Positions 1 through 64,000 of a stretch of 64,000 bases of DNA are shown one piece after another. Source of the stretch: Escherichia coli (GTDB taxonomy: Bacteria > Pseudomonadota > Gammaproteobacteria > Enterobacterales > Enterobacteriaceae); NCBI RefSeq assembly GCF_044324785.1, contig NZ_CP172127.1. One strand, 5' to 3'. Made by a program: the position numbers and the translations under genes. The notes under the pieces are model-generated. The model worked only from the letters and a program-made list of their open reading frames with translations. It was not told the DNA's origin and did no database searches. How positions within the stretch are numbered: position 1 is the first letter of the stretch; each line of letters begins with the position of its first letter.

Positions 1-323
1 CACCTCTTCCCCGGCAAATCACCACGCTTTACCCGTCTGAACCCCTGACGGTATCCCCGGTGGCGGCATGGTCCGCCGGCGGACGAACCGTGGTGGCCCT
101 GAAACTCACCAGTACGGTGAGCCGGCGTATTGTGCTTGATCCGCGAGCCCTGCAGGGCCGTTTTGTGGCGGCCACCTTCCAGCACCGCTGGCTGGGTGCT
201 GCCGGGACACCGGAAGACACCACAATGCTGTATGTGGTGACGGCAGGCCGCCCGGAGAAGGCCTTTGTGGCAGAGCCTGTGGCACCGAGCAGGACGGGCG
301 GGGAGGTGAAACATGCAGATTAA
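1..323 (+). CDS. ICE conjugation protein, C-terminal part (5' end lies left of window); stop overlaps start of next gene
   Basis: Frame open from position 3 to stop at 321-323; operon context with downstream T4SS genes. Confidence 0.4.
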   Translation, partial: PLPRQITTLYPSEPLTVSPVAAWSAGGRTVVALKLTSTVSRRIVLDPRALQGRFVAATFQHRWLGAAGTPEDTTMLYVVTAGRPEKAFVAEPVAPSRTGGEVKHAD

Positions 324-1791
324 GTCCAATACCCTGGTGAAATTTGTGGTACCTGCTGTGGTACTGGCGGGGCTGGTGATCACGATGAAAAGCTGCAGCA
401 CACCGGAGAGCGGGAGTGAGAGTACAGCACAGAGCGGTGCGCTGGCCGGATTATCGTCAGAAGAGCTGCGTGCGCTGGGCGTGGAAGGGGACACGCCGGA
501 GGATACCCTGCGGACCCTGGTTGCCCGCCTGAACCAGGTCAGGGATAACCAGAAAACGCTGGAGAGCCAGAATGCGCAGTTGCTGAAGGACAACGAACAG
601 CTGCGTCGCCGGGGGACGGATGTGTCCGGCCAGGTCAGTGAAGCCGTGGCGGGAATGCAGAAAACCTACGATCAGAAGCAGCGTGAACTGCAGGAGCAGC
701 AGCGCTCCCTGATGTCGCAGATTGATGTGCTGCGGGGGCAACTGAGTGACCAGCTGACGGGAAGTCACACGAAGCTCAGCGATATTCCTGACGGGCTGGG
801 ACTGGATTCAGGCAGTGGTGCCGGGTCGTTGATCTCGCAGGGGGCGGACGGGCTGATGTGGGTGAGTCCGGCCGATCAGTCACAGGATGATCCGCTGAGC
901 AGCGGCGGAAAGAGCGGTCCGCGTTTTCCGACCTCCTTCCTTGAAGATAACCCCCTGACCCGGCAGAAAGCAGCCTATGAGCAGCAGGTGAAGGGGTACA
1001 GCAATGAGCAGCAGGCGGCCACCACGCAGGCCGTGTACACCCTGCCGGAGAACTCAACCCTGACGGGCAGCCGTGCCATGACGGCCCTGCTGGGCAGGGT
1101 GCCGGTAAACGGCACGGTGACCGATCCGTATCCGTTCAAGATCCTCGTGGGGCGCGATAACCTCACGGCAAACGGCATTGAACTGCCGGATGTGGAGGGG
1201 GCTGTGGTGTCAGGGACGGCCAGCGGTGACTGGACGCTTTCCTGTGTGCGCGGACAGGTGAACAGCATCACCTTTGTGTTTGCTGACGGCACGGTACGCA
1301 CGCTGCCACAGGCGGATGTGAACGGTACCACCAACAGCAATCAGCAGGCGAAAAACGGGAATAACGCAGGCGGGATTGGCTGGATTTCGGATGAGGATGG
1401 GATCCCGTGTATCAGCGGCACCCGTAAATCCAATGCGTCAACCTACCTGCCGACGATATTCGGGCTGGCCGCAGCCGGCGCGGCCGGGGATGCCCTGAGT
1501 GAGGGGCAGTACACCTCGCAGAACAATGTCAACGGTATCACCTCGACGCTGACCGGCAGTGCCGGTGAAGCGGCGCTGGGTAAGGCCCTTTCCGGCGGGA
1601 TGAATGAGACCGCGGACTGGGTAAGACAGCGTTACGGGCAGACCTTTGATGCCATTTATGTGCCGCCGGGAAAAACGCTGGCCGTTCACATTACCCGTCA
1701 GCTGGCGATTGATTATGAAGAGCGTGGACGTCGTGTGCGTTATGACTTCACCCTGCCGGGAGAAGCGGGCGACCGGGGCGGCCTTGACTGA
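313..1791 (+). CDS. integrating conjugative element protein, PFL_4705-like (signal peptide/TM, coiled-coil, C-terminal globular domain)
   Basis: 492 aa; N-terminal hydrophobic segment, long coiled-coil (LNQVRDNQKTLESQNAQLLKDNEQLRRR), position directly upstream of VirB4-like ATPase as in GI-type T4SS; family call from memory. Confidence 0.7.
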   Translation: MQIKSNTLVKFVVPAVVLAGLVITMKSCSTPESGSESTAQSGALAGLSSEELRALGVEGDTPEDTLRTLVARLNQVRDNQKTLESQNAQLLKDNEQLRRRGTDVSGQVSEAVAGMQKTYDQKQRELQEQQRSLMSQIDVLRGQLSDQLTGSHTKLSDIPDGLGLDSGSGAGSLISQGADGLMWVSPADQSQDDPLSSGGKSGPRFPTSFLEDNPLTRQKAAYEQQVKGYSNEQQAATTQAVYTLPENSTLTGSRAMTALLGRVPVNGTVTDPYPFKILVGRDNLTANGIELPDVEGAVVSGTASGDWTLSCVRGQVNSITFVFADGTVRTLPQADVNGTTNSNQQAKNGNNAGGIGWISDEDGIPCISGTRKSNASTYLPTIFGLAAAGAAGDALSEGQYTSQNNVNGITSTLTGSAGEAALGKALSGGMNETADWVRQRYGQTFDAIYVPPGKTLAVHITRQLAIDYEERGRRVRYDFTLPGEAGDRGGLD

Positions 1792-1808
1792 ACAGGGAGA
1801 ATGAGTCC

Positions 1809-2213
1809 GTGAAACGATTACTGTTCGTGATGAGTGTGGCACTGGTGCTGTCGGGCTGTGCCACCTCTAAAGAAGAGCTGCTGCCTGCCGGAGAGCAGAC
1901 GATGCTGGAGCTCTGGCAGGGTAAAACCGCAGGTGGCGGTCAGCGGCATGCGCTGGCCGCCCGGGAAACGTTGCGCCGTCCCCTTACGGTAACGGAGCAG
2001 CAGGGGATGAACGCGGAGGCGTACAGCTACAGCCGGACGCAGGAAAGCGAAATCAGCCAGCAGTTTCCGCGTCTGCCGAATCCCGACATGGTGATGTATG
2101 TGTTTCCGCATCTGGCCGGCGGTACGTCGCCGGTTCCGGGCTACAGCACGGTATTTCCTTTTTACAGCAGGACGCAGTATGCGCTGCCAGGTGAGCGTAC
2201 GGAGGCTCTGTAA
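1809..2213 (+). CDS. conjugative transfer region lipoprotein
   Basis: 134 aa; signal peptide with lipobox LSGC; stop overlaps ATPase start. Confidence 0.6.
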   Translation: MKRLLFVMSVALVLSGCATSKEELLPAGEQTMLELWQGKTAGGGQRHALAARETLRRPLTVTEQQGMNAEAYSYSRTQESEISQQFPRLPNPDMVMYVFPHLAGGTSPVPGYSTVFPFYSRTQYALPGERTEAL

Positions 2214-5062
2214 TGACATTCTCGCTTTTCAGACGCCGTGAGGAAAAAGGTACAGCAGAGACCAGGGAACGACCGGAAGCAGAAGCGGGGGCATCTTCAT
2301 CGGCCTTTGTTCCGCCCTGTCCTCCGGGGGCACAGCCCCTGCGACGTCCGGGACAGATGACCCGTGATGCTGAGGCGGCGGTTTATCATGCCGGTCCGTC
2401 GGTTATTGATTTTCTGCCATGGGTGGAATATCTGGATGAGGAGCAGTGTCTGCTGCTTGACGACGGGGTGTCGGTGGGAGCGGTCTATTCGGTGACGCCG
2501 GCCGCAACGGAAGGGCGTACGGAAGAGCGCCTGGCGCAAATCAGGGACATGGTGGAGGATGCCCTCCAGGACAGTTTTGATGAGTACGACACGCATCCCT
2601 GGGTGGTGCAGTTCTACTGTCAGGATGAAAATGATGTGGATGCGTACCTGGACTATCTGAAGGGGTATGTGAAACCCCACGCGCAGGGAACGGCATTCAC
2701 GGAGGCCTGGCTGGGTGAAATGGCCCGCCATCTCAGGGGGATTGCCCGTCCTGAGGGACTGTTTACGGACACCCTGGTCACCGGTCAGCCCTGGCGGGGA
2801 CAGCAGCGACGAACCCGGATGGTGGTTTACCGTCGTATCGGGAAGAACAATAACGATCCGATGTCGCCGGTGGCGATGCTGAACCAGGTCTGCGACCGCG
2901 TGGTGTCCGCACTGGGTGGAGCCGGTATCCGCTGTACCCGGATGAACGGTCAGCAGGTGCACAGCTGGCTGCTGCGGTTATTTAATCCGGCACCGGACTG
3001 GATTGCCCGTGAAGAGCTGTACCGGATGGCCTCACGGGTTGATCCGCGTGAGCGTGGTGATGATGTGATGCCGGTGATGACGGATTTTGCCGAGAGCCTG
3101 TGGTTTAACCCGCCGTATTCCGATCCGGAGAACGGGGTGTGGTGGCTGGACGCCATGCCGCACTGTGCCGTGGTGGTGGAAAAGCTGCGTACGCCGCCGG
3201 AGCCGGGGACCATCACCGGAGAGATGCCCCGTGGGGAAAAAACGGTGAATGCGCTGATGGACACCTTTCCGGAGGGAACGGTGATGTGCATGACCATCGT
3301 GGTGCAGCCCCAGGACACCCTGGAGGACCGTTTCACCCGGCTGTCGAAAAATGCGGTGGGTGAGAACACGGAATCCATCCGGGCGCGTCAGGACGTGAAG
3401 GTGGTGAAGGAGCTGCTGGGGAACCGGCACAAGCTGTACCGGGCAGGGCTCACCTTTCTTCTGCGGGCAGAGGATATGGACAGCCTGAAACGCCGGCGTG
3501 TGGAGCTGACCACGGTGCTTCTGGGGGCTGGTCTGCAGCCGGTGCGGCCTGAGTTTGACGTGGGGCCGCTGAACAGCTGGCTGCGGGCGCTGCCGATGTG
3601 TTTTGATCCGGATACGGACAAAAAGCAGTGGTACACGCGTCTGATGTGGGTACAGCACATGGCAGGATTGTTGCCGGTGACCGGCCGGGATACGGGGACC
3701 GGACATCCGGGGTTCAGTTTTTTTAACCGGGGTGGTGATGTGCTGACTTTCGATCCGCTGAACAAGCTGGACCGTACCCAGAACGCGCATCTGCTGCTGT
3801 TCGGACCAACGGGGGCCGGTAAATCGGCCACGCTGTGTGCTTCACTGTCGCAGGTGATGGCAGTACACCGTCCCCGCCTGTTCATTGCCGAAGCGGGGAA
3901 CTCGTTTGGTCTGCTGGCCGATTATTTTGAGAGTCTCGGGCTGTCGGTGAACAAAATCAGCGTCAGACCGGGAACCGGTGTGACCCTGCCGCCGTTTGCA
4001 GATGCGCATAAACTGGTTGAGGAAGGGCAGGATCTGCAGTGCGTGGATGAGCACTCACTGCCTGATATTGAGGATGAAGCCGGGGATGAAGGGGAGGATA
4101 AACGAGACATTCTGGGCGAGATGGAAATCTCAGCCAGGATGATGATCACCGGGGGGGACCCGAAAGAAGAGGCCGCGCTGAAGCGTGCGGACAGGGCGAT
4201 GATCCGCGAGGCGCTGCTGATGGCCACACACCGGACATACCGTGAGGGGCGGCAGATGCTGCCGGAGGATTTGCAGTCCGCCCTGTGGGAGATCTCCCGT
4301 GACAGCAGCCGTAACGATGTGCGCAATGCAAAGGCGGCGGAGATGGCGGAGTCTCTGGGGATGTTCACCCAGAAGGGGAGTTTTGAGGCGGAGTTGTTCA
4401 ACCGCGAGGGCGAACTGTGGCCGGAAGCGGATGTGACGCTGATTGACCTGGGGCATCTGGCCCGTGAGGGGTATGAGGCACAGATGGCGCTGACCATGGT
4501 GTCGATGACCAACATGATCAATAACATTGCCGAACGTGATCAGTATCTGGGGCGTGACATCGTGTTTGCGGTGGATGAGGCGCATATCGTGACGGTCAAT
4601 CCGCTGCTTTCGCCGTACATGACGAAGGTTGTGAAGATGTGGCGTAAGCTGGGAGCGTGGCTGTGGCTGGCGACACAGAACCTGAAGGATTATCCGGATG
4701 TGTCGGAGAAGATGCTGAATATGGCGGAATGGTGGGTGTGTCTGACGATGCCACCGGAGGAAGTGAACAACATTGCACGCTTTAAATCACTGACGGAGGA
4801 GCAGAAAGCGGTGCTGATGTCGGCGAGTAAGCTGTCCGGCTGTTATACCGAAGGCGTGGTGCTGGCGAAGCAGATTGAGGCGCTGTTCCGTGCGGTGCCG
4901 CCAAGTCTCTATCTGGCGCTGGGCATGACGGAGAAGGAGGAGAAGGCTGAGCGGCGTATGCTGATGAAGGAACACCAGTGCAGCGAACTGGAGGCTGCGT
5001 TCCATGTGGCGCGTAAGCTGGACAGGCTGCGTGGTCTGTCGTCCATGGAGGCGGAGGTATGA
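2213..5062 (+). CDS. conjugative transfer ATPase, VirB4/TraC-like (PFL_4706-like)
   Basis: 949 aa; Walker A GPTGAGKS, Walker B-like FAVDEAH; size and context typical of T4SS VirB4. Confidence 0.9.
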   Translation: MTFSLFRRREEKGTAETRERPEAEAGASSSAFVPPCPPGAQPLRRPGQMTRDAEAAVYHAGPSVIDFLPWVEYLDEEQCLLLDDGVSVGAVYSVTPAATEGRTEERLAQIRDMVEDALQDSFDEYDTHPWVVQFYCQDENDVDAYLDYLKGYVKPHAQGTAFTEAWLGEMARHLRGIARPEGLFTDTLVTGQPWRGQQRRTRMVVYRRIGKNNNDPMSPVAMLNQVCDRVVSALGGAGIRCTRMNGQQVHSWLLRLFNPAPDWIAREELYRMASRVDPRERGDDVMPVMTDFAESLWFNPPYSDPENGVWWLDAMPHCAVVVEKLRTPPEPGTITGEMPRGEKTVNALMDTFPEGTVMCMTIVVQPQDTLEDRFTRLSKNAVGENTESIRARQDVKVVKELLGNRHKLYRAGLTFLLRAEDMDSLKRRRVELTTVLLGAGLQPVRPEFDVGPLNSWLRALPMCFDPDTDKKQWYTRLMWVQHMAGLLPVTGRDTGTGHPGFSFFNRGGDVLTFDPLNKLDRTQNAHLLLFGPTGAGKSATLCASLSQVMAVHRPRLFIAEAGNSFGLLADYFESLGLSVNKISVRPGTGVTLPPFADAHKLVEEGQDLQCVDEHSLPDIEDEAGDEGEDKRDILGEMEISARMMITGGDPKEEAALKRADRAMIREALLMATHRTYREGRQMLPEDLQSALWEISRDSSRNDVRNAKAAEMAESLGMFTQKGSFEAELFNREGELWPEADVTLIDLGHLAREGYEAQMALTMVSMTNMINNIAERDQYLGRDIVFAVDEAHIVTVNPLLSPYMTKVVKMWRKLGAWLWLATQNLKDYPDVSEKMLNMAEWWVCLTMPPEEVNNIARFKSLTEEQKAVLMSASKLSGCYTEGVVLAKQIEALFRAVPPSLYLALGMTEKEEKAERRMLMKEHQCSELEAAFHVARKLDRLRGLSSMEAEV

Positions 5063-5445
5063 TGTGTCTGAAATACCCGAAACCGGAGGTGATGACAGAG
5101 GTCATGCCCGGGGGCAGCGTGTTTTTTCTGCCGCCGCAGGGAAAACCGGGTGTTGCGGATCTGGCGCAACCGCATCTGCAGCGCCTGCGGTCACAGCTTG
5201 AACGCAGGCTGGGTACGCTGCATCGTGTGGTGTGTCAGCCCCAGCGGGTGGGGCAGAGCAGCAGTGTGGCCGTGACAGCAGAAGGGGCGTGTGGCGAGGT
5301 GCATCTTCTGCTGACAGTAGGGGGGCATGAGAGCTGGCCCTCTGAAGAGGAATACCGGCATCCGCGCTGGTATATCCAGGTGGTGGATGCGGCCGATCTG
5401 TTCTACCTGCTGCTCTGGCTGTGTGATGGCGGGCAGGAAGCCTGA
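5059..5445 (+). CDS. hypothetical ICE protein (start overlaps ATPase stop, ATGA)
   Basis: 128 aa ORF translationally coupled to upstream gene. Confidence 0.45.
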   Translation: MMCLKYPKPEVMTEVMPGGSVFFLPPQGKPGVADLAQPHLQRLRSQLERRLGTLHRVVCQPQRVGQSSSVAVTAEGACGEVHLLLTVGGHESWPSEEEYRHPRWYIQVVDAADLFYLLLWLCDGGQEA

Positions 5446-5818
5446 AAAAACTGCCGCTACTGGCAACTGTGTCGTGGTGGCATGTTACTGGCAGGTGGTT
5501 TACGGAGTATGGGCCCAATTCTGGCCTGCCGGAACATGCCCTTATAACCTTTAACACAGCGGTTACATAAAAAACAATGTCTTTTATGCACAGCAGTATT
5601 ATGGCTGAAAGTGAAATAAAAGCGCGATATTATACTGCTTCGCGTCCGGTTGTCATTATCATGGATAGTGCGTTATGTTTATAAAGGCGTGACGGACGCT
5701 TAATTCTCACGCAACGCACCCCTCTTAAATTTTCAGTTTCCGGTTTTGAATTTATTGCTGCTATTGGTGCTGCTTATGCGCACGCTGTAAGTCGGATATT
5801 GTCTGACGGAGGCGTACA

Positions 5819-6214
5819 ATGTACCGGATTTTCTGTTCCCTGTTTTTCCTGCCGCTGGCAGCGTCTGCTGGCACAACAATTTATACCGATTCTCAGCACC
5901 TCCCCGTTAATACTCCCGATGGTGTCAGGGTGGTTCTGCTGGATGCACCGGAGCAGCTTCAGAACCGCTTTTTTGGCTCGTTGCCTGCTGATGCGGATAA
6001 GGCTGAAGCGCTGGTCAGGGCACGTATGCAGTCTCCCGAATGGCAGATGATGCAGGCGGAACTGGCTGCTCATTACCGCGATGTGGCACATGCCTGGTCG
6101 CTGGGCGTGAAGAAATATCCTGCCGTGGTGTTTGATGACAGTGAGGTGGTTTACGGCACCACTGATGTGGTGGTGGCCGGGAAACTCCGTACTGAGGGAG
6201 GAGTGCAGCCATGA
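5819..6214 (+). CDS. integrating conjugative element protein, PFL_4709-like (secreted)
   Basis: 131 aa with signal peptide; stop overlaps next gene. Confidence 0.55.
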   Translation: MYRIFCSLFFLPLAASAGTTIYTDSQHLPVNTPDGVRVVLLDAPEQLQNRFFGSLPADADKAEALVRARMQSPEWQMMQAELAAHYRDVAHAWSLGVKKYPAVVFDDSEVVYGTTDVVVAGKLRTEGGVQP

Positions 6215-7185
6215 TATCCCTGAAAGGTCGTCTGCGTGCCGGCGCGCTGTTACTGAGTGTGGCATCACTGCCTCTGGCGTCTGCGTCACTGAATACTGCC
6301 AGCATTATCGCCAGCGCGGCGGCACCGGACTGTATCAGCTGGCGTGTCAGCGGGATTTGTTACTGGCTTTACTGCAGCACGTTTGGCTGCAAGGTCCGAA
6401 CCTCCGTGAAGGTGACGCATTTCATCCCGGAAGTGGTTGTTTCCACCTATACGGCACCGGGTGGTAATCCCTGGAAAGAGATGTCGCTGGTCAGCCGGAC
6501 GGCAGGTGGCCCGGAGAATGCCATCACTGACGGTCTGTCGGGGCTGAGTGCAGGCGGGGGAAATCCGGCGGATATGAAAGCACAGGGGGAGCGGCGTTCA
6601 GCCATTCGCTTCAAATACGCAGATGCGCTGGGGCATCCGGCAACGAAGCTTATCGGCGGGATGGTGCCCGGATTCAGCTGTGATTCACCGGTGACGCCGG
6701 CCATGCCCTATTTCCTGAGTACCCTGGACAGCATCGTCTGGCGAACGGGATTACCTGAATCCCTGTATCCCGAAGCACTGGTTCCCGGCAAACGCGAGAT
6801 TGGCAGCCAGGCCGATAAAAACATGTGGGGGAGTGTTTATCCAAGAAGCGGTTTTGTGATGCAGACCGATGATGACCGGGCCGCGGCGGTGGTGGCCCAG
6901 CGGGTGGCCGACATTATCACGCGGACGGGGGAGCCGCATGTCTACAGGGAGGTGAAGGGCGTGAAACGTGACGGCTACTGGCCCCCGGAGGCGGTGGAGG
7001 AAAACACCGGCACCCGCAATCACAAATGGCAGCGACTGACGCCGTCAGTGTCGCGTTCCTGTGCCGTTTTCCCGGATGGTGAACACCAGGCAGCGGAGAA
7101 CGGTAATGCCGCCTTTGCACTGTGGCAGCCCTACAGTTGCTGCAAAAAGCGCGGGCAGCGATTCCTTGGCAGTACGAATTTTTAA
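6211..7185 (+). CDS. TraU-like / PFL_4710-like conjugal transfer protein
   Basis: 324 aa, signal peptide, cysteine-rich motif CISWRVSGICYWLYCSTFGC reminiscent of TraU. Confidence 0.6.
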   Translation: MISLKGRLRAGALLLSVASLPLASASLNTASIIASAAAPDCISWRVSGICYWLYCSTFGCKVRTSVKVTHFIPEVVVSTYTAPGGNPWKEMSLVSRTAGGPENAITDGLSGLSAGGGNPADMKAQGERRSAIRFKYADALGHPATKLIGGMVPGFSCDSPVTPAMPYFLSTLDSIVWRTGLPESLYPEALVPGKREIGSQADKNMWGSVYPRSGFVMQTDDDRAAAVVAQRVADIITRTGEPHVYREVKGVKRDGYWPPEAVEENTGTRNHKWQRLTPSVSRSCAVFPDGEHQAAENGNAAFALWQPYSCCKKRGQRFLGSTNF

Positions 7186-7191
7186 GGAACC

Positions 7192-8613
7192 ATGATGATG
7201 AAGATGAAAACAGGTGTGGTGGCACTGAGTGTGATGCTGTGCTGCAGTACTCCGGTGATGGCTGATCTTCTTTCCCTGCCGAAACTGAATGACAGCACGT
7301 TCGGTTACGGGAAATCCGTGGATGGCGCCGTATCTGACAAACTGTTCTATACGCTGGGTGGCGGCTCGGTGATCTCCCAGCCAGCCACGCGCAGCAACAT
7401 GCAGAAGCTGGGTATGGACCTGGGCTGGAGCAGCGATCTGATGTGCGGCAACTTTGACCTGAAGACCACGGTGGGTAATCAGCTTAACGGCGTGACCGAA
7501 GGTTTTAAAAATCTGATGGGGGATGTGATTCAGGGGGCGACCGGCGCCGTTGCCAGTCTGCCGGCGATGGTGATACAGCGTGCCAATCCCGGCCTGTACG
7601 ACATGATCACCAACGGTGTGCTGCAGGCGAATGTGGCTTTCGACAAGGCGCAACTGAACTGCCAGAACATGGCAAAACGGATGATGGACTTTTCTGATCG
7701 CAGCAAATGGACGCAGGCTGCGATGCTGGAAGAGTACAAGAAGGTGGTGAACAGCGGTGACGGCGATGCGGTGAAAGGGGATGAGGCCGGGCGTCAGGCC
7801 ACCGGGAAGGAGGGTAAGAAATGGATTGGCGGACAGCAGCGTGGCGGGGCAGGTCAGCCCGCCATCCGGCCGGTGCATGATCTGACAGCGGCCGGGTTTA
7901 ACATGATGAACGGTCTGCCCGTGACCAGTACGGCCAGCGTCAGTGCCGGCAACTGTAACGGCAGCGCCTGTGAGATGTTCCGGAATGCAGAAGAGGCCGC
8001 GAAGGCGGTGGTGAAGGTGCTGGGTGATCGTACCATGCGCACCTGTACGGATGCGAAGGCCTGTACCAGCGGGGATAATGAACAGCAGCAGGGAACCGTT
8101 GCAGGAACGGGGTTTGCGCCGGTGCTGGAAGAGGCGACCCGGGTGAACACGGAACAACTGGTCCGTCTGGTGAATGGTCAGGAGAAACCCACAGCGGAGA
8201 ATCTGGCAAAACTGAAAACCGGCAGTCTGGCTGTCTCTGCAGGGGTGATCAATGCCCTGCGTCGTGACCCGGACAATATGTCCCTGACATCGCGGCTGGC
8301 GGGAGAACTGGCGATGGCGCATACCGTGGAAACGGCTCTGGTGATGCGCAGAATGCTGCTCACCGGGATGTCTGAGCCGTATGCGGCCGCAGAAGATGCC
8401 GCGATTCAGGAAGGCGACCGGCGTATCGCTTCACTGGACAGGGAAATCATGGCGCTGAAGAACGAGATGGAGCTGAAACGCGATCTGGCACGTAACAGCG
8501 TGCTGACCATCATTGAACGCGACAATGAGCGCGTGGGCAGCAACCCGATGATCCAGCCTGCAGACAATACTGACAGTCGTGTCCGGGCACTGGAAACTCC
8601 GGACGGGGAGTAA
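7192..8613 (+). CDS. integrating conjugative element protein, PFL_4711-like
   Basis: 473 aa, signal peptide, C-terminal coiled coil; conserved position before TraG-N gene. Confidence 0.6.
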   Translation: MMMKMKTGVVALSVMLCCSTPVMADLLSLPKLNDSTFGYGKSVDGAVSDKLFYTLGGGSVISQPATRSNMQKLGMDLGWSSDLMCGNFDLKTTVGNQLNGVTEGFKNLMGDVIQGATGAVASLPAMVIQRANPGLYDMITNGVLQANVAFDKAQLNCQNMAKRMMDFSDRSKWTQAAMLEEYKKVVNSGDGDAVKGDEAGRQATGKEGKKWIGGQQRGGAGQPAIRPVHDLTAAGFNMMNGLPVTSTASVSAGNCNGSACEMFRNAEEAAKAVVKVLGDRTMRTCTDAKACTSGDNEQQQGTVAGTGFAPVLEEATRVNTEQLVRLVNGQEKPTAENLAKLKTGSLAVSAGVINALRRDPDNMSLTSRLAGELAMAHTVETALVMRRMLLTGMSEPYAAAEDAAIQEGDRRIASLDREIMALKNEMELKRDLARNSVLTIIERDNERVGSNPMIQPADNTDSRVRALETPDGE

Positions 8614-8617
8614 GCGT

Positions 8618-8977
8618 ATGGCGATGACTCAGGGGACAAAAGCGGGGCTGGTCCTGAAGGGCGTTAAGGTGGCCGGCATGTGGCTGTCGGGCCTTATTGC
8701 CATGATGATTCTGGCCCTCCTGGTGGCTGATACGGGCATGCGGCATACGCAGGAAGTGGAAGCATTACGGCTCTGGCTCCACGAGACACGTTTCGGATGG
8801 CTGGGGTGGCGGGTGTGCCTCTACGGTGCGCTGGCATGGGGATGCCGGAAAATCTGGCGTGCGCCGGGGTTCAGACCGGAATACCGCCGTCCCTTTGCGC
8901 GGATTTGTCTGGTCAGTGCTCTGTTTGCGTTACTTTGCGAGTACAGCATTTTTTTCGGACCGGGGGCTGAACTGTGA
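8618..8977 (+). CDS. small inner-membrane protein of T4SS operon
   Basis: about 120 aa, two hydrophobic helices; stop overlaps traG-like start. Confidence 0.4.
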   Translation: MAMTQGTKAGLVLKGVKVAGMWLSGLIAMMILALLVADTGMRHTQEVEALRLWLHETRFGWLGWRVCLYGALAWGCRKIWRAPGFRPEYRRPFARICLVSALFALLCEYSIFFGPGAEL

Positions 8978-10476
8978 CCACGAATAACTATCTGGAACAC
9001 TTTCTGACCCTGCTGGGCTGGCTGGTGAATAACGGCCTGTGGGATCTGCTGACGGGGACGGGGCTGTTTGCCCTGCCACTGGCCTTCAGGGTTATCGGGA
9101 TCTGGCTGAAAGTGCGGGAAGAGGGGGCGGATGAGGGAAATAAAGGGATGCTCTCACTGCCCCGCATTGAGCATGCCCTGTATGGTGCATTTTTTGTGAT
9201 GGTGGCCTGCTGTGTGCCGCTGGTACAGGTGACGCTGGACACGCTGAAATTTGATCGCAGCCGTGCCCAGACCTGCGGTGTGTGGACACCGAAAGCACCC
9301 GGTGATACCGGGTACAGCGGGGTGATCAGCAGCCTGGGTGACAGGACAGCGGCCGCCCCGGTGTGGTGGGTGGTGGTGCATAAACTCTCCAAAGGTGTGA
9401 CGCAGGCTGCTGTGGCGTCCATTCCCTGCCGGCCGGATATACGGCAACTGCGTTTTGAGGTGCAGCGGACATTCATTGCGAACCGGGCGCTGGCCGACGA
9501 GCTGCAGGACTTCACCAACGACTGTTACTCGCTGGCGCTGTATCAGTGGAAGCAGCGTGACCAGGGGATGACGAAGGACAGGAAGCTGCTTTCGGATATC
9601 AGCTGGATTGGCAGCAGTACGTTCATGCAGGGTGACTACGGGACACTGCAGTCGAAAATGCCACGTGCGGCATTCCCGTGGAATAGCGCCCGTGACAGCG
9701 GCCGTCCGGATACGGGACGGGGGGGTTATCCCACATGCCGTGAATGGTGGAGTGACAGTAGTGTCGGGCTGAAGAAGCGGGTGACAGAGGAAGTTGATGA
9801 AGGACTGTGGTTACGTATTTCGGCGGCAATGAAAATGCTGGGGAACGCGCAGGCGAACTACCAGGAGGAAATCATCAAACGTCTGGTGAGTCCGGCGAAC
9901 CTGACCCTGTCACAGGGGGGGGAGGTGTACCGTGGCTATGGCGGTAATGCAGATATGACGGCGGCGAATGCGGTCACGCGTGCAGCAGGCACGGCGGGTT
10001 CTGCCGTTGCTAGTCTGGCAGCGTTTCCGGCGTTTGATGCGATGCGGCAGGCGCTGCCGATGGTGCAGAGTATTCTGCTGATGGCGGTGTATATCATGCT
10101 CCCGTTGATTCTGGCGTTTGCGGCGTATGAATTCAGCACGCTGATCACACTGACGTTTGTGGTGTTTGCACTGAATTTCCTGACGTTCTGGTGGGAGCTG
10201 GCGCGGTGGCTTGACAGCTGGATGCTGACGGCCTTGTACAGTTCGGACACGCATTCCCGAGTGAACATGATGGGGCTGCAGAACACGTCGGATGATATCA
10301 TCATGAATTTTGTGATGGGCACGATGTTTCTCGTATTACCGGCGGTGTGGCTGGGAGCATTATCCTGGGCTGGAGTTAATATCGGACAGGCTATTTCTGA
10401 GGGATTCAATCGAGCAGGGCATGTTACACAACAAGCAGGCCAGCATGCTGGAAGTTTTGTTAAAAGAATAAAATAA
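8974..10476 (+). CDS. TraG N-terminal domain family protein (mating pair stabilisation-like)
   Basis: 500 aa polytopic membrane protein; organisation matches TraG_N proteins of GI-type T4SS. Confidence 0.7.
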   Translation: MTTNNYLEHFLTLLGWLVNNGLWDLLTGTGLFALPLAFRVIGIWLKVREEGADEGNKGMLSLPRIEHALYGAFFVMVACCVPLVQVTLDTLKFDRSRAQTCGVWTPKAPGDTGYSGVISSLGDRTAAAPVWWVVVHKLSKGVTQAAVASIPCRPDIRQLRFEVQRTFIANRALADELQDFTNDCYSLALYQWKQRDQGMTKDRKLLSDISWIGSSTFMQGDYGTLQSKMPRAAFPWNSARDSGRPDTGRGGYPTCREWWSDSSVGLKKRVTEEVDEGLWLRISAAMKMLGNAQANYQEEIIKRLVSPANLTLSQGGEVYRGYGGNADMTAANAVTRAAGTAGSAVASLAAFPAFDAMRQALPMVQSILLMAVYIMLPLILAFAAYEFSTLITLTFVVFALNFLTFWWELARWLDSWMLTALYSSDTHSRVNMMGLQNTSDDIIMNFVMGTMFLVLPAVWLGALSWAGVNIGQAISEGFNRAGHVTQQAGQHAGSFVKRIK

Positions 10477-10489
10477 CTACCTGTTTTTT

Positions 10490-10527
10490 ATGGCGATATT
10501 TGTCATGAATATCGCCATATTTTTATT
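10490..10527 (+). terminator. rho-independent terminator after traG-like gene
   Basis: perfect 11-bp stem ATGGCGATATT/AATATCGCCAT followed by T-run. Confidence 0.55.
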
Positions 10528-10822
10528 CTGGCGTTTTGTAAGGGCTACCACTCCATTCTCTACTATCAATAGGATGATGATCTCGATAAAGAGGATGAAA
10601 GGGATTGAACATCGCTTCATTCGAATCTTTTTCATTTGAATCGCATATATCAGATAAAACAGATGTTAAATAATTGTTTTCTTTCTTATTGACACGATGA
10701 ACCGTGTGTGGACCAGAATCCGGTAAAACCGCACAGATAGCCTTTTTCAGCAGGCGGCTGAAAGTCCATGGTGTGTCAGAGGTTTTGCAACTCCACATTG
10801 CTTTTTCTGTTTCATTGGTCAT
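10523..10822 (-). CDS. hypothetical protein (AT-rich cargo)
   Basis: 99 aa from ATG at 10822 preceded by strong SD AGGAGG; no recognisable family. Confidence 0.35.
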   Translation of the reverse strand: MTNETEKAMWSCKTSDTPWTFSRLLKKAICAVLPDSGPHTVHRVNKKENNYLTSVLSDICDSNEKDSNEAMFNPFHPLYRDHHPIDSREWSGSPYKTPE

Positions 10823-11118
10823 CGCGGCCTCCTGTAAGTGGATAATCATCCTGGTACTATCATACGTGTTGTATGATAAATGTTCAATGCTTGCGAATCC
10901 AGGTATAATTGTCCGATTTTGCACCTCCTGCTGTACAGCTTGTGATGTGGGCCAGGATGTGACTCTGCATGTCACAATAGCTCCAGGAACTTCAGTCTCA
11001 GCCCTGCTGAACATTGTGTGATTAATTTTTAAAAATGAGAAAAGAATAATCTCTCTTTTTAGTCGTCCGGCTATGCCTTAATTCTCCCTGAGTCAAAACC
11101 TGTATCAGGAGAAGCTGA

Positions 11119-11691
11119 ATGAAAATATCAAAACTGGTTGTTGTGGCTACAGTATGTTCCACGCTTAGTGCATGTTCCGTGGAAGAGATGGCTGCTGTGA
11201 ACAAGAAAATCAGTGACGGTGCATTTGCTGTGACGAAAGCGCTCAATGGGGGAACGGGCTACGCGGATAATGGTATGCCGATCCTTAACAAGCAATTGCC
11301 GCCGGCGCAGGATAAACGCGAAAATGTTATTGATGTCCCTGTTGATGTGGATACCGCAGCAGGCCGACTGAAACGCTATTACAAGTTTTACTCGAATGAT
11401 GAGGTAAATGCGATCCGCAATAACGGCACAACTGACGGAAAATGGCAGGCAAGTGCGATTATTGACAATGGGCATATCTGGGATGCGATGCCGGGCAGTT
11501 ACTACAAAATGGGAGGAAACTGGCGTAAAGGCAGCTTTGATGATCACCTGACGATTGAGGTGGAAAAGAACGGTAAGGGAAGCCGGGTCTATATCACCTA
11601 TGCTTCAGCTTCTCAGGCGCATTTGCAGGCAAGTTCTCTTGAGCCTCTGTTTAAGCGAGTGAAGGATGTGGCTGAAGGAAAGGTTCGTTGA
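11119..11691 (+). CDS. lipoprotein, unknown function
   Basis: 190 aa; signal peptide with lipobox LSAC; SD AGGAG upstream. Confidence 0.6.
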   Translation: MKISKLVVVATVCSTLSACSVEEMAAVNKKISDGAFAVTKALNGGTGYADNGMPILNKQLPPAQDKRENVIDVPVDVDTAAGRLKRYYKFYSNDEVNAIRNNGTTDGKWQASAIIDNGHIWDAMPGSYYKMGGNWRKGSFDDHLTIEVEKNGKGSRVYITYASASQAHLQASSLEPLFKRVKDVAEGKVR

Positions 11692-11697
11692 TGAGCA

Positions 11698-11760
11698 CGC
11701 CACGGGCAAGCCCTTATGGCTAAAGGAGAGGGAGATTGCCCGTGGCGGCCCACTTTTTTT
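11698..11760 (+). terminator. putative terminator after lipoprotein gene
   Basis: 12-bp stem CGCCACGGGCAA/TTGCCCGTGGCG then T7 run; long loop lowers confidence. Confidence 0.4.
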
Positions 11761-11915
11761 AATCATTTTTTTACCATGTTGTCCAGTATTTTTACATAAG
11801 TGAAACATCTGGTGTTGTTTTCTGTTCATCGTGCTGGAAGTTACAGGGCTTGTAATTGAACGGGGAGAGATGTAATTTACGTGCGCAAAAATTTTACTCA
11901 AGGGGGAGAAAACCG

Positions 11916-12179
11916 ATGAAACCGAATATCCATCCTGAATACCGTACTGTGGTGTTCCACGATACCAGTATCGATGAGTACTATAAAATTGGTTCGACCA
12001 TCAAGACTGAACGTGTGATTGAGCTTGATGGTGTCACCTATCCGTACGTAACAATTGATGTTTCCTCTAAGTCGCATCCTTTCTACACTGGCAAACTGAG
12101 AACTGTTGCTTCAGAAGGTAACGTGGCGCGCTTTAACCAGCGTTTCGGTCGTTTTGTTGACACCAAAAAAGGCGCATGA
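11916..12179 (+). CDS. rpmE2: 50S ribosomal protein L31 type B (zinc-independent paralogue)
   Basis: [80 protein letters not shown] is near-identical to YkgM/RpmE2 as recalled; true start at 11916 inside the longer track ORF. Confidence 0.85.
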
Positions 12180-12299
12180 GCAGAAATCGATCACAGGCGC
12201 TATTGATATGCAAAAGTATTGCTTGAGTGTCTGAGGTCGGTTATTTTACGTTTCACAAGAAAGAAGCACTTAAACAGAAACTCACAGTCCATATTCCTT

Positions 12300-12326
12300 C
12301 ATCCCCGGTTACGGGGATTTTTTTTA
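12300..12326 (+). terminator. rho-independent terminator
   Basis: TCCCCG-GTTA-CGGGGA hairpin followed by T8. Confidence 0.5.
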
Positions 12327-12896
12327 GCTGTTGTCTGGGGAGGGAAGGGGGCTGTGTCGGGCTGGGAGCTGTAAGGCTGCGATTGTCCGGGTGATGTCTG
12401 AACATGCGGTATGTTTGCGTTAAACAAGGGGGGAGTATGTGGATACTGATTTTCTGGCTTTCAACACCATATTCAGTGTCATCCAGTGTTGCCAGACAAC
12501 CAACGCTTGCTGTTCATTCTCAGGAGTTCGCTGGCTGAGATGAAGAAGGTGAATGTCGGAGAACTGACCCTGAGGGGGATCTGTGTCTCAAAAGAATAGT
12601 GGGGTAGAGGGAGCGAACCAGGCTGTTTTATCAGGATGTGATTCTGGAGAGTCCGCTCGCCGCAGTCCGGCGACCGAACGGTAGTGAGCGAGCGGACGAG
12701 GAAGCGGAACGTCACAGTTCTTTCATAATGCACCTACGCTGTGTGGTTACATGGGTAAAGGATGAATATCACCATTCTATATCTGTTTCTGAAAAACAGT
12801 TTCGCTTGTTGCCTGTCATTGCCGGCTGGCGTTAGCATACAGAGGCGGTATTATCCCCTGTGATATTACGGGTTATTTTGTTTTGCTCTGTAAGAC

Positions 12897-12924
12897 CTGG
12901 CCAGCTATTATGCTGGCCTTTTTT
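12897..12924 (+). terminator. rho-independent terminator
   Basis: GGCCAGC/GCTGGCC stem followed by T6. Confidence 0.45.
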
Positions 12925-12929
12925 GTGGT

Positions 12930-13247
12930 TTATTGTTCGCAGTCCAGCATTGCAAATAATTTTCGTTTCTGTTCCTTCACATACTCAACATCAACAGTAC
13001 AATCCAGATAACTTAACTCATCTTCTGTCCAGGCATTGATGGATTCTTTTATTCGGTGTGTCACATCCGGTGTGAGTATGTCGCGCATTTTCTCAATGGT
13101 ATCCCGGCTTATTTCTCCTCGTGGAGATTCAAGCAGAGGAATTACTGCCTGATGTCCCGGAGGGAGTATAAGACGTAATTCATATTTAAGTGTTTCGTTG
13201 AGTAAACGACAGAAAGCACTGTATTTCTCTTTCCGGGTACTGTTCAT
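12930..13247 (-). CDS. hypothetical protein (AT-rich two-gene module, distal gene)
   Basis: about 105 aa from second ATG with SD GAAGGA; no family recognised. Confidence 0.4.
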   Translation of the reverse strand: MNSTRKEKYSAFCRLLNETLKYELRLILPPGHQAVIPLLESPRGEISRDTIEKMRDILTPDVTHRIKESINAWTEDELSYLDCTVDVEYVKEQKRKLFAMLDCEQ

Positions 13248-13342
13248 CGTTTTATTCCTTCTCATTACTGTGCATGGTGTAAGATTAAAGCGTTTTGCAA
13301 AAGATGTACAAGTTGTTTTTATCCGGATTTAATATCATGGAC

Positions 13343-13996
13343 TCACTTTTCTTTTGTGTCAGTGGGTACTGCATTGTTTATTAGCCACGGCAATTGTTGA
13401 TTACCCTGTATTTTTCGGATGTAGTTATCAATAATATCTTTTGTTTCATCACTATTATTATAAAAAGATTCAAGTGTGCATATAAAATCATCATTTAATG
13501 CAGGTAGCAGGATTATGTTTTTTACTGTGAACCGGATATGACGATTACTCAGTGTTTTTAAATAAAGTTTCTTTCCAATAACAGGATTTACATTGAAAAT
13601 ATTGTAACAGATTTCCACTGTGTTTTCTGAAGGTGCGTATAATACGTATACCGGATATTTTTTATGAAGTTTTATCAGGCAATTTATAAAGTCTAAGGAA
13701 TTTGTTTGTTTTGCTTTTTCTCGCATCTTATTTACGTGTTGCGAAAAGAAATATGCTTTTGTAAATATAAAAAGAAAAATAAGCGCAGTGTTTAACAGAA
13801 ATGTGATGGCAATTGTTATAAATAACCATTTACCTGAACCTGTATTAAAGATATGGGATGAAAGATACCCACCTGTCAGCAACAAAAATATAAATAATAA
13901 TGACTGCATTTTTTCCTGGTTGTTTATTGATGATTTCAGACACAGAAATATAACAACACATGCAAAGCTCCAGAAAAATATAACAGCAAAATCCAT
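13343..13996 (-). CDS. hypothetical membrane protein (N-terminal 3 TM helices plus C-terminal soluble domain)
   Basis: about 217 aa from ATG with SD AAAGGTGA; very AT-rich codon usage unlike flanking DNA. Confidence 0.45.
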   Translation of the reverse strand: MDFAVIFFWSFACVVIFLCLKSSINNQEKMQSLLFIFLLLTGGYLSSHIFNTGSGKWLFITIAITFLLNTALIFLFIFTKAYFFSQHVNKMREKAKQTNSLDFINCLIKLHKKYPVYVLYAPSENTVEICYNIFNVNPVIGKKLYLKTLSNRHIRFTVKNIILLPALNDDFICTLESFYNNSDETKDIIDNYIRKIQGNQQLPWLINNAVPTDTKEK

Positions 13997-14160
13997 ATTA
14001 TCACCTTTTGTCTGACAGTTCATTTGTTGATGCTATCACGATATTCGCGATGCGGTAAATATATCAATATGTTGGTTTATTTGTGTAATACATTATTTCC
14101 CATATGCCATAAATCAGTCTGTTGACGATAGCTTTTTTCTTTTGTTATTCTGTTCCCGCA

Positions 14161-14470
14161 TTAACTGTCGCTTCGGCGACCACCAATGTTCCATGAGGCC
14201 TGTGAGGAACGCCTTCGGGTGGCCCATGTCGCTCCGGCGACCACCAATGTTCCATGTGGCCTGTGAGGAACGCCTTCGGGTGGCCCACGTCGCTCCGGCG
14301 ACCACCAATGCTCCATCTGACCAGTGAGGAGCGCCTTCGGGTGGTCAGTTTTACACCTCCGTAGCCTGAAAGGAGCTGTGCGTGCTGATGGGATATGTTT
14401 CCGGAAGTACGGGTAAATCTGCACACCTTTGCGAGCAGATGTCACCACGGTTTACGTGATGATGAAGGCA
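14161..14470. repeat. composite repeat copy 1: three tandem ~61-bp units (14166-14226, 14227-14287, 14288-14347) plus ~120-bp unique tail
   Basis: Directly visible; about 95 percent identical to copy at 16463-16773; each unit has GTCGC-TCCG-GCGAC hairpin and conserved GAGGAACGCCTTCGGGTGG core. Confidence 0.9.
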
Positions 14471-15074
14471 TTCCGGATTTCGTCCGGTACTTTTACTTTT
14501 TCTCAGCAGACTTTCATAAAAAATGCTTTATGGATCTGCGTCTTAACATATTTTCTGACTTTCCGCATAAGCTTCTTATGACTGTGCGCACGGCATAAGG
14601 CCATTTGAAATTTGGCCGCTTGCGTGTGTACGTGGAGTTTGAAGCAGTGCATGCGTCACTTTTGTCGGCGTTCACGCTGACAAAGTGACGCATGAACGTC
14701 GACTCAACGAACCCGCATAAACAGGCTCTTCACGGGATGTTTTTTAACATTTGAAGAAGTGACCTGACGTGATCGTTTTTTTTCAACTTCATTCTGTTTC
14801 GTAGTGACGTCTCTCCGGTAAAACTTCCGGAAAAACGTCAGTCAACAGAATATCATTGTTTTTTAAGGAGTTTAATGTAGTGAGATGCCGAATCGGCGAT
14901 ATATCTGACAGGCAGATATGTCGGGGGCGACCTTCAGAGGTACAGTTAATTCTGCGGCCGGTTAAACTAACCGGCTTGACACCCCGCAAAACCTGAACAC
15001 TTTGCGTTACCCTGACGCACAGGCACTCACTCACCGAAGGAACGTAACGAAGAACCGTGTCGTCAGGTGAAATG

Positions 15075-15123
15075 CAGATGAATTCTTCTGTTGTGTTCAC
15101 GGCACAACAGAAGAATTCATCTG
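15075..15123. promoter_or_regulatory. perfect 21-bp inverted repeat with 7-bp spacer, 52 bp upstream of recombinase start
   Basis: CAGATGAATTCTTCTGTTGTG - TTCACGG - CACAACAGAAGAATTCATCTG read directly. Confidence 0.5.
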
Positions 15124-15175
15124 TGTTGTGTGCTGCTGTTTTGTTTAGGTCATAGGTCATAAGGAGAATGTACAG

Positions 15176-16081
15176 ATGTCCAGACGTGAGAAATTGCTTA
15201 AAAAGGATCTGGTTGCTCATGTCCGAAAAGAAAAGGGGAGTTTTAAAAAGTTAAGTGACTATACAAGGATTATGCATCGATTCGCTGAAACGCTTGCTCG
15301 TCTGAATGTACAGATTAGTTCTGCTGCACAGTTAAAAGTTCGTCACATTGAATTATATATGAACAGCAGGACGGATGTATCAAAACGAACGAGAGAAAAT
15401 GAAATGTCAGCAATACGCGCGGTTTTACGTCAGGTTGGTAAGAATAAACTTGCCGATCCCAGCCATCCACGGCTGAGTAATAAAGCATTAGGTATTTCAG
15501 GTGAGAGTCGTAAAGGTACGAAAAGTCTGATTACAGACGATCGTTTTCGTGAAATTCTTCAGCGCATTGAACAAAAAGATAAAGGACTCGCTGCAACGGT
15601 TAAATTGTCGCGTTATCTTGGTCTGAGAAATGAGGAGGCCATTCAGTCCGCCAAATCGCTCAAAACATGGAAACAGGCATTAGAACGGGGAGATGAAAAA
15701 TTACGTGTTATTTTTGGTACGAAAGGCGGTCGTGAGAGAATGACCACGATTGTTGACAGAAATAATGTTATTGAGGCTGTTAATTATGCTATTAAATATG
15801 CCGGTGAGCATGACGGGCGATTAATCGACAGAGGTAATCTTAAGTCTGCAATGAATTATTATCTTAACTCATTGCGTCGTTATGGTGAAATGAAAGGCGG
15901 TGATGAGACACCACATAGTTTTCGTTACAGTTATGCCGCAAGTGCAATGAAATACCATATTATGAATGGTTACAGTTATCATGAAGCGCTTGCATTAACA
16001 TCTATGGATCTTGGTCACGGTGACGGCAGAGGACGTTATATCGAGCAGGTATATTGCCAGTTGTTAGGACATGAAGAATAG
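15176..16081 (+). CDS. tyrosine recombinase / phage-integrase-family protein
   Basis: 301 aa; SD AAGGAG; catalytic-type motifs R (LGLRNEE), HxxR (PHSFRYSYA), H...Y (LGHGDGRGRYIEQVY). Confidence 0.65.
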   Translation: MSRREKLLKKDLVAHVRKEKGSFKKLSDYTRIMHRFAETLARLNVQISSAAQLKVRHIELYMNSRTDVSKRTRENEMSAIRAVLRQVGKNKLADPSHPRLSNKALGISGESRKGTKSLITDDRFREILQRIEQKDKGLAATVKLSRYLGLRNEEAIQSAKSLKTWKQALERGDEKLRVIFGTKGGRERMTTIVDRNNVIEAVNYAIKYAGEHDGRLIDRGNLKSAMNYYLNSLRRYGEMKGGDETPHSFRYSYAASAMKYHIMNGYSYHEALALTSMDLGHGDGRGRYIEQVYCQLLGHEE

Positions 16082-16121
16082 CTGTTATTATATTGTAGCC
16101 ATTTTCTTAAAAGGGACCGTT

Positions 16122-16415
16122 ATGAGTGATTATATTTATATGACTATTACTTCTGTTAAAAGTATCACTGACAACTCTCCTTTCTGGTCTTATGATTTAG
16201 GTTATTATCTTTATTCAGGAAAACTTGTGTCTTTTTATTGTGAGGGCATGTCCAACGAATGGGATATGTGTTCTGCTATCGCGGATCATTTTGACGTTGT
16301 CGGAGATTTTTCTTTTGATGTTATTCGTAAGAAAAAAAGAACGCTGATACGTGGGAACTGCGTTTTTCTTTTTGAACAACCCTTTCCGGGAGCGTATAAA
16401 ATACCGCTTTACTGA
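16122..16415 (+). CDS. hypothetical protein co-transcribed with recombinase
   Basis: 97 aa from ATG with SD AAAGGGA; AT-rich. Confidence 0.4.
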   Translation: MSDYIYMTITSVKSITDNSPFWSYDLGYYLYSGKLVSFYCEGMSNEWDMCSAIADHFDVVGDFSFDVIRKKKRTLIRGNCVFLFEQPFPGAYKIPLY

Positions 16416-16462
16416 ATTTTTTTGTTGTTCTTCCACGTAGTTTGTGCTTACAATTTAAACGC

Positions 16463-16773
16463 TAACTTGTCGCTTCGGCGACCACCAATGTTCCATGTGG
16501 CCTGTGAGGAACGCCTTCGGGTGGCCCATGTCGCTCCGGCGACCACCAATGTTCCATGTGGCCTGTGAGGAACGCCTTCGGGTGGCCCACGTCGCTCCGG
16601 CGACCACCAATGCTTCATCTGACCTGTGAGGAGCGCCTTCGGGTGGTCAGTTTTACACCTCCTGAGCCTGAAAGGAGCTGTGCGTACTGAAGGGATATGT
16701 TTCCGGAAGTACGGGCAAATCTGCACACCTTTGAGAGCAGATGTCACTGCGGTTTTCCGTGATGATGAAGGCT
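16463..16773. repeat. composite repeat copy 2 (same orientation as copy 1)
   Basis: Same three-unit tandem structure and tail as 14161-14470. Confidence 0.9.
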
Positions 16774-16901
16774 TTTTTATCACTGTATGACCTGAGTTAT
16801 CTCTGGTCCTTAAGCACATCGTGTTATCGCATTGATGTGTTCACCTGACGGATTTTCCAGTCCGTCAGGGCGGAACGTCCGTCTTTTATCCGGAGGTTCC
16901 A

Positions 16902-17303
16902 ATGTTTATTCCACTTCTGTTTCGCGCAGAGATGCGCCTGACACCTTTCTTTCAGCGACTCAGACAACGTCTGTGTTATCCGGTGAGTCGTGTTCATACA
17001 CAACATCCCTGGTCTTCTCCACAGTTGCGGCACCTTTACTGCACGCCGTGGTTTGTTAACGCCACCGGCAATCTTGCACTCCGTGCCTGCATTGTTTCCA
17101 TTGACGGTTCTTTGCGACACTGCTTTGAGTTCCGTGAAGGCTCTCACAGCCGTGAATACCGTTTCTGGTTTGAGGCGCTTCCTTTGTCGGTACTGCGTTT
17201 TAACACTTTTACCGGTCGAATATCCGATCGCCGTACACTCTCTGCTGCCTCCCGTATGGCCGCGCAGCTTACTTCCTTTCGCTATCGCTTCGGTTTGCGC
17301 TGA
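16902..17303 (+). CDS. hypothetical protein (leading-region-like array)
   Basis: 133 aa, SD GGAGG upstream. Confidence 0.4.
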   Translation: MFIPLLFRAEMRLTPFFQRLRQRLCYPVSRVHTQHPWSSPQLRHLYCTPWFVNATGNLALRACIVSIDGSLRHCFEFREGSHSREYRFWFEALPLSVLRFNTFTGRISDRRTLSAASRMAAQLTSFRYRFGLR

Positions 17304-17455
17304 AGCTGTTTGAGGTCGTTATGACAGTCATTTTCTCTACGAGCAGCGTTGTCTGATCGCGCCATTCAGAACGCGATGACAAAGCTGATTTTTCCTTAAC
17401 CCGTCCGGGACCGCTTCCGTTCGGGGAACGGTCTCTCTGTTTCTGGAGATTGTTT

Positions 17456-17842
17456 ATGGGACTCGATATTTTTTTCCTTGGGCGTGATCGTGTTTGTGTT
17501 ACCGACGCAGTGGTATCGGTACCGGAAACGCGGGAAGTGGGGTACTTTCGCAAGGTTAACCCACTGATTGCCTGGTTTGAGAAGCATTGTGGACCGCTTG
17601 AAAATGCCGTGGAGCGTCCGGTTTCCAGAACGGAACTGGAGGCACTACTGAGCGATCTTGAATGCCTTACGCCGGAGAACTGCCGGGAATTCTTCCCCAC
17701 AACAGAAGGATTCTTTTTTGGCTCTCAGGAGTATGACCAGTATTACTGGAAGGATGTTGAGGACGTGAAGTCGTGGGTCAGAAGCACGCTTGATTCGTTT
17801 GATTTTGAACGAAAAATACTGTTGCTCTGGGCATGGTGGTAA
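17456..17842 (+). CDS. hypothetical protein (leading-region-like array)
   Basis: about 128 aa, SD GGAGA upstream. Confidence 0.4.
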   Translation: MGLDIFFLGRDRVCVTDAVVSVPETREVGYFRKVNPLIAWFEKHCGPLENAVERPVSRTELEALLSDLECLTPENCREFFPTTEGFFFGSQEYDQYYWKDVEDVKSWVRSTLDSFDFERKILLLWAWW

Positions 17843-17928
17843 CTATTTCTCAGTCCTTGTTTTTAACCATGTGATTATTCGCAGAAGCCCGACTTCTCTG
17901 GCCTGCTTTTATTCCGGAGAATGAGATT

Positions 17929-18177
17929 ATGCAAATAAGTGCAGAAACTCGCGCTGTTTTACGTCACTACAGACAGATCATTAACGCCAGACGGCGTGAA
18001 GATGGCATGAAAGCTCTCAGCACGCCGCAAATCGTTGATGAGATCTGTGAGTTTATGCTCAGCCAGCCAGCAGTGTATCTGGGGGGGGCAGTTCATCATG
18101 CAGAAGGCCAGAACAAGATAGCTGTCTTTGTTCATGGCTTTTCAACAGACCGTTATGCTTTCGCCACCACATGGTAA
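17929..18177 (+). CDS. hypothetical small protein
   Basis: 82 aa with SD GGAGAA. Confidence 0.35.
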   Translation: MQISAETRAVLRHYRQIINARRREDGMKALSTPQIVDEICEFMLSQPAVYLGGAVHHAEGQNKIAVFVHGFSTDRYAFATTW

Positions 18178-18261
18178 GGCGGGTCTGATTTTACTGTTAA
18201 CCGTACGGTTCACTCTCATACCGTACGGTGGGAGTGAACCCTTTTCATTAAGGACACTCTC

Positions 18262-18771
18262 ATGAAAACGAAAACTTCTGCACCTGCTGTATATGTTGGT
18301 ACCTGGGCTAAATACAACAATGGCAGCATAGAAGGATGCTGGTTTAATGATTTAACCGTTTTTGAAACTGAAAGCGATTTTTTATCTGCGGCCCGTAAGT
18401 TTCATCAGGATGAAAAAGATCCTGAATTTATGTACCAGGATTATGAAAACTTTCCTTCGGGAATGGCTTCAGAATATGGTTTCAACTGGGCTTATGTTGA
18501 AGGTTATCGTCTTGCCCGTGAAGAAGGCTGTGAAGATGCATGGTATGCATGGGTTTCTAATACCGGTGATACCTGTTTCGAACAGTTCAGGGAGGCGTGG
18601 CTTGGTGGTCCTTATGACAGTGAACTCGAGTTCGCCGCGCAGTACGTGGATGAATGCGGTTTTCTGTCAGAGGTACCTGATACTGTTGCACGCTATTTTG
18701 ATTATGAGGCTTTTGCGCGCGATTTGTTCATGGAACTGGATTTTGTCGACGGACACGTTTTCCATCGGTAA
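18262..18771 (+). CDS. ardA: antirestriction protein ArdA (DNA-mimic inhibitor of type I restriction)
   Basis: 169 aa, very acidic; N-terminal AVYVGTWAKYNNGSIEGCWF and C-terminal YFDYEAFARDL motifs match ArdA family as recalled (e.g. Tn916 Orf18, ColIb ArdA). Confidence 0.8.
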   Translation: MKTKTSAPAVYVGTWAKYNNGSIEGCWFNDLTVFETESDFLSAARKFHQDEKDPEFMYQDYENFPSGMASEYGFNWAYVEGYRLAREEGCEDAWYAWVSNTGDTCFEQFREAWLGGPYDSELEFAAQYVDECGFLSEVPDTVARYFDYEAFARDLFMELDFVDGHVFHR

Positions 18772-18967
18772 CTCACAGCCATGAGGGCGCATATAAGCCG
18801 TGTACTGGCGGATGTGATTTCAGCATACATTCTGCTGGTTTTTTTACCGTTGTTGACAATTTTAATCATCGCGGATGAACAACCTGAACTCTGTTGTTCA
18901 CCGCCCGGAGGCATCGTTCCTTCGGACGGTGTGCTCTTTCATCAGAAAGAATCAGACAGGGGGTTTT

Positions 18968-19327
18968 ATGTATTCGCGTTTTATTACTGGTTACTGGCAT
19001 CTTCAGACGCAGTCCGCTTTGCTGGCACATCTCTGTCAGCTTGAAGGTGAACTGACGATACTTCGCGCCTGGCAACGTCTCGGAATTACCCCGGTGCCGG
19101 AGGATGAAGATGAGCCTTCACCACTTTACTCAATTTTGTGGGATGTTGGTGAGGCTCTGGGCTGGTTGCTGTATGACCTGGAGATGGAAAATGTTCCTGC
19201 ACCGGGAACGATTTTCCACGAGGTATTCGACAGGGTTATATCTCTGGGGTATGAGACTGAGCCCGGTATCTGGGCTGAAAGTATCAGTACCGGAAAGCGC
19301 TACGCTGCAATGCCTGACGAATTTTAA
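18968..19327 (+). CDS. hypothetical protein
   Basis: about 119 aa from ATG with SD AGGGGG; followed by hairpin terminator 19343-19385. Confidence 0.4.
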   Translation: MYSRFITGYWHLQTQSALLAHLCQLEGELTILRAWQRLGITPVPEDEDEPSPLYSILWDVGEALGWLLYDLEMENVPAPGTIFHEVFDRVISLGYETEPGIWAESISTGKRYAAMPDEF

Positions 19328-19394
19328 TGTTTTCCACATTCCCACAGGGACTCATCCCTGTGGGACGGGTCCCGGCTTTTTCAGGAGAAATTTC

Positions 19395-19733
19395 ATGAGA
19401 CCCGATTTGAATACTTTACCCGGAGATTCCGGCTGCAGCGTCTGGTTCTATGACGGAATGTCTCAACCGCGTCTGCTGGCGGGCAGTATTGCCGGGTTAC
19501 TGACGGATGTTACGATCACATCGAATTACCGTGGTGACGTCACATCTGAAATTCATGACGTGGTGCAGGAGTGGCTTGCGACCGGCAGGGGTAACCTGGC
19601 GGATTTAAAGGAAGAACTCTGGTACTACAACCTCTACATAAATCCGTCGGCAGACGAACTTATGAATGCCAACAGGCGGTATGGCCTCGGACATACCACC
19701 AGGCTGAAAGGCTTTATCAATAACGCGGCGTGA
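19395..19733 (+). CDS. hypothetical protein
   Basis: 112 aa with SD AGGAGA. Confidence 0.4.
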   Translation: MRPDLNTLPGDSGCSVWFYDGMSQPRLLAGSIAGLLTDVTITSNYRGDVTSEIHDVVQEWLATGRGNLADLKEELWYYNLYINPSADELMNANRRYGLGHTTRLKGFINNAA

Positions 19734-19808
19734 CACACCGCCATCCCGTGAGGGCTCAGCTCCTCACGGGGCTGTTCCCTCGGTGATTTTCATACAGAGA
19801 GGAGCAGA

Positions 19809-20246
19809 ATGATGAACGTTAAGTCTGTGACTGAGGTTGACGACGCTGTGGTTGCCCGTGTCAGTGAAGTTCTGGAATTCGCATTTCCGGGGCAGAAATT
19901 TGAAGTGCTGAAGGTATGCGATTCCGGCGTTTACAACATGATTAATGTGTACTGGCTGGACGGCCCGACACAGGCTGAAGTGCGGTTTATCACCCGTGCG
20001 TTTGAAGGCAAAAACGGGCTGAGGTTTGTGCACGAATCCCGCGAATTCAGTAATGAATTTGTGCAGGAGTGCATTGACCGGCTTCGCCAGAAGTACGGGC
20101 ATCGCAACGTTCCGCCAGAGGTGACCGTGGAGCGTTACTGGAAAAACGATCTGTGGAAGATTAAAACAGATCGTTTCCCGGGCACTATTGAGGTTGCCAT
20201 CAACGAAATGGGGATGGAAACCAGTAAATACCGGAAGGTTGTATAA
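19809..20246 (+). CDS. hypothetical protein
   Basis: 145 aa with SD GAGAGGAG. Confidence 0.45.
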   Translation: MMNVKSVTEVDDAVVARVSEVLEFAFPGQKFEVLKVCDSGVYNMINVYWLDGPTQAEVRFITRAFEGKNGLRFVHESREFSNEFVQECIDRLRQKYGHRNVPPEVTVERYWKNDLWKIKTDRFPGTIEVAINEMGMETSKYRKVV

Positions 20247-20332
20247 CCGGCTGGACTTTTGACGATGGCGGAATGTGACAATTCCGCTTTTCCCGTGAGG
20301 GCATTGTTCCTCACGGGACAATGCCCTCTTCA

Positions 20333-21331
20333 TTTACCAGAGGAGCATTGATTATGGCTGAATGGTGCAGAAATCGTTTTGAAATCACCGGTAAGTCAGT
20401 CTGTCTTGACGTACTGATTCAGTGGATTGAAGGGAATGATGCCCCCCGGTACCGTCATGCGATCCAGCAGAGCATACTGCTGTTTCTTGCAGGCTGTGCG
20501 GGGATACTGAAACCGGTAAGAACGGTGTCATATCCGCCTTATCCCGGGCTGGTCAGTCACGGTGCCGGCTCAACAACTGTAGCCAGTCAGGCGTTTGAAC
20601 AATGGCTGGGATTACTGACCAGGGATGCCTTCCTTGATCACGAGACGGTGAAGACAATAGATCGTCTTTATCATCAGACAGGGACAGGCGCTATCCGGTG
20701 GAGTAATCTGCCTGATACGGCGAAGGAGATAATCGGTGGTGTGCTTGCACAACAATATGCTGACTGGTTTGGCGTGGCGGATGTGTATGAACGCCCTGAT
20801 AACGCCTTTCTCTGGGAGTCGTTGTTAACATTTGCGGAGTATTCGCAACCCTGTGATATGCTGCAGGTGATGCCAACACGACTGGCCACGGAGCTGAACG
20901 GAAGTGGTGGTTTGCTGAAAGGCACCGGAACGACCCGCAGTTTTTACTGCCGCCAGTTTGGTATGGAGTACCCACTGGGGCAGAATGTCCGGTGGAAACG
21001 AACCGGGCTGAGTACGTTGATACTGGAGTTTGATACCATCTGGTGTCCGCCTTCAGGTGTACTGGTGGGGGAGATTTCGGCAGTGTTTGACTGTGAGGTC
21101 CGTCACTGGTACAGCGAGCCGAAGAACGGAATCAGAGGCTATGACTGTTATGATGGTGGTGAACATACGGACAGCAATATGGAAGCCGAATGGCCACACT
21201 CTGACGATGAGGGGGAGGTCGCGGAGCATGAGCAGCCACAACTCTGTCTGATCAGGGACACGCAGCCAGGTGAACGCGTCATGGCATTAGCATCAGTCGA
21301 GTCCCCGGGGCCAGTAGTAAAAATAGTGTAA
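20333..21331 (+). CDS. hypothetical protein
   Basis: 332 aa with SD AGAGGAG; acidic C-terminus. Confidence 0.45.
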   Translation, partial: FTRGALIMAEWCRNRFEITGKSVCLDVLIQWIEGNDAPRYRHAIQQSILLFLAGCAGILKPVRTVSYPPYPGLVSHGAGSTTVASQAFEQWLGLLTRDAFLDHETVKTIDRLYHQTGTGAIRWSNLPDTAKEIIGGVLAQQYADWFGVADVYERPDNAFLWESLLTFAEYSQPCDMLQVMPTRLATELNGSGGLLKGTGTTRSFYCRQFGMEYPLGQNVRWKRTGLSTLILEFDTIWCPPSGVLVGEISAVFDCEVRHWYSEPKNGIRGYDCYDGGEHTDSNMEAEWPHSDDEGEVAEHEQPQLCLIRDTQPGERVMALASVESPGPVVKIV

Positions 21332-21340
21332 TGAAACAAT

Positions 21341-21366
21341 GCGCCACATTTTGTGGCGCTTTTTTA
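21341..21366. terminator. hairpin terminator between convergent genes
   Basis: GCGCCAC-ATTTT-GTGGCGC then T-run. Confidence 0.5.
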
Positions 21367-21412
21367 ATAAATCAGTGATGGCAGAGTTGTTATTGTAAAT
21401 AACTCTCCGTGT

Positions 21413-24328
21413 TTACTGAGTCAGTTTTTTTATCAGGTCGTGAATTTTATCACCTGAAAACTGGGTCATGAAAGTTATCTTTATGGATTTACTGATTTGT
21501 TCGAAGAGTTTCTGTGCATGTTTTATTTTATCGCGTTCTTCATGTCTGAGTTCACGTTTGCCATCAACATTTTTGGTTTCAATAATAAGGTTCAGATAAT
21601 CACCCTTTGACGTGTTTACAACATAAGCGAAGTCAGGGGAGTAAGTGTATCCTCCCGCTACAGGAATTTTTATTGAATTTTTGGGGATCTTTGTGAAGAC
21701 AATGACTGACCTGACCTCACCCTCTGTCATATTGAGTTTTTCAAGTTCTGAATCATAAAATACTTCTTCAAAAAGATAAGAGTCCAGTGGAGGGCTTGTA
21801 TTATCCTGTAAAACGCCAAGATCACTTGACAATACATCAGCAAGATAACCGCCGTCTGCATTGGTGAATTTCGTGGGATGGACAGTTCCTGATATTACAT
21901 TATACCCAAGGCTGAATTTACTGAACGAGTTATTAAGCAAATACTTGCTGAAACCAGATTTAATTTTTCTGATTGTCTGAATGTTAAGGTATTCAGTTAT
22001 ATTTATGATGTCTTTTATATCACAAAAAACCTTATGCATGGTGTCATGTTTGACAAAAATAGTCTGTGATAATTTATCAAGGAATTCACGATAGCTCATT
22101 GTGTTTATTTTGTGAAAATTATCCTCATCAACACTGAGAATGCTTTTCGACATTGCCGTATCATTATGGATATAAATTCTTTCAATACGAGTATGAGCAC
22201 CGGATTTGGTAAATCTGTCTGCTTCTTCCAGCATAAACGCTCTGAAAAGGGATAAAAACTCACGTTCACTTTTTATTTTATACTCAATCACGACCTTTTG
22301 ATTGATCAAGTCCCATAGTTCTTTCAGCTCACTGAACTTACCAACACGCATTTTAGTGCGTCTTTTTCCATCAGAGGCTTTTTTTATTTTGCCTGGTTTC
22401 ACTCCTGCAGGAAATGCTGCCGGATATCTGGCTTTTAAGCGGCTATAGGCATCTGAATCTTTGAAGTTATCATTATCATCAATGATCTCATCACCAAAAA
22501 TTTCATTCAAGAGTGTTCTGGAGGAAAGCTCCGGATATTGAGACAGGATTTTATCCTTAAGCTCCTGAGTAAACTTACCTGGAACAGTCTCTTTGAAAGA
22601 ACTATCGTTGATCTCTTTGACAAGAGAATCGACAAAATCTTTTTCTGTAAAATCAACATAATAGTTGAGGGTAAAATTGCGGTCTTTCACACGACACATG
22701 TATTCATTCACCGGAAGACGTAAACCACGCCCTACTTCCTGAAGTTTAGATGTGGTGCTACCGCTCGAACGGAGCTTACAAATCTGAAAGACATTTGGGT
22801 TATCCCATCCCTCACGCAACGTCCATTTAGAGAAAATGAAACGGCGAGGATTTTCTAAAGACAATAGAAGCTCTTTATCATGAAGGATTTCGTTGATTTC
22901 CTGCTCAATTTTATCATCTTTATCACTATTATCTTTTGAAAAATAACCACCATGAACAGAAGATATATCCTTAACAGTTTTTTCAAGGTAGTTTCTGTAA
23001 AACTCATCTTTTTCTGTTTTTAACAGTTCATTTGCTTCTGCCAAAACGTATTCTTCGAACTTAGTTTTCAGGCTTCCTGCAATATCATTACCATCACGAT
23101 AGCCTTCAATGTCATCAATGAAGAAAAGAGTAAGAGGTTTTATGCGTGGCCTTTGTGTCAGATACTCTTTTTCTAACTTAAAGTGTTCTTTGACAGCTTT
23201 ACGTATCATGTTATCAGCAAGTGTCTGATCGTAAGAATAGGGGTTTATCGAACTACCAATTTTTAGCTCAATACCATTACTCAACACTGCTGTATTCTTA
23301 TTTAAAGCATCAAGAGTTAAATCATGGATCGCACTATGCGTCTTAGATAGTGATTCACCTTTGGCTAACTTAAAAATTTTTTTATTATTATTTTCGTTCA
23401 GTTCAAATGTAGCTTCTTTTCCGTCAGATTTGACCAACTTGAGGTTGGCATTACCATCACCAACTATATCCTCAATGTATGCATCAATACCTTTAACAAG
23501 ATCTTCATTGAAGGCATCTACGGCTGTAAGACGATAAACTAAGTTCTTATAGCCTTCACTAAAGGTTGCACCATAGCGGATGATATATTGGGCATTAAAT
23601 TTTTGAATATGTTCCCATGTCTTTTTACCAGTAGGAAATTTATGAGGCTCATCAATGATAATGAATGGTTTTATCGCACTAAGTGCAGAAAATGGGGTAT
23701 CAAACTGATTATTAAGCAAGCCAACATCATAAGTGTCAGTTAAAGACTTAGAGTTAATCATCCCTGAATTGATCACAAGAATGTGTATATATTTCTTATT
23801 GAAATTACTTGCTTCAACAAAATCATGGATAGCTTGAGGTATATACGATTTTGTATTTTTACCCGAACGTTTCTGACTTTCAACAACGTAAGTCTTTAGT
23901 TCACGCTCGTAATCATCTCGAAAGTGTTCTTTTATAGCATCGCTTTTTAAAAAGTTAACGGTTCCGGCTTTGATCGATAGGGTAGGAACAATGATGATAA
24001 ACTTGTTAATACCAAATGATTTGTTCAGGTCAAAAATTGTTTTGGTGTAAGTATAAGTTTTACCTGTACCTGTCTCCATAGAAACATCAATTACGTTGCT
24101 TTTAGCATCGTAATTATCTTTTGAGTGCTCAATACCATTGAACTCCTGAACATTTTTTATGTTGTTGTAGTATTGTTGTTCAGATAGATTCAGTTCTGGA
24201 TTAGCTAACAGGCGAATTGCAACATGATCCGTCTGATGAGGTATGGCGGATACAAAGACATTCATTACCGAATCAACGCCAGCCTTTTGATGAGGTAAAT
24301 TTTTTTCGAATGTGAACCCTTTAGACAT
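21413..24328 (-). CDS. res: Type III restriction endonuclease, Res subunit
   Basis: 971 aa; helicase motifs METGTGKTYT and IIIDEPH; C-terminal PD-(D/E)xK-like region; size typical of EcoP15I-like Res; AT-rich. Confidence 0.85.
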   Translation of the reverse strand: MSKGFTFEKNLPHQKAGVDSVMNVFVSAIPHQTDHVAIRLLANPELNLSEQQYYNNIKNVQEFNGIEHSKDNYDAKSNVIDVSMETGTGKTYTYTKTIFDLNKSFGINKFIIIVPTLSIKAGTVNFLKSDAIKEHFRDDYERELKTYVVESQKRSGKNTKSYIPQAIHDFVEASNFNKKYIHILVINSGMINSKSLTDTYDVGLLNNQFDTPFSALSAIKPFIIIDEPHKFPTGKKTWEHIQKFNAQYIIRYGATFSEGYKNLVYRLTAVDAFNEDLVKGIDAYIEDIVGDGNANLKLVKSDGKEATFELNENNNKKIFKLAKGESLSKTHSAIHDLTLDALNKNTAVLSNGIELKIGSSINPYSYDQTLADNMIRKAVKEHFKLEKEYLTQRPRIKPLTLFFIDDIEGYRDGNDIAGSLKTKFEEYVLAEANELLKTEKDEFYRNYLEKTVKDISSVHGGYFSKDNSDKDDKIEQEINEILHDKELLLSLENPRRFIFSKWTLREGWDNPNVFQICKLRSSGSTTSKLQEVGRGLRLPVNEYMCRVKDRNFTLNYYVDFTEKDFVDSLVKEINDSSFKETVPGKFTQELKDKILSQYPELSSRTLLNEIFGDEIIDDNDNFKDSDAYSRLKARYPAAFPAGVKPGKIKKASDGKRRTKMRVGKFSELKELWDLINQKVVIEYKIKSEREFLSLFRAFMLEEADRFTKSGAHTRIERIYIHNDTAMSKSILSVDEDNFHKINTMSYREFLDKLSQTIFVKHDTMHKVFCDIKDIINITEYLNIQTIRKIKSGFSKYLLNNSFSKFSLGYNVISGTVHPTKFTNADGGYLADVLSSDLGVLQDNTSPPLDSYLFEEVFYDSELEKLNMTEGEVRSVIVFTKIPKNSIKIPVAGGYTYSPDFAYVVNTSKGDYLNLIIETKNVDGKRELRHEERDKIKHAQKLFEQISKSIKITFMTQFSGDKIHDLIKKLTQ

Positions 24329-24330
24329 GA

Positions 24331-26367
24331 TTAGTTCCTTACCACCAAATCTAAATCAATAGATTTTTTATTAGCATAACTTTTTAGTGCTTCATTGAGT
24401 TCCATCTGTTTCGCACTTTCGAAGTTGCTGCCATAAAATACAACTTTGTTAGGGGCAAAGTCTTTGTCTGCATCCAGCTTTTGAAGTAAAGCTTTCAAAG
24501 CCTCACTTGTGAAATTAGGCGCAATTAGATATAGCCGACCATCGCACAAGTGTGCTTTGTAGCCATTAAGGTCAATATCTTCAATTGGTGTTGTTAGCAA
24601 GCTGCCATCATACACGCACCATGTCGTCAATAGAGTGTCATACTGCTCTGGTGTCAATACAGCATCGTCAAAGAAACTAAGATTAGAAAGCGTAAGTTCA
24701 GACTCATCTTTCACTCGAAAATCATGAACTGTTTCAAATATTTTAAATCCCAAATCTCCATTATAATTAGGATTATCTTTTTTCAGCTTTTTTCCTGCCT
24801 TAATAATTCTGTCTTTTGTTATATTGAAGATGGATTTATACCCTTCTTTATAGGCTTGTTTCTTTTTATCTGTTTCTTCATCTAATTGAACACAGATGAA
24901 GTTTCTTTTCCTGCCGTCTTCAATATTTAACTCCAGAATACCATGAGCTGTAGTTCCAGAGCCAGCAAAAAAGTCAAGATAAATGTCTTTATCTTCGGTT
25001 TTTACTGAACCAAATAGTGTTTTTATTAAACTTGTTGGCTTCGGGTAGGAGAAATATCCTTTCCCACCAAAAAGATTTTCAACCTCAACACCACCATCAC
25101 TTTTAGTTGAAATAATTGATCTTAGTAAAAACTCTTCAACTTCATCTAAAAATTTAACCGAACTGGGTTGGGTGTTTTCTGTACTGGCAAACCAAATTCC
25201 ACCACAAATAACGCTACCATCATGTAGTTTTTTGATATCTGCATACTTTCCATCTATTCTTTTTGCAATATGATTAAAAGTGCCTTCTTTCCAACGCCAG
25301 CCTCTGTCTGGGATTTTGACAGGGTTATTAGTCAAAGGGTGCAATACTTCATACGTGGGTCCAAATGAATCTGCATTAGGCCAGCTCATATTAATTTTAC
25401 CCCATGGCCTATAATCTTCGTTCAAACAGTTGTAAAGAGTAATTCCACGATCATATCCGTTGGAGCTGTAGAATTTTTTGAGTTGCTGCTCTGCTTTATC
25501 TAATGGCACCTTCTCCTTTTTTAACTTTTCAATAAACTGATATACATCATCAATACCATCTTTCCGCATTAAAAATTCTTTACTTATTTCGTTATTCTTC
25601 GCATAAGCAAGGATGTACTCATGGATATTACCAATACCCTTATCATTTTTAGGGATACGTTTATTCCATACAATATTTTCTATGAAATTTGCTTCGCCAA
25701 AAATTTCATCACAAATAGTTTTAAGTTGATTTAATTCATTTTCGTCAATCGAAATAAATATCACACCATCTTCACGTAGAAGCTCACGAGCAATATATAA
25801 ACGAGGATAAATGAACGTTAACCATGCGCTATGGCTGCTTGAACCATTCGTGGTAAATTCAAGTATACGTTTAGCCTCATCAAGATCGATACCTGCCAGA
25901 TCAGAAAGCTGTTCAGGTGTAAACTTGCGATCATCGTTATAGGCGAATCCATCCTTACCTGTATTGTATGGTGGATCAATGTAAATCATCTTCACCTTTT
26001 CAGAGTAAGCATTAACCATATGCTTCAATACTTCGAGGTTATCCCCTTTGATTAACAGATTCTGACTGTTTTTGTTCTCTTCACGTTGGTTATGGTCTTT
26101 ATCTTCGGAGAGTAATGTCTTCGGCGGCAAGTTAGCTAACAGACGGGCATAGGATTTACCAAGCCAGTTCAGGCTGTATGATTCTTTGGAGAGTTCAACA
26201 TCCGATGATTTGACGATTTCAAGCAATTTTTCCTGAATGAACGCTCCATTTTTATCAAAACACTGTGGAAAGTTAGCCTTTAAAATCGCAAGCTGTTTAC
26301 TGTTTGTGGTTTCAGTTTCAGAGAAAAGAGTTTCTTTTTTCAGTTGAAATTGGGGTTGTGTATTCAT
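24331..26367 (-). CDS. mod: Type III DNA methyltransferase, Mod subunit (N6-adenine, beta-class)
   Basis: 678 aa; motif IV IYIDPPYN precedes motif I FFAGSGTT; own SD GGAGG 6 nt before ATG; immediately upstream of res. Confidence 0.85.
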   Translation of the reverse strand: MNTQPQFQLKKETLFSETETTNSKQLAILKANFPQCFDKNGAFIQEKLLEIVKSSDVELSKESYSLNWLGKSYARLLANLPPKTLLSEDKDHNQREENKNSQNLLIKGDNLEVLKHMVNAYSEKVKMIYIDPPYNTGKDGFAYNDDRKFTPEQLSDLAGIDLDEAKRILEFTTNGSSSHSAWLTFIYPRLYIARELLREDGVIFISIDENELNQLKTICDEIFGEANFIENIVWNKRIPKNDKGIGNIHEYILAYAKNNEISKEFLMRKDGIDDVYQFIEKLKKEKVPLDKAEQQLKKFYSSNGYDRGITLYNCLNEDYRPWGKINMSWPNADSFGPTYEVLHPLTNNPVKIPDRGWRWKEGTFNHIAKRIDGKYADIKKLHDGSVICGGIWFASTENTQPSSVKFLDEVEEFLLRSIISTKSDGGVEVENLFGGKGYFSYPKPTSLIKTLFGSVKTEDKDIYLDFFAGSGTTAHGILELNIEDGRKRNFICVQLDEETDKKKQAYKEGYKSIFNITKDRIIKAGKKLKKDNPNYNGDLGFKIFETVHDFRVKDESELTLSNLSFFDDAVLTPEQYDTLLTTWCVYDGSLLTTPIEDIDLNGYKAHLCDGRLYLIAPNFTSEALKALLQKLDADKDFAPNKVVFYGSNFESAKQMELNEALKSYANKKSIDLDLVVRN

Positions 26368-26581
26368 AACGCACCTCCAGAATGCACGGAGGTACTTGAC
26401 GCGGAATTTTTATACAGGCATATTGTTGCGTTGCGTTGCGTTGCGTTGCGTTGCGTTGCGTTGCGTTGCGTTGCGTTGCGTTGCGTTGCGTTGCGTTGCG
26501 TTGCGTTGCGTTGCGTTGCGTTGCGTTGCGTTGCGTTGCGTTGCGTTGCGTTGCGTTGCGTTGCGTTGCGTTGCGTTTCAT
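26318..26581 (-). CDS. leader ORF containing the pentanucleotide tract; encodes (RNATQ)x10; overlaps mod start by 49 nt in current frame
   Basis: ATG at 26581 with SD GAGG; ORF reads through repeat and ends at 26318 inside mod. Confidence 0.4.
   Translation of the reverse strand: MKRNATQRNATQRNATQRNATQRNATQRNATQRNATQRNATQRNATQRNATQQYACIKIPRQVPPCILEVRYEYTTPISTEKRNSFL
26426..26575. repeat. pentanucleotide simple-sequence repeat (TTGCG)x30 on + strand (CGCAA on mod strand)
   Basis: 30 perfect tandem units counted directly. Confidence 0.95.
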
Positions 26582-26614
26582 TAAATAGCCTCGAGTTTCG
26601 TTTTACAGGTTTTT

Positions 26615-26643
26615 ATTCTAACCTGAATTGTTGATTTTCTGAA
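26615..26643 (-). promoter_or_regulatory. candidate sigma70 promoter for leader-mod-res
   Basis: -35 TTCAGA and -10 TAGAAT with 17-bp spacing on minus strand, about 30 nt upstream of leader ATG. Confidence 0.35.
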
Positions 26644-26661
26644 TAAGTCTGACGTCAGTTG

Positions 26662-26830
26662 TTACGGGAAGGTATCAGAGTGGCTAGATGCACTGTGGCA
26701 CGTCTCATGGCGGTTATGGGGCTTGCCGGCGTTCTCCGGGGGGTAAAGCTCCGTGCTACTGTCACCTGGAACGCCGTTGCCGCAGGCGACCGCGTAAACC
26801 GTCTGTACCGCCCGGGCCCAATATTAAGAA
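26662..26830 (+). pseudogene. short remnant resembling IS3-family transposase OrfB N-terminal region
   Basis: translation VARCTVARLMAVMGLAGVLRGVKLRATV...DRVNRLY resembles the RxxVARLMRxxGL pattern of IS3-family OrfB; GC-rich patch in AT-rich context. Confidence 0.3.
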
Positions 26831-26858
26831 CTAACGTCATACCAGGGACGTTGTCTGA

Positions 26859-27872
26859 ATGGATGAGAAGCTAAAACATGCGGATTTATCGTCTTTGCCA
26901 GAGCAGGTGAGGGTTGCCGCTAGGGAGCTTGTTGACCTGAAGTTTCGTATCGATATGGCAGCAAGAGGCGGTACGTCAGGGATACCACTTGACCTGCATG
27001 GGAGGATGACAGGAGGAGAATGGGGGCCGCATTGCGGGCTGGAATTTTTCTGCAGCATCATTCCTTTTTTCCCGCGAGATTTTGAAACCTGTTCAGTAAC
27101 TGAAATGTTGGTTCCTACCTTACATACCTTCGGCTGCAACTGGCGTTGGTGGCCCGATCGTTATTGTAGCGACAAAGATGAACACTATATACGGCGTCAC
27201 ATTTTTTCTGATTACGGGCTGAAAAGTACGAGCTATACCTTCATTCCTCAGTTGGGATTGTTCTGCCCGAGTGAAGGTAAAAATCGTGTTAACTTCTGCC
27301 GCCATCACGGTATCGAATATATCCCCGCACAGGTTTATTCCCATGATTACCCAGAAGCAAATCGAATCTCTGTGTACGTTCAGGATACTGCCGGAGGGCT
27401 GGATGTGTGGGCCGTTCTTGATAATCGCTATGTTCAGAAGGTTACTCACTATGCCTTTGCGCTCCCACTTTTGTGCGCTTATGGGGTAGAGTTCCCAGGT
27501 AAGTGGCCAGCAGGATGGCCATCGATATCGGACCTCCTGGCTAATCAACTGTGTTGCACTGATGACACAACCTTTCATAAACCCGTGATCGATATGCAAG
27601 CTGTCAGGGATACGCTGGATCGTGATGAGAACAGCAGAGAGGATGGGGAGATGTATGTCAAAACCAATGTGGTTGAGCTGCCGCTGGCCGGGCTGGTTCG
27701 CTTCATTCTGATCGCAATGTTACTGAGTTTAGGTGCGTTGTTCATCCACGAGGTACTGGATGAGGGAAGCCTGTCCAGGATTGCACTGGGAATAAGCACT
27801 TTCACGGCTGGCGTGGTTGCTTCGTTTTTTATCCCAGCGTTCCGTATCAAGAAAAAATATCTTCGCAAATAG
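26859..27872 (+). CDS. hypothetical protein with C-terminal double TM anchor
   Basis: 337 aa; Cys/Trp-rich soluble domain then two hydrophobic helices; no family recognised. Confidence 0.45.
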   Translation: MDEKLKHADLSSLPEQVRVAARELVDLKFRIDMAARGGTSGIPLDLHGRMTGGEWGPHCGLEFFCSIIPFFPRDFETCSVTEMLVPTLHTFGCNWRWWPDRYCSDKDEHYIRRHIFSDYGLKSTSYTFIPQLGLFCPSEGKNRVNFCRHHGIEYIPAQVYSHDYPEANRISVYVQDTAGGLDVWAVLDNRYVQKVTHYAFALPLLCAYGVEFPGKWPAGWPSISDLLANQLCCTDDTTFHKPVIDMQAVRDTLDRDENSREDGEMYVKTNVVELPLAGLVRFILIAMLLSLGALFIHEVLDEGSLSRIALGISTFTAGVVASFFIPAFRIKKKYLRK

Positions 27873-28012
27873 TTGTGGCATTTCTTGAACACTTTTTCGA
27901 GACAGGTTCAACCGCAGGCATTCAGGCCAAACATGCGGTTAAACTACGTATTCAATTAACTGCCCTAAATATGGCTAAGCGCCCGGACGATATGTCTGTC
28001 TGCACCTAGGTG

Positions 28013-28142
28013 GAAATTACACCCTCTAAAGGGAGCTGATCTTAGAGGTCATTGGGAAATATCAGTAAACTCTAACTGGCGAATTACCTTTCGATTTGAA
28101 GGCGAAGACGCAATTCTGGTTGACTATCAGGATTATCATTGA
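28013..28142 (+). pseudogene. higB/RelE-like toxin, C-terminal fragment only
   Basis: KGADLRGHWEISVNSNWRITFRFEGEDAILVDYQDYH matches HigB C-terminal consensus; N-terminus absent (in-frame stop upstream). Confidence 0.5.
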
Positions 28143-28204
28143 GGGATAACTGAACCGCCCCGGGAATCCTGGAGACTAAACTCCCTGATAAAGAGGTAAA
28201 CAGA

Positions 28205-28546
28205 ATGACTAAAAATACTCGTTTTTCCCCCGAAGTCCGTCAGAGGGCGATTCGTATGGTTCTGGAAAGTCAGGGCGAATATGACTCACAGTGGGCGGCA
28301 ATTTGTTCCATTGCCCCAAAGATTGGCTGTACACCGGAGACTCTGCGTGTCTGGGTACGCCAGCATGAGCGGGATACCGGAGGCGGTGATGGCGGGCTCA
28401 CCACCGCTGAACGTCAGCGTCTGAAAGAGCTGGAACGTGAAAATCGTGAACTGCGCCGCATCGTCTATGGAAACGACATTCGTGCTGGATGCTCTGGAGC
28501 AGGCGTTATGGGCCCGTCGACCGTCCGGCACAGTCCATCACAGTGA
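28205..28546 (+). pseudogene. IS629-like transposase OrfA, 3'-disrupted
   Basis: [85 protein letters not shown] then divergent tail. Confidence 0.6.
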
Positions 28547-28853
28547 TAAAGGTTCTCAGTATGTATCGCTGGCCTACACACAGCGGCTTAAGGAAGCCGG
28601 ATTACTGGCATCAACAGGAAGTACTGGTGACTCGTATGACAACGCGATGGCGGAGAGCATCAATGGCCTTTACAAAGCGGAGGTAATACACCGTAAGAGC
28701 TGGAAAAACCGGACAGAAGTGGAGCTGGCCACACTCACGTGGGTGGACTGGTATAACAATCGACGATTGCTGGAAAGGCTGGGCCATATCCCACCGGCAG
28801 AAGCAGAAAAAGCTTATTATGCTTCCATCGGAAACGATGATCTGGCAGCCTGA
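28437..28853 (+). pseudogene. IS629-like transposase OrfB, C-terminal part only
   Basis: [49 protein letters not shown]... DDE-domain C-terminus. Confidence 0.6.
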
Positions 28854-28899
28854 GTTCACAGATAAAACACTCTCCAGGAAACCCGGGGCGGTTCAAACT

Positions 28900-38416: not shown

Positions 38417-39937
38417 TCAGTGCAGCAGCGTATAGCTGTCCTCGTCGATGGGAGAGATGTAATGGGCCGCCAGCGGATCAACCTGCCCGCTGTTGATTTT
38501 TCCCAGCAGATGCTGATTTCGTGTCATGCCGCCCAGCTCCCGGTGCCAGTATGTTCTGGCCTCAATACGCCCCTTTTCCCGGTACAACTGGAAAAAACGC
38601 GCATCCGGGGAGATGACTTCTGCGATCACCGTTCGTCCTGTCACGCCACGCCAGCAGTGCGGGCAGCCTTCATGATTTCGCAGATATACCTGGTCCGGGT
38701 TGCAGACGCTTTCCACCAGGCGCCGTTCATCATCCGTGCGCTCGGTAGCCACCTCATGCCAGGGGCGACGGCAGTGCGGACATATCAGCTGAACCAGACG
38801 CTGGCTCAGCAGGCCAATGAACAGTTGCGGGTCGGCAATCATCCTGGCCTGTACCCCCTCCATCTCAAGACGTTCGAGGATGTTAATCGGGTCGTTCGCA
38901 TGGATGGTGGTCAGCATCAGATGCCCGGTCATGGCGGCTTTTATTGCCGTAATGGCGGAATCGTGGTCACGGATTTCGCCGTTCAGGATCCCGTCAGGGT
39001 CAAGACGCAGTGCTGATTTAATGGAGTCCACCCAGCCCTGTGCGGAATCCATGACGGCGGTCTGAATGGCACCGGGTATACGGCCCTCTGGCGGGGATTC
39101 AATGGTGAACAGCCTGCGACGGGGCAGAAGAATACCGCCGGTATTGTTGAAGCCGTACTGTTCAAGGTACGCCGCAGAGGCGGTTCTCAGCGTGGTGGAT
39201 TTTCCTGAACCTGTTGGTCCTGAGAGCGTGATAATACCTTCAGGGCGCTGCAGAATACGGCGCAGGGTGCGCTCCTGCTCAGGGTGGTAGCCCAGCATGC
39301 TGAAGGTCGGGATTTGCTGACTGTCATCCTTGATCAGACGGAGCACAGCATAGAGGCCGCCCACGCAGGGATAGTGGGAGTAGCGTGCACCAAACAGACC
39401 GGCCAGTTTCAGGTACTGCTCTGAAAGACGCGCATCCTGAGGCACCCCGGGATCAAACTGTGTGCCCTTGATGACGTCGGTCATGCCGGAATAGGTGGCC
39501 CCCAGTAATTCGAGGCCTTCTTCTTTCCGGAGGATATCGAGCACTTCCAGTTCGCCGTGAACCCGGGCTTCCACATAGGTGAAGTCCGTGTTGTCTCGTC
39601 CCGGGGTCATATGAAGGTCTGAGGCATCCAGTTGAGCGGCTTTTCTGATGTAATCAAGAACTTTTCTTTGTACTGTGTTGATCCCTCCGTCGGATAAAAC
39701 GCCCGGTGCACGTTCCGTATTATTGCTGTTCAGGGTTGCGATAACGTCAAGAGTGGTAAAATCGAATTTGCTGATTTTTCCCGGATAGCGGGAGCGTAAG
39801 AGCGTCAGGTAACGTTGTACAGAGGTGATGTGCTTCTTCGCCTCGACGACTTTCACCCTGATTTTTCCGTCAGCGTCATGCTGAATTGCGACGAAATCAC
39901 GAATATCTTCAGGAGGCAGTTCGATAGTCTCTGGCAT
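38417..39937 (-). CDS. pilQ: type IV pilus assembly ATPase PilQ (GspE-like)
   Basis: 506 aa; Walker A GPTGSGKST; tetracysteine motif CPHC...CPHC. Confidence 0.85.
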   Translation of the reverse strand: MPETIELPPEDIRDFVAIQHDADGKIRVKVVEAKKHITSVQRYLTLLRSRYPGKISKFDFTTLDVIATLNSNNTERAPGVLSDGGINTVQRKVLDYIRKAAQLDASDLHMTPGRDNTDFTYVEARVHGELEVLDILRKEEGLELLGATYSGMTDVIKGTQFDPGVPQDARLSEQYLKLAGLFGARYSHYPCVGGLYAVLRLIKDDSQQIPTFSMLGYHPEQERTLRRILQRPEGIITLSGPTGSGKSTTLRTASAAYLEQYGFNNTGGILLPRRRLFTIESPPEGRIPGAIQTAVMDSAQGWVDSIKSALRLDPDGILNGEIRDHDSAITAIKAAMTGHLMLTTIHANDPINILERLEMEGVQARMIADPQLFIGLLSQRLVQLICPHCRRPWHEVATERTDDERRLVESVCNPDQVYLRNHEGCPHCWRGVTGRTVIAEVISPDARFFQLYREKGRIEARTYWHRELGGMTRNQHLLGKINSGQVDPLAAHYISPIDEDSYTLLH

Positions 39938-39946
39938 GATGGCACC

Positions 39947-40408
39947 TCACGGGAGTAGCGTCTGCCTGTTGCCGTTGTATTCCAGAATCACACTGTCCGG
40001 TGTGATTTGTTCCACCATGAACAGTGTACCGGGTAATGCCTGTCCGGCCCTGACATCAGTTTCAGTTCCTCCGGGGAGTATGACGCGTGCTGAAAGCTGT
40101 GGCTGAATACCAAAGATTTCTTTCAGACGGGGGGATGAAAATGCCTGTGAACCGGAGGAGGTGCCAGCCGCATTTTCCGGCTGATGTCCCGTGACAGAAC
40201 CGGAAACCGGGGAGATACCCTGTTCCAGTGTCCGCAATTCATGACGAATTTTTTCTCTTGCCAGCATCGCTTCATACAGGGCGGTTTCTTCCTGAATCTG
40301 CTCAATCTGCAGTTGTTTGTTCTGTGACGCGTCATTTTCGTTGCCGGCCACTGCCATTGCCGGTAACAGCAGGGCTGCAATCAGCAGCGCTTTTGTTTTA
40401 TCGTGCAT
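39947..40408 (-). CDS. pilP: PilP-like pilus biogenesis protein
   Basis: about 154 aa with signal peptide; position in operon. Confidence 0.55.
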   Translation of the reverse strand: MHDKTKALLIAALLLPAMAVAGNENDASQNKQLQIEQIQEETALYEAMLAREKIRHELRTLEQGISPVSGSVTGHQPENAAGTSSGSQAFSSPRLKEIFGIQPQLSARVILPGGTETDVRAGQALPGTLFMVEQITPDSVILEYNGNRQTLLP

Positions 40409-41705
40409 AATATTTACCTGTGAACTGATAACGGAAACGACCATTTTCCAGTTGTCTTGTGACAGAGAGAAAACGGACAGATGGCTCGCTGAAGCGCTCT
40501 GCCAGCTGGTTAGCCGGGAGTAGCGTCTGTATCTGCAGGTCATACTCTTTCCACGGTGGCTGGATGATGTTTCCGTTTTCATCAGTGAAGCTGTTATTGA
40601 CTTCCTGCCAGTCAATCTGCAGTTGAACTGACTGTGCGAGCGTGGTCAGTCGTTCCTGCAGGTCTCGGGTTTCCGGAAGGGAATCAACCGGGACAGGATT
40701 ATCCGGGAGCCGGAATGTGACCGGCAGTGCAACGCCGCCAGAGTTCCCTTCAGGCATAACAATAAACGGCCGGGTGTCTGTGAGTTCAGTGATGCGCCGG
40801 ATGAAGGCTGTCACTGTCGTGCCTGCTGTATTGGTGTATGAAGACCGCAGATTACCGCTGTTACCGTCAGAAGAACATTCAGCCAGGGTATAACGCCATC
40901 CGGCAGCAGACAGTGGCGTCTGGTTCCATGTTGTGCTGCATTGCCGGATAAATTCTCCGCTCTCAGGCTGCCTCGTCCATGGTGGCGTTATACGTGCTTC
41001 AGCTGCTTTCCGGGCGCTTTCTTCCCGTTCCGCTTTTTCCGCCTGCCAGATTTCATAACGTTGCCAGCCGTACCACGATGCGCCAAGCAGCGTGATGATG
41101 AGTAAGGCTGTCATTAACTGTGGGCCTCTGGACACGGGGAGCAGACGCGCTTCTGCCGGATGCTTTCTGGTGCTGATCAGGTTTGACAGCGGTAGCGGGA
41201 TACACCGACTGTCTGGTGAAAAACCGTCAGGTTCGTAGCGTACCCAGCCGTTTTCCGGTTCCGCATTGAGCATCAGGAACGTGTTGCGGGCTTCCGTGAT
41301 TTCAGTCGGGGTACCGGTAACGTCGTTAACCAGAATGCCATTAATCACCGATACAAACGCACAGGTGAGTTCAGCGTCGTCGTTCTCGTCGTTCCCGATG
41401 ATGAAAATGGCATACCCACCTGATTTGAGTAGCGGGCGTATTAACATTGCCAGTGACAGGCACTGGCGAATGTTACGGGGGATATCTGCATCCTGACGAC
41501 TGAGCAGGGCAATCATCATTTCATCACCGTTTTCACCGTCGTGGTTGTGGCAGGAAAGATACAGTTCTGCGCCCTGTGACCGGGCAAACCGCCGGGCATT
41601 CCGGTAACCGGGAGGTATGCTCTTCCAGTCAAGGCCCGCAAGGAATGCCTGTTTACCCGATATCAGTGAAACCGGACGAATTTTTTTCTGCATTGACCCG
41701 TTCAA
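40398..41705 (-). CDS. pilO: PilO-like pilus biogenesis protein
   Basis: 435 aa, one TM segment; position in operon. Confidence 0.6.
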   Translation of the reverse strand: MNGSMQKKIRPVSLISGKQAFLAGLDWKSIPPGYRNARRFARSQGAELYLSCHNHDGENGDEMMIALLSRQDADIPRNIRQCLSLAMLIRPLLKSGGYAIFIIGNDENDDAELTCAFVSVINGILVNDVTGTPTEITEARNTFLMLNAEPENGWVRYEPDGFSPDSRCIPLPLSNLISTRKHPAEARLLPVSRGPQLMTALLIITLLGASWYGWQRYEIWQAEKAEREESARKAAEARITPPWTRQPESGEFIRQCSTTWNQTPLSAAGWRYTLAECSSDGNSGNLRSSYTNTAGTTVTAFIRRITELTDTRPFIVMPEGNSGGVALPVTFRLPDNPVPVDSLPETRDLQERLTTLAQSVQLQIDWQEVNNSFTDENGNIIQPPWKEYDLQIQTLLPANQLAERFSEPSVRFLSVTRQLENGRFRYQFTGKYYAR

Positions 41706-41716
41706 GGGAACCTCCG

Positions 41717-43342
41717 TCAGATTACGTGCGGTGTGATCAGCACAACCAGAATGGTGTCATCGTCACCGCTGTCAGTGCCGCCACCCAGCCCGAAGAATGC
41801 CGGGCTGCCGACGCCCTGGCGCACGGATTTGCTGCCGGACTGCCGGAATCCGCTGAGAATGACGGTCTGACCTGATTTCAGGTCGATGGTCTGGTTGATG
41901 GTTTTCAGGTCCACCGTGGGTACCTGTGCCCGGCTGCCGCCGCTCTCGAACACCTCAAAGGTGGGTTTGTCGGAGAGGTTCATGCTGAAGAGCAGCTGCA
42001 GGCTGCGCGCATCCGGCTGAATGAACGGCAGCAGGGTCATGTTGAAGCCGGTGGTGATGGTGGCGGCGTTCAGGGAGGTGCTGGTCCCGACGTTGGCCGT
42101 GGTGTCGGTGGTGACACCTTCGATATAGCCCTGCTGGCTGGCCACCTGCATGGGCACCGGCGTCATGTTTTTGGTGACGGCGGAGTTCTGTGTGACCACG
42201 CTGACGGTGCCCTGACTGGAGAGCGCCTTCAGGAAGGCCTTCGAGCCGGTGAGCTTACCGTCCACAATGGAGACGCCACTGGTGATGATGTCATCGGCGG
42301 CACTGCTGAATGCCCCTCCCAGCGTGAGGCCGAGACGTCCGTCGCTGAAGACGGCATTCCAGTCAATGCCGGCCTGGTCACGGCGGGTTTTTCTGACGCT
42401 GAGGACTTCCACGTTCAGCACCACCTGACGTCGCATCTCGCGGTTACGTGCCTCCACAAAACGGCTGACGGTGTCGAGGACCCGAGGGGTGTCGGTGACG
42501 GTGAGAAAGCCGGTGGCAAGCACCATCCGGCCGGTCCCGGGGGTCAGCATGGCACCGACGGCATTTTTCAGGTCCTCATAGAGGGTGGACTTCATGTCGA
42601 CCGTGGTGGTCTGGGTGTTGCTGGCCTCCCCGCTGAGGGTGCCGGCGTTACTGCCGGTACTGCTGCCGGATGAGGAGGAGGCGGTGCCACTGACCACCCG
42701 GGCGTTGTAGGTCACCTGAGAGTCCATGTAGGTGACCGGGAAGGTGCGTGTCTCCAGCCAGTAAAAGGTGATGGCGCGCCGGTCACTGTCGTAACGGTAC
42801 GAGATACCGAGCCGGGAGGCGACGGTATCCAGCAGCTGCCGCAGCCCGGTGGCGCTGAGTTCCGGCAGGACGGCACCGCCGCCCGGGGGGATGACCTGTG
42901 CGCCACTGCCGACGGCGGCCAGCGGCACCATGCCGTTCGGGTCCGGTGCGGGGATTGCGCCTGTCAGCTGCTGTGTGGGGCCGGTGGTGGCCAGCGCCTG
43001 CCAGACGTCGGCGGTGATGGTCACGGGGATACCGCAGCTTCCGGTGATGCGCTGGGCTATCTGCCGCAGGCTGATATCCCGGCGGGTGTTGATGATGATG
43101 GGGCAGCCCGGCAGGCTCTGGTGTGCGGGGCTGACGCTGACAGGGGAGGGGTTGATCCACTGTCGCGTGGTCTCCGTGACCACCGGCCGGGATTTACGGA
43201 GTTCGCCTGCGTGCCGGCGCGCTTTCTCCAGTGTGGCGGTGGCGTCTTTTTCCGTGTTGCTGATACGTTCGGCCGTACCGCAGCCTGACAGCAGCAGGGC
43301 GACGGCAGTCAGTGGCAGGAGCATGTGTTGTCTTTTTTTCAT
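41717..43342 (-). CDS. pilN: PilN-like secretin-type outer-membrane lipoprotein
   Basis: about 541 aa from MKKRQHMLLPLTAVALLLSGC (lipobox); C-terminal secretin-like domain. Confidence 0.65.
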   Translation of the reverse strand: MKKRQHMLLPLTAVALLLSGCGTAERISNTEKDATATLEKARRHAGELRKSRPVVTETTRQWINPSPVSVSPAHQSLPGCPIIINTRRDISLRQIAQRITGSCGIPVTITADVWQALATTGPTQQLTGAIPAPDPNGMVPLAAVGSGAQVIPPGGGAVLPELSATGLRQLLDTVASRLGISYRYDSDRRAITFYWLETRTFPVTYMDSQVTYNARVVSGTASSSSGSSTGSNAGTLSGEASNTQTTTVDMKSTLYEDLKNAVGAMLTPGTGRMVLATGFLTVTDTPRVLDTVSRFVEARNREMRRQVVLNVEVLSVRKTRRDQAGIDWNAVFSDGRLGLTLGGAFSSAADDIITSGVSIVDGKLTGSKAFLKALSSQGTVSVVTQNSAVTKNMTPVPMQVASQQGYIEGVTTDTTANVGTSTSLNAATITTGFNMTLLPFIQPDARSLQLLFSMNLSDKPTFEVFESGGSRAQVPTVDLKTINQTIDLKSGQTVILSGFRQSGSKSVRQGVGSPAFFGLGGGTDSGDDDTILVVLITPHVI

Positions 43343-43531
43343 GCAGAAATCCTTGTGTGAAACGTGAAAACAGTGAGCAGAGCAGGGAGGGCAGAAGCGC
43401 TTCGGGACTGAAGTCTGCGCGTGATGGCGATATATCCGCGGGACATGACCGCGGCCGGATATGCAGACTTCAGTCCACAGGCTCCTCACACTGTGCGGGA
43501 CAGCGAAGGTTAACGGTGCAGTGATGTCCCG

Positions 43532-43969
43532 CTAGTTGAAATAAACAAATGCGCTGTCAGGAATGACGGACGGCACGCTGATACCGGTGTCCTGACCTGT
43601 GGTGTTCAGCAGTCGCCGCCCCTTCACCCGGCCTGCCAGCGCGGTTTTGTGGGTGATGTCTGCCAGCGCACCTGCAAGCCCCGGGCGGTCATCCTGCCAG
43701 ACAAAGACCCGCTGTCCGGCGATGATATGGCGGGTACCGTATACCGGGCGGAAACCCGTGGCGGTGACGGGGAGCGTGCCACCCCCCGTGCGCTCAGCCG
43801 GATGGGTGTACAGCCGGTCGTTAATGCCGTTCATGAGGCGGACCATCTCCCACGCACGTTCACGCATCTCCGCCTGCTCGCTGTACACGGTGACCCGGTG
43901 GGTACTGCTGTTGTGAAACCAGGTCAGCGCCACGGTCAGGGCCATGACCAGGGAGAGCGACCAGCCCAT
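43532..43969 (-). CDS. pilM: PilM-like protein
   Basis: about 145 aa with N-terminal TM; start adjacent to pilL stop. Confidence 0.5.
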   Translation of the reverse strand: MGWSLSLVMALTVALTWFHNSSTHRVTVYSEQAEMRERAWEMVRLMNGINDRLYTHPAERTGGGTLPVTATGFRPVYGTRHIIAGQRVFVWQDDRPGLAGALADITHKTALAGRVKGRRLLNTTGQDTGISVPSVIPDSAFVYFN

Positions 43970-43971
43970 GG

Positions 43972-44697
43972 TCAGTCTCCCGGTCTGTCGCTGACGTGCA
44001 CCACACACTGCGTGCTGTTGATGGCTGCATACAGCGGCGTCTGTGCGTCCTGATAGAGACGGAAGAGTTCACTGAGCGCGTGGCGGAACTCGCCGGTGAA
44101 ATGCAGCGGCGCATCGATGCTGTAATTGAGTCCGGGGTTCTGCCAGGCCAGCTGCCAGGTGCCACCGGCCTGACAGGGAACGGCGGCCACCCACTGCTCA
44201 AGACCGGCACGCAGCAGGGTTCCGCGGGCAAGAGTCCAGGTGGTCCGTGCATGCGCCGGTTGCGGCATGTTTGCTGATTTTTCCGCGGTTTTTTCCTGCA
44301 GACTGGTGGTGCCCGGGGTGGCCTGAGACGGACTGAACAGGGTGTTCCGCTCAATACGTACATGCTTCTTCTCCGTGTCGGTGATGGCGCGGAGCTGATA
44401 TTTTTTCAGCATGCGTTCCGTAACGTAATTCCACTGGTCATTTCCCTTCCATGACACCGTGCGGGGCGGCCTGACATCCGGTGCAATGTCAAATGTCCAT
44501 CCCGGCGGTATCAGTTGCTGCATGGCTTTTTTCAGTGATAACCCTTTACCGTCCCGGGGAATAAATTTCAGTGCTCCCGGAGCGCTGCTGACCGTGGACG
44601 ATGAGGGTGCACTGACCTGAGAAGGTGACGGTGCAGCAAAAAGTGGAACAGAAAATGCCAGCAGCGGCACAATAAGAAGTGGTTTCAGTGGTGTCAT
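43972..44697 (-). CDS. pilL: PilL-like conjugative-transfer-region lipoprotein/secreted protein
   Basis: 241 aa with signal peptide; first large gene of pil operon. Confidence 0.55.
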   Translation of the reverse strand: MTPLKPLLIVPLLAFSVPLFAAPSPSQVSAPSSSTVSSAPGALKFIPRDGKGLSLKKAMQQLIPPGWTFDIAPDVRPPRTVSWKGNDQWNYVTERMLKKYQLRAITDTEKKHVRIERNTLFSPSQATPGTTSLQEKTAEKSANMPQPAHARTTWTLARGTLLRAGLEQWVAAVPCQAGGTWQLAWQNPGLNYSIDAPLHFTGEFRHALSELFRLYQDAQTPLYAAINSTQCVVHVSDRPGD

Positions 44698-44749
44698 ATT
44701 ATGGTCCTGTATCGCACATTTTTTGTGTTTCCTGAGCCTGTATCCGGTT

Positions 44750-44968
44750 TTATTCCGGCTGAACTCTGCTGCATGAGAATGCGGTGACGTTCACTTTCAC
44801 ACTGAACGATTTACCGGCCTCTTTTTCTTTTGAAAACAGCCTGACGCATTCAGGCTCAGTCATCGGTGTGTTCTGAAAACGCACCCAGGATACCGGTGCA
44901 CCACCAGGCTTCAGGATGGTGGCTTCAATCCGGTATTTATGCGGTGTGGTGTCTGTTGTTGCTGTCAT
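44750..44968 (-). CDS. small hypothetical protein at head of pil operon
   Basis: 72 aa ORF. Confidence 0.3.
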   Translation of the reverse strand: MTATTDTTPHKYRIEATILKPGGAPVSWVRFQNTPMTEPECVRLFSKEKEAGKSFSVKVNVTAFSCSRVQPE

Positions 44969-45494
44969 TCATGGCTCCTGTTGCCGGTTTCCGGTCCCGG
45001 AAAAACAGGCGACATCAGCAACAAGGGGAAAAACGCGATGTCGCCTGAAAGGTACTGGTGCAGCGGTGCGTTGTACGGACGCAGGTCCGCACAACCGGAA
45101 ATACACGGGATGATTCGGTCAGTGTATTTTCGTGTTGTGCGCCTGTACTGATACGGCAGGGTGTGATGAGTGTTACCTGTGGCTGCAGGCGCGGCACGTC
45201 ACTCATAACGTAGCATTCTGTTTCCTCCTCAGCCCGGCTTCAGGGCGTTGCCGCAATACCCGATTGTTAAAGAGCCTTACCGGCATGGTGTCCGGTGTCA
45301 CCGCGCGGATAACGATACGGCGGTGTCTGAAGGGATGATGCTGCGGCGCTCTGCACATGGCGACGATTAATTCTTTTTGTGTTTCTGAAAATTTATTGCC
45401 GGGAAATTTCTGGTGTGACAGGGTGAATTAATTCTGGTCAGCGACGCTCCTGAGAAGGCAGAGTGCGCTGACATTTCGTGAACGGAGGAATGCC

Positions 45495-47003
45495 ATGTCC
45501 CTGAATCCCACCGATGAACAGTCAGCCATCATTCACTGGCAGGGGGAAAAACTGGTGGTGAATGCCTTTGCCGGTACAGGCAAAACCAGCACACTGGTGC
45601 AGTTCGCCGCAGCCTGCCCTGAGAGCCGGATGCTGTATCTGGCCTATAACCGCGCGATTCGTGATGAGGCGGAGCGCCGGTTTCCCTTTAATGTGGAGTG
45701 CAAAACCTCCCATCAGCTGGCGTATTCGCGGTTCGGAAAGCATTTCCGGCATCGTCTGGTGCCGGGGCTGTCAGTGACGGATGTAGCGAGAAAACTGAAC
45801 ACCCGCTACTGGACGCTTGCCCGTGTTGCCATGACCGCGCTGAATCAGTTCATCTGTTCGGCGGACGTGGCGCCCGGAATGCAGCATATGCCGCCTCCCG
45901 ACGAGATGAAGGGCATGTCGCCACAGGATGCGCTGCGTGCCGTGCAGATCCTCTGGCATGAAATGAGCAATCCGGATGGCAATTTTCCGGTCACTCACGA
46001 CACCTATCTGAAGCTCTATCAGCTTTCCTCACCGGATCTGTCACGCAGGTGGGATACGATCCTTTTTGATGAGGCCCAGGATGCGAATCCGGTGACGTCC
46101 GCACTGGTGCTGGGGCAGCGGTGCAGGGTGGTACTGGTTGGCGACCGTTACCAGCAGATTTATCGTTTTCGTGGTGCCAGCAATGCACTGTCGCATCCGG
46201 CACTGAACGGGGCGGACCGTCTCTGGCTGACGCAAAGTTTTCGTTTTGGTCCTGCCGTGGCCGGGGTGGCCAGCCAGTTACTGAAGCGTGCCGGCGAGAG
46301 CCGTGAGGTGACCGGCAGGGGCGGGGATGATGAAGTGCTGACGGCAGGTGAAATGCGTGCGCGCGTGAAGGCAGGGAAGATGACCGGTCACAGGGCGATA
46401 CTGAGCCGGACGGTGGCCGGTGTGATTGGCACCGCACTGATGGCGGCAATGCGTGGCAGGAAGGTTTACTGGGTGGGGGGCATTGAAGGCTACAGAACGG
46501 AGGCACTGGAAGATCTTTACTGGTTTCAGATGGATATGCCGGAGCGGATGCACAGTGACAGACTGCGGAAGGACTACCGGGGTTTTGACGAGTACCGTCA
46601 TATTGCGAAGGTGACGAAGGATGTGGAAATGAATCAGTCCATTCGTCTGCTGGAGCTGTGCTTTCCGCTGCCGAAGAAACTCGAACTTCTCAGAAAGCAC
46701 ACCGTCACGAATGAACAGGAGGCGGATATCACGGTCTCAACGGCACACCGCAGTAAGGGACTGGAGTGGTCACTGGTGGTACTCGATGATGATTTTCAGG
46801 ATATCACCGACCCGCTGATAAGCGAGCAGGAGCGGCGGGATGAAACCAATCTGCTCTATGTGGCGGTCACCCGGGCGCGCAGAACGCTGGTTCTCAATGA
46901 ACTCATGCAGCAGCTGACGGAAGCTGCCGGCGATGGTGGTGCACCCGGAAACGCGCCGGTGCAGGGGAAGGAAGACGATGGTGTGGAGGGAGAGGATGTT
47001 TAA
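45495..47003 (+). CDS. UvrD/PcrA-like superfamily I DNA helicase
   Basis: 502 aa; Walker A FAGTGKT, Walker B ILFDEAQD; SD GGAGGA. Confidence 0.75.
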   Translation: MSLNPTDEQSAIIHWQGEKLVVNAFAGTGKTSTLVQFAAACPESRMLYLAYNRAIRDEAERRFPFNVECKTSHQLAYSRFGKHFRHRLVPGLSVTDVARKLNTRYWTLARVAMTALNQFICSADVAPGMQHMPPPDEMKGMSPQDALRAVQILWHEMSNPDGNFPVTHDTYLKLYQLSSPDLSRRWDTILFDEAQDANPVTSALVLGQRCRVVLVGDRYQQIYRFRGASNALSHPALNGADRLWLTQSFRFGPAVAGVASQLLKRAGESREVTGRGGDDEVLTAGEMRARVKAGKMTGHRAILSRTVAGVIGTALMAAMRGRKVYWVGGIEGYRTEALEDLYWFQMDMPERMHSDRLRKDYRGFDEYRHIAKVTKDVEMNQSIRLLELCFPLPKKLELLRKHTVTNEQEADITVSTAHRSKGLEWSLVVLDDDFQDITDPLISEQERRDETNLLYVAVTRARRTLVLNELMQQLTEAAGDGGAPGNAPVQGKEDDGVEGEDV

Positions 47004-48525
47004 GCGGTTCAGACGTATGCTGCCCGGCACAAAGGGCACGGAGCCTGGCGTGGTCGCGCCGGTGATACCGGCAGGGTTTTATGCGCCGCTCACGGCAGAG
47101 GCACTGTTATCACCAGAGCACAGGGAGCTGAGGCTCAGGCAGGTCTGGGATAACAATCCGATGCCCCGTGATGTATACGACAGGATGTGCCTTGAACCAC
47201 TCAGCCGGCTGCTGCTGAACACCCAGAACGTCCCGGCAACACGGGAAGGACGGTGGTCCCGTGCCGGTGGATTTGGTGATCTGACGGTACTGTACACCAC
47301 GTATGCCGTTCGTCTGGCAAGAGGGTACATGTTTCCACCGGATGCGACCCCGGAAGACCAGGCGGCTCAGGCCGCAGTCTGGCATGCGGTGATTTTCTGG
47401 TCAGCGCTGTTTTACCACCTGCCCCTGCTGGCGCACCTTGAGGGGGAACTGCTGAGTGGGCGGGGCTGGCAGCCAGGAATTTCTGTGCCTGACGAACCTT
47501 TCCGTTTCCGGTTCAGGAAGACGGCGCCGCAGGGTACGGAAGCGCAACAACTTGCGGCCCTGACTGCCGGCACGCTGTTACCGGACGGCGCAACGGCCTG
47601 GCTTGTGACGGCGCCGGGCGCACTGCAGAATCTGGCCGGGGCGCTCTGGCATCAGCATCCCGGGATGGCGCTGATTCGTGATGTGCTGCAGGAAGCGGCA
47701 AGGCAGACAGAGAGTCCGCTGAATACCTGCGCTGTCACTGCGCCGGTTACTGCGGAGGCTTCAGCAGACATTCGTCCTGCTGACCCGGTGGTGACCGGCA
47801 GCACGGACAGTGTGGTGGCAGTCACTGAGGTGCAGCCGGCAGAGGAGGTGAAGACTGAGAGCGTGCAGACAGAGACTGAAGGTGGTGGTGAGTCCGCCGG
47901 GGCGTCAGAGGTGCCGTCCGCACAGCAGGAACTGACGGTTCAGACAGCGCCAGTGGTGACGGCAGATGATGAAGCGGTCAGTGCTGCTCCTGCGGATCAG
48001 GACACAGCAATGCTGCTGAGTCTTTTTTCAGCAGATGAGTCCGAAACTGCTGAACCTGAAAACAGTATTAAATCGTCAGCCGATCGGGACGGCCAAAGTG
48101 ACGTACCGGCAGTACAGGGAGAACAAACCAGCGTTATTTATCCGGAGGGCGAAGCAGATACGGAAGAGGTGGATTTTATTACTTGGCTGAAATCGGGGTT
48201 GTCATCGGGGATGATTGAAATAAATACACCTTCCGCGAGAGTGCATTGTATTGCGGGGTATGTTTTTTTGTGTGTCCCGGATATTTTTTATCTGTATCAG
48301 AAAATGACGGGAAGCCGTCGTGACCGCAGGAGTGTTCAGGCGTTGTTTGAACGTTCCCGTATTCACAAAATCCGGGAAGGTGAGCGTTTTTTCAGCCTGC
48401 ATCTGTATAGTGTACCTGACAGAACAGGGAGTTATAAAGCTGTAAGCGGATATCTGGTTAAAAGCCGTTATCTGTGTGGTTATAACGCAGTGCCCGGGGA
48501 CAGTGAATACATTGCTTTTCCATAA
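46996..48525 (+). CDS. hypothetical protein with acidic low-complexity linker (helicase-associated)
   Basis: about 509 aa from ATG at 46996 with SD; overlaps helicase stop by 8 nt. Confidence 0.45.
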   Translation: MFKRFRRMLPGTKGTEPGVVAPVIPAGFYAPLTAEALLSPEHRELRLRQVWDNNPMPRDVYDRMCLEPLSRLLLNTQNVPATREGRWSRAGGFGDLTVLYTTYAVRLARGYMFPPDATPEDQAAQAAVWHAVIFWSALFYHLPLLAHLEGELLSGRGWQPGISVPDEPFRFRFRKTAPQGTEAQQLAALTAGTLLPDGATAWLVTAPGALQNLAGALWHQHPGMALIRDVLQEAARQTESPLNTCAVTAPVTAEASADIRPADPVVTGSTDSVVAVTEVQPAEEVKTESVQTETEGGGESAGASEVPSAQQELTVQTAPVVTADDEAVSAAPADQDTAMLLSLFSADESETAEPENSIKSSADRDGQSDVPAVQGEQTSVIYPEGEADTEEVDFITWLKSGLSSGMIEINTPSARVHCIAGYVFLCVPDIFYLYQKMTGSRRDRRSVQALFERSRIHKIREGERFFSLHLYSVPDRTGSYKAVSGYLVKSRYLCGYNAVPGDSEYIAFP

Positions 48526-48555
48526 CAGCACCGGGTCATTCATCCGTTCAGGGAG

Positions 48556-49668
48556 ATGTATTCCCCTATGAAGAAAGATGTCGAAAAAATAACGTGGGAG
48601 GAATTACTCTTTGAGTACTTCCTTGAGAAAAATCTTAAACCTGATACTGAACACAGCTACCGCAAAGTTGTCCGTCTGTTTGATAAGTTCCTGGGCGGTG
48701 ATTCCTGGCCCGGCGATGTCACACCGAGAGACATTCAGCGATGGCGACGTCATATGCTTAAAGATCAGGGGCGTTCAGTAAACACCTGGAATAACAGAGT
48801 GTCACATCTCCGACCGCTCCTGGCGCTTGGGATCAAGAAAAAGTGGTTACCACAGACGGAAAATCCGCTTGATGGCACTTCAGTGCCCGGGGCATCAAAA
48901 CAGAAAAAAACGCTCACTGATAAAGAGATGGTCAGGATTTACCGTACAGTTCAGGCTTTTGCTGAAGCTGAGGCCAATAAGATGGTGATCTGTGACAGGC
49001 GGCGCAATGCGATGTACCCTGCATGGTACTGGCTGATCGTGCTGGATACGCTGCGCTTCACGGGGATGCGTTTTAACCAGCTGAAACATATCAGGCTGAA
49101 GGATATTCATGAGGATGAGGCGGTGATTACCCTTCAGCTGGAAGGGAGTAAAACCCGACGTGAATGGCGTGTGCCGATTGTGGAATCGTTACGACTTTCA
49201 CTGAAACATCTTATTGAGTGCGCCCGTGTCAATGGTGCGTCGGATAATGACTATCTCTTTGATGTCTGCCTGTACAGCGAGCATTACAGTCCCGGGAAAT
49301 ACCAGTACTGTGCCAAAAGAGCGCATCAGTCGGTCAAATCTTTTTTCCGCAGACTGAGCCGTGAATGTGGTTTTTTTGTCTCGTCACACAGATTCAGACA
49401 CACACTGGCAACAAAGCTGATGGCGGCACCGGAGCGTAATCTGCACATGGTCAAATCCATTCTGGGGCACAGGAGTGTTGCCACCACCATGGAGTATATT
49501 GATTTTTCGGTGGAAGTTGCTGCTGAGGCACTGGAGGCTGAACTCGGTTTATCCACGGATGAGGCGACAAAAAGACGGATTAAAGAGGCGAAAAAACGCC
49601 GTGAGGCCAGTACCGGGAAAAAGGAAAAACAGGAAAGTTCTGGAGGGGAACTTTCTGACAAGGAATAA
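48556..49668 (+). CDS. int: tyrosine integrase of the island (alternative start at 48568)
   Basis: 370 aa; HxxR (SHRFRHT) and C-terminal GHRSVATTMEYIDF catalytic-Tyr region; adjacent to tRNA-Phe. Confidence 0.8.
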   Translation: MYSPMKKDVEKITWEELLFEYFLEKNLKPDTEHSYRKVVRLFDKFLGGDSWPGDVTPRDIQRWRRHMLKDQGRSVNTWNNRVSHLRPLLALGIKKKWLPQTENPLDGTSVPGASKQKKTLTDKEMVRIYRTVQAFAEAEANKMVICDRRRNAMYPAWYWLIVLDTLRFTGMRFNQLKHIRLKDIHEDEAVITLQLEGSKTRREWRVPIVESLRLSLKHLIECARVNGASDNDYLFDVCLYSEHYSPGKYQYCAKRAHQSVKSFFRRLSRECGFFVSSHRFRHTLATKLMAAPERNLHMVKSILGHRSVATTMEYIDFSVEVAAEALEAELGLSTDEATKRRIKEAKKRREASTGKKEKQESSGGELSDKE

Positions 49669-49872
49669 ACATGCTTGACATCGGACCAGAATGGTGTAAG
49701 CATTTTTGCGTATGCGAGAGCGTGACACCTGTTACCAGCAGGTGCCACGCTTGAGGATACGATACTGAAACCACAGTGTAACCAGACTTACACGGAGATT
49801 TCGTTATGACCGGATCCTGTATTAGACGCCCGTTAAGGATCTCATCCCTTAACCAGCGTACTTTGATGCGTT

Positions 49873-49948
49873 TGGTGCCCGGAGGCGGAATCGAACCACC
49901 GACACGGGGATTTTCAATCCCCTGCTCTACCGACTGAGCTATCCGGGC
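49873..49948 (-). tRNA. pheV: tRNA-Phe (anticodon GAA), variant T-stem
   Basis: 76 nt ending CCA; matches E. coli tRNA-Phe as recalled except T-stem GGTGG/CCGCC instead of CTTGG/CCGAG (compensatory). Confidence 0.9.
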
Positions 49949-50053
49949 AACGGGGCGCATTAAACCTGATTCGCCTCGTCTCGTCAATCAAATTTCTTCA
50001 ATTTAGTGCAGACTGCACAATCTATCATCACTTTGCCGCTATTGCACACATTG

Positions 50054-50761
50054 TCAGGCAAACCAGGCGGTCCAGGCGGCGGAAAGCGGCATTGCCAGAA
50101 GGAGTGCTGGAAGCATGTTGACCACCGGGAACATTTTAATACCACAGATGCGTAATCCGGTTGCCAGCAGCAATAAACCGCCTACGGCGCTGAAGTCTGC
50201 CATCATCGACGGTGTGGTCAGCGGTAATATCAGCGCGGCAGCCCACGCCAGTGTTAACTGGATGATCAGTAATGGAATGCTAATCACCGACACCGCAATA
50301 CCCAGCGAGCAGGCGAAGATCATCGCCGTAAAGAAATCAAGAAATGACTTGGCGATTAAAATACTCGGATCGCCGGTCATCCCTTCGTTCATCGCCCCGA
50401 AGATTCCGGTGCCGCTGGCGCAAAACAGAACAATAATCGCGACAAAATTCTGAATAAAAGATTCATGCGCTGGCTTCTTACGCGAGTGGTGAAACAGATT
50501 ATGCGCTTTGACGACCACTGTATTGACGCCTTTTTCCAGCAGACAAATTTCGCCGATTAATGCTCCGAGTAAGGTTGCTAAAACCATCGCCGGAAGGTTG
50601 GCGCATTTCACCACCAGTAAAATACCAATCCCCAGCGATGCCAGACCAAAAATTGATGTCATGGAGACGCGGATACGTTCCGGTAAGCGTTGGCTAAGGA
50701 GTGCGCCGAAAACGCCACCCAGTAAGACTGCACTTGCGTTGATAAAAGGGCCGATGACCAC
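50054..50761 (-). CDS. yqgA: DUF554 inner-membrane protein YqgA
   Basis: 235 aa, near-identical to E. coli YqgA as recalled; synteny. Confidence 0.85.
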
Positions 50762-51159
50762 AAGAGTTCCTGTTAGCTGTATTGTTTGATTTTCTTATTA
50801 TGAACTTTTGGCGCCGTCGATGGCTTGTTTGTTCGCAAAGTCCTGGCTTGCACGCTTTAGCGAAAGGTGCCATGATTGCGCGAATTTTCTCCTCTCTGTA
50901 CGGAGTTTGCCCGATGCACGCCACCTCCTTACATTCTCTCGCTTATCGCCGTTTTGCGCGAAACTCTTCTCTTTTTATGCTACTGCTCATGCGGTGAAGT
51001 TAACGCACGCTCACTGCAGGACAACAGTAAAATCAGAGCGTTTCTGCTTTTACTGATGTCTGGTGGTCGGAGCTGGTGACCAGTTTGACCCATATCTCAT
51101 GGGGCAGGGTTTTCCACCTTGTCCGGTATTCTTACTTCCCCTAAACGGGTTTTGCGCTT

Positions 51160-53295
51160 ATGAAATCAATGAATATTGCCGCCAGTAGTGAACTGGTATC
51201 CCGACTTTCTACTCATCGCCGCGTGGTGGCGTTGGGAGATACTGATTTTACGGACGTCGCGGCAGTCGTCATTACCGCTGCGGATAGTCGCAGTGGCATT
51301 CTTGCGTTGCTTAAGCGCACCGGTTTTCATCTACCGGTGTTTTTGTATTCCGAACATGCTGTTGAATTACCTGCGGGCGTTACGGCGGTAATCAACGGCA
51401 ACGAGCAGCAGTGGCTGGAGCTGGAATCCGCAGCCTGTCAGTATGAAGAGAATTTGCTGCCACCGTTTTATGACACGCTGACGCAGTACGTTGAGATGGG
51501 TAATAGCACCTTTGCTTGCCCTGGACATCAACATGGTGCGTTCTTTAAAAAGCATCCTGCCGGACGCCATTTTTACGATTTCTTTGGCGAGAACATCTTT
51601 CGCGCCGATATGTGTAACGCTGACGTAAAATTGGGCGATCTGCTTATTCATGAAGGATCGGCGAAAGATGCGCAGAAATTTGCAGCCAAAGTCTTTCATG
51701 CCGATAAAACCTATTTTGTGCTGAACGGCACATCGGCAGCGAATAAAGTGGTGACGAATGCGCTGTTAACGCGTGGCGATCTGGTGCTCTTCGACCGTAA
51801 CAACCGTAAGTCGAATCATCATGGCGCGTTGATTCAGGCGGGGGCGACGCCGGTCTATCTGCAAGCTTCACGTAACCCGTTTGGTTTCATTGGCGGTATT
51901 GATGCGCACTGTTTTAATGAAGAGTATCTGCGCCAGCAAATTCGCGACGTTGCGCCAGAAAAAGCCGACCTGCCGCGCCCGTTTCGCCTGGCGATTATTC
52001 AGCTGGGAACCTATGACGGCACTGTCTATAACGCCCGTCAGGTGATCGATACCGTTGGGCATCTGTGTGATTACATTCTGTTTGATTCCGCGTGGGTCGG
52101 TTACGAACAGTTTATCCCGATGATGGCGGATAGCTCGCCGCTGCTGTTAGAACTTAACGAAAACGATCCGGGGATCTTTGTGACTCAGTCGGTGCACAAA
52201 CAGCAGGCGGGATTCTCACAGACGTCGCAGATCCATAAAAAAGATAACCATATCCGTGGACAGGCGCGTTTTTGCCCACATAAGCGGTTGAATAATGCCT
52301 TTATGCTCCATGCTTCTACCAGCCCGTTCTATCCGCTGTTCGCCGCCCTGGACGTTAACGCCAAAATTCATGAAGGGGAGAGTGGGCGTCGGCTGTGGGC
52401 TGAGTGCGTTGAGTTGGGTATTGAGTCGCGCAAGGCTATTCTTACGCGCTGTAAGCTGTTCCGCCCGTTTATCCCGCCCGTTGTTGATGGCAAATTGTGG
52501 CAGGATTATCCGACGTCAGTGTTAGCCAGCGACCGCCGTTTTTTCAGTTTTGAGCCGGGGGCGAATTGGCACGGCTTTGAAGGATATGCCGCGGATCAGT
52601 ATTTTGTTGATCCGTGCAAGCTGTTACTCACCACGCCGGGTATCGATGCCGAAACCGGCGAATATAGCGACTTTGGCGTTCCGGCGACGATTCTGGCGCA
52701 CTACCTGCGTGAGAACGGCATTGTGCCGGAGAAGTGCGATCTCAACTCCATTCTGTTCTTATTAACTCCGGCGGAAAGCCACGAGAAGCTGGCACAACTG
52801 GTGGCGATGCTGGCGCAGTTTGAACAGCATATTGAGGATGATTCGCCGCTGGCTGAGGTGTTGCCGAGCGTTTATAACAAATATCCGGTGCGCTATCGCG
52901 ACTACACCCTGCGCCAGTTGTGTCAGGAGATGCACGATTTGTATGTCAGTTTCGACGTCAAAGACCTACAAAAAGCGATGTTCCGCCAGCAGAGTTTCCC
53001 GTCAGTGGTGATGAATCCCCAGGATGCGCATAGCGCTTATATTCGCGGTGAAGTGGAGTTGGTGCGGATTCGTGATGCCGAAGGGCGAATTGCGGCAGAA
53101 GGGGCGTTGCCTTATCCACCTGGCGTGCTTTGCGTGGTACCCGGGGAAGTCTGGGGTGGGGCGGTTCAACGTTATTTCCTTGCGCTGGAAGAAGGCGTGA
53201 ATTTGTTGCCGGGATTTTCGCCGGAGTTGCAAGGTGTCTATAGCGAAACCGATGCGGATGGCATGAAACGGTTGTACGGTTATGTGTTGAAGTAA
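51160..53295 (+). CDS. speC: ornithine decarboxylase, constitutive
   Basis: 711 aa, near-identical to E. coli SpeC as recalled. Confidence 0.95.
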   Translation: MKSMNIAASSELVSRLSTHRRVVALGDTDFTDVAAVVITAADSRSGILALLKRTGFHLPVFLYSEHAVELPAGVTAVINGNEQQWLELESAACQYEENLLPPFYDTLTQYVEMGNSTFACPGHQHGAFFKKHPAGRHFYDFFGENIFRADMCNADVKLGDLLIHEGSAKDAQKFAAKVFHADKTYFVLNGTSAANKVVTNALLTRGDLVLFDRNNRKSNHHGALIQAGATPVYLQASRNPFGFIGGIDAHCFNEEYLRQQIRDVAPEKADLPRPFRLAIIQLGTYDGTVYNARQVIDTVGHLCDYILFDSAWVGYEQFIPMMADSSPLLLELNENDPGIFVTQSVHKQQAGFSQTSQIHKKDNHIRGQARFCPHKRLNNAFMLHASTSPFYPLFAALDVNAKIHEGESGRRLWAECVELGIESRKAILTRCKLFRPFIPPVVDGKLWQDYPTSVLASDRRFFSFEPGANWHGFEGYAADQYFVDPCKLLLTTPGIDAETGEYSDFGVPATILAHYLRENGIVPEKCDLNSILFLLTPAESHEKLAQLVAMLAQFEQHIEDDSPLAEVLPSVYNKYPVRYRDYTLRQLCQEMHDLYVSFDVKDLQKAMFRQQSFPSVVMNPQDAHSAYIRGEVELVRIRDAEGRIAAEGALPYPPGVLCVVPGEVWGGAVQRYFLALEEGVNLLPGFSPELQGVYSETDADGMKRLYGYVLK

Positions 53296-53306
53296 GAATA
53301 AAAAAA

Positions 53307-53333
53307 CGGGTCACCTTCTGGCGACCCGTTTTT
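53307..53333. terminator. bidirectional rho-independent terminator between speC and nupG
   Basis: A6-CGGGTC...GACCCG-T5. Confidence 0.6.
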
Positions 53334-53343
53334 CTTTGCGTAA

Positions 53344-54600
53344 TTAGTGGCTAACCGTCTGTGTACCTGTCGGGACACGAACGTGTTTATATTTGAACAT
53401 CGCCATGAACGCGAAGGCCAGAACCACGGAGTAACCTGCGAAAATCAGCCATACGGTCTGCCAGTCGGTAATGCCGTTTTGGGTGTACATCTCAACCACT
53501 TTACCGCTCACGATGCCGCCGAGGATACAGCCGAAGCCGTTGGTCATCATCAGGAACATCCCCTGCGCGCTGGCGCGAATTGCCGGGCTAACTTCTTTTT
53601 CGACAAACACCGAACCAGAGATGTTGAAGAAGTCGAATGCGCAACCGTAAACGATCATCGACAGTACCAGCAGTACAGTACCGAACGGAGTCGGGTCGCC
53701 GTAAGCAAACAGAGCAAAACGCAGGATCCACGCCACAATACTGATCATCATTACGTTCTTAATACCGTAGCGGCTTAAGAAGAACGGGATGGTCAGAATG
53801 AACAGGGTTTCAGAGATCTGCGAAATCGACATGATGATTGACGCATGCTGCACGATGAAGCTGCTGGCAAACATCGGATCTTTGTCGAAGCTGTGCAGGA
53901 AGGTATTACCGAACATGTTGGTAATCTGCAGTTCCGCGCCCAGCAGCATTGAGAAGATGAAGAAGATTGCCATGCGCTTGTTTTTAAACAGAGCGAATGC
54001 ATCGAGGCCCAGCAGGGTTGTCCAGCTCTGATTCGCTTGCTGTTTAGCAACCGGAATATGCGGCAGAGTCAGGGTAAACAGAACCAGAATGGCGGAAAGC
54101 GCTGCGCCAATATACAGCTGCATGTGGCTTAATTCGAAGCCGGACAGGCTCACCACCCACATTGCCATGATAAAGCCGATGGTGCCCCAGATACGGATTG
54201 GCGGGAAGTCAGTAACGATATCCATCCCGGCATTTTGCAGGCGATAGTAAGAGATGGTGTTGATTAACCCAAGCGTTGGCATATAAGCAAACGAGTTAAT
54301 CAATATCACAAGGAACATCGCCTCCGGCGTAGTGACCTCTGCCGCCATGAACAGCGTGATAGCGCCAATGGTGTGGCAAATGGCATAGACCCATTTCGCA
54401 CTTAACCATTTGTCGGCCACAATCCCCAGCAGCGCAGGCATAAAGACCGCGGCGATACCCAGTGAGCTATAAACTGCGCCGATAGAAGCACCGTCAAACT
54501 TCAGGGTAACAAACATATAGGAGCCGAGGGTCGTCAGCCAACTTCCCCACAGACAGAACTGCAGAAAAGAGAGGATTTTCAGCTGCAGCTTAAGATTCAT
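53344..54600 (-). CDS. nupG: nucleoside:H+ symporter NupG
   Basis: 418 aa from MNLKLQLKILSFLQF; MFS transporter. Confidence 0.9.
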   Translation of the reverse strand: MNLKLQLKILSFLQFCLWGSWLTTLGSYMFVTLKFDGASIGAVYSSLGIAAVFMPALLGIVADKWLSAKWVYAICHTIGAITLFMAAEVTTPEAMFLVILINSFAYMPTLGLINTISYYRLQNAGMDIVTDFPPIRIWGTIGFIMAMWVVSLSGFELSHMQLYIGAALSAILVLFTLTLPHIPVAKQQANQSWTTLLGLDAFALFKNKRMAIFFIFSMLLGAELQITNMFGNTFLHSFDKDPMFASSFIVQHASIIMSISQISETLFILTIPFFLSRYGIKNVMMISIVAWILRFALFAYGDPTPFGTVLLVLSMIVYGCAFDFFNISGSVFVEKEVSPAIRASAQGMFLMMTNGFGCILGGIVSGKVVEMYTQNGITDWQTVWLIFAGYSVVLAFAFMAMFKYKHVRVPTGTQTVSH

Positions 54601-54801
54601 GTTAATTTCCTCACATCGTGATGCGGATGAGTGTTTGAAAAAGCACATTTGACCGTGCGAGATGATGCGATTCTATCAACTTCGCGGACTGGTTTTTTGT
54701 TACCTGTGGCAAATAATTGCAAACATTCCCAATTTGCAAAACGAAATTGTGATGTGGATAACATTTTTACCCCTGGGCATCGTCAGGGGCGGTTAGTGGA
54801 A

Positions 54802-55908
<1,107 letters not shown>

Positions 55909-55945
55909 TTATGCAAGTTGCCGGAGGCGTGCTCCGGCACTGTTT

Positions 55946-56224
<279 letters not shown>

Positions 56225-56248
56225 TCATCCTCTTTATCGACTCACGCG

Positions 56249-57301
56249 CTAAACCGGCGCGCCAGTGCGTAACTGCTGTAACAAACGCTCCACGGGAGCC
56301 GCCAGGCCAACTGACGGCGGTTGCGCTAAGTTATACCAGAGCGCATTGTCTTCATCCATGCAGCCGATGAATGACGACACGGGAAGCCACATAGGCACAA
56401 TATCTAAGTGGAAATGGCTGAAGGTATGCCGAAACGCTGTCAGCTGTGTCAGGTTATCGGCAGCAATCTGCCGTTGCGCCAGCCACTGCCGCAAACTTTC
56501 TTCATCGGCAAACTGCGGGAAACAGTATAAACCGCCCCACAATCCGCTCGGCGGACGCTGCGCCAGCAATACTTCATCTTCGTGCTGTAACAGCAAAAAG
56601 TAGCCGGTGCGCTCTGGCAGCGTCTGTTTCGGTTTTTTGCCCGGATAAAGCGACCAGCTATTGTTGGCGGCGGCAATACATCCGTTTTGTAGCGGACAGA
56701 GCGAGCATTTCGGCTTAGAGCGCGTACAAATCATCGCGCCCAAATCCATCATCGCCTGATTAAACCGCTCCACGCCGACCGCGGGCGTCACCTGCTCGCT
56801 CAAACTCCACAGTTTATTCTCGACCTCTTTTTTCCCAGGCCAGCCGCTTACAGCATAGCAGCGCGCCAGCACCCGTTTGACGTTACCGTCGAGAATCGGA
56901 AAGTGCTTACCTAGAGAAAGCGAGAGAATCGCGCCTGCGGTGGAACGCCCGACGCCCGGTAACGCCGCGACTTCTTCAAAGGTTTCCGGGAATTTACCGC
57001 CGTGTAAGGTCGCCACTTGTTGTGCCGCTTTATGCAGATTGCGCGCGCGGGCGTAATAGCCAAGCCCGGTCCACAAGTGGAGAACTTCGTCGAGCGGCGC
57101 ATTGGCGAGATCGGTCACCGTTGGGAAGCGCGCCATAAAGCGTTCAAAATAGGGGATAACGGTCGCAACCTGAGTTTGTTGCAACATCACTTCTGAGAGC
57201 CATACTTTGTAGGGCGTCTTGTCAATTTGCCAGGGCAGCGTTTTCCGCCCGTATTTATCGTACCAGTCCAGAACCTGGGCTGAAAATTGCGACGCTTGCA
57301 T
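56249..57301 (-). CDS. mutY: adenine DNA glycosylase MutY
   Basis: 350 aa from [20 protein letters not shown]; HhH-GPD and C-terminal 4Cys cluster. Confidence 0.9.
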
Positions 57302-57461
57302 GGTCACCGAATTCACTGTTGTTGGGGGCAAGATTGCAGCACAGCGACGGCAGGGTGTAAACCGGAACTTTCCGCAGCCACGGCCTTATCATGCTTGCAT
57401 CCGGCAACTAACTTTGGATAATGCCCGTTTTCAGAACACTTTCACAAGCGACTAAATCTTT

Positions 57462-58181
57462 ATGAAAAACGACGTCATCTCACCGGAATTTGATGAAAAC
57501 GGCCGCCCGCTGCGCCGTATCCGTAGTTTTGTGCGCCGCCAGGGGCGACTGACCAAAGGCCAGGAACATGCGCTGGAAAACTACTGGCCGGTGATGGGCG
57601 TTGAGTTCAGCGAAGATATGCTGGATTTCCCTGCGCTTTTTGGCCGTGAAGCGCCGGTGACGCTTGAGATTGGTTTTGGCATGGGCGCGTCGCTGGTGGC
57701 AATGGCTAAAGATCGCCCCGAGCAGGACTTCCTCGGCATTGAAGTGCATTCACCGGGCGTTGGTGCGTGCCTGTCTTCTGCGCATGAAGAGGGCTTAAGC
57801 AACCTGCGCGTGATGTGTCACGATGCGGTTGAAGTGCTGCATAAAATGATTCCTGACAATTCATTGCGCATGGTGCAGCTCTTTTTCCCTGACCCGTGGC
57901 ACAAAGCGCGCCATAATAAACGCCGTATCGTTCAGGTGCCGTTTGCCGAGCTGGTAAAAAGCAAACTGCAGCTGGGGGGCATATTCCATATGGCGACCGA
58001 CTGGGAACCTTATGCGGAACATATGCTTGAAGTGATGTCTTCTATTGACGGTTATAAAAACCTGTCAGAGAGCAATGATTACGTACCGCGTCCGGCATCA
58101 CGTCCGGTGACGAAATTTGAACAACGTGGTCATCGTCTTGGTCACGGAGTATGGGACTTAATGTTCGAGAGGGTGAAATAA
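57462..58181 (+). CDS. trmB: tRNA (guanine46-N7)-methyltransferase
   Basis: 239 aa; divergent from mutY. Confidence 0.9.
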
Positions 58182-58507
58182 TGGCAAAGAACCGTAGCCG
58201 TCGTCTGCGTAAAAAAATGCACATCGACGAATTCCAGGAATTAGGATTTTCGGTGGCATGGCGATTCCCGGAAGGTACATCGGAAGAACAGATTGATAAA
58301 ACCGTTGATGACTTTATTAACGAGGTTATCGAACCGAACAAACTGGCCTTTGACGGCAGCGGTTATCTGGCCTGGGAAGGTCTGATCTGCATGCAGGAAA
58401 TCGGCAAATGCACCGAAGAACATCAGGCGATTGTGCGTAAGTGGCTGGAAGAACGCAAACTGGAAGAGGTACGCACCAGCGAACTTTTCGACGTTTGGTG
58501 GGACTAA
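58181..58507 (+). CDS. yggL: DUF469 protein YggL
   Basis: 108 aa from [18 protein letters not shown]; start overlaps trmB stop. Confidence 0.85.
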   Translation: MAKNRSRRLRKKMHIDEFQELGFSVAWRFPEGTSEEQIDKTVDDFINEVIEPNKLAFDGSGYLAWEGLICMQEIGKCTEEHQAIVRKWLEERKLEEVRTSELFDVWWD

Positions 58508-58690
58508 GAAAGCATACGGGCGATGACAAATGCAAAACTGCCTGATGTGCTACGCTTATCAGGCCTATAAAGATGCACGATCGAGTAGGCTGGATAAGGC
58601 GTTTACGCCGCATCCGGCATGGAAAACGCGCACTTTGTTATCAATCTGGGGCCAGCAAATGCTGGCCTGATTTGTTCTTGAGGGAAGACT

Positions 58691-59410
58691 ATGATGCGCA
58701 AAATGCTGCTGGCGGCAGCACTTTCAGTGACGGCAATGACCGCTCACGCCGACTACCAGTGCAGCGTCACGCCGCGTGACGATGTGATTGTCAGCCCGCA
58801 AACCGTGCAGGTGAAGGGCGAAAACGGCAATCTGGTGATCACGCCAGACGGCAACGTGATGTATAACGGTAAGCAATATTCCCTGAATGCCGCCCAGCGC
58901 GAGCAGGCGAAGGATTATCAGGCTGAACTACGTAGCACCCTGCCGTGGATTGATGAAGGCGCGAAAAGCCGCGTCGAGAAAGCCCGTATTGCGCTGGATA
59001 AAATTATCGTTCAGGAGATGGGCGAAAGCAGCAAAATGCGCAGCCGTCTGACCAAACTTGATGCGCAGCTGAAAGAGCAGATGAACCGCATTATCGAAAC
59101 GCGCAGCGATGGCCTGACGTTTCACTATAAAGCCATTGATCAGGTTCGTGCCGAAGGCCAGCAATTAGTGAATCAGGCAATGGGCGGAATTTTACAGGAC
59201 AGCATTAATGAAATGGGCGCGAAAGCGGTGCTGAAAAGCGGCGGTAACCCATTACAGAACGTGCTGGGAAGCCTGGGCGGTCTGCAATCCTCAATCCAAA
59301 CAGAGTGGAAAAAGCAGGAAAAAGATTTCCAGCAGTTTGGCAAAGATGTTTGTAGCCGCGTTGTGACTCTGGAAGATAGCCGCAAAGCCCTGGTCGGGAA
59401 TTTAAAATAA
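58691..59410 (+). CDS. yggN: DUF2884 periplasmic protein YggN
   Basis: 239 aa with signal peptide; synteny. Confidence 0.8.
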   Translation: MMRKMLLAAALSVTAMTAHADYQCSVTPRDDVIVSPQTVQVKGENGNLVITPDGNVMYNGKQYSLNAAQREQAKDYQAELRSTLPWIDEGAKSRVEKARIALDKIIVQEMGESSKMRSRLTKLDAQLKEQMNRIIETRSDGLTFHYKAIDQVRAEGQQLVNQAMGGILQDSINEMGAKAVLKSGGNPLQNVLGSLGGLQSSIQTEWKKQEKDFQQFGKDVCSRVVTLEDSRKALVGNLK

Positions 59411-59585
59411 TCCTCTATTTTAAGACGGCATAATACTTTTTTATGCCGTTTAATTCTTCGTTTTGTTACCTGCCTCTAACTTTGTAGATCTCCAAAATAT
59501 ATTCACGTTGTAAATTGTTTAACGTCAAATTTCCCATACAAAGCTAAGGGATAATGCGTAGCGTTCACGTAACTGGAGGAATGAA

Positions 59586-60632
59586 ATGGAGTTTTTCAAA
59601 AAGACGGCACTTGCCGCACTGGTTATGGGTTTTAGTGGTGCAGCATTGGCATTACCCAATATCACCATTTTAGCAACCGGCGGGACCATTGCCGGTGGTG
59701 GTGACTCCGCAACCAAATCTAACTACACAGCGGGTAAAGTTGGCGTAGAAAATCTGGTTAATGCGGTGCCGCAACTGAAGGACATTGCGAACGTTAAAGG
59801 CGAGCAGGTAGTGAATATTGGCTCCCAGGACATGAACGATGATGTCTGGCTGACACTGGCGAAAAAAATTAACACCGACTGCGATAAAACTGACGGCTTC
59901 GTCATTACCCACGGTACCGACACGATGGAAGAAACCGCTTACTTCCTCGACCTGACGGTGAAATGCGACAAACCGGTGGTGATGGTCGGTGCAATGCGCC
60001 CGTCCACGTCTATGAGCGCAGACGGTCCATTCAACCTGTATAACGCGGTAGTGACCGCAGCTGATAAAGCCTCCGCTAATCGTGGCGTACTGGTAGTGAT
60101 GAACGACACCGTGCTTGATGGCCGTGATGTCACCAAAACCAACACCACCGACGTAGCGACCTTCAAGTCTGTTAACTACGGTCCTCTGGGTTACATTCAC
60201 AACGGTAAGATTGACTACCAACGTACCCCGGTACGTAAGCACACCAGCGACACGCCGTTCGATGTCTCTAAGCTGAATGAACTGCCGAAAGTCGGCATTG
60301 TTTATAACTACGCTAACGCATCCGATCTTCCGGCTAAAGCACTGGTAGATGCGGGCTATGATGGCATCGTTAGCGCTGGCGTGGGTAACGGCAACCTGTA
60401 TAAAACCGTATTTGACACCCTTGCAACCGCTGCGAAAAACGGCACTGCAGTAGTGCGTTCTTCCCGCGTACCGACGGGCGCTACCACTCAGGATGCCGAA
60501 GTGGATGATGCGAAATACGGCTTCGTCGCCTCTGGCACGTTGAACCCGCAAAAAGCGCGCGTTCTGCTGCAACTGGCTCTGACGCAAACTAAAGATCCGC
60601 AGCAGATCCAGCAGATCTTCAATCAGTACTAA
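59586..60632 (+). CDS. ansB: L-asparaginase 2 (periplasmic)
   Basis: 348 aa; signal peptide; TGGTIAG and HGTDTMEETA motifs. Confidence 0.95.
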   Translation: MEFFKKTALAALVMGFSGAALALPNITILATGGTIAGGGDSATKSNYTAGKVGVENLVNAVPQLKDIANVKGEQVVNIGSQDMNDDVWLTLAKKINTDCDKTDGFVITHGTDTMEETAYFLDLTVKCDKPVVMVGAMRPSTSMSADGPFNLYNAVVTAADKASANRGVLVVMNDTVLDGRDVTKTNTTDVATFKSVNYGPLGYIHNGKIDYQRTPVRKHTSDTPFDVSKLNELPKVGIVYNYANASDLPAKALVDAGYDGIVSAGVGNGNLYKTVFDTLATAAKNGTAVVRSSRVPTGATTQDAEVDDAKYGFVASGTLNPQKARVLLQLALTQTKDPQQIQQIFNQY

Positions 60633-60648
60633 TCACTTCGCCCCGGTA

Positions 60649-60669
60649 TCGTGCCGGGGCTTATTCACT
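60649..60669 (+). terminator. hairpin terminator after ansB
   Basis: GCCCCGG-TATCGT-GCCGGGGC. Confidence 0.45.
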
Positions 60670-60748
60670 TCAGACTCACGTCCATTGCCAATTTTTATTA
60701 CCCTAATGATAATCACCGGAATAAATTATTCCGCGCGAGGGTTTTCGG

Positions 60749-64000: not shown

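What the first reader, a model, noticed from the sequence alone, without database searches (positions are those of the whole stretch)
1..49700. Mosaic island: GC-rich T4SS core, AT-rich cargo blocks and a thin-pilus/shufflon operon, integrated at pheV in an E. coli-type backbone
Composition changes sharply along the island, from the GC-rich type IV secretion block (1-10.5 kb) through AT-rich cargo (10.5-14 kb and the mod-res block) to the intermediate pil operon, with an abrupt return to chromosome-like composition after the tRNA. A PFL_47xx-type T4SS combined with an R64-type pil/shufflon, a leading-region module and a Type III restriction-modification system in one element is an unusual assemblage.
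Basis: partly seen in the sequence, partly recalled or inferred. Interest (0 to 1): 0.45.

Follow-up and report, generated by a model that had tools for sequence, protein, structure and literature searches.

The report
ICEEc2-type conjugative island at pheV

Summary
The composition shifts are real. Blocks range from 0.36 to 0.59 GC against a 0.51 flank.

The region is the tRNA-proximal ~50 kb of a ~78-kb integrative conjugative element (ICE). It continues left of window position 1. It ends at a 51-nt tRNA-Phe 3' repeat (49873-49923).

It belongs to the ICEEc2 / SPI-7 / pKLC102-PAPI family. The GI-type T4SS, type IVb pil operon, Ard block and helicase-TraI-integrase trio form that family's conserved backbone, so the assemblage is not unusual.

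A 99.9% identical copy sits at pheU in APEC strain E19035. A ~98% relative (CH4804) is reported to be acquired by recipients in mating experiments.

New details:
1. The pil operon is a hybrid. Window 29790-39626 (traF, traE, rci, shufflon, pilV to most of pilQ) is 93-99% identical to IncK2/Z plasmids. The junction lies inside pilQ.
2. The rare cargo is an EcoP15I-family Type III R-M system. Its mod gene follows a leader ORF that contains a hypervariable (GCAAC)n tract (13-47 copies in nine genomes), a candidate phase-variation switch.
3. Two STAXI RNA motifs and one EFASI-like motif precede the integrase-domain and ArdA operons.

Verdict: new member of a known kind; modest interest.

The parts
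1..10476 (+). Distal part of the GI-type (MPF_G) type IV secretion module: TIGR03752 (313-1791), TIGR03751 lipoprotein (1809-2213), VirB4-like ATPase TIGR03744 (2213-5062), hypothetical (5059-5445), TIGR03757 (5819-6214), TIGR03756 (6211-7185), TIGR03755 (7192-8613), hypothetical (8579-8977), TraG_N protein (8974-10476). The module continues left of the window.
   Evidence: NCBIfam hits above curated cut-offs; TraG_N PF07916; RefSeq annotation of the 100% identical E19035 copy.
10477..14160 (.). AT-rich variable block (GC 0.415): four hypothetical genes and a type-B (no CxxC) ribosomal protein L31 paralogue at 11916-12179 (+).
   Evidence: An L31 gene occupies the same position in the divergent SCU-106 ICE.
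14166..14461 (+). STAXI RNA motif, copy 1: three tandem 61-nt pseudoknot units plus a conserved tail.
   Evidence: Rfam RF01728, 68.6 and 61.9 bits against a gathering score of 40.5; tandem repeat of period 61; alignment of three copies.
14878..15031 (+). EFASI-like RNA motif between STAXI copy 1 and the integrase-domain gene.
   Evidence: RF02957, 46.3 bits (gathering score 51.2), E = 2.6e-7. The position matches the published STAXI, EFASI, integrase association (PMC12370729).
15176..16081 (+). Backbone gene for a 301-aa tyrosine-recombinase-like protein (Phage_int_SAM_2 + Integrase_1). Role unknown.
   Evidence: Pfam PF12834 and PF12835; conserved in the SCU-106 and NC101 ICEs.
16468..16773 (+). 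STAXI RNA motif, copy 2 (96% identical to copy 1), directly upstream of the ArdA operon.
16902..21331 (+). Conserved 'early/anti-restriction' operon: two hypotheticals, ArdA (18262-18771), two hypotheticals, LPD29 protein (19809-20246), DUF1281 protein (20354-21331).
   Evidence: Pfam. The same block is present in the SCU-106 ICE (ArdC replaces ArdA; LPD29 and DUF1281 retained) and, in reduced form (integrase-domain gene, hypotheticals, DUF1281), in NC101.
21413..24328 (-). res, Type III restriction subunit. Near-identical in score terms to EcoP15I Res.
   Evidence: NF012027 1072 bits; PDB 4zcf_C 1905 bits over 968 aa; PADLOC REase_III.
24331..26367 (-). mod, Type III methyltransferase. The N- and C-terminal parts resemble EcoP15I Mod; the central target-recognition domain (about aa 260-440) is divergent.
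   Evidence: PDB 4zcf_A alignment; PADLOC MTase_III. A second TRD allele sits behind the same leader in strain 2013C-3033.
26425..26581 (-). Leader ORF start (ATG 26581-26579) followed by the (GCAAC)30 simple-sequence repeat (26574-26425). A promoter-like site lies at 26643-26615. At n = 30 the leader reads past the mod ATG and stops 50 nt into mod.
   Evidence: n = 13, 19, 25, 25, 29, 30, 33, 37, 47 in nine genomes.
26600..29789 (.). Decayed cargo: IS3 fragment, 337-aa hypothetical (26859-27872), frameshifted RelE/ParE and HigA genes, IS integrase-core pseudogene, and a 315-bp autotransporter beta-barrel remnant.
   Evidence: RefSeq annotation of identical copies. An intact sigA autotransporter occupies this position next to traF in the SCU-106 ICE.
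29790..39626 (-). Plasmid-derived segment (93-99% identical to IncK2/Z plasmid pTB-nb2): traF (29790-30992), traE (31094-31915), rci (32128-33252), shufflon, pilV (34332-35534), pilU (35531-36181), pilT (36194-36670), pilS (36729-37265), pilR (37315-38415) and pilQ codons from about 106 to the end (38417-39626).
33315..34596 (.). Shufflon. Four sfx-like sites (GTGCCAATCCGGTNTGTGG) at 33315-33333(+), 34043-34061(-), 34070-34088(+) and 34578-34596(-) bound invertible segments A (33315-34061) and B (34070-34596). The pilV reading frame ends inside segment B.
   Evidence: The arrangement is [A B] in the window, [B A-inverted] in E19035 and [B A] in GF60.
39627..44697 (-). ICE-native, GC-rich proximal half of the pil operon: pilQ codons 1 to about 105, pilP (39947-40408), pilO2 (40398-41693), pilN secretin (41717-43342), pilM (43532-44008), pilL/TcpQ-family (43972-44697).
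   Evidence: Only 70-73% nucleotide identity to the plasmid for pilP, pilO2 and pilN; no alignment over pilM-pilL. PilN TIGR02520; GC 0.581.
44750..44968 (-). DUF1187 gene. The adjacent 0.5-kb intergenic region (44969-45494) is a candidate oriT/regulatory region; this was not tested.
   Evidence: Pfam PF06688. The oriT suggestion is inference only.
45495..47003 (+). UvrD-like helicase, first gene of the helicase-relaxase-integrase trio.
   Evidence: The same trio sits next to the tRNA in other ICE lineages.
46996..48525 (+). TraI, MOBH-type relaxase (PFGI-1 class).
   Evidence: TIGR03760 193 bits against a cut-off of 161.4; Pfam TraI_2 and TraI_2_C in homologues.
48568..49668 (+). XerC/D-like tyrosine integrase of the ICE.
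49873..49948 (-). pheV tRNA-Phe(GAA). Its 3' 51 nt (49873-49923) form the att repeat. The T-stem carries four ICE-derived compensatory substitutions (GGUGG/CCGCC instead of CUUGG/CCGAG).
   Evidence: In E19035 the displaced 3' fragment, which matches the K-12 tRNA-Phe sequence quoted from memory, lies 78.2 kb away at the far end of the ICE.

Best explanation
Window 1-49923 is the tRNA-proximal two thirds of an intact, probably self-transmissible ICE of the ICEEc2 type. This is the enterobacterial tRNA-Phe branch of the SPI-7 / pKLC102-PAPI family, which uses a GI-type (MPF_G) T4SS. The element is integrated in pheV.

Shown here:
- The element is bounded by a 51-nt imperfect repeat of the tRNA-Phe 3' end. 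Integration rebuilt the tRNA with an ICE-borne 3' half.
- The same element occupies pheU in another strain.
- Its shufflon sits in different arrangements in near-identical copies.
- All backbone genes in the window are full-length ORFs.

Inferred from family knowledge:
- The XerC/D-like integrase excises the element as a circle.
- The MOBH relaxase TraI, with the adjacent UvrD-like helicase, nicks and unwinds at an oriT that has not been mapped.
- The TraD coupling protein and GI-type T4SS export the strand.
- The type IVb thin pilus stabilises mating pairs. Rci-driven inversion swaps the PilV tip-adhesin C-terminus and so changes recipient specificity.
- ArdA and neighbouring genes, each operon preceded by a STAXI element, protect the incoming DNA.

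The mosaic composition reflects module history:
- a GC-rich family backbone (T4SS, pilL-pilQ 5' end, helicase/TraI);
- a 9.8-kb segment captured from an I-complex (IncK2/Z-like) plasmid by recombination inside pilQ, which brought rci, the shufflon and the orphan I-type genes traE and traF;
- AT-rich cargo, chiefly an EcoP15I-family Type III R-M system.
For: - Family markers pass curated cut-offs in the window and in the out-of-window part of the identical E19035 copy: dnaB_SPI-7_type 684 bits against a cut-off of 655, STY4528, STY4534, PFL_4669, PFGI-1 ParB, TraD TIGR03754, PilL2 TIGR03748.
- att repeat and ICE size of 78,241 bp.
- pheV flank in the window; pheU-side flank gene (dicD) in E19035 at 99.9% identity.
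- Three shufflon arrangements in three strains.
- 55 complete genomes carry at least 80% of the T4SS block, and the same synteny holds in the 82%-diverged SCU-106 ICE.
- Hybrid pil operon: 93-99% identity to the plasmid up to 39626, then 70-73%. PilQ is about 50% identical over aa 1-105 and about 99% afterwards. The plasmid is IncK2/Z with MPF_I, and there traE and traF continue into traH-traJ. TraE is 53% identical to an IncI-gamma/K1 TraE.
- Literature: ICEEc2 at pheU/pheV (PMC11537424); the ICEEc2 pilus acts in mating-pair formation (PMC4458695); the PAPI-1 pil cluster is required for transfer (PMC5297154); ICEs of this type at pheV/pheU transfer themselves and drive Hfr-like chromosome transfer, and the ICE of strain CH4804, which matches this window at about 98%, is shown as acquired by recipients (PMC13127887).
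Against: - The left third of the element, including TraD and the replication/partition module, is not in the window. Completeness in this particular strain is therefore unverified.
- The published ICEEc2 sequence and the Roche 2010 and Seth-Smith 2012 papers could not be read, so a gene-for-gene comparison with the type element was not made.
- No oriT was identified.
- The cross-species scan for relatives returned only one weak locus. SPI-7 relatedness therefore rests on curated family models and literature, not on a direct alignment.
- The direction of the pil exchange (plasmid to ICE) is inferred from the orphan traE and traF genes. It is not proven.
Confidence: 0.9

Rival explanations
1. 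One reading: a novel, unusual chimera that recently brought together a PFL_47xx-type T4SS, an R64-type pil/shufflon, a leading-region module and a Type III R-M system from independent sources.
For: Composition differs sharply between modules. Part of the pil operon does derive from an I-complex plasmid. The R-M block is rare: only 1 of 5426 genomes covers at least 80% of window 1-25000.
Against: Apart from the R-M cargo, the combination is the conserved backbone of dozens of E. coli ICEs. It includes a lineage with only 82% T4SS identity that shares the very same pilQ junction. It matches published family architecture (PMC5297154, PMC4458695, PMC2688673). The chimerism is therefore old and family-wide, not a feature of this element.
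Confidence: 0.05
2. A decayed, immobile pathogenicity-island remnant of a former ICE that is now fixed at pheV.
For: The cargo region 26.6-29.8 kb is full of pseudogenes and IS fragments. SPI-7 of S. Typhi itself has not been shown to transfer (PMC2688673). ICEKp2 excises but transfers poorly (PMC6761156).
Against: All backbone ORFs in the window are full length and are annotated without pseudogene flags in the identical copy. The same element, 99.9% identical, sits at a different tRNA-Phe gene in another strain. The shufflon is still rearranging. A ~98% relative is acquired by recipients in mating experiments (PMC13127887).
Confidence: 0.06
3. For the (GCAAC)n tract only: it is a neutral, hypermutable microsatellite in the 5' untranslated region with no effect on mod/res expression. 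The R-M system would then be constitutively expressed from mod's own Shine-Dalgarno sequence.
For: mod has its own strong GGAGG 6 nt from the ATG. The hairpin that would mask it is no more stable than in shuffled sequence (z = -0.77). All three repeat-number classes occur without obvious bias. The tract lies outside the mod ORF, unlike classical phasevarions (PMC5909438).
Against: The tract is embedded in an ORF with its own GAGG-N7-ATG start, downstream of a promoter-like site. In one frame class the leader stop overlaps the mod start as ATGA. Long 5-nt tracts (13-47 units) are kept in every copy, and two Mod TRD alleles share the leader. The Atack survey states that repeat expansion in mod genes occurs only where it gives variable expression (PMC5909438).
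Confidence: 0.45

Closest known systems
ICEEc2 of avian pathogenic E. coli BEN374 (Roche et al. 2010; pKLC102/PAGI-2 family)
   Same: E. coli host, largely avian/ExPEC background. Integration at a tRNA-Phe gene (pheU/pheV). GI-type T4SS. A type IV pilus used for mating. A three-gene DNA-mobility set next to the tRNA, here helicase-TraI-integrase (PMC11537424, PMC4458695, PMC13127887; the abstract of Roche 2010 recalled from memory).
   Different: The type sequence could not be compared directly. This copy carries an EcoP15I-family Type III R-M with an SSR leader. That cargo is present in only about 11 of 5426 complete genomes, and many relatives have iha, sigA or mcr-1 instead.
SPI-7 family of ICEs in Enterobacteriaceae (S. 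Typhi SPI-7, CTnscr94, YAPI, ICEPan, HAI2)
   Same: tRNA-Phe target. pilL-pilV type IVb operon with rci and pilV. GI-type T4SS of the SPI-7 sublineage. SPI-7-type DnaB, STY4528 and STY4534 replication proteins, topoisomerase III, ParA/ParB (PMC2688673, PMC3401170, PMC4458695).
   Different: No Vi capsule or SopE phage cargo. The distal half of the pil operon is about 95% identical to IncK2/Z plasmid DNA and drags traE and traF along. Whether SPI-7 itself has this junction was not tested.
PAPI-1 / pKLC102 of Pseudomonas aeruginosa and PFGI-1 of P. fluorescens
   Same: Same T4SS protein families (TIGR0374x-0375x, named after PFL_47xx). PFGI-1-class MOBH relaxase and ParB. A pil cluster related to R64 that is required for transfer. 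GC-rich backbone (PMC5297154).
   Different: Those elements integrate at tRNA-Lys, and the 10-gene PAPI-1 pil cluster listed in PMC5297154 includes no rci. This element integrates at tRNA-Phe and has a four-site shufflon.
Thin-pilus / shufflon module of I-complex plasmids (R64 IncI1; IncK2/Z such as pTB-nb2)
   Same: Gene order pilL...pilV, shufflon, rci, traE, traF. sfx-like 19-mers. Rci 74.8% identical to the large IncI-type group and up to 98% identical to some plasmid copies. 93-99% DNA identity to pTB-nb2 over 9.8 kb.
   Different: Only the distal half is plasmid-like. pilP, pilO2 and pilN are 70-73% identical, and PilO2 is 27% identical to the IncI-gamma/K1 protein. There is no IncI replicon, no MOBP relaxase, and no Dot/Icm-type T4SS beyond the orphan traE and traF. 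The nearest plasmids are IncK2/Z rather than R64 itself.
EcoP15I / EcoP1I Type III restriction-modification systems
   Same: Res scores 1905 bits against EcoP15I Res. Mod is conserved outside the TRD. Gene order is mod then res.
   Different: The central target-recognition domain differs, so the specificity is presumably not CAGCAG (the EcoP15I site, from memory). A leader ORF with (GCAAC)n precedes mod. The related NRG857c-type chromosomal copies and the copies on ~95-100-kb plasmids lose similarity at the mod start.
Phase-variable Type III mod genes (phasevarions: modA, modB, modD, modH; the STEC CAGCGAC mod)
   Same: Type III mod with a long simple-sequence repeat whose unit is not a multiple of 3. 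Repeat number differs between near-identical strains. Several TRD alleles sit behind a conserved 5' end (PMC5909438).
   Different: The repeat is not in the mod ORF. It is in a separate upstream ORF whose stop overlaps the mod ATG in one frame class, reads through it in another, and falls 42 nt upstream in the third. The system is carried on an ICE. No expression data exist.
STAXI (RF01728) and EFASI (RF02957) RNA motifs
   Same: Tandem pseudoknot units with UUCG loops lie next to ssb, topoisomerase, antirestriction and integrase genes, with EFASI between STAXI and an integrase gene (PMC2864571, PMC12370729).
   Different: Nothing differs structurally. What is added here is context: all three copies lie in the backbone of one ICE, on the strand of the downstream operon.

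Membership tests
Integrative conjugative element (ICE) | Site-specific integrase next to an att site, with the element bounded by direct repeats | tested here: met
   Tyrosine integrase at 48568-49668 beside tRNA-Phe. A 51-nt imperfect direct repeat of the tRNA 3' end lies at both ends of the 99.9% identical E19035 copy. The distal end of the window's own copy lies outside the window.
Integrative conjugative element (ICE) | Own relaxase, coupling protein and mating-pair-formation system | tested here: met
   MOBH relaxase TIGR03760. VirB4-like ATPase TIGR03744 and five further T4SS families in the window. TraD TIGR03754 in the out-of-window part of the E19035 copy.
Integrative conjugative element (ICE) | Excision and conjugative transfer | not testable with these tools
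   Indirect only: the same element sits at pheV (window, GF60) and at pheU (E19035), and a ~98% relative from strain CH4804 is acquired by recipients in matings (PMC13127887).
GI-type T4SS islands (ICEHin1056 / pKLC102-PAPI / SPI-7 lineages; MPF_G) | Conserved set of GI-type T4SS genes (TIGR03744-03759 families) | tested here: met
   In the window, TIGR03752, 03751, 03744, 03757, 03756 and 03755 score 1.7- to 2.7-fold above their cut-offs. TIGR03749, 03750, 03745, 03758, 03747, 03759 and PFL_4703 are annotated in the adjoining part of the E19035 copy.
SPI-7 family / ICEEc2-type enterobacterial ICEs | Integration in a tRNA-Phe gene | tested here: met
   pheV in the window; pheU in E19035.
SPI-7 family / ICEEc2-type enterobacterial ICEs | SPI-7-type replication/partition module (DnaB-PI, STY4528, STY4534, ParB, ParA, TopB) | tested here: met
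   All pass curated NCBIfam cut-offs in the E19035 copy. This module is outside the window, so it is assumed, not shown, for the window's own strain.
SPI-7 family / ICEEc2-type enterobacterial ICEs | Type IVb pil operon (pilL-pilV) with rci | tested here: met
   pilL to pilV at 34332-44697 and rci at 32128-33252.
SPI-7 family / ICEEc2-type enterobacterial ICEs | Sequence-level relatedness to the type elements (ICEEc2 of BEN374, SPI-7 of S. Typhi) | not tested
   The type sequences are not in the searchable collections. The Roche 2010 and Seth-Smith 2012 papers are not held. The cross-species scan failed.
IncI-type shufflon | Rci tyrosine recombinase plus at least two inverted sfx sites flanking segments that encode alternative PilV C-termini | tested here: met
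   Four sfx-like 19-mers in alternating orientation. The pilV ORF ends in segment B. PilV lengths are 400, 442 and 429 aa in three strains with three arrangements. Rci is 75-98% identical to plasmid Rci proteins.
IncI/IncK conjugative plasmid (integrated) | I-complex replicon, MOBP relaxase and complete Dot/Icm-like (MPF_I) T4SS | tested here: not met
   Only traE and traF of the I-type tra genes are present. Plasmid similarity stops at 29790 and 39626. The relaxase is MOBH. The element is therefore not an integrated plasmid.
Type III restriction-modification (EcoP15I family) | Adjacent mod and res genes with family-level similarity | tested here: met
Phasevarion (phase-variable Type III mod) | Simple-sequence repeat inside the mod ORF that shifts its frame | tested here: not met
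   The tract lies 58-207 nt upstream of the mod ATG, in a separate leader ORF.
Phasevarion (phase-variable Type III mod) | Repeat number varies between closely related strains or within populations | tested here: met
   n = 13 to 47 in nine genomes whose flanks are 97-100% identical. Within-population variation cannot be tested here.
Phasevarion (phase-variable Type III mod) | ON/OFF switching of methyltransferase activity and of a regulon | not testable with these tools
   Needs methylome or reporter data.
STAXI RNA motif (RF01728) | Score above the Rfam gathering threshold, with tandem pseudoknot units | tested here: met
   Four hits of 62-69 bits against a gathering score of 40.5; three 61-nt units per copy.

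The most novel reading that the evidence does not exclude
The EcoP15I-family Type III R-M system carried by this ICE is phase-variable by a mechanism not described for phasevarions. A hypervariable (GCAAC)n tract sits in a short upstream leader ORF, not in mod itself, and sets whether leader translation:
- terminates on the mod start codon (ATGA overlap, n = 3k+2);
- runs through it out of frame (n = 3k, the state in this window);
- stops 42 nt short of it, leaving the mod Shine-Dalgarno in a hairpin (n = 3k+1).

Type III Res needs Mod, so this would switch restriction and methylation on and off together on a conjugative element. That could ease establishment in new hosts and could create epigenetic heterogeneity in avian and extra-intestinal pathogenic E. 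coli.
Probability: 0.45. Interest if true: 0.55.

Novelty: new member of a known kind. Interest (0 to 1): 0.3.

Why it matters
As an island it is ordinary: one more ICEEc2-type element. Its exact sequence is already in RefSeq genomes, and the family is described and experimentally mobile.

It is still useful for three reasons:
1. It is a clean example of how these ICEs are built: backbone, cargo hotspot between DUF1281 and traF, and plasmid-derived pil half. This family was recently shown to drive Hfr-like chromosome transfer in E. coli (PMC13127887).
2. The shared pilQ junction documents gene flow from I-complex plasmids into an ICE mating-pair apparatus.
3. The SSR-bearing leader in front of mod is a testable candidate for a new style of phase-variable R-M control. 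The placement of STAXI/EFASI in front of the early ICE operons gives a concrete setting in which to test the unknown function of those motifs.

Tried and rejected
- **Key papers not available.** Reading Roche 2010 (PMC2944505) and Seth-Smith 2012 (PMC3294861) failed because neither is held. The comparison with ICEEc2 and SPI-7 therefore rests on citing papers and curated models.
- **Cross-species scan.** A scan of species-representative genomes with a PilO2 alignment gave one weak MAG locus (24% identity). The peptide patterns were too specific, so the result is uninformative.
- **SSR junction in other species.** An exact search for the leader/SSR junction in species-representative genomes found 0 hits.
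- **Relaxase neighbourhood.** The ~49% relaxase homologue labelled S. Typhi belongs to a different ICE lineage at a yqgA-speC flank with no adjacent pil genes. It says nothing about SPI-7.
- **Integrated IncI plasmid or cointegrate.** Considered and rejected: there is no I-complex replicon, no MOBP relaxase, and no Dot/Icm genes beyond traE and traF.
- **Prophage.** Considered and rejected: no phage structural or lysis genes appear among the ORFs or annotations.
- **Mod SD hairpin.** Tested against shuffles. A 9-bp stem covers GGAGG, but z = -0.77, so there is no statistical support.
- **Defence and Pfam scans.** PADLOC and Pfam scans of hypothetical ORFs from the variable block, the ArdA operon and the decayed cargo found nothing beyond the R-M pair, L31, Integrase_1, ArdA, LPD29 and DUF1281.
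- **GC step as pil junction marker.** It is not one. The plasmid-like part of pilQ is already 0.53-0.59 GC, so the gradient partly pre-exists in plasmid pil operons.

Full report
**1. Observation**

The compositional mosaic is real.
- One-kb GC values are 0.54-0.62 across 1-10 kb, 0.335 at 13-14 kb, 0.35-0.37 at 22-26 kb and 0.62-0.65 at 42-44 kb. They settle near 0.50 past the tRNA.
- By functional block:

| Block | GC |
|---|---|
| T4SS | 0.590 |
| 10.5-14.2 kb | 0.415 |
| Type III R-M | 0.360 |
| Plasmid-like pil half | 0.499 |
| ICE-native pil half | 0.581 |
| Helicase/TraI | 0.576 |
| Chromosomal flank | 0.510 (sd 0.034 for 500-bp windows) |

- Tetranucleotide usage of island blocks correlates 0.45-0.69 with the flank. 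Flank pieces correlate 0.84-0.91 with the rest of the flank.
- ARAGORN and Rfam place tRNA-Phe(GAA) at 49873-49948 on the minus strand.
- The right flank is yqgA-speC-nupG-mltC-yggX-mutY-trmB, the pheV locus.

**2. Identity of the element**

- Window 1-25000 is 99.9% identical to the chromosome of APEC strain E19035. Window 25001-50000 is 99.8-99.9% identical to GF60, TUM1886 and E19035.
- The RefSeq annotation of E19035 shows that the element does not start at window position 1. It runs about 28 kb further left, through the rest of the T4SS, TraD, an Rpn nuclease, ssb, topoisomerase III, STY4528/STY4534 replication proteins, an SPI-7-type DnaB, ParB and ParA.
- I tested the key proteins against curated models rather than relying on labels:
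  - In the window, TIGR03752, 03751, 03744 (traC_PFL_4706), 03757, 03756 and 03755 all pass their cut-offs. So do the PFGI-1-class MOBH relaxase TIGR03760, the type IVb secretin PilN TIGR02520 and the Type III endonuclease NF012027.
  - In the adjoining part of E19035, dnaB_SPI-7_type, STY4528_fam, STY4534_fam, ICE_PFL4669, ICE_PFGI_1_parB, TraD TIGR03754 and PilL2 TIGR03748 pass.

**3. Borders and mobility**

- The window's tRNA-Phe differs at four positions from the K-12 tRNA-Phe sequence I recalled from memory. The changes are compensatory in the T-stem (GGUGG/CCGCC instead of CUUGG/CCGAG).
- In E19035 the intact tRNA has the same ICE-type 3' half. The native-type 3' 51 nt (plus AA) lies 78,241 bp away, just past ParA. 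The element is therefore bounded by a 51-nt imperfect direct repeat. Integration rebuilt the tRNA with an ICE-borne 3' half. The crossover lies in the 22-nt identical stretch at window 49902-49923.
- In E19035 the tRNA-side flank gene is dicD (191 aa), and similarity to the window stops at 49996. GF60 matches on through the pheV flank to 61756. The same element thus occupies both tRNA-Phe genes in different strains. This fits the literature statement that pheV and pheU are hotspots for ICEEc2-type ICEs (PMC11537424).
- A 2026 study found ICEs of this type (citing Roche 2010) at pheV and/or pheU in recipients after matings and showed that they drive Hfr-like chromosome transfer. It shows the ICE of strain CH4804 among those acquired by recipients (PMC13127887). 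That strain appears among my hits at about 98% identity over the shared backbone.

**4. Is the assemblage unusual? No.**

- Published descriptions:
  - PAPI-1 combines the GI-type T4SS with a 10-gene R64-like type IVb pil cluster that is required for transfer (PMC5297154).
  - tRNA-Phe ICEs of enterobacteria (ICEPan, YAPI, CTnscr94, ICEEc2) carry pilL-pilV. The ICEEc2 pilus serves mating-pair formation (PMC4458695).
  - SPI-7 and related Salmonella ICEs carry pilQ, pilV and rci (PMC3401170).
- Complete E. coli genomes:
  - 184 of 5426 match the T4SS block and 55 cover at least 80% of it.
  - At least 18 genomes appear in both top-25 lists for the two island halves.
- The SCU-106 ICE has a T4SS only 82% identical, yet it has the same order: T4SS, an L31 gene, STAXI, an integrase-domain gene, an Ard gene (ArdC), LPD29, DUF1281, cargo, traF, traE, rci, pilV...pilL, helicase.
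- The lower-GC block 14.2-21.4 kb is therefore backbone, not cargo. The cargo hotspot lies between DUF1281 and traF (21.4-29.8 kb). It holds sigA in SCU-106 and IS elements, an ATPase and a CDI system in NC101.

**5. The pil operon is a hybrid**

- Megablast of 29700-45500 against plasmids matches only window 29790-39630, at 92-95%, to conjugative 86-156-kb plasmids.
- Against the best hit, pTB-nb2 (IncK2/Z, MPF_I), identity is 93-99% from 29790 to 39626. It drops to 70-73% for pilP, pilO2 and pilN.
- At protein level PilQ is about 50% identical over residues 1-105 and about 99% over the rest.
- The plasmid-like segment carries traF, traE (53% identical to an IncI-gamma/K1 TraE), rci, the shufflon and pilV through pilR.
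- In the plasmids traE and traF continue into traH, traI and traJ of the Dot/Icm-like system. In the ICE they are orphans. This argues that the segment moved from a plasmid into the ICE by recombination within pilQ.
- SCU-106 has the identical junction (plasmid coordinate 19696) and the same end after traF. The capture therefore predates the split of these two E. coli ICE lineages, or it has spread between them.
- 'R64-type' is only approximately right. Rci is 74.8% identical to the large IncI-type group, about 90% to a set of ~60-kb plasmids and up to 98% to some plasmids. PilO2 is 63% identical to the IncK2/Z protein and 27% to the IncI-gamma/K1 protein.

**6. The shufflon is active**

- Four sfx-like 19-mers (GTGCCAATCCGGTNTGTGG) in alternating orientation bound segments A (33315-34061) and B (34070-34596).
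- The order is [A B] in the window, [B A-inverted] in E19035 and [B A] in GF60. The flanks are 99.8-99.9% identical.
- The annotated PilV lengths differ accordingly: 400, 442 and 429 aa.

**7. The Type III R-M cargo**

- Res scores 1905 bits against EcoP15I Res over its full length.
- Mod matches EcoP15I Mod outside a divergent central region (about aa 260-440). This implies a different recognition sequence.
- The block matches 100 genomes. Of those matches, 57 are on plasmids, and the listed plasmid hits (~60-115 kb, mostly ~95-100 kb) run at about 85% identity with about 75% coverage.
- A perfect (GTTGC)30 tract lies at 26425-26574. On the mod strand:
  - a promoter-like site (26643-26615; 2 sites found against 0.2 expected) and a GAGG-N7-ATG start (26581) open a leader ORF that reads through (GCAAC)n;
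  - the repeat number sets the leader's fate:

| n mod 3 | Where the leader ends |
|---|---|
| 2 | At a TGA overlapping the mod ATG (ATGA) |
| 0 | 50 nt inside mod, out of frame |
| 1 | At a TAA 42 nt upstream of the mod ATG |

  - the mod GGAGG can pair with an upstream CCUCC in a 9-bp stem, but this stem is no better than in shuffled sequence (z = -0.77).
- Counts in nine genomes with 97-100% identical flanks: 13, 19, 25, 25, 29 (with one variant unit), 30, 33, 37 and 47. Five were counted directly from sequence. Four were inferred from match spans.
- Strain 2013C-3033 has the same leader and a Mod whose N-terminus is 100% identical but whose central domain is 20-30% identical. This is the allelic TRD pattern of known phase-variable mod genes.
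- The one published E. coli phasevarion is a different system: CAGCGAC repeats inside a STEC mod ORF. The survey that reported it does not contain GCAAC or GTTGC (PMC5909438). A four-term search found no relevant paper.
- I therefore regard leader-coupled phase variation as a plausible hypothesis (about 0.45) that I found no description of. It is not a demonstrated fact.

**8. Structured RNA motifs**

- A ~300-nt element occurs twice in the window (14166-14461 and 16468-16773; 96% identical). It occurs a third time upstream of the STY4534-ssb operon in the out-of-window part.
- Rfam identifies it as the STAXI motif (62-69 bits against a gathering score of 40.5). Each copy has three tandem 61-nt units.
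- An EFASI-like hit (46.3 bits, E = 2.6e-7, just below the gathering score) lies between STAXI copy 1 and the integrase-domain gene.
- This reproduces the published associations (PMC2864571, PMC12370729). STAXI RNA has been detected next to topB in Pectobacterium atrosepticum (PMC4710047).
- The contribution here is context: these motifs are backbone components of this ICE family, on the strand of the operons they precede.

**9. Verdict**

- The element is a new member (cargo variant) of a known, experimentally mobile ICE family.
- Main limits:
  - the left third of the element is outside the window;
  - the type sequences of ICEEc2 and SPI-7 could not be aligned;
  - oriT is unmapped;
  - every functional statement about the SSR leader and STAXI is inference.

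Noticed in passing
window 26425-26581 (minus strand), upstream of mod at 24331-26367: A (GCAAC)30 repeat lies inside a leader ORF in front of the Type III mod gene. Repeat number ranges from 13 to 47 in nine near-identical genomes and sets whether the leader stop overlaps, overruns or falls short of the mod ATG. I found no description of this in the literature searched.
   Followed up: partly
window 14166-14461, 16468-16773 and 14878-15031; L002 14179-14502: There are two STAXI motifs and one EFASI-like motif in the window. A third STAXI copy lies upstream of the ssb operon outside the window. Each sits on the strand of, and upstream of, an ICE backbone operon (integrase-domain gene, ArdA operon, STY4534-ssb operon). 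These motifs have no known function.
   Followed up: partly
window 11916-12179 (+); L006 38728-39015: A type-B (no CxxC) ribosomal protein L31 paralogue sits just after the T4SS. An L31 gene occupies the same position in the 82%-diverged SCU-106 ICE, so it looks like a conserved accessory gene of these ICEs.
   Followed up: partly
window about 29.2-29.7 kb; L006 18634-22491: The 315-bp autotransporter beta-barrel fragment next to traF corresponds in position to an intact sigA (SPATE) gene in the SCU-106 ICE. The window's lineage has lost a toxin gene from the cargo hotspot.
   Followed up: partly
L002 28689-50000 (E19035 record about 4689688-4711000): In E19035 the displaced native 3' fragment of tRNA-Phe is followed directly by a second integrase and an island carrying tia, a phosphoethanolamine transferase, ISCro1 and the pap operon (papG-II). 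The ICE has inserted in tandem in front of an older pathogenicity island.
   Followed up: partly
hits H32 (EC17CM2) and H37 (YZLc1-3); H11-H25: Close relatives of this ICE carry mcr-1 within the span that matches window 29790-50000. Many carry iha inserted in the T4SS region near window 5.4-5.8 kb.
   Followed up: no
TUM1886 (NZ_CP128970.1), hits H10 and H27: One genome holds two related ICE copies at distant chromosomal positions (about 0.96 Mb and about 5.03 Mb), presumably one at each tRNA-Phe gene.
   Followed up: no
hit H65, NZ_CP196319.1 (17.8-kb record): A 17.8-kb non-chromosomal record carries GI-type T4SS genes (TIGR03756, TIGR03757, TraG_N). It may be an assembly fragment or an excised piece of an ICE.
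   Followed up: no
L011 (GCA_010247375.1, labelled S. Typhi): A ~49%-identical helicase-TraI-integrase trio sits next to a yqgA-speC-nupG flank with no adjacent pil operon. This is a distinct ICE lineage that uses the same tRNA-Phe site.
   Followed up: no
window 19744-19781 and 20291-20328: Two copies of a 38-nt GC-rich hairpin-forming sequence (TCCCGTGAGGG...CCTCACGGG) lie between genes of the ArdA-DUF1281 operon. They are possibly intergenic terminator or stabiliser elements.
   Followed up: no

Follow-up and report, generated by a model that had tools for sequence, protein, structure and literature searches.

The two neighbouring minus-strand genes analyzed here, ORF1 and ORF2, are probably not an obligate two-gene module, judging from the loci fetched. 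They are carried by the variable region of an ICEEc2-type (MPF_G) ICE of Escherichia coli and are placed between the end of TraG_N (10476) and the first of the STAXI repeats (14166) in the 64,000-nucleotide stretch of DNA under analysis (the window). Our preferred reading, which we put forward tentatively, is that two unrelated and independently mobile cargo genes became neighbours by chance, and that ORF1 may act as a lone barrier or exclusion factor by a mechanism that we infer. ORF1 belongs to a real, so far unannotated and rare family of AT-rich genes that moves horizontally.

Gene structure and base composition of the locus

Both ORFs are almost certainly real genes. At the local base composition the chance of finding 217 open codons is ~2e-8 (ORF1) and that of finding 105 open codons ~9e-4 (ORF2), and each gene has diverged homologues under purifying selection. 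The Shine-Dalgarno sequence AAGGTGA is found 4 nt before the ATG of ORF1, and AAGGA is located 8 nt upstream of the ATG of ORF2. The start assigned to ORF1 by PGAP is 13909, which corresponds to a shorter version of 188 aa. The features of the locus are listed in Table 1.

Table 1. Features of the ORF1-ORF2 region in window coordinates
Feature	Position	Strand	Description
ORF1	13343..13996	-	217-aa inner-membrane protein; based on ORF and Shine-Dalgarno sequence, 24 family representatives, alignment, AF2 (pLDDT 85.7)
ORF1 membrane anchor, residues 1-78	13763..13996	-	TM1 3-20, TM2 33-50, TM3 58-78 (AF2 helices); predicted N-out/C-in
ORF1 cytoplasmic domain, residues ~98-208	13373..13705	-	Helix, five-strand SH3-like small barrel, two C-terminal helices
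ORF2	12930..13247	-	105-aa soluble protein; PHROG 1853
ORF1/ORF2 spacer, 95 nt	13248..13342	-	Contains the Shine-Dalgarno sequence of ORF2 (AAGGA, 13256-13260)
Weak promoter-like site	13362-13334	-	At the ORF1/ORF2 junction
Region upstream of ORF1	13997..14165	-	Extends to the STAXI repeats; Shine-Dalgarno sequence 14001-14007; promoter-like hexamer pairs at 14087-14058 and 14067-14038
GC-rich hairpin GGCCAGC-N6-GCTGGCC	12899..12918		12 nt beyond the ORF2 stop codon

Both genes are on the same strand, with separate Shine-Dalgarno sequences and a weak internal promoter-like site. Co-transcription of ORF1 and ORF2 in this ICE is possible, since the two co-directional genes are separated by only 95 nt that contain no terminator. 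The T-run of the hairpin beyond ORF2 lies on the plus strand. Thus, the hairpin is a convincing terminator for plus-strand transcripts only, and for transcription of ORF1 and ORF2 it is a weak stop at best.

The original prediction had described two co-directional genes at 12930-13996, the first coding for three N-terminal transmembrane (TM) helices plus a soluble domain of ~130 aa and the second for ~105 aa. Minus-strand ORFs were confirmed at these positions, the AF2 helices and charge counts of ORF1 agreed with the proposed architecture (soluble domain of ~120-130 aa), and ORF2 comprises 105 aa. The location between the T4SS core and the repeats was likewise correct, and the same element indeed carries further defence and anti-defence cargo, namely ArdA, a type III R-M system and relE/higA remnants. 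The claim that both genes are strongly AT-biased, unlike anything nearby, and compositionally foreign on a mobile element had to be restricted to the membrane protein gene. ORF1 has a GC content of 0.303 (GC3 0.275) and is the sole place in the window below 32% GC. ORF2, with a GC content of 0.412, falls in the range of its neighbours, such as the integrase-domain gene (0.407), ArdA (0.439) and the type III R-M genes (0.36). Low GC is common to the whole ORF1 family, as all homologues are 11-24 GC points lower than their own flanks.

The ICE region was present in 35 of 5426 E. coli genomes. The slot occupied by ORF1 and ORF2 tolerates insertions, either ccdAB together with an MTase and an HNH gene, or Tn7/integron sequences. 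No remnant of hok or TraT was found in the window at the slot where sister ICEs carry hok, and no Zur box with at most 3 mismatches was detected for the neighbouring L31B gene.

Association of ORF1 with ORF2

ORF1 and ORF2 had originally been regarded as a membrane effector and its partner, which together would constitute one toxin-antitoxin, toxin-immunity or abortive-infection system. Co-direction, the short spacing and the lack of a predicted terminator between the genes fit this explanation. Moreover, a 1351-bp query across both genes aligned at a coverage of at least 80% in all 35 matching E. coli genomes, the host element holds other defence and anti-defence cargo, and a hok/gef addiction gene stands beside the ORF1 homologue in sister ICEs. 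The distribution of the two families speaks against it, since, among the loci fetched, they co-occur nowhere beyond this one ICE lineage. Diverged ORF1 homologues (25-43% identity) were available from 11 distinct loci, and none of these (0/11) had a relative of ORF2 according to tblastn or to an ORF2-family HMM on six-frame translations, the best E-value being 1.6. Conversely, none of three prophage loci with ORF2 homologues contained a relative of ORF1. In the sister ICEs, which have the same gene order, the slot of ORF2 is filled by the hok/gef gene.

Reciprocal frameshifts also argue against a functional pair. Three assemblies (L006-8) have a frameshift in ORF1 but an open ORF2, and the reverse, a frameshifted ORF2 beside an intact ORF1, was seen in GF60 and in copy 1 of TUM1886. 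The latter frameshift is not a sequencing error, because GF60 and TUM1886 copy 1 share the same truncated RefSeq protein. A toxin-antitoxin system would not be expected to lose its antidote and retain an intact toxin, and for an obligate toxin and antidote one of the two states should be lethal; here both asymmetric states exist. The genes neither overlap nor are translationally coupled, and the gap in GC content between ORF1 (0.30) and ORF2 (0.41) argues against a common origin. Finally, PADLOC assigned none of its families to ORF1, ORF2, six ORF1 homologues or one phage homologue of ORF2. A single system of effector and partner is accordingly highly improbable, and the plausible-looking two-gene defence module was struck from the list of candidates.

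ORF2 itself matched phrog_1853 with an E-value of 7.3e-18, its residues 5-102 aligning with positions 60-156 of a profile that is longer than ORF2 (159 positions). It shares 37% identity over its full length with orf6 of the Stx2 phage 86 (tblastn to Stx2 phages, E = 4e-15). In an alignment of four members W73 and E77-L-S-Y80 are conserved in all four, and the adjacent L-D-C is missing in one allele. ORF2 shares the conserved W...EELSY motif with PHROG 1853. The prophage members of this family are found in antisense orientation between holin and endolysin in lambdoid prophages, whereas ORF2 is located on an ICE beside a membrane protein gene. A dN/dS of 0.27 was calculated between the phage homologues. 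With a distribution sampled via PHROGs and tblastn of phages and plasmids, we assign ORF2 with low confidence as a prophage-type moron that has its own ribosome-binding site and is independent of ORF1.

Architecture and distribution of the ORF1 family

An exhaustive phmmer search revealed 24 representatives of the ORF1 family. They share 25-49% identity, have a length of ~198-228 aa and were found in Enterobacterales only. A C-terminal motif is kept across the family alignment. Searches with ORF1, with an alignment of its C-domain and with six homologues against Pfam, NCBIfam, PADLOC and PHROGs gave no significant match; Bax1-I, aligned to the TM region with 0.0015, and F0F1 subunit b, with 0.03, were at noise level. 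A literature search by protein accession was also without a match.

Structure prediction, which had been proposed as a check, gave confident AF2 models of ORF1 (pLDDT 85.7 and 85.4), in which three hydrophobic helices are followed by the soluble domain. Sixteen full-length family members were inspected for positive charges. The sums of lysine and arginine residues were 0 for the N-terminus, 49 for loop 1, 8 for loop 2 and 78 for the segment after TM3, and the resulting positive-inside pattern was kept in every member (16/16). The cytoplasmic domain contains the conserved residues E128, N132, L149, R152, F178, Y192, I196 and P203-W204. Its modelled small SH3-like barrel with helices found structural relatives only within its own family; at the level of the fold alone, it resembles small SH3-like, Tudor, PWWP and Sm-like beta-barrels. 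The architecture, topology and family are very probably as described here. An Enterobacterales-restricted, unannotated family is documented with a confident structural model, a predicted topology and a map of genomic contexts, which makes it cheap to test.

Two resemblances were dropped. The family member P0023 contains the stretch 'KKFYCKTLTGKTVYITP', which is similar to the first hairpin of ubiquitin, MQIFVKTLTGKTITLEV, and gave a summed E-value of 0.003 to polyubiquitin. This similarity is a short hairpin coincidence and was rejected because the fold of the ORF1 family is not a beta-grasp. The Serratia homologue P0033 was named a MscS-type mechanosensitive channel by JGI; the combination of a pore-lining TM3 and an Sm-like beta domain, which defines MS_channel, was not found.

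The genomic settings of ORF1 homologues are diverse. A second E. coli ICE lineage keeps the gene order of the ICEEc2-type element; its T4SS proteins are ~89% identical, but ORF1 shows 42% and the integrase-domain protein 43% identity. The idea that ORF1 is a special fast evolver (41% compared with 92% for L31B) was abandoned, as its neighbours in the module, the integrase-domain protein (43%) and a small protein (45%), are equally diverged. Further homologues are located in the Ter/urease island of EDL933 and in a secG-tRNA island, there directly behind a P4-type integrase. Solo islets, either tRNA-adjacent or flanked by housekeeping genes, were found in Salmonella, Serratia, Entomohabitans and Intestinirhabdus. 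At these solo loci ORF1 is the only protein of the window with a homologue, and no T4SS or ICE genes lie within ~8 kb. An apparent tandem paralogue beside the Intestinirhabdus homologue was a spurious ORF across the RtT repeats of a tRNA operon. Homologues in unrelated housekeeping contexts had been named in advance as evidence against a role in defence, exclusion or toxicity. Such flanks do occur (argA-recD, ghrA-phoH, proP-lplA), but the homologues mostly reside in AT-rich islets beside tRNA genes. In two E. coli ICE lineages the ORF1 family has long belonged to the accessory module, and elsewhere it occurs as a single-gene islet, often tRNA-adjacent.

Selection on ORF1 was followed at different depths. 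Between two STEC alleles a dN/dS of 0.40 was obtained (0.27 for the C-domain, 0.56 for the TM region), and deeper comparisons of the whole gene gave ~0.2-0.35. Close ICE alleles exhibited values of ~0.7 for ORF1 and ~0.4 for ORF2, and the former could point to relaxed constraint. ORF1 is frameshifted in L006-8, in APEC 102026 and in a paralogue of NCTC9112; it is therefore dispensable for the ICE. These observations bear on the explanation that neither gene has a selected function in the ICE and that both are H-NS-silenced xenogeneic passengers drifting to pseudogenes in a region that serves as a cargo dump. The dN/dS values of the close alleles, the independent frameshifts in both genes, the extreme AT content of ORF1, which is typical of silenced DNA, and the insertions accepted by the slot would agree with it. 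Evidence against it is the family-wide purifying selection on ORF1 with length and motifs kept across genera, the low dN/dS of the ORF2 homologues, and the synteny kept across ICE lineages that have diverged to ~43% identity. Furthermore, the region is at least 99% identical in 32 of the 35 complete genomes, among which intactness was checked individually for APEC 102026. We consider a pure passenger status of both genes unlikely.

Possible roles of ORF1

According to the preferred reading of ORF1 as a lone barrier or exclusion factor, the protein would act alone. Its three TM helices, oriented N-out/C-in with almost nothing in the periplasm, would fix the domain of SH3-like barrel and helices on the cytoplasmic side of the membrane. 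ORF1 would be expressed from the resident element and may use this domain at the inner membrane to capture or block a component of the machinery that brings in foreign DNA. Its role would then be that of an exclusion or barrier factor against the entry of conjugative or phage DNA and not that of a toxin. Architecture, mobility and genomic company hint at such a function, although defence genes were present within 10 kb in only 3 of ~9 distinct contexts, and on balance we regard it as rather doubtful. More specifically, ORF1 might define a new family of barrier proteins, encoded by single genes on enterobacterial ICEs and tRNA islets and anchored in the membrane, that have an undescribed cytoplasmic fold and block the entry or establishment of incoming DNA, either as the missing exclusion function of MPF_G elements (PAPI-1/ICEclc/ICEEc2-type) or as a new stand-alone anti-phage or anti-conjugation factor; this is distinctly unlikely. 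Should ORF1 turn out to serve exclusion or defence, a compact system made up of one gene and equipped with a new cytoplasmic domain would be gained.

Superinfection-exclusion proteins of prophages and other morons expressed by lysogens, such as SieA and SieB of P22, Imm of T4 and gp15 of HK97, offer a comparison. Like these, ORF1 is a single small inner-membrane protein encoded on a mobile element, presumably partnerless, AT-rich, sporadic and fast-evolving. In contrast to them, ORF1 has no homologue among 50,697 phage records or in PHROGs.

ORF1 could also be pictured as a stand-alone abortive-infection or membrane-disrupting effector, in which the barrel senses a phage cue and the TM helices oligomerise and depolarise the membrane. 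Cap15 of CBASS is an effector composed of TM helices plus a small barrel, and ORF1, which has a TM bundle at its N-terminus and a small beta-barrel behind it, may resemble it in architecture. The sporadic distribution in AT-rich islands, one homologue located 0.6 kb from a type I-F cas operon and R-M systems in two ICE contexts would also suit an effector. Unlike Cap15, ORF1 has no signalling partner; a cyclase or other sensor gene was adjacent in none of the ORF1 contexts. In addition, no family member matched PADLOC, whose library includes Cap15-type models. Such an effector function is very unlikely.

As a further possibility ORF1 was considered as an entry-exclusion factor of the MPF_G ICE, analogous to TraS/Eex, which would be made by recipients that carry the ICE and whose cytoplasmic domain would recognise a donor T4SS protein, e.g. 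TraG_N, and block DNA entry. Known exclusion factors are mostly small proteins of the cytoplasmic membrane with unrelated sequences, the specificity regions in the TraS/Eex paradigm are cytoplasmic, and the exclusion gene adjoins the gene of its T4SS target, a TraG/VirB6 homologue (PMC11493245). PAPI-1, likewise an MPF_G ICE, shows exclusion, and its determinant has not been identified (PMC5297154). No exclusion determinant is known for the widespread MPF_G ICE family, and ORF1 might, if this assignment were true, supply one.

Several properties of ORF1 are in accordance with the paradigm. Like TraS of F and Eex of SXT/R391, it is small and conjugative-element-borne, is predicted to reside in the cytoplasmic membrane (three TM helices with a family-wide positive-inside pattern), has a cytoplasmic C-terminal region, is strongly diverged between related elements and forms a transcription unit separate from the T4SS operon. 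Its slot is conserved in two ICE lineages despite an identity of 42%, and the two co-resident ICEs of TUM1886 carry different ORF1 alleles, A and D. Other features differ from TraS/Eex. The folded cytoplasmic domain of ORF1 is larger (~120 aa), sequence similarity is lacking, and the Pfam TraS and NCBIfam exclusion models did not match ORF1 even at E <= 1-10. ORF1 does not stand beside a gene of the VirB6/TraG type but ~2.9 kb from TraG_N (13343 versus 10476), on the opposite strand and with three genes in between. Most family members are not confined to conjugative elements but occur solo, away from any T4SS or ICE gene. The family is restricted to ~24 enterobacterial clusters, so that the MPF_G ICEs of Pseudomonas, Klebsiella and others lack it, and in some ICEs ORF1 is frameshifted.

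No co-variation was found between the hypervariable tail of TraG_N (types 1-4) and the allele of ORF1 (A, B or D). Allele A occurred with tails 1 and 4, allele B was seen with either tail 2 or tail 3, and allele D was also combined with tail 3. In contrast to ORF1, a small gene at 10523-10822, convergent with traG_N, co-varies with the TraG_N tail. Taken together, it is improbable that ORF1 is a TraS/Eex analogue.

At ~10330-10700 the C-termini of TraG_N and of the small convergent gene face each other, and a hypervariable cassette spans both. This cassette is a more promising lead for exclusion than ORF1.

Gene anatomy and host element

Two minus-strand genes, a predicted inner-membrane protein gene (ORF1) and ORF2, were confirmed at the locus (table). 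For ORF1 the frame 13343-13996 is the best reading; a shorter start called by PGAP at 13909 would cost the first transmembrane helix (TM1). At the composition of ORF1, 217 open codons would occur by chance with a probability of ~2e-8. A 95-nt gap, in which no terminator was predicted, lies between the two genes; a weak promoter-like site extends across the ORF1 stop codon. The original prediction of a very AT-rich two-gene module holds for ORF1 (30.3% GC, GC3 27.5%), the sole place below 32% GC in the 64-kb window, but not for ORF2 (41.2%), which resembles the integrase-domain gene (40.7%), ArdA (43.9%) and the R-M genes (36%). The module is thus one extreme gene beside an ordinary cargo neighbour.

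E. coli chromosomes matched the window at 99.8-100%, APEC E19035 best. Of 5426 complete E. coli genomes, 35 contain the 1351-bp region, in every case on the chromosome. According to RefSeq annotation the matching locus is an integrating conjugative element (ICE) of the TIGR037xx/PFL_4703 type (MPF_G, ICEEc2/PAPI-1-like). Its T4SS genes are followed by TraG_N, small genes, type B L31, the present two genes (labelled "hypothetical proteins") and an integrase-domain gene, and then by ArdA, LPD29/DUF1281 proteins, type III R-M, relE/higA remnants and a site-specific integrase. Four STAXI RNA/ssDNA motifs, with the integrase-domain gene between them, make up the "repeat region". STAXI and EFASI also adjoin the ORF1 homologues of STEC islands (L023, L024). 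The non-coding stretch 14500-15066, which lies 5' of the integrase-domain gene and holds the EFASI-like motif, shares 87% identity with the EDL933 island (L024), while its flanking genes have diverged far more.

L31B shares 92% identity with its counterpart on the EDL933 Ter/urease island and keeps its slot across sister ICEs; a search of the whole 64-kb window at <=3 mismatches revealed no Zur box. The stretch between L31B and ORF2 (12180-12929, ~750 bp) is gene-free in the annotation of the best-matching record. Elsewhere this slot holds a 62-aa ORF called by PGAP (WP_000264911; apparently disrupted in the window), hok/gef in sister ICEs, or an insertion of ccdAB, an EcoRI-family methyltransferase and an HNH gene in TUM1886 and GF60.

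Features of the locus and of compared loci (window positions unless a locus is named)
Feature	Position	Strand	Remarks
TraG_N gene	8974-10476	+	3' end in hypervariable cassette
Hypervariable cassette	10330-10822; also L002, L004, L036, L039, L040		facing C-termini of two convergent genes
Small gene convergent with traG_N	10523-10822	-	partner in hypervariable cassette
Type B (zinc-independent) ribosomal protein L31 gene	11916-12179	+	no L36B partner
Terminator-like hairpins closing 12180-12929	12857-12872 and 12899-12918	+	predicted
GC-rich hairpin just 3' of ORF2	12899-12918		T-run on + strand
ORF2	12930-13247	-	105 aa; AAGGA 8 nt upstream of ATG
ORF1	13343-13996	-	217 aa; AAGGTGA 4 nt before ATG
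STAXI motifs, four (Rfam RF01728)	14166-14461 and 16468-16773	+	62-69 bits, above gathering score
EFASI-like motif	14878-15031	+	46 bits, below gathering score of 51
ORF2-family genes, lambdoid Stx and EDL933 prophages	L021 4989-5303; L022 4995-5309; L035 5013-5285		antisense in lysis cassette

ORF1 and ORF2 are not a conserved pair

The genes had further been proposed to encode a membrane effector and its partner acting as one system. In the loci of ORF1 homologues no ORF2 relative was detected by tblastn or by an ORF2-family HMM on six-frame translations (best E = 1.6). A second ICE lineage of E. coli and the STEC islands derived from it (JE86-ST05, 2013C-3033, NCTC9112, EDL933 OI-43/48) share the gene order TraG_N, small gene, L31, X, ORF1 homologue, STAXI, integrase-domain gene. 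Slot X, filled by ORF2 in the window, always contains hok/gef there and never ORF2. Moreover, asymmetric loss occurs in both directions. Three independent assemblies carry a 1-nt deletion in ORF1, with ORF2 open but 6 aa shorter; GF60 and TUM1886 carry a 1-nt deletion in ORF2, yielding an identical truncated RefSeq protein, with ORF1 intact. Thus, two real genes are present without conserved pairing, and the proposed system dissolves. A two-gene toxin and partner is now very improbable.

At the sequence level, ORF2 has prophage affinities. It matches PHROG 1853, a function-unknown family (E = 7e-18), and shares 36-38% identity with proteins encoded by Stx2-converting phages and by an EDL933 prophage; searches of Pfam and of PDB sequences gave no match. 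In all three prophage contexts examined the homologue stands alone on the opposite strand with holin on one side and endolysin on the other, an unusual, conserved moron position for this family. The dN/dS between two phage homologues is 0.27. Two phages carry another unknown gene (213-268 aa) in convergent orientation to the ORF2-family gene.

The ORF1 protein family

A word-indexed search with ORF1 returned near-identical E. coli proteins only. Exhaustive phmmer revealed 24 representatives with 25-49% identity, nearly all of 198-228 aa and aligning end to end, from E. coli, Salmonella enterica (including subsp. salamae), Serratia, Atlantibacter, Intestinirhabdus, Entomohabitans, Pseudocitrobacter and Raoultella. 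All are annotated "hypothetical". They share the N-terminus MDRSLLFFY and the C-terminal block WYVLY.PS.N..EIG.N...PVIGKKFY.KTL.GR...F.P ... IC.L..FY.....TK..V.NYI..IK.....PW. ORF1 is a real protein of a real, unannotated family.

AlphaFold2 on the family alignment (pLDDT 85.7, pTM 0.74) agreed with the predicted three N-terminal TM helices and soluble domain. TM3 runs on as a long helix to residue ~97, followed by a short helix, a five-strand small barrel and two helices; the C-domain modelled by itself gave the same fold (pLDDT 85.4). Lysine and arginine residues, summed over 16 full-length members, numbered 0 at the N-terminus, 49 in loop 1, 8 in loop 2 and 78 after TM3. Therefore, the family is predicted to be N-out/C-in, with essentially no periplasmic exposure and a cytoplasmic conserved domain. 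Outside the family, neither a sequence relative nor a fold relative was found, Pfam, NCBIfam, PHROG and PADLOC contain no model for it, and a literature search by protein accession found no paper. Consequently the family is undescribed, and ORF1 remains an uncharacterised accessory membrane protein.

The homologues lie between argA and recD (Serratia sp.), a DUF4440 gene and a lacI-type regulator (S. marcescens), proP and lplA with a tRNA 200 bp off (Entomohabitans), or ghrA and phoH with a tRNA at 450 bp (S. enterica subsp. salamae). Others adjoin phoH (metagenomic enterobacterium), are close to a DUF1440 gene and isrN (Salmonella), directly follow a P4-type integrase in a secG-tRNA island (E. 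coli), or follow a tRNA/RtT operon with a type I-F cas operon 0.6 kb off (Intestinirhabdus, L018). Each has a GC content 11-24 points under its flanks, and ORF1 is the sole window protein with a homologue in the Serratia, Salmonella, Entomohabitans, Intestinirhabdus, metagenomic and secG-island loci. ORF1 is thus mobile, AT-rich and island-borne, and in two ICE lineages it keeps a stable position within the accessory module. The Intestinirhabdus islet is flanked by a type I-F CRISPR array as well as the cas operon; a 213-aa ORF beside its homologue (L018 7117-7612) was rejected as an artefact spanning three RtT repeats after the tRNA gene.

Between two STEC alleles dN/dS was 0.40 for the whole gene, 0.27 for the C-domain and 0.56 for the TM region; deeper pairs gave 0.18-0.35 for the whole gene. 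Purifying selection is evident from such ratios. Very close ICE alleles gave ~0.7 (40 substitutions, mostly one recombination tract). That both genes are silenced passengers, with no function under selection in this ICE, seems unlikely, and a stand-alone Abi-type membrane effector decidedly more so. We tentatively favour a role in which ORF1 would act by itself at the inner membrane, excluding incoming DNA or forming a barrier to it, with the cytoplasmic barrel domain serving for recognition. If ORF1 proved to be a novel exclusion or defence factor made up of a single gene, its interest would exceed its present modest standing.

Entry exclusion and the TraG_N tail

The most attractive specific idea, that ORF1 is the entry-exclusion protein of the ICE, is nevertheless improbable. 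Its size and membrane location fit exclusion factors, most of which are small proteins of the cytoplasmic membrane with unrelated sequences, and TraS and Eex provide a precedent of targeting donor TraG via cytoplasmic regions (PMC11493245). PAPI-1 shows exclusion (index ~298) with no identified determinant (PMC5297154). Furthermore, the slot is kept although the accessory module has diverged to ~43% identity, as against ~89% for the T4SS proteins. However, traG_N lies ~2.9 kb off on the opposite strand with three genes intervening, a T4SS is nowhere near most family members, and ORF1 alleles do not co-vary with the sole hypervariable part of TraG_N.

The first 440 residues of TraG_N are 99.8-100% identical among ICEEc2-type variants, and the last ~45 fall into at least four unrelated tail types, with a fifth in the JE86 lineage. 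Tails 1 and 4 accompany ORF1 allele A, tails 2 and 3 accompany allele B, and tail 3 is also combined with allele D. In the convergent small protein the N-terminal 27 aa are constant (MNNETEKAMWSCKTSDTPWTFSSLLKK), and the C-half (68-99 aa) is swapped in step with the TraG_N tail. The pattern suggests that this cassette determines specificity, perhaps in exclusion or in the recognition of mating pairs.

T4SS proteins of JE86-ST05 (L036) are ~89-90% identical to those of the window. Its downstream accessory module has the same gene order, but the small protein, the ORF1 homologue and the integrase-domain protein are only 42-45% identical. The ICE is modular, and this contrast suggests that a module was exchanged long ago at the end of traG_N. 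The TUM1886 chromosome (NZ_CP128970.1) is host to two members of this ICE family (L038/L040, L039; ~0.95 Mb and ~5.04 Mb), which differ in TraG_N tail (3 vs 4), ORF1 allele (D vs A), ORF2 (frameshifted vs intact) and cargo. TUM9803 likewise carries two ICE copies.

Follow-up and report, generated by a model that had tools for sequence, protein, structure and literature searches.

The STAXI RNA motif (Rfam RF01728), described by Weinberg et al. (2010, Genome Biol 11:R31; PMC2864571), is a pseudoknot with UUCG loops, repeated two to three times, that occurs in Enterobacterales near genes for ssb, topoisomerase, anti-restriction proteins and XerDC-type integrases. It is abundant in ICEs of MPF_G type (Cury et al. 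2017; PMC5587801). Transcripts have been reported from Pectobacterium (~228 nt, strand-specific RNA-seq; PMC4710047) and from E. coli (RT-qPCR, with high abundance in vesicles; PMC12370729), and no function has been demonstrated by experiment in the literature searched. The window, the whole 64,000-nt stretch of E. coli contig NZ_CP172127.1 (RefSeq assembly GCF_044324785.1) analysed here, contains two ~310-bp direct repeats, both of which are STAXI elements, the tandem-pseudoknot RNA catalogued in 2010. They match the published description in repetition, loops and host order, and the ICE that carries them has the same kinds of neighbouring genes. Nothing essential differs; the window copies belong to a beta-type variant in which the small P1 hairpin is present in every unit, not in the first alone, so that one 310-nt copy gives two Rfam matches. 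We consider it probable that they are sense-strand RNA leaders or small RNAs heading ICE modules, likely acting as a multivalent docking platform for a factor that would regulate the DNA-handling genes of the ICE.

Copy 1 (14161-14470, + strand), delimited by Rfam, repeat/tandem analysis and pseudoknot covariation, scored 68.6 and 61.9 bits against RF01728, and copy 2 (16463-16778, +), delimited by Rfam, 68.6 and 66.3 bits on the same strand. These scores lie above the curated gathering cut-off of 40.5 bits, with E-values of 1e-10 to 3e-13 that exclude chance, so the Rfam search of the repeat unit suggested in the earlier note identifies the repeats as a known motif rediscovered. That note had named, as grounds for refutation, a known, annotated element with established function; this applies to STAXI only in part, as an annotated motif whose function has yet to be established. 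Over 288 nt the two copies share 96% identity in the same orientation (14166-14453 versus 16468-16755), with similarity running on at a 1-nt offset up to 14472/16775, and Tandem Repeats Finder gave a 61-nt period × 2.9 copies with 93-94% matches (14166-14344 and 16468-16646), confirming the direct repeat and its tandem units as first noticed. They differ at about a dozen positions and their upstream sequences are unlike, and three independent complete E. coli genomes contain the whole 2.8-kb stretch with both copies (99-100% identity), findings that together rule out duplication during assembly.

Canonical 61-nt pseudoknot units are located at 14166-14226, 14227-14287 and 14288-14348 (+) in copy 1 and at 16468-16528, 16529-16589 and 16590-16650 (+) in copy 2. 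The ~120 bp that follow, initially taken for a separate tail, are two further degenerate pseudoknot units that form part of the Rfam model: unit Y (~14349-14414; ~16651-16716) and terminal unit Z (14415-14469; 16717-16772), in copy 2 followed by T6 (16773-16778). Each copy thus consists of five consecutive H-type pseudoknots, three 61-nt units, each after a small hairpin, plus two degenerate ones. The hairpin GTCGC-TYCG-GCGAC and the conserved core GAGGAACGCCTTCGGGTGG are found in the repeat units as the earlier note had read them, but its second stem-loop is one half of an H-type pseudoknot. Unit number and spacing vary from 1 to 3 units, with one class carrying an inserted hairpin; the allele of copy 2 in ECCNB12-2 (L128) is 98% identical, with two units instead of three.

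Across ~120 Enterobacterales loci the STAXI unit is an H-type pseudoknot with strong covariation, in which linker GUUCC and the bulge sequence GGAAC of the second stem form base pairs. In an alignment of 51 diverse units made without structural information, 92.2% of cells were paired, compared with 79% after shuffling (0 of 500 shuffles reached 92.2%) and 30-56% in slid controls. The pseudoknot helix was 99.6% paired, with compensatory changes in four of five pairs; the outer stem had them in all six of six, and at 16 of 19 pairs both sides had changed with pairing kept. Two free pseudoknot positions pair in 94% of 122 units versus 67% when permuted. Terminal unit Z was found in 87 of 120 arrays, and its pseudoknot reached at least 6 bp in 69%, compared with 20% after permutation. 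Minimum-free-energy folding of whole copies, also proposed at the outset for both strands, was carried out but gave z-scores of only −1.2 to −2.0, barely better than shuffled sequence, and did not separate the strands; the structural case therefore stands on the comparative data.

Tandem conserved repeats near replication and partition genes, in an ICE with its own dnaB, parA and parB, could in principle be double-stranded protein-binding arrays (iterons, a centromere or operators), as was also entertained in the earlier note. We find this hardly credible: three helices, including the pseudoknot, are held by compensatory substitutions while the sequence changes, so that base pairing is the conserved trait, G·U pairs are asymmetric between strands, unit number and spacing are variable, and the arrays always lie between promoter and gene in a single orientation.

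In the pseudoknot there are 19 G·U against 4 A·C pairs, and in the inner three pairs of the outer stem 29 against 3. G·U pairs are confined to the + (sense) strand, and one of them is conserved in 50 of 51 units. C(UUCG)G loops occur in STAXI units, and the nucleotides of loops and bulges are highly conserved. G·T pairs are tolerated in DNA, so the strand asymmetry alone would be compatible with the + strand acting as single-stranded DNA. UUCG loops have been argued to favour RNA (Weinberg et al. 2010; PMC2864571), and RNA rather than ssDNA appears favoured by these loops together with the sense-strand G·U pairs, the fixed promoter and the published transcripts.

The repeats might still act as ssDNA during conjugative transfer, as Frpo/ssi-like promoters or priming sites for ssb and ardA. 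F and ColIb plasmids likewise carry Frpo in several copies, comparable to the several dispersed STAXI copies of one element. The neighbours ssb, ardA and topB are genes that plasmids express early from leading regions, and Frpo/ssi of F and ColIb-P9 (Samuel et al. 2024; PMC11541004) are, like STAXI, dispersed structured non-coding repeats ahead of ssb/ardA-type establishment genes; a role in ssDNA was also raised in the original description (PMC2864571). However, STAXI consists of short pseudoknots, not a single long imperfect hairpin, and folds on the mRNA-sense strand; for an Frpo-type element the folded strand has to be the template of the genes under its control. Its stems contain no −35 or −10 hexamers, and an ordinary duplex promoter lies upstream. 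STAXI is also nearly absent from plasmids: only 25 of 72,556 plasmid records matched, and the one inspected, pSGI4, has the gene backbone of an ICE and is apparently an ICE in circular form (SGI-4), while among 1010 places in E. coli 1007 were chromosomal and 3 plasmid-borne. The STAXI-EFASI-integrase trio is additionally found in phage-like contigs, and the transcripts detected in Pectobacterium and E. coli also point away from ssDNA. The ssDNA promoters proposed in the earlier note are thus very unlikely, while its suggestion of structured non-coding RNA genes holds up on covariation, sense-strand G·U pairs, the predicted promoters and the published transcripts.

Each window copy lies directly 3′ of its own predicted sigma-70-type promoter, in sense orientation with the downstream genes. 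For copy 1 the consensus scan found TTGACG, an 18-nt spacer and a TG-extended TATTCT (14122-14151, +), with a predicted transcription start at ~14158-14160. The promoter-like sequence of copy 2 (16425-16454, +; weak −35 TTGTTC, 18-nt spacer, −10 TACAAT) was read from the sequence and failed the strict consensus scan; homologous upstream regions of Erwinia (L019) and Mixta (L071) have TTGAAA/TTGAAG, then TATTAT, in the same place. Promoter-like matches accompany 83 of 124 arrays, compared with 3.5% of control windows, and in 63 of these 83 the distance from the end of the −10 hexamer to the first core is 46-50 nt, the near-consensus promoter stopping ~15 nt ahead of the first hairpin. A U-tract or terminator lies right behind unit Z in both window copies and in the third copy of the ICE; after copy 1 the consensus scan marked a terminator-like hairpin, CCGGATTTCGTCCGG, followed by a T-rich tract (14473-14497, +), with a putative role in termination. 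In most arrays outside E. coli there is no such U-tract and an attenuator-like leader follows straight on. Clear intrinsic terminators follow 36 of 114 arrays (versus 15.5% of control windows), 25 of the 36 clustering at 150-225 nt, and with so few a discrete small RNA and a leader are not separable.

STAXI could be a stand-alone trans-acting small RNA with no role in cis, an abundant sponge or decoy that sequesters, through its three to five pseudoknots, a protein of the host or the element (e.g. a defence, RNA-binding or DNA-handling protein), and which adjoins establishment genes merely through a shared early-expressed region. The near-consensus promoters, the terminators directly behind unit Z in the window and third copies, the dosage provided by three almost identical copies per element, the conserved loop and bulge nucleotides, the ~228-nt Pectobacterium transcripts (PMC4710047) and the abundance in E. 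coli vesicles (PMC12370729) are all consistent with this. It is nevertheless unlikely, although it retains some weight, given the strict co-orientation upstream of six gene families and the continuation of most non-E. coli arrays directly into a leader. A trans-acting RNA and a cis-acting leader are compatible, and one RNA could do both.

The host element is an E. coli ICE of the SPI-7/PFGI-1 type, with a MOB_H relaxase (gene at 46933-48525), integrated at tRNA-Phe. It carries three almost identical STAXI copies, two inside the window and a third ~20 kb away, outside it, between topB and STY4534-ssb. Among 116 arrays, the next gene on the same strand belongs to one of six families in 105 and none has it on the opposite strand; the most common families are the Integrase_1 recombinase (57), the STY4534 replication protein (23) and ORF133-like proteins (14). 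STAXI thus heads only a few co-oriented module types: Integrase_1 with EFASI between, the STY4534-ssb replication genes, and ORF133...ardA. Given this fixed association, the window holds two adjoining standard modules, STAXI-EFASI-integrase-ORF97 and STAXI-leader-ORF133...ardA, and the order STAXI-EFASI-integrase-STAXI-ORF133-ardA is kept in relatives. Pairs of STAXI types in this arrangement are beta/beta in the window, alpha/alpha in L127 and alpha/beta in L128. Sequence comparison suggests that copies within an element are homogenised, and this, rather than a role as cassette borders, would account for the 96% similarity of the two copies.

The earlier note had seen the repeats as bracketing a recombinase cassette, and they could be sites of recombination or the ends of an Integrase_1 cassette that can excise or invert, as a recombinase whose catalytic signature is intact lies between two 96%-identical direct repeats, STAXI shows a strong association with Integrase_1 genes, and RecA-dependent deletion between 290-bp repeats is physically possible. 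However, half of all arrays head non-recombinase genes, the third copy lies ~20 kb away at topB-STY4534, most Integrase_1 loci have a single, upstream STAXI, and in relatives the layout is unchanged although the STAXI types at either side are divergent (78-88% identical). A simulated deletion junction was found as one contiguous stretch in 0 of 53 matching E. coli genomes, the conserved trait is RNA-type pairing, and palindromes at 15075-15123 and 14650-14694 have more typical core-site geometry. A function as cassette borders is highly improbable, and the apparent bracketing simply reflects two neighbouring standard modules that each start with STAXI.

In the second of these modules, an attenuator-like leader (16844-16904, +), recognised from its sequence and shared architecture, lies between copy 2 and ORF133. 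It comprises, in order, a GC-rich hairpin (CCTGACGGA-TTTTCCAG-TCCGTCAGG), GCGGAACGTCCGTC followed by TTTTAT, and CCGGAGGTTCCA-ATG, in which GTTCC can pair with an upstream GGAAC. This arrangement is shared by 38 unique loci, upstream of STY4534, ORF133-like and other genes; the RBS-sequestering helix averages 9.5 bp, compared with 7.7 bp with permuted partners; the leader matched no Rfam family. ORF133 (16902-17303, +; hypothetical in PGAP), identified by clustering and tblastn, opens the module whose last gene is ardA and belongs to a conserved family whose members come immediately after STAXI in 14 arrays from other species. The anti-restriction gene ardA (18262-18771, +; PHROG 2059, 3e-26; PGAP product name at the identical locus L001) is the fourth gene, 1.5 kb downstream behind three small ORFs, rather than immediately after copy 2 as first noted.

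Under the favoured reading of a module-heading RNA, STAXI would work as the structured 5′ part of the modules' primary transcripts. Many transcripts would probably stop once past the last pseudoknot, either at the U-tract or terminator-like structures there or farther on, at the attenuator-like hairpin ahead of the RBS; such early ending would yield an abundant ~300-nt RNA, while read-through transcripts would carry the gene behind the RBS-sequestering hairpin. The repeated, conserved pseudoknots most plausibly dock a single trans-acting factor, a candidate element or host protein, through which three modules could be controlled together post-transcriptionally, in the manner of leader attenuation by repeat-binding proteins, and the same RNA could also serve as a sponge-type small RNA.

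In Bacillus, TRAP at trp, HutP at hut and PyrR at pyr control leader attenuation by binding repeated RNA motifs. The STY4534 and ORF133 modules have the same succession of promoter, repeated-motif leader, terminator/RBS hairpin and gene, but the STAXI repeats are ~45-nt pseudoknots, not triplets or single hairpins, so the likeness is one of mechanism and not of family. CsrB/CsrC and RsmY/Z are abundant sponge RNAs built of repeated protein-binding modules; unlike these, STAXI has no enrichment of CsrA-type GGA loops. ToxI, an antitoxin RNA, is likewise built of pseudoknots repeated in tandem, with a terminator and a gene behind them. STAXI units, in contrast, are 61 nt long and non-identical, and are followed by genes for a recombinase, a replication protein and proteins of unknown function. 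A ToxI-like type III toxin-antitoxin system was rejected, since the downstream Integrase_1, STY4534 and ORF133-like products matched no ToxN/AbiQ/CptN-type or other toxin family. Bridge RNAs of IS110-family recombinases have reportedly been described by Durrant et al. in 2024. Like these, STAXI is a structured non-coding RNA found directly upstream of a recombinase gene and always with it, but the enzyme here is a tyrosine recombinase, not of the DEDD/serine type, and STAXI also heads non-recombinase genes.

The locus is no new kind of element. STAXI is among the most common RNA elements of Enterobacterales MPF_G-type ICEs, which spread virulence and metal and drug resistance, and the E. coli locus offers several handles on it: a predicted start, a five-pseudoknot architecture, three co-evolving copies in a fixed place before three modules, and a previously unlisted RBS-sequestering hairpin downstream. 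The STAXI descriptions consulted mention neither a promoter at a fixed position, nor strict co-orientation with six gene families, nor the attenuator-like leader. If the pseudoknots are a shared docking site for one regulator, this would explain coordinated expression of establishment genes and provide a target against the spread of ICEs.

Between the copies the earlier note had placed only the recombinase and a 97-aa ORF, but this region also includes an EFASI-like RNA, a 45-nt inverted repeat and a perfect palindrome. EFASI stands for ‘Enterobacteriaceae, Frequently Around STAXI and Integrases’, and its described position (RF02957) is several hundred nt 3′ of STAXI, just 5′ of an integrase gene. 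The window copy (14878-15031, +; 46.3 bits, below the cut-off of 51.2) fits this, lying 3′ of STAXI copy 1 and 5′ of the recombinase gene; the allelic site scores 77 bits in relatives L127 and L128, and EFASI in phage-like contigs 97-120 bits. Among 11 loci retrieved by the integrase protein alone, all 11 had EFASI upstream and 9 had STAXI at threshold. With STAXI 300-1000 nt from the gene and EFASI between, Integrase_1 modules are a poor fit to a simple cis leader. STAXI and EFASI might instead be the RNA part of an RNP with Integrase_1 or another element-encoded DNA-handling protein, as scaffold or guide for recombination or establishment, or a regulon-wide RNA ‘operator’ through which one protein would switch on all establishment modules after entry; we regard this as a long shot. 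The trio of STAXI, EFASI and Integrase_1 occurs together in ICEs and in phage-like islands, in phage-like contigs beside c4 antisense RNAs.

The long inverted repeat CATGCGTCACTTT...AAAGTGACGCATG (14650-14694, 45 nt) was found from the sequence, and arms like GCGTCACTTT / AAAGTGACGC recur ~250 nt upstream of Integrase_1 genes in other genera, with 8-nt spacers in L004, L017, L034, L082 and L105. At 15075-15123, 52 nt upstream of the recombinase start, lies a perfect 21-bp inverted repeat (100% complementary, 7-bp spacer), also flagged as terminator-like in the consensus scan and present at the equivalent position in only a few other loci; it is a candidate operator, terminator or recombinase core site. 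The 301-aa tyrosine recombinase (15176-16081, +) belongs to the Integrase_1 family (Pfam PF12835, 5e-56; PF12834, 2.5e-23) and retains the catalytic signature R151, K183, H247, R250, H281 and Y288/Y293, invariant in relatives; no matching solved structure was detectable by sequence. The 97-aa ORF (16122-16415, +), taken from the ORF list and hypothetical in PGAP, had no match in NCBIfam or PHROG, and in related elements it is replaced by a minus-strand gene encoding a zinc-finger protein.

The direct repeat is real: 14166–14453 and 16468–16755 are equally oriented and 96% identical across 288 nt, similarity extends as far as 14472/16775, and each copy starts with tandem units (period 61 nt, 2.9 repeats) in which both the GTCGC-TYCG-GCGAC hairpin and the GAGGAACGCCTTCGGGTGG core are found. 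An assembly duplication, the possibility that the earlier note had named against itself, can be set aside, as three independent complete E. coli genomes contain the entire 2.8-kb stretch at 99–100% identity, and the two copies can be told apart by about a dozen positions and by their upstream flanks. An Rfam scan identified both copies (copy 1, 14161–14470; copy 2, 16463–16778; both + strand) as STAXI RNA (RF01728), scoring 68.6 and 61.9 bits in copy 1 and 68.6 and 66.3 bits in copy 2 (gathering score 40.5 bits); two matches fall in each 310-nt copy because every unit of this variant has the small 5′ hairpin. An EFASI-like RNA (‘Enterobacteriaceae, Frequently Around STAXI and Integrases’; 14878–15031; 46.3 bits, below the cut-off of 51.2) lies between copy 1 and the recombinase gene. 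The initial observation is thus correct, but constitutes rediscovery of a known, catalogued element in its textbook arrangement, and structured ncRNA was the apt choice among the candidate explanations, with both copies exceeding the RF01728 gathering score and comparative support for a sense-strand fold. STAXI (‘Ssbp, Topoisomerase, Antirestriction, XerDC Integrase’) was described by Weinberg et al. 2010 as a pseudoknot in two or three repeats near ssb, topoisomerase, antirestriction and integrase genes, with the choice between action as RNA or as single-stranded DNA left undecided (PMC2864571). STAXI and radC RNAs together account for 80% of RNA genes in MPF_G-type integrative conjugative elements (ICEs; Cury et al. 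2017, PMC5587801).

An exact-pattern scan of one-genome-per-species contigs gave 120 loci, Enterobacterales throughout except for four chance matches, plus five viral contigs. Across 122 unique units, G-N-U-N-C in the linker pairs with G-N-A-N-C in the second-stem bulge, and the two free positions of this pseudoknot are paired in 94% of units vs 67% when permuted (maximum 72%), using at least seven Watson-Crick combinations. In 51 diverse units aligned without structural information, 92.2% of cells of the named structure are paired, compared with 79.0% after shuffling (equalled in 0/500 shuffles) and 30–56% in slid controls. Pairing reaches 99.6% in the pseudoknot helix (compensatory changes in 4/5 pairs) and 95.7% in the outer stem (6/6 pairs); the lower value for the small 5′ hairpin (76%) reflects displacement of its loop by the aligner. 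What had been taken for a separate ~120-bp tail is actually two more pseudoknot units, the last aligning to the third pseudoknot of the Rfam model; this terminal unit is present in 87 of the 120 arrays, with linker-bulge pairing of ≥6 bp in 69% vs 20% permuted. Single-sequence folding of whole copies, on both strands and as RNA or DNA, favoured neither strand, with z-scores of just −1.2 to −2.0; the program cross-pairs units and cannot model pseudoknots, hence our use of comparative analysis. A second STAXI architecture, with a single unit and an extra hairpin (GTATCAGGATGATAC) between linker and second stem, was seen at comparison loci L003–L006, L012, L014, L017 and others, and at L137–L144, in the order own promoter, EFASI, Integrase_1 gene, c4 antisense RNA on phage-like contigs.

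Nearly all non-Watson-Crick pairs are G·U on the + strand (19 G·U vs 4 A·C in the pseudoknot; 29 vs 3 at inner positions of the outer stem), one G·U pair being retained in 50/51 units, and these would become mismatches if the complementary strand folded. The inner hairpin of the unit is C(UUCG)G. Promoter matches of near-consensus sigma-70 type (TTGACA/G, 17 nt, TAAAAT-like) precede 83/124 arrays, compared with 3.5% of control windows, and their distance is largely fixed, the −10 hexamer ending 46–50 nt ahead of the first core in 63 of these 83. In the window, copy 1 is preceded by a TG-extended TTGACG-18-TATTCT (14122–14151) and copy 2 by a promoter-like sequence with −10 TACAAT (16449–16454) and a weak −35 hexamer. 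STAXI transcripts have been reported from Pectobacterium by strand-specific RNA-seq (PMC4710047) and from E. coli by RT-qPCR (PMC12370729). Jointly, the G·U asymmetry, C(UUCG)G hairpin, fixed upstream promoters and reported transcripts make sense-strand RNA a well-supported reading, and STAXI very probably acts as RNA. Readings of the repeats as single-stranded-DNA promoters (raised because ardA, 18262–18771, follows copy 2), recombination sites or iterons are each at odds with a tested feature.

Among 116 unique arrays with enough downstream sequence, a member of one of six protein families is next on the same strand in 105, and on the opposite strand in none. Integrase_1 recombinases follow 57 arrays (homology start at a median of 804 nt), the STY4534-family ICE replication protein 23 (216 nt), the family including the ORF133 of the window (16902–17303) 14 (193 nt), and three small families together 11. 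Copies 1 and 2 each head one standard module. In strain TUM9803 the same ICE carries a third STAXI, outside the window (L131; NZ_CP135671.1, 10145–10451, − strand), with its own promoter (TTGACT...TAAATA) and ~92% identity to the window copies; it sits between the topB terminator and STY4534-ssb, so that every part of the acronym (S, T, A, XI) is accounted for. The three copies of this one element look homogenised.

In the STY4534, ORF133-like and a few other gene families, STAXI is separated from the start codon by a conserved attenuator-like leader, consisting of a GC-rich hairpin followed by a pyrimidine-rich segment and U-tract. The pyrimidine-rich segment has 7–15 bp of complementarity to the region around the ribosome-binding site and start codon; leader sequences are family-specific, the pairing logic common to all. 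The leader is found in the window (16844–16904), at L007, L011, L019, L022, L047 and L131, and at ~30 other loci, and is without any matching Rfam family. The helix sequestering the ribosome-binding site averages 9.5 bp vs 7.7 bp permuted (maximum 8.8). RNAalifold recovered the GC-rich hairpin only in part, as indels misalign the sequestering helix, and direct complementarity was tested instead. No additional leader copy emerged from a regex search of the window that required T5 or more. For STAXI, two other ideas were rejected: CsrA-type GGA enrichment (counts near chance level) and Shine-Dalgarno mimicry by the bulge (likeness lost in variants with GAGAAAC).

Promoter, sense-strand fold, modular position and a downstream hairpin predicted to sequester the ribosome-binding site are shown by comparison of sequences. 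STAXI would be the structured 5′ part of primary transcripts of the DNA-handling modules of the ICE. Most plausibly, its repeated, sequence-conserved pseudoknots offer a single trans-acting factor a multivalent platform for docking, and that factor would govern termination, stability or translation in all modules jointly. Such a leader/attenuation mechanism is possible, at a little short of an even chance. Alongside any such role, STAXI RNA may build up as a sponge-type small RNA; that STAXI is purely a trans-acting small RNA appears unlikely. A strict terminator scan 3′ of arrays does not settle small RNA vs leader, since enrichment was modest, with clear terminators in a minority of arrays. 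The products are testable handles on the old question of STAXI function and one leader motif unlisted in Rfam.

The 301-aa recombinase (15176–16081) matches Pfam PF12835 and PF12834, and R151, K183, H247, R250, H281 and Y288/Y293 are invariant. With the recombinase and small ORFs as queries, NCBIfam, PHROG and solved-structure sequence searches gave no functional names except Integrase_1 and ArdA. Searching with the recombinase protein alone found 11 viral-contig loci, with EFASI upstream in 11/11, STAXI at threshold in 9/11 and c4 antisense RNA downstream in most, so the STAXI-EFASI-integrase trio is not tied to conjugation. Located 52 nt ahead of the recombinase start codon, a perfect inverted repeat (15075–15123; 21 bp, spacer 7 bp) resembles in its geometry a tyrosine-recombinase core site, operator or terminator. 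When a conserved lox-like palindrome was sought ahead of all Integrase_1 genes, this one proved not to be general, most other loci lacking it as such. A half-site copy (83% similar) occurs 2.6 kb downstream (17698–17720). There is also a long inverted repeat at 14650–14694, whose arms (GCGTCACTTT and AAAGTGACGC) recur in several genera, spaced by 8 nt, ~250 nt ahead of Integrase_1 genes. The stretch that includes this repeat (14500–15066) has 87–93% identity to unannotated DNA of some E. coli plasmids.

The related ICEs L127 and L128 retain the order STAXI-EFASI-integrase-STAXI-ORF133...ardA (STAXI pairs at 1890–2270 and 4686–5066, and at 1973–2353 and 4709–5089, respectively), with a recombinase allele ~79% identical to that of the window and a different small gene after it. 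Both STAXI copies are of alpha type in L127 and of beta type in the window, whose intermediate is the alpha/beta pair of L128, and the copy 2 allele of L128 has two 61-nt units rather than three, suggesting unit gain or loss and module exchange through recombination at STAXI. Given these varying types, the high identity of the window copies is attributable to homogenisation or module exchange in this lineage and, judging from the relatives compared, is not a general property of the pair. When a deletion was simulated by joining the left and right flanks through one STAXI, the resulting junction was contiguous in 0/53 matching E. coli genomes. With order kept despite differing STAXI types, and this junction absent from those genomes, the earlier description of repeats bracketing a cassette finds no support.

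The window is an ICE of the SPI-7/PFGI-1 family, with TIGR037xx conjugation genes, a type IVb pilus operon, a PFGI-1-class MOB_H relaxase (46933–48525), a XerC-like integrase (48556–49668) and tRNA-Phe (49873–49948). We take it to resemble ICEEc2, known from avian E. coli, and the tellurite/urease islands of O157 to be degraded relatives. Of 5,426 complete E. coli genomes, 674 have STAXI-like sequence (1007 chromosomal and 3 plasmid places), as do 25 of 72,556 plasmid records, one of which, pSGI4, bears the backbone genes of an ICE and is apparently ICE SGI-4 in circular form. A phage genome collection gave no STAXI match at BLAST sensitivity. Cargo includes a type III restriction-modification system (21413–26364, − strand; res 970 aa, mod 677 aa), which lies a few kb from ardA and is missing at the same site in TUM9803. 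The ICE also contains an ORF for a type-B ribosomal protein L31 (ykgM-like; 11856–12179), and close to it is a weak SorX-like Rfam match (28.6 bits; 12854–12924), found again at the corresponding position of both L127 and L128. In the equivalent neighbourhood of plasmid pB39_V, ykgM and a Hok/Gef gene lie beside urease genes. At 32128–33573 and 34332–35534 (both − strand), a third tyrosine recombinase adjoins a putative pilV, the adjoining gene being annotated as pilV (shufflon pilus tip adhesin) in the near-identical TUM9803 element; the ICE thus carries three different tyrosine recombinases, XerC-like integrase, shufflon-type and Integrase_1.

Follow-up and report, generated by a model that had tools for sequence, protein, structure and literature searches.

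What is a perfect palindrome doing directly in front of a tyrosine recombinase gene? The locus lies in a 64,000-nucleotide stretch of DNA from Escherichia coli, which we analyzed as a whole and refer to as the window. A preliminary description had noted there a perfect 21-bp inverted repeat with a 7-bp spacer, 52 bp before the recombinase ATG, and we confirmed all of these coordinates. The repeat search returned two arms of 21 nt, at 15075-15095 (CAGATGAATTCTTCTGTTGTG) and 15103-15123 (CACAACAGAAGAATTCATCTG), that are 100% complementary to each other. The 52 nt that follow (15124-15175) lead to an ATG at 15176, which opens an ORF of 301 aa. We conclude that the palindrome is probably the DNA image of a cis-acting stem-loop that works as integrase-sense RNA. 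Its variation among relatives shows that base pairing, rather than the sequence of the arms, is under selection. The features of the locus are collected in Table 1.

Table 1. Features of the palindrome locus, in window coordinates
Feature	Position	Strand	Basis or remarks
Sigma-70-type promoter-like site (TTGACG, 18 nt, TG-TATTCT)	14122-14151	+	Promoter scan; immediately 5' of first STAXI array
First STAXI array	14166-14461	+	Rfam RF01728, 68.6 and 61.9 bits (gathering score 40.5)
Second hairpin: GCGTCACTT, variable inner stem-loop, AAGTGACGC	14653-14691	+	Inverted repeat
EFASI motif	14878-15031	+	Rfam RF02957, 46.3 bits, below gathering score 51.2
Conserved 3' extension past the Rfam EFASI match (…AACCGTGTCGTCAGG…)	15032-15070	+	First ~40 columns of alignment A3, 39 loci
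Palindrome	15075-15123	+	21-bp perfect stem, 7-nt centre TTCACGG, 49 bp in total
Shine-Dalgarno (SD) sequence AAGGAG of the integrase gene	15161-15166	+	9 nt before ATG, read from the sequence
Tyrosine recombinase (integrase) gene, 301 aa	15176-16081	+	Pfam Integrase_1 and Phage_int_SAM_2; family uncharacterised
Second STAXI array	16468-16773	+	Rfam RF01728, 68.6 and 66.3 bits; downstream of the integrase gene

No other perfect short-range inverted repeat in the window reaches the length of the palindrome. By a simple arithmetic estimate, a perfect 21-bp inverted repeat with a short loop is expected in 64 kb fewer than 1e-6 times (64000 x ~30 x 4^-21). On the + strand, additional U.G and A-U pairs bring the stem to 27 bp (15071-15127). 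Folding of the 57-nt palindrome stretch as DNA gave -23.9 kcal/mol, compared with -5.4 +/- 1.7 in shuffles (z = -10.6), and folding of the leader RNA placed the palindrome stem in the MFE and centroid structures alike. The preliminary description had proposed a search of the window and genome for a second copy of the arms. We ran this search and found none: there were 0 further copies in the 64-kb window with up to 3 mismatches tolerated, and no partner copy was present in the window or elsewhere in the carrier E. coli genomes. The arm also gave 0 matches in shuffled sequence (n = 100 shuffles). Of 5426 complete E. coli genomes, 53 carried the palindrome, each of them at a single locus; the common laboratory strain NC101 is a carrier. 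Because there is a single locus per genome and no second copy of the arm, the palindrome has no partner site and is not dispersed; a dispersed repeat or REP-like element was ruled out on these grounds.

The region of the window that holds the palindrome is an integrating conjugative element (ICE) in the E. coli chromosome, and a 1.6-kb query from it matched the E. coli TUM9803 chromosome at 100% identity. Upstream of the palindrome lie TIGR037xx ICE genes and a gene with a TraG N-terminal domain, downstream lies ardA, and type IV pilus genes are found beyond. The 301-aa ORF matches Pfam Integrase_1 (PF12835; 5e-56) and Phage_int_SAM_2 (PF12834), and RefSeq labels its product "integrase domain-containing protein." R151, K183, H247, R250, H281, and Y293 are invariant in the integrase alignment (A2), and the tyrosine recombinase motif R-K-H-R-H/W-Y marks them as candidate catalytic residues. 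These Pfam matches and motif residues agree with the earlier statement that the palindrome adjoins a recombinase gene. Searches of NCBIfam and of PDB sequences with the integrase gave no informative match, no NCBIfam name, and no solved relative. Papers that cite PF12835 appear to use the family as a marker only. The start codons of integrase homologues are also preceded by SD-like sequences.

We compared the locus with three sets of homologues: E. coli relatives at ~79% DNA identity; plasmid loci at 43-54% protein identity, the plasmids being mostly typed MOBH and/or MPF_F/MPF_G; and 80 loci from different Enterobacterales genomes at 46-57% protein identity. The palindrome belongs to a module whose order is sigma-70 promoter, STAXI array, second hairpin, EFASI, palindrome hairpin, SD and integrase, and second STAXI array. 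EFASI lies upstream of the integrase homologue, on the same strand and with a score above the Rfam gathering score, in 79 of the 80 Enterobacterales genome loci and likewise in every plasmid or E. coli locus that was tested. In the E. coli relatives of the window locus, it has the same position and exceeds the gathering score. STAXI is found on both sides of the integrase gene in most homologous loci, and the first array of the window consists of 61-nt direct repeats that contain C-UUCG-G tetraloops. The name EFASI is short for "Enterobacteriaceae, Frequently Around STAXI and Integrases," and Rfam places the motif downstream of STAXI and upstream of integrases, with function unknown (PMC12370729). 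An RT-qPCR signal has been reported for EFASI and STAXI in one E. coli strain, in an assay that was not strand-specific and that lies outside the hairpin (PMC12370729). The discoverers of STAXI took its UUCG tetraloops as favouring RNA, and they also raised a role in single-stranded DNA (ssDNA) (PMC2864571). Mentions of EFASI and STAXI as RNA motifs in the literature were confined to these two papers (PMC12370729 and PMC2864571).

The promoter is part of what is conserved. When 13 diverse loci were aligned, their sequences were otherwise unalignable (33% mean identity), yet TTGAC, a spacing of 17-18 nt, and TAnnnT are kept just before the start of STAXI in 13 of 13. We regard the site in the window as the probable start of the leader transcript. 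It lies on the same strand as the palindrome and ~950 nt upstream of it, and no closer promoter was found. Immediately before EFASI there was no conserved promoter, only an SD-like AAGGAG that is kept there, and the promoter scan gave none that overlaps the palindrome. A terminator-like hairpin with a T-rich tail, flagged by the terminator scan at 14473-14487, intervenes between the promoter and the palindrome, and many transcripts could stop there before the palindrome is reached.

The preliminary description had mentioned a second near-perfect inverted repeat at about 14648-14690. It is present, with arms at 14647-14662 and 14682-14697 that are 94% complementary in the repeat search. In 86 of 89 loci, its outer arms, GCGTCACTT…AAGTGACGC, are found at a distance of 94-198 nt on the 5' side of EFASI. 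Counted from the outside, the first 9 pairs of this hairpin are invariant in sequence, and the tenth pair covaries between U-A and G-C (15:14). No Rfam family matches the hairpin. Nearby, AAGTGAC at 14757-14763 was considered as a third half-site of a protein-binding array and was rejected, as it lacks conservation beyond the E. coli clade and is absent in 78 of 86 loci.

Does the palindrome itself recur? We extracted the gaps between EFASI and the start codon from 87 loci, which gave 83 distinct sequences. A hairpin at or below -15 kcal/mol was found in 47% of the 83 distinct gaps compared with 18% of shuffles, and one at or below -25 kcal/mol in 28% compared with 1%. About half of the homologous loci have a hairpin of 17-28 bp at the position of the palindrome, with stems that are unrelated in sequence between clades; clades with short gaps between EFASI and the start codon (56-106 nt) are without the long hairpin. 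Since about half of the family does without it, the hairpin is dispensable for the module. Stems of 20-28 pairs occur in three groups of loci, G1 (the E. coli group of the window), G2, and G3, and in locus L010, and other members have internal loops or shorter stems. Between the 3' end of the hairpin and the start codon, the median distance is 16 nt, and the hairpin often adjoins the SD; in many loci, the SD (GGAGA…) comes directly after the stem. The apex GUUCAC(R) is common to G1, G2, and G3, the arms are not, and this apex is kept across clades in which the integrase shares only ~51-54% identity with that of the window. When whole gaps from 39 loci were aligned with MAFFT, only the first ~40 nt aligned. 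Because the hairpins are not homologous in sequence across clades, covariation was counted within alignable groups only.

Among E. coli and metagenome sequences, we found four haplotypes of the stem: GAATTCTTCTG/CAGAAGAATTC, GAATTTTTCTG/CAGAAAAATTC, GAATTTTGCTG/CAGCAAAATTC, and GAGTTTTTCTG/CAGAAAAACTC. Pairing is perfect in each of them, and the differences among them amount to 3 independent double changes and 0 one-sided changes; the loop varies between A and G. One double change is a T-A to G-C transversion, without a wobble intermediate. Template-switch correction during replication can keep DNA palindromes perfect, and so these compensatory changes, taken alone, would carry less weight. 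A sister group of 10 loci was counted separately from the three-group alignment (A4), where the groups were one column out of register. In this sister group, 98.1% of cells are paired, compared with 34-43% when the partner is slid. Both sides have changed in 10 of 21 pairs, and 0 of 500 shuffles reach the observed covariation score; the U.G pair beside the apex is invariant. A covariance model built from the 10 sister hairpins (R1) recovered, with default filters, only its training sequences and missed the window hairpin; it was too sequence-specific to support a conclusion. A comparison of the palindrome hairpin with Rfam matched no family, and the EFASI match ends 43 nt upstream, at 15031.

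The pairing also has a direction. Of 37 distinct strong hairpins, 34 are more stable on the + (integrase-sense) strand, and G.U pairs across the 37 number 92 in + folds compared with 15 in - folds. We estimate that ~12% of pairs are G.U. The pattern suggests an element that works as a single strand of sense polarity, most likely RNA. G.T pairs form in ssDNA too, and thus the strand bias alone cannot separate RNA from + strand ssDNA. It is the conserved promoter on the same strand, the UUCG tetraloops of STAXI, and the closeness of the hairpin to the SD that make RNA the most likely form.

These observations bear on two explanations in which the folded strand plays no part. In one, the palindrome is a protein site in duplex DNA, either a lox/FRT/dif/cer-like core for the 301-aa recombinase or an autoregulatory operator; the preliminary description had put forward a lox-, FRT-, or dif-like core site and an operator. 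The geometry of a core site is there, with inverted arms, a 7-bp centre, and a neighbouring tyrosine recombinase gene whose candidate catalytic residues are intact. The missing second copy is compatible with a duplex site, since a dimer-resolution site needs one copy per element. However, the arms are variable and the centre or apex, GTTCAC, is conserved, which is the reverse of a core site. Three positions in the arms vary among E. coli copies, each change being mirrored, and between clades the arms are unrelated. A G.U asymmetry of 92 to 15 is meaningless for duplex binding. The recombinase is conserved though many homologous loci have an imperfect hairpin or none, and at the palindrome there is no promoter for an operator to repress. 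Plasmid megablast matches that end at the palindrome were considered as recombination junctions and rejected on inspection of the break points, which are not site-specific crossovers: in pE32-3 (L091), the homology breaks at an IS insertion or truncation after CAGATG, and in pB39_V (L092), it breaks at an unrelated junction 8 nt upstream of the palindrome. Thus, variable arms, a conserved apex, and strand-asymmetric pairing argue against a core site or operator, and we consider either very unlikely. In the other explanation, the palindrome has no function and is kept perfect by replication template-switching (quasipalindrome correction). The E. coli haplotypes are what templated correction would give, as all are perfect and one includes the T-A to G-C change without a wobble intermediate. 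However, hairpins of unrelated sequence recur at the same position across genera, far above shuffles, the G.U pairs of the imperfect family members favour one strand, and conservation of the apex extends across clades. Recurrence, strand bias, and conserved apex together indicate selection that template switching leaves unexplained, so that a functionless palindrome is highly improbable.

Other explanations accept the folded strand and give it a different task. The preliminary description had also suggested a strong terminator, which is right as far as the folded hairpin goes. An intrinsic terminator or attenuator at this place would set the 3' end of the EFASI RNA and hold down read-through into the integrase gene. 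The terminator scan, a lax one, picks out the palindrome and gives it a stem of 20 bp and GTGTTGTGTG as its tail; a terminator would be expected where the palindrome lies, directly downstream of a putative small RNA (EFASI), and selection for a folded + strand hairpin fits one as well. However, among the 8 nt that follow the stem, 5 T or more were counted in only 1 of the 37 distinct strong hairpins and 6 T or more in 0 of 37, and a run of at least 4 T follows the stem in only 1 of 37. In many loci, it is the SD that follows directly. The G/T-mixed tail of the palindrome is not kept either, as the 79%-identical relatives have CTGTACGTACAGCTGTTT instead. Typical intrinsic terminators have a short GC-rich stem; the palindrome stem is very stable, 21-27 bp long, and A/U-rich at its base, with 7 G-C among 20 counted pairs. 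The missing U-tract argues against a canonical intrinsic terminator, and we think this reading unlikely. It is also improbable, by our estimate, that the palindrome serves as a folded + strand ssDNA element in conjugative transfer or replication, as a priming signal, a landmark, or a hairpin substrate of the recombinase. Its location in an ICE, in the region of ardA and STAXI, fits such a role, which the discoverers raised for STAXI itself (PMC2864571). The covariation and strand bias would fit ssDNA just as well, and the fold with DNA parameters is very stable (-23.9 kcal/mol; z = -10.6). Against this, the conserved sigma-70 promoter drives the strand of the hairpin as RNA, the estimated G.U fraction of ~12% of pairs is typical of RNA, and the closeness to the SD fits an mRNA feature. 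In F-like plasmids, the genes of the leading region are read from the transferred strand. If the same held here, the transferred strand would be the - strand, on which the family hairpins fold more weakly. A more specific version, in which the hairpin folds in ssDNA during conjugative transfer or rolling-circle replication, perhaps along with EFASI, STAXI, and the GCGTCACTT…AAGTGACGC hairpin, and is an attC- or CTX-phi-like stem substrate for the adjacent recombinase, strikes us as scarcely probable.

The reading that we prefer, a cis-acting stem-loop in integrase-sense RNA, can be put as a model. We infer that STAXI, EFASI, the hairpin, and the integrase gene are co-transcribed. The palindrome hairpin would then be the last structured element of an integrase mRNA leader of ~1 kb, found on MOBH-type conjugative elements of Enterobacterales, with the proposed order of sigma-70 promoter, STAXI, GCGTCACTT…AAGTGACGC hairpin, EFASI, palindrome hairpin, SD, and integrase. 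The hairpin would act in cis on this transcript. A duplex of 21-27 bp between EFASI and the ribosome-binding site would best be explained as an RNase III-type processing or stability signal, and processing would separate the STAXI/EFASI RNA from the integrase mRNA and so set the output of integrase. RNase III classically requires about two helical turns (at least 20 bp) of largely uninterrupted double-stranded RNA. The palindrome stem has this length, with 21 perfect pairs and 27 when wobble pairs are included. This mechanism is a guess from stem length alone, and it takes perhaps half of the probability that we assign to the cis-acting stem-loop as such. A close alternative within the same model is that the hairpin is 5'-proximal and protects or insulates the mRNA directly upstream of the SD.

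How much of this is new? Rfam already has entries for the module of STAXI, EFASI, and integrase, as motifs of unknown function, and stem-loops conserved in leaders are a well-known type of feature and ordinary biology. The 2017 motif paper that we take to be the source of EFASI does not mention it in its main text. Leaving that paper's supplement aside, the palindrome hairpin, the GCGTCACTT…AAGTGACGC hairpin, and the conserved promoter are undescribed in the literature on EFASI and STAXI. STAXI and EFASI, both defined bioinformatically, are markers of the region for establishment and anti-restriction in many conjugative elements and plasmids of enterobacteria. The picture of this module is now enlarged by a conserved sigma-70 promoter, two conserved hairpins outside Rfam, and a recombinase of an uncharacterised family, all on one strand. 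The result is a testable model in which a long structured leader would control a recombinase, and a tempting but very probably wrong lox-like annotation of the palindrome is removed.

Comparison with known systems places the palindrome hairpin among some families and apart from others. It resembles loxP, FRT, dif, cer, and rfsF in its inverted arms, in a centre that has the 6-8 bp of such sites, and in the adjacent tyrosine recombinase gene. However, its arms are 21 bp rather than 11-13 bp, pairing is kept while the arm sequence is free, and the constraint is strand-asymmetric. Integron attC and the attP of CTX-phi are recombination sites made of folded ssDNA. With these it shares a hairpin conserved in structure and variable in sequence, placed by a tyrosine recombinase on an element with a single-stranded stage. 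It differs in having neither conserved extrahelical bases nor an internal unpaired spacer, in occurring once per element, in a promoter that drives its strand as RNA, and in the absence of recombination junctions at the hairpin. With Rho-independent terminators it has in common a position behind a putative small RNA, a stable fold on the strand that is probably transcribed, and a hit in a consensus scan. It differs in that 36 of the 37 family hairpins have no U-tract and in its stem, which is two to three times as long as usual.

RNase III hairpins are known from the lambda N leader, T7 R1.1, and the pnp leader, and from lambda sib for int. Like the leader and intercistronic hairpins of this class, the palindrome forms a long (at least 20 bp), nearly uninterrupted duplex close to a ribosome-binding site, whereas some members of its family have internal loops and shorter stems. 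In lambda, the expression of integrase is controlled through an RNase III-type hairpin, sib, which lies 3' of int, whereas the palindrome hairpin lies 5' of the integrase gene. With respect to the EFASI motif (RF02957), the hairpin is outside the covariance-model match, 43 nt past its end. It is nonetheless inside the module that EFASI forms with STAXI (RF01728), with STAXI arrays on either side of the integrase gene and EFASI upstream of it on the same strand, in agreement with the Rfam description.

We found that the 14653-14691 hairpin, which lies between the first STAXI array (Rfam RF01728) and EFASI (Rfam RF02957), has outer 9-bp arms whose sequence does not vary in 86 of the 89 homologous loci. 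The loci compared reach down to 43% integrase identity to the window's integrase. At the tenth pair of the stem, there is U-A/G-C covariation. No family in Rfam matches this hairpin. Such strict sequence conservation suggests that a protein or a second RNA recognizes it. As a candidate for a specific binding site, it is stronger than the palindrome at 15075-15123, upstream of the integrase gene.

Around the STAXI arrays, we identified promoter and terminator-like elements, which are listed below with other features of the window. The sigma-70 promoter directly before the STAXI start is kept in all 13 diverse loci compared. This conservation implies that STAXI forms the 5' end of a transcript. 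An efficient terminator at the terminator-like hairpin would end most transcription from the STAXI promoter ahead of EFASI and the palindrome.

Coordinates of features in the window
Feature	Position	Strand	Description
Sigma-70 promoter	14122-14151		TTGAC and TAnnnT with 17-18 nt between them, TG often present upstream; directly before STAXI start
Terminator-like hairpin	14473-14487		CCGGATTTCGTCCGG then TACTTTTACTTTTT; just 3' of first STAXI array
Hairpin	14653-14691		GCGTCACTT, variable inner stem-loop, AAGTGACGC; conserved outer arms
143-aa ORF	14789-15220	-	Spans EFASI and palindrome; unannotated in RefSeq record
Promoter-like sequence	16426-16454		TTGTTC, 18 nt, TACAAT; before second STAXI array; read by eye only
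tRNA gene	49876-49948	-	

At the 5' edge of EFASI, an SD-like AAGGAG is kept in most loci (window 14865-14880). In the window and its E. coli relatives, a start-stop pair (ATG TAG) comes after it; the remaining loci compared lack this pair. The 143-aa ORF is likely spurious, and some relatives have a minus-strand annotation for a "hypothetical protein" that overlaps EFASI or lies just upstream of it (L003 and L004, 2946-3230).

On the E. coli plasmid pE32-3 (L091, 2820-2830), an EFASI fragment stops 6 nt (CAGATG) into the left arm of the palindrome, and the sequence past this point is unrelated and carries ORFs whose translations we read as transposase-like. The fragment has an IS100 on its other side and represents what is left of the module on this IncK2/Z plasmid. 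On another E. coli plasmid, pB39_V (L092), what comes after EFASI is a series of tandem repeats, each about 125 nt long (TATTCCGGCGAACTCATATTGACGC…; 2960-3240), instead of a hairpin and integrase. Of the 571 E. coli records that fall in the band of 80-90% identity, many may stem from matches of this kind. Two other loci carry cargo ORFs between EFASI and the integrase gene, one of 486 aa on the opposite strand (L048, 750-2491) and one of 381 aa on the same strand (L055, 988-2491). Thus, the linkage between EFASI and the integrase gene can be broken.

Elsewhere in the window, there is a long inverted repeat at 34042-34089, with 20-nt arms that are 95% complementary and 8 nt between them (GCCACACACCGGATTGGCAC / GTGCCAATCCGGTTTGTGGC). 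The tRNA gene likely marks the ICE's integration end.

In the integrase clade without the long hairpin at the palindrome position, the module is often near matches to C4 antisense RNA, isrK, the radC motif, retron msr, and tRNA (several loci among L060, L070, and L072-L090). These neighborhoods suggest a genomic-island or prophage-like context for this clade, unlike the ICE/plasmid context of the window.

Follow-up and report, generated by a model that had tools for sequence, protein, structure and literature searches.

A STAXI/EFASI-associated tyrosine recombinase of the PF12834/PF12835 family in MOB_H/MPF_G elements of Enterobacterales

Cre/loxP of phage P1 and ResD/rfsF of plasmid F are simple tyrosine recombinases that resolve multimers, and the integron integrase IntI, with its attC sites, carries out recombination of folded single strands. 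The CUP repeats of IncN plasmids and the Frpo/ssi single-strand promoters of F and ColIb-P9 are repeated upstream elements of leading regions. The closest described arrangement to the one reported here is that of the STAXI and EFASI motifs with 'XerDC'-type integrases (PMC2864571; PMC12370729), in which tandem pseudoknots are followed by EFASI and then by the integrase, with antirestriction genes near. The name STAXI stands for 'Ssbp, Topoisomerase, Antirestriction, XerDC Integrase' (Weinberg 2010, PMC2864571), and the same study found UUCG loops in the motif and raised a single-stranded DNA role for it. EFASI is given as 'Enterobacteriaceae, frequently around STAXI and integrases' in a description quoted in PMC12370729, according to which it follows STAXI at a distance of several hundred bases and precedes integrase genes. 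Both motifs were detected in vesicles by RT-qPCR (PMC12370729). Since the names of both motifs encode an association with integrases, the linkage was already published in 2010 and 2017 and the locus described here is not a new kind of system. It has the same arrangement and shows no essential difference from the published cases; its EFASI match scores 46.3 bits, under the gathering score of 51.2. What is new is that the integrase of STAXI/EFASI belongs to the PF12834/PF12835 family, that it has a fixed place in MOB_H/MPF_G elements, and that STAXI is a generic operon head.

The window analysed, a stretch of 64,000 nt of Escherichia coli contig NZ_CP172127.1 (assembly GCF_044324785.1), contains a tyrosine recombinase gene, here called int, at 15176..16081 on the + strand. 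The 301-aa product, defined from the open reading frame list, Pfam, an alignment and an AlphaFold model, matches Phage_int_SAM_2 (PF12834) over residues 8-93 (E 2.5e-23, model positions 4-91 of 91) and Integrase_1 (PF12835) over residues 106-255 (E 5.1e-56, model positions 1-148 of 149). A database search returned relatives in 1,721 clusters at 90% identity; the 120 relatives listed are about 250-345 aa long, mostly about 300, all 120 carry both Pfam domains, and those listed with a source name are all from Enterobacterales. In an alignment of 27 homologues with 49-85% identity, R151, K183, H247, R250, H281, Y288 and Y293 are invariant. R151 lies in GLRxEE, K183 in FGTKGGR on a beta-hairpin, H247 and R250 in HSxRY and H281 in LGHGDGRG. 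The nucleophile could be Y288 or Y293, the latter fitting the XerD 'QIY' motif. With a two-domain fold and the R-K-H-R-H/W-Y residues (R-K-H-R-H-Y in this family), int has the fold and the catalytic-type residues of the tyrosine recombinase superfamily, and the catalytic motifs reported for this gene in the initial annotation are borne out.

The AlphaFold (AF2) model of int has a pLDDT of 89.8, and a Foldseek comparison with the PDB matched it over both domains to XerA, lambda Int(75-356), Tn1549 Int, XerH and Cre (probability 1.00, TM 0.53-0.60, approximately 290-340 columns). MrpR, YopR and SroF were also among the Foldseek matches. Neither phmmer nor a profile search gave a sequence match between int and solved recombinases, and hhalign against XerD aligned the HxxR and LGH boxes at a low probability of 11.7%. 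Neighbours of int in AFDB50 are uncharacterised throughout, NCBIfam, PHROGs and PADLOC gave essentially no annotation for int, the 97-aa ORF that follows it or their neighbours, and no functional study was found in the literature on PF12835/PF12834, EFASI and ICEPm1. The N-terminal arm-binding domain that characterizes heterobivalent (lambda-type) integrases is absent from int, as had been noted from the sequence: the protein is only 301 aa long, the Pfam match starts at residue 8, and lambda Int is matched only from its residue 75. int is thus a two-domain Cre/Xer-type tyrosine recombinase without an arm-binding domain, from an uncharacterised family. Judged by a dN/dS of 0.076 against an 85%-identical E. 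coli allele, it is an intact working gene under strong purifying selection, and its product is predicted to be active as a recombinase. The int gene of one relative carries a frameshift.

As the initial annotation recognized, the gene is flanked by twin repeats (14166..14472 and 16468..16775, both +) of approximately 310 nt, in direct orientation and 96% identical, where no match is expected by chance. Both repeats are STAXI (Rfam RF01728). The left one, STAXI-1, is a tandem repeat of three 61-nt pseudoknot units and a tail, with matches of 68.6 and 61.9 bits, and the right one, STAXI-2, with matches of 68.6 and 66.3 bits, leads the operon that follows; there are 2.9 copies of the 61-nt unit in each, and the four matches in the window, at 61.9-68.6 bits, all lie above the gathering score of 40.5 bits. 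Covariation was assessed on 44 aligned units from more than 30 loci. In these 44 units 97.6% of cells were paired; the figure was 80.5% for shuffles and 26-55% for slid controls, and none of 500 shuffles reached the observed values. Changes on both sides were found for 14 of 18 pairs, and all four helices covary, that of the pseudoknot among them. A single G.U pair is conserved in 43 of the 44 units, and since the complementary strand would hold A.C mismatches at this pair, it is the sense strand of int that folds. The strand bias of the motif, with all 118 of 118 copies on the int strand, points to the same strand. Such a pattern marks a structured single strand, most simply an RNA, rather than a duplex site for a recombinase.

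Between STAXI-1 and int lies a leader with several further elements, all on the + strand. A promoter-like site, TTGACG-18-TATTCT with a TG (14122..14151), was located by a consensus scan just upstream of STAXI-1 and outside the repeated sequence, where it could serve as the promoter of the leader. At the end of STAXI-1, a small G+C hairpin followed by a T-rich run (14473..14487) is terminator-like and may function as such. It is followed by a conserved leader block (14521..14661), which blastn found at 88.7-96.8% identity in loci with a very different int allele (L082/L083) and which is also matched on plasmid-borne island remnants. Plasmid matches to 14500-15080 are island remnants adjoining IS elements and are uninformative. 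Hairpin HP1 (14650..14694), with 17-nt arms and an apical GTTCACG, was read from the sequence and is paired in the RNA fold. The EFASI-like RNA motif (Rfam RF02957) at 14878..15031 is a full-length match (1-133 of 133, E 3.6e-7), obtained in a relaxed scan with a score just below the gathering threshold, and it stands where EFASI is canonically found, after STAXI and ahead of the integrase. Hairpin HP2 (15075..15123) has perfect 21-nt arms, a 7-nt loop (TTCACGG) and a T-rich tail, resembles a terminator or attenuator, and lies 52 nt from the int start codon; the Shine-Dalgarno sequence AAGGAG was read from the sequence at 15161..15166. The 718 nt from STAXI-1 to the start codon fold at -270.8 kcal/mol, compared with -197.3 +/- 7.4 kcal/mol for shuffled sequences (z = -9.9). 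From these features we infer that the approximately 1-kb region upstream of int would be an RNA leader with attenuator-like hairpins.

HP2 has a single copy in the window, and no second copy was found elsewhere in the element. Its place is taken by long hairpins in only 18 distinct leaders; these hairpins show compensatory changes and, in the RNA folding, approximately 10% G.U pairs. Most homologues have a short hairpin or nothing there. Since the stems hold G.U pairs, the two DNA arms of HP2-type hairpins are not strictly identical, as in an RNA hairpin, and a reading of HP2 as a DNA-only palindrome free of wobble pairs was rejected on the same grounds. HP2 is treated here as part of the RNA leader, and its reading as a lox-like site is kept as a rival. 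It is the sole lox-like candidate, it is absent from most homologous leaders, and it tolerates G.U pairs as an RNA hairpin does.

Conservation of the gene together with its flanking repeats was examined in 83 loci, taken from one-genome-per-species contigs (80 loci) and from E. coli (several), in which the motifs were located by nhmmer. STAXI was found upstream of int in 61 of the 77 loci with enough flank, ending at a constant distance of approximately 630-820 nt before the start codon, and EFASI in 67 of 83 loci, 50-175 nt away. A second STAXI follows int within 3 kb in 43 of 75 loci, and within 200 nt in 21. The recurring order in this Enterobacterales set is STAXI, a leader of approximately 0.7 kb with EFASI, int, optional cargo and again STAXI, all co-oriented. 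With these counts across the 83 loci, homologues of int are linked to the repeats, and the refuting case named in the initial annotation, homologues never linked to them, does not hold.

STAXI is not private to int. Among the genes that follow STAXI, int is the commonest (65 cases, with STAXI approximately 686 nt upstream), and the second is a family of 114-133-aa ORFs (20 cases, approximately 116 nt), to which the ORF after STAXI-2 in the window belongs; here STAXI-2 precedes the ORF at 16902-17303 by approximately 125 nt. ArdC and several other small ORFs also follow the motif, and STAXI precedes genes other than int at approximately 100-350 nt. Each locus has 2-3 copies, ahead of conserved multigene units. 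STAXI is thus, by its behavior in these elements, a generic operon head. With the second twin serving as leader to the operon that comes next, the twins are operon punctuation and not substrates of int. A reading of the twin repeats as a private substrate of the recombinase is not supported: they are covarying, pseudoknotted RNA motifs that also head other operons. STAXI copies are more similar within a locus (median 0.63) than between loci (0.25). The similarity of the twins is only 0.4-0.5 in many loci, e.g., in Photorhabdus, and they are near-identical in some, including this window; their 96% identity here looks like local homogenisation.

The AT-rich, co-oriented 97-aa ORF (16122..16415, +, GC 0.357) described alongside int is present in the ORF list and annotated as hypothetical in RefSeq, and it fills the slot that separates int from the following STAXI. 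Pfam-type, PHROG, NCBIfam and PADLOC searches gave no match for it. By direct comparison, a 46%-identical counterpart was found after the 85%-identical int allele (L084/L085), and no other relatives were found, a word-indexed search returning only the ORF's own cluster. Since a counterpart with 46% identity stands behind an int with 85% identity, the ORF is kept only in the nearest clade and evolves much faster than int. This clade restriction and fast evolution are unlike a dedicated cofactor. In 21 loci the gap between int and the next STAXI is 53-200 nt, and in many 53-62 nt; elsewhere the slot contains 0.2-1.6 kb of unrelated low-GC genes in either orientation, among them a ParD-like antitoxin, fragments of resolvases and a PIN-like protein. 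The ORF, called a small partner in the initial annotation, is thus not a family-wide partner of the recombinase.

The host element carries TIGR037xx ICE genes, TraG_N, a TraI_2 relaxase and a boundary integrase beside a tRNA, and is therefore a MOB_H/MPF_G ICE, its gene content being based on the RefSeq annotation of the near-identical element of E. coli TUM9803 and on Pfam contexts. Its other recombinases are an rci-like shufflon recombinase and the boundary integrase adjoining tRNA-Phe (49876-49948), from which int is approximately 34 kb distant in this window; int is a third recombinase inside the island and not at its edge, as the initial annotation had it. Downstream, the co-oriented block at 16902..18771 (+) comprises the 133-aa ORF (16902-17303), a 130-aa ORF (phrog_7971), an 82-aa ORF and ArdA (18262-18771). 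In E. coli A19 and UMNK88, int comes after the TIGR037xx/TraG_N mating-pair genes, and the co-oriented block that it opens contains ArdC, DUF1281 and an N6 methylase. An equivalent int-headed block with ArdA, LPD29 and DUF1281 is found in TUM1886 and YZLc1-3, and in a compact Salmonella ICE the int block extends as far as the TraI_2 relaxase and the boundary integrase. The MOB_H, MPF_G plasmid pEB102 has the order rep, int, ArdC, DUF1281, methylase and UvrD, with int approximately 2.5 kb from rep. Clustering of flanking ORFs across the 83 loci showed the same int synteny in many genera. int is thus a conserved backbone gene with a fixed place between the transfer genes and the antirestriction block of MOB_H/MPF_G elements, and the word 'orphan' does not apply to it.

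Matches to the family were found in 693 of the 5,426 complete E. coli genomes and, in a one-genome-per-species collection, in 332 stretches. On plasmids, 52 of 72,556 carry int homologues, and these are essentially absent from phages; Pseudomonas-type related elements were not among the int homologues found. Distant homologues lie beside parA/rep on non-mobilizable plasmids of 8-14 kb. These small plasmids also carry a second, ordinary tyrosine recombinase, which could itself be their resolvase. A second context is represented by a subfamily with 48-51% identity, which has EFASI without STAXI and lies 0.5-3 kb from P4-type integrases at island ends marked by tRNA-Asn, tRNA-Phe or tmRNA. For this island-end subfamily, a role in integration or excision fits as well as resolution.

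Excision of the segment between the twins (14161-16773), which had been put forward as a possible function, was addressed by searching with synthetic junctions from which the int segment was removed, for this allele and for the 85% allele. No int-deleted junction was found in 71 matching E. coli genomes for this allele or in 67 for the 85% allele, and in contexts of the downstream protein the int segment and the 97-aa ORF were kept at the same spacing in 10 of 10 sampled (0/10 excised). The segment was rejected as an excisable cassette on these three counts. In the sister element of TUM1886, the backbone is 95-99% identical, the int allele is only 41% identical and the cargo is different, with breakpoints of the swap at 14661 (190 nt past STAXI-1) and 16439 (29 nt before STAXI-2). 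Modules are thus exchanged between elements, but not at the STAXI repeats. No recombination site for int was found, and no rearrangement attributable to int was seen.

The possibility that the STAXI copies are recombination sites of int, perhaps as folded single-stranded DNA in the manner of attC, with int and its cargo being excised or exchanged, is suggested by several observations: co-oriented STAXI flank int in most ICE-type loci, the copies are more alike within than between loci and near-identical in some, the slot after int holds diverse low-GC cargo, the 41%-identical int alleles are swapped within 95-99% identical backbones, and a single-stranded DNA role has been raised (Weinberg 2010, PMC2864571). 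This reading is nevertheless very unlikely, as no deleted form exists among the genomes searched, the left breakpoint of the swap lies beyond STAXI-1 and not inside it, the twins are only 0.4-0.5 alike in many loci, and the island-end subfamily has int and EFASI without STAXI. Moreover, STAXI heads operons without int, and the UUCG loops, the pseudoknot and the conserved G.U pair point to RNA. The likeness to IntI/attC is that int adjoins structured repeats that bound variable cargo; the difference is that STAXI stands upstream of operons, in sense orientation, at 2-3 copies per locus and with conserved multigene content, no presence/absence polymorphism having been found. An integron is recognized by an array of promoterless single-gene cassettes, each ended by attC and variable among close relatives, and the int locus has no such array. 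As for CUP and Frpo, STAXI resembles these in being dispersed, co-oriented repeats ahead of antirestriction/ssb-type genes of a conjugative element, but its units are small pseudoknots and not long promoter-bearing hairpins. A search of the F plasmid leading region (18 kb) gave no STAXI or EFASI match at E<=1, and since this region lacks STAXI, the motif is not a Frpo element; the idea of STAXI as a Frpo-type single-strand promoter was dropped for that reason.

A different site for int is offered by HP2, with its 21-bp arms and 7-bp spacer, which might be a core site at which dimers of the excised element are resolved, as by Cre at loxP. The sites loxP, rox and vox have two identical inverted arms with a short asymmetric spacer next to the gene, an architecture that counts for HP2, whose arms vary between alleles and yet stay symmetric; there is one HP2 per element, as expected of a resolution site, and it lies within the swapped int module. 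We regard this as unlikely, given that long palindromes are confined to the 18 distinct leaders, that their stems contain G.U pairs (an internal one in locus L054) in the manner of RNA hairpins, and that HP2 also scores as a terminator-like hairpin. It is decidedly unlikely that int is instead an accessory integration/excision recombinase, partnering or modulating the boundary integrase, e.g., as a XerC/XerD-like partner or a directionality factor. The 48-51% subfamily within 0.5-3 kb of P4-type integrases and the compact Salmonella ICE, where int shares one co-oriented block with TraI and the boundary integrase, would fit such a role; the distance of approximately 34 kb in this window, the retention of int in non-integrating plasmid forms and the lack of related Pseudomonas-type elements among the homologues found do not. 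Finally, the Foldseek matches to MrpR, YopR and SroF, and the label 'DNA-binding protein' that many database entries give to the family, raise the idea that int, though folded like a recombinase, is a regulator that binds DNA and has no catalytic activity, in the manner of the SPbeta repressors MrpR and YopR. Such a protein is highly improbable here, since a pure repressor would not need the six invariant catalytic-type residues, two candidate tyrosines among them, and purifying selection on the gene is strong.

The explanation that we favor, and consider probable, is that int encodes a functional two-domain recombinase and is an ICE backbone gene behind a structured RNA leader, the twin repeats being operon punctuation and the segment between them not an excisable cassette. 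In this arrangement, int is the first gene of a co-oriented block after the mating-pair genes (TraG_N), in ICEs and a few plasmids of Enterobacterales, and is followed by small ORFs and then by ArdA/ArdB/ArdC, DUF1281, an orphan methylase, UvrD, the TraI relaxase and the boundary integrase. The leader, exceptionally structured on the sense strand, runs from STAXI through the conserved block, a hairpin, EFASI and a second hairpin to the Shine-Dalgarno sequence, and may act as RNA.

As to what the recombinase does, a tentative proposal, drawn by analogy to Cre and ResD, is that it may act on the plasmid-like element after excision, resolving its multimers or tandem copies at some site. Resolution is favored over integration because of the simple Cre/Xer-type architecture, because int is retained in plasmid forms (pEB102), and because distant homologues lie beside parA/rep on plasmids of 8-14 kb; the excised elements of this family have a plasmid-like life, which also counts toward resolution. 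The likeness to Cre and ResD extends to the two-domain protein without an arm-binding domain, to its presence on an element capable of existing as a circle or plasmid, and to the palindrome beside the gene. The difference is that int shows no detectable sequence similarity to solved recombinases and that its palindrome is not conserved family-wide.

An extremely unlikely further idea is that int acts on folded single strands, i.e., STAXI or the leader hairpins, during or after transfer, with the slot behind int being an integron-like site of cargo capture in ICEs. If this were true, it would explain the diverse low-GC content of the slot and the swapping of int modules in near-identical backbones.

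The analysis ties int, STAXI and EFASI together as one conserved module and removes the reading of the segment as an excisable cassette. The family is large, with more than 1,700 clusters at 90% identity, and occupies a fixed position in conjugative islands with virulence and resistance genes, mcr-1 being present in a sister element. The result narrows the experiments needed on the third recombinase of these ICEs.

A 527-nt segment of the window (34070-34596) adjoins pilV and an rci-like gene. Sequence comparison with E. coli TUM9803, a strain with a near-identical element, placed this segment in the opposite orientation at 99.2% identity, and its inversion is therefore direct evidence that the shufflon flips between strains. 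The two elements also differ in gene content; the ~8.4 kb at 21365-29790, which are in part very GC-poor (GC 0.35 at 22-26 kb), have no counterpart in the TUM9803 element, while TUM9803 has iha, which is absent from the window, with the conjugative ATPase/acetyltransferase genes on one side and the TIGR03757 gene on the other.

The number of 61-nt units in the RNA motif STAXI was also found to differ among near-identical elements. In the sister element of E. coli TUM1886 (locus L082), which carries a very different int allele, the STAXI copies (4211-4456 and 7006-7252) are one unit (60-61 nt) shorter than those of the window. The slot after this alternative allele carries, on the strand opposite to int, a gene (L082 6109-6849, minus strand) for a 246-aa "zinc-finger-containing protein". 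Over its N-terminal ~90 residues, this protein is similar to the core-binding domain (Phage_int_SAM_2) found in the int family. In E. coli YZLc1-3 (locus L083), the version of this gene is split, with one piece annotated as "phage integrase N-terminal domain".

Both long leader hairpins of the window (14650-14694 and 15075-15123) share the apical motif GTTCAC(G/A), which is also carried by the equivalents of the second hairpin in the leaders of other genera (L024, L036, L045 and L054). As the stems below these loops are otherwise unrelated, the conserved sequence suggests that GTTCAC(G/A) represents a shared loop-recognition element.

Among relatives, EFASI-int is present twice, in convergent orientation, in the Escherichia whittamii locus (L063 7771-14190). 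The copies share 51% and 45% identity with the window int and are separated by ~4.3 kb with a P4-type integrase and two ORFs. The flanks are duplicated and inverted, and the arrangement may represent either two head-to-head islands or an invertible segment. One other relative has, upstream of the STAXI-EFASI-int leader, a gene for rolling-circle replication (Rep_1, PF01446; L093 2042-3016) where the usual ORFs would be. The genome of Erwinia oleae DAPP-PG531 has at least five separate STAXI-bearing int loci (L003, L014, L027, L035 and L039), which suggests either that many elements reside there together or that the int module has been amplified.

Among other genes carried by the ICE is one encoding a type B ribosomal protein L31 (zinc-independent, YkgM-like; 11856-12179), which is also found beside urease genes in plasmid-borne island remnants. 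The sister ICE of E. coli YZLc1-3 carries an insertion of ISApl1 and mcr-1.1 beside traF (L083 13392-15457). Therefore, ICEs of the same family as the window element carry and move colistin resistance on the chromosome.
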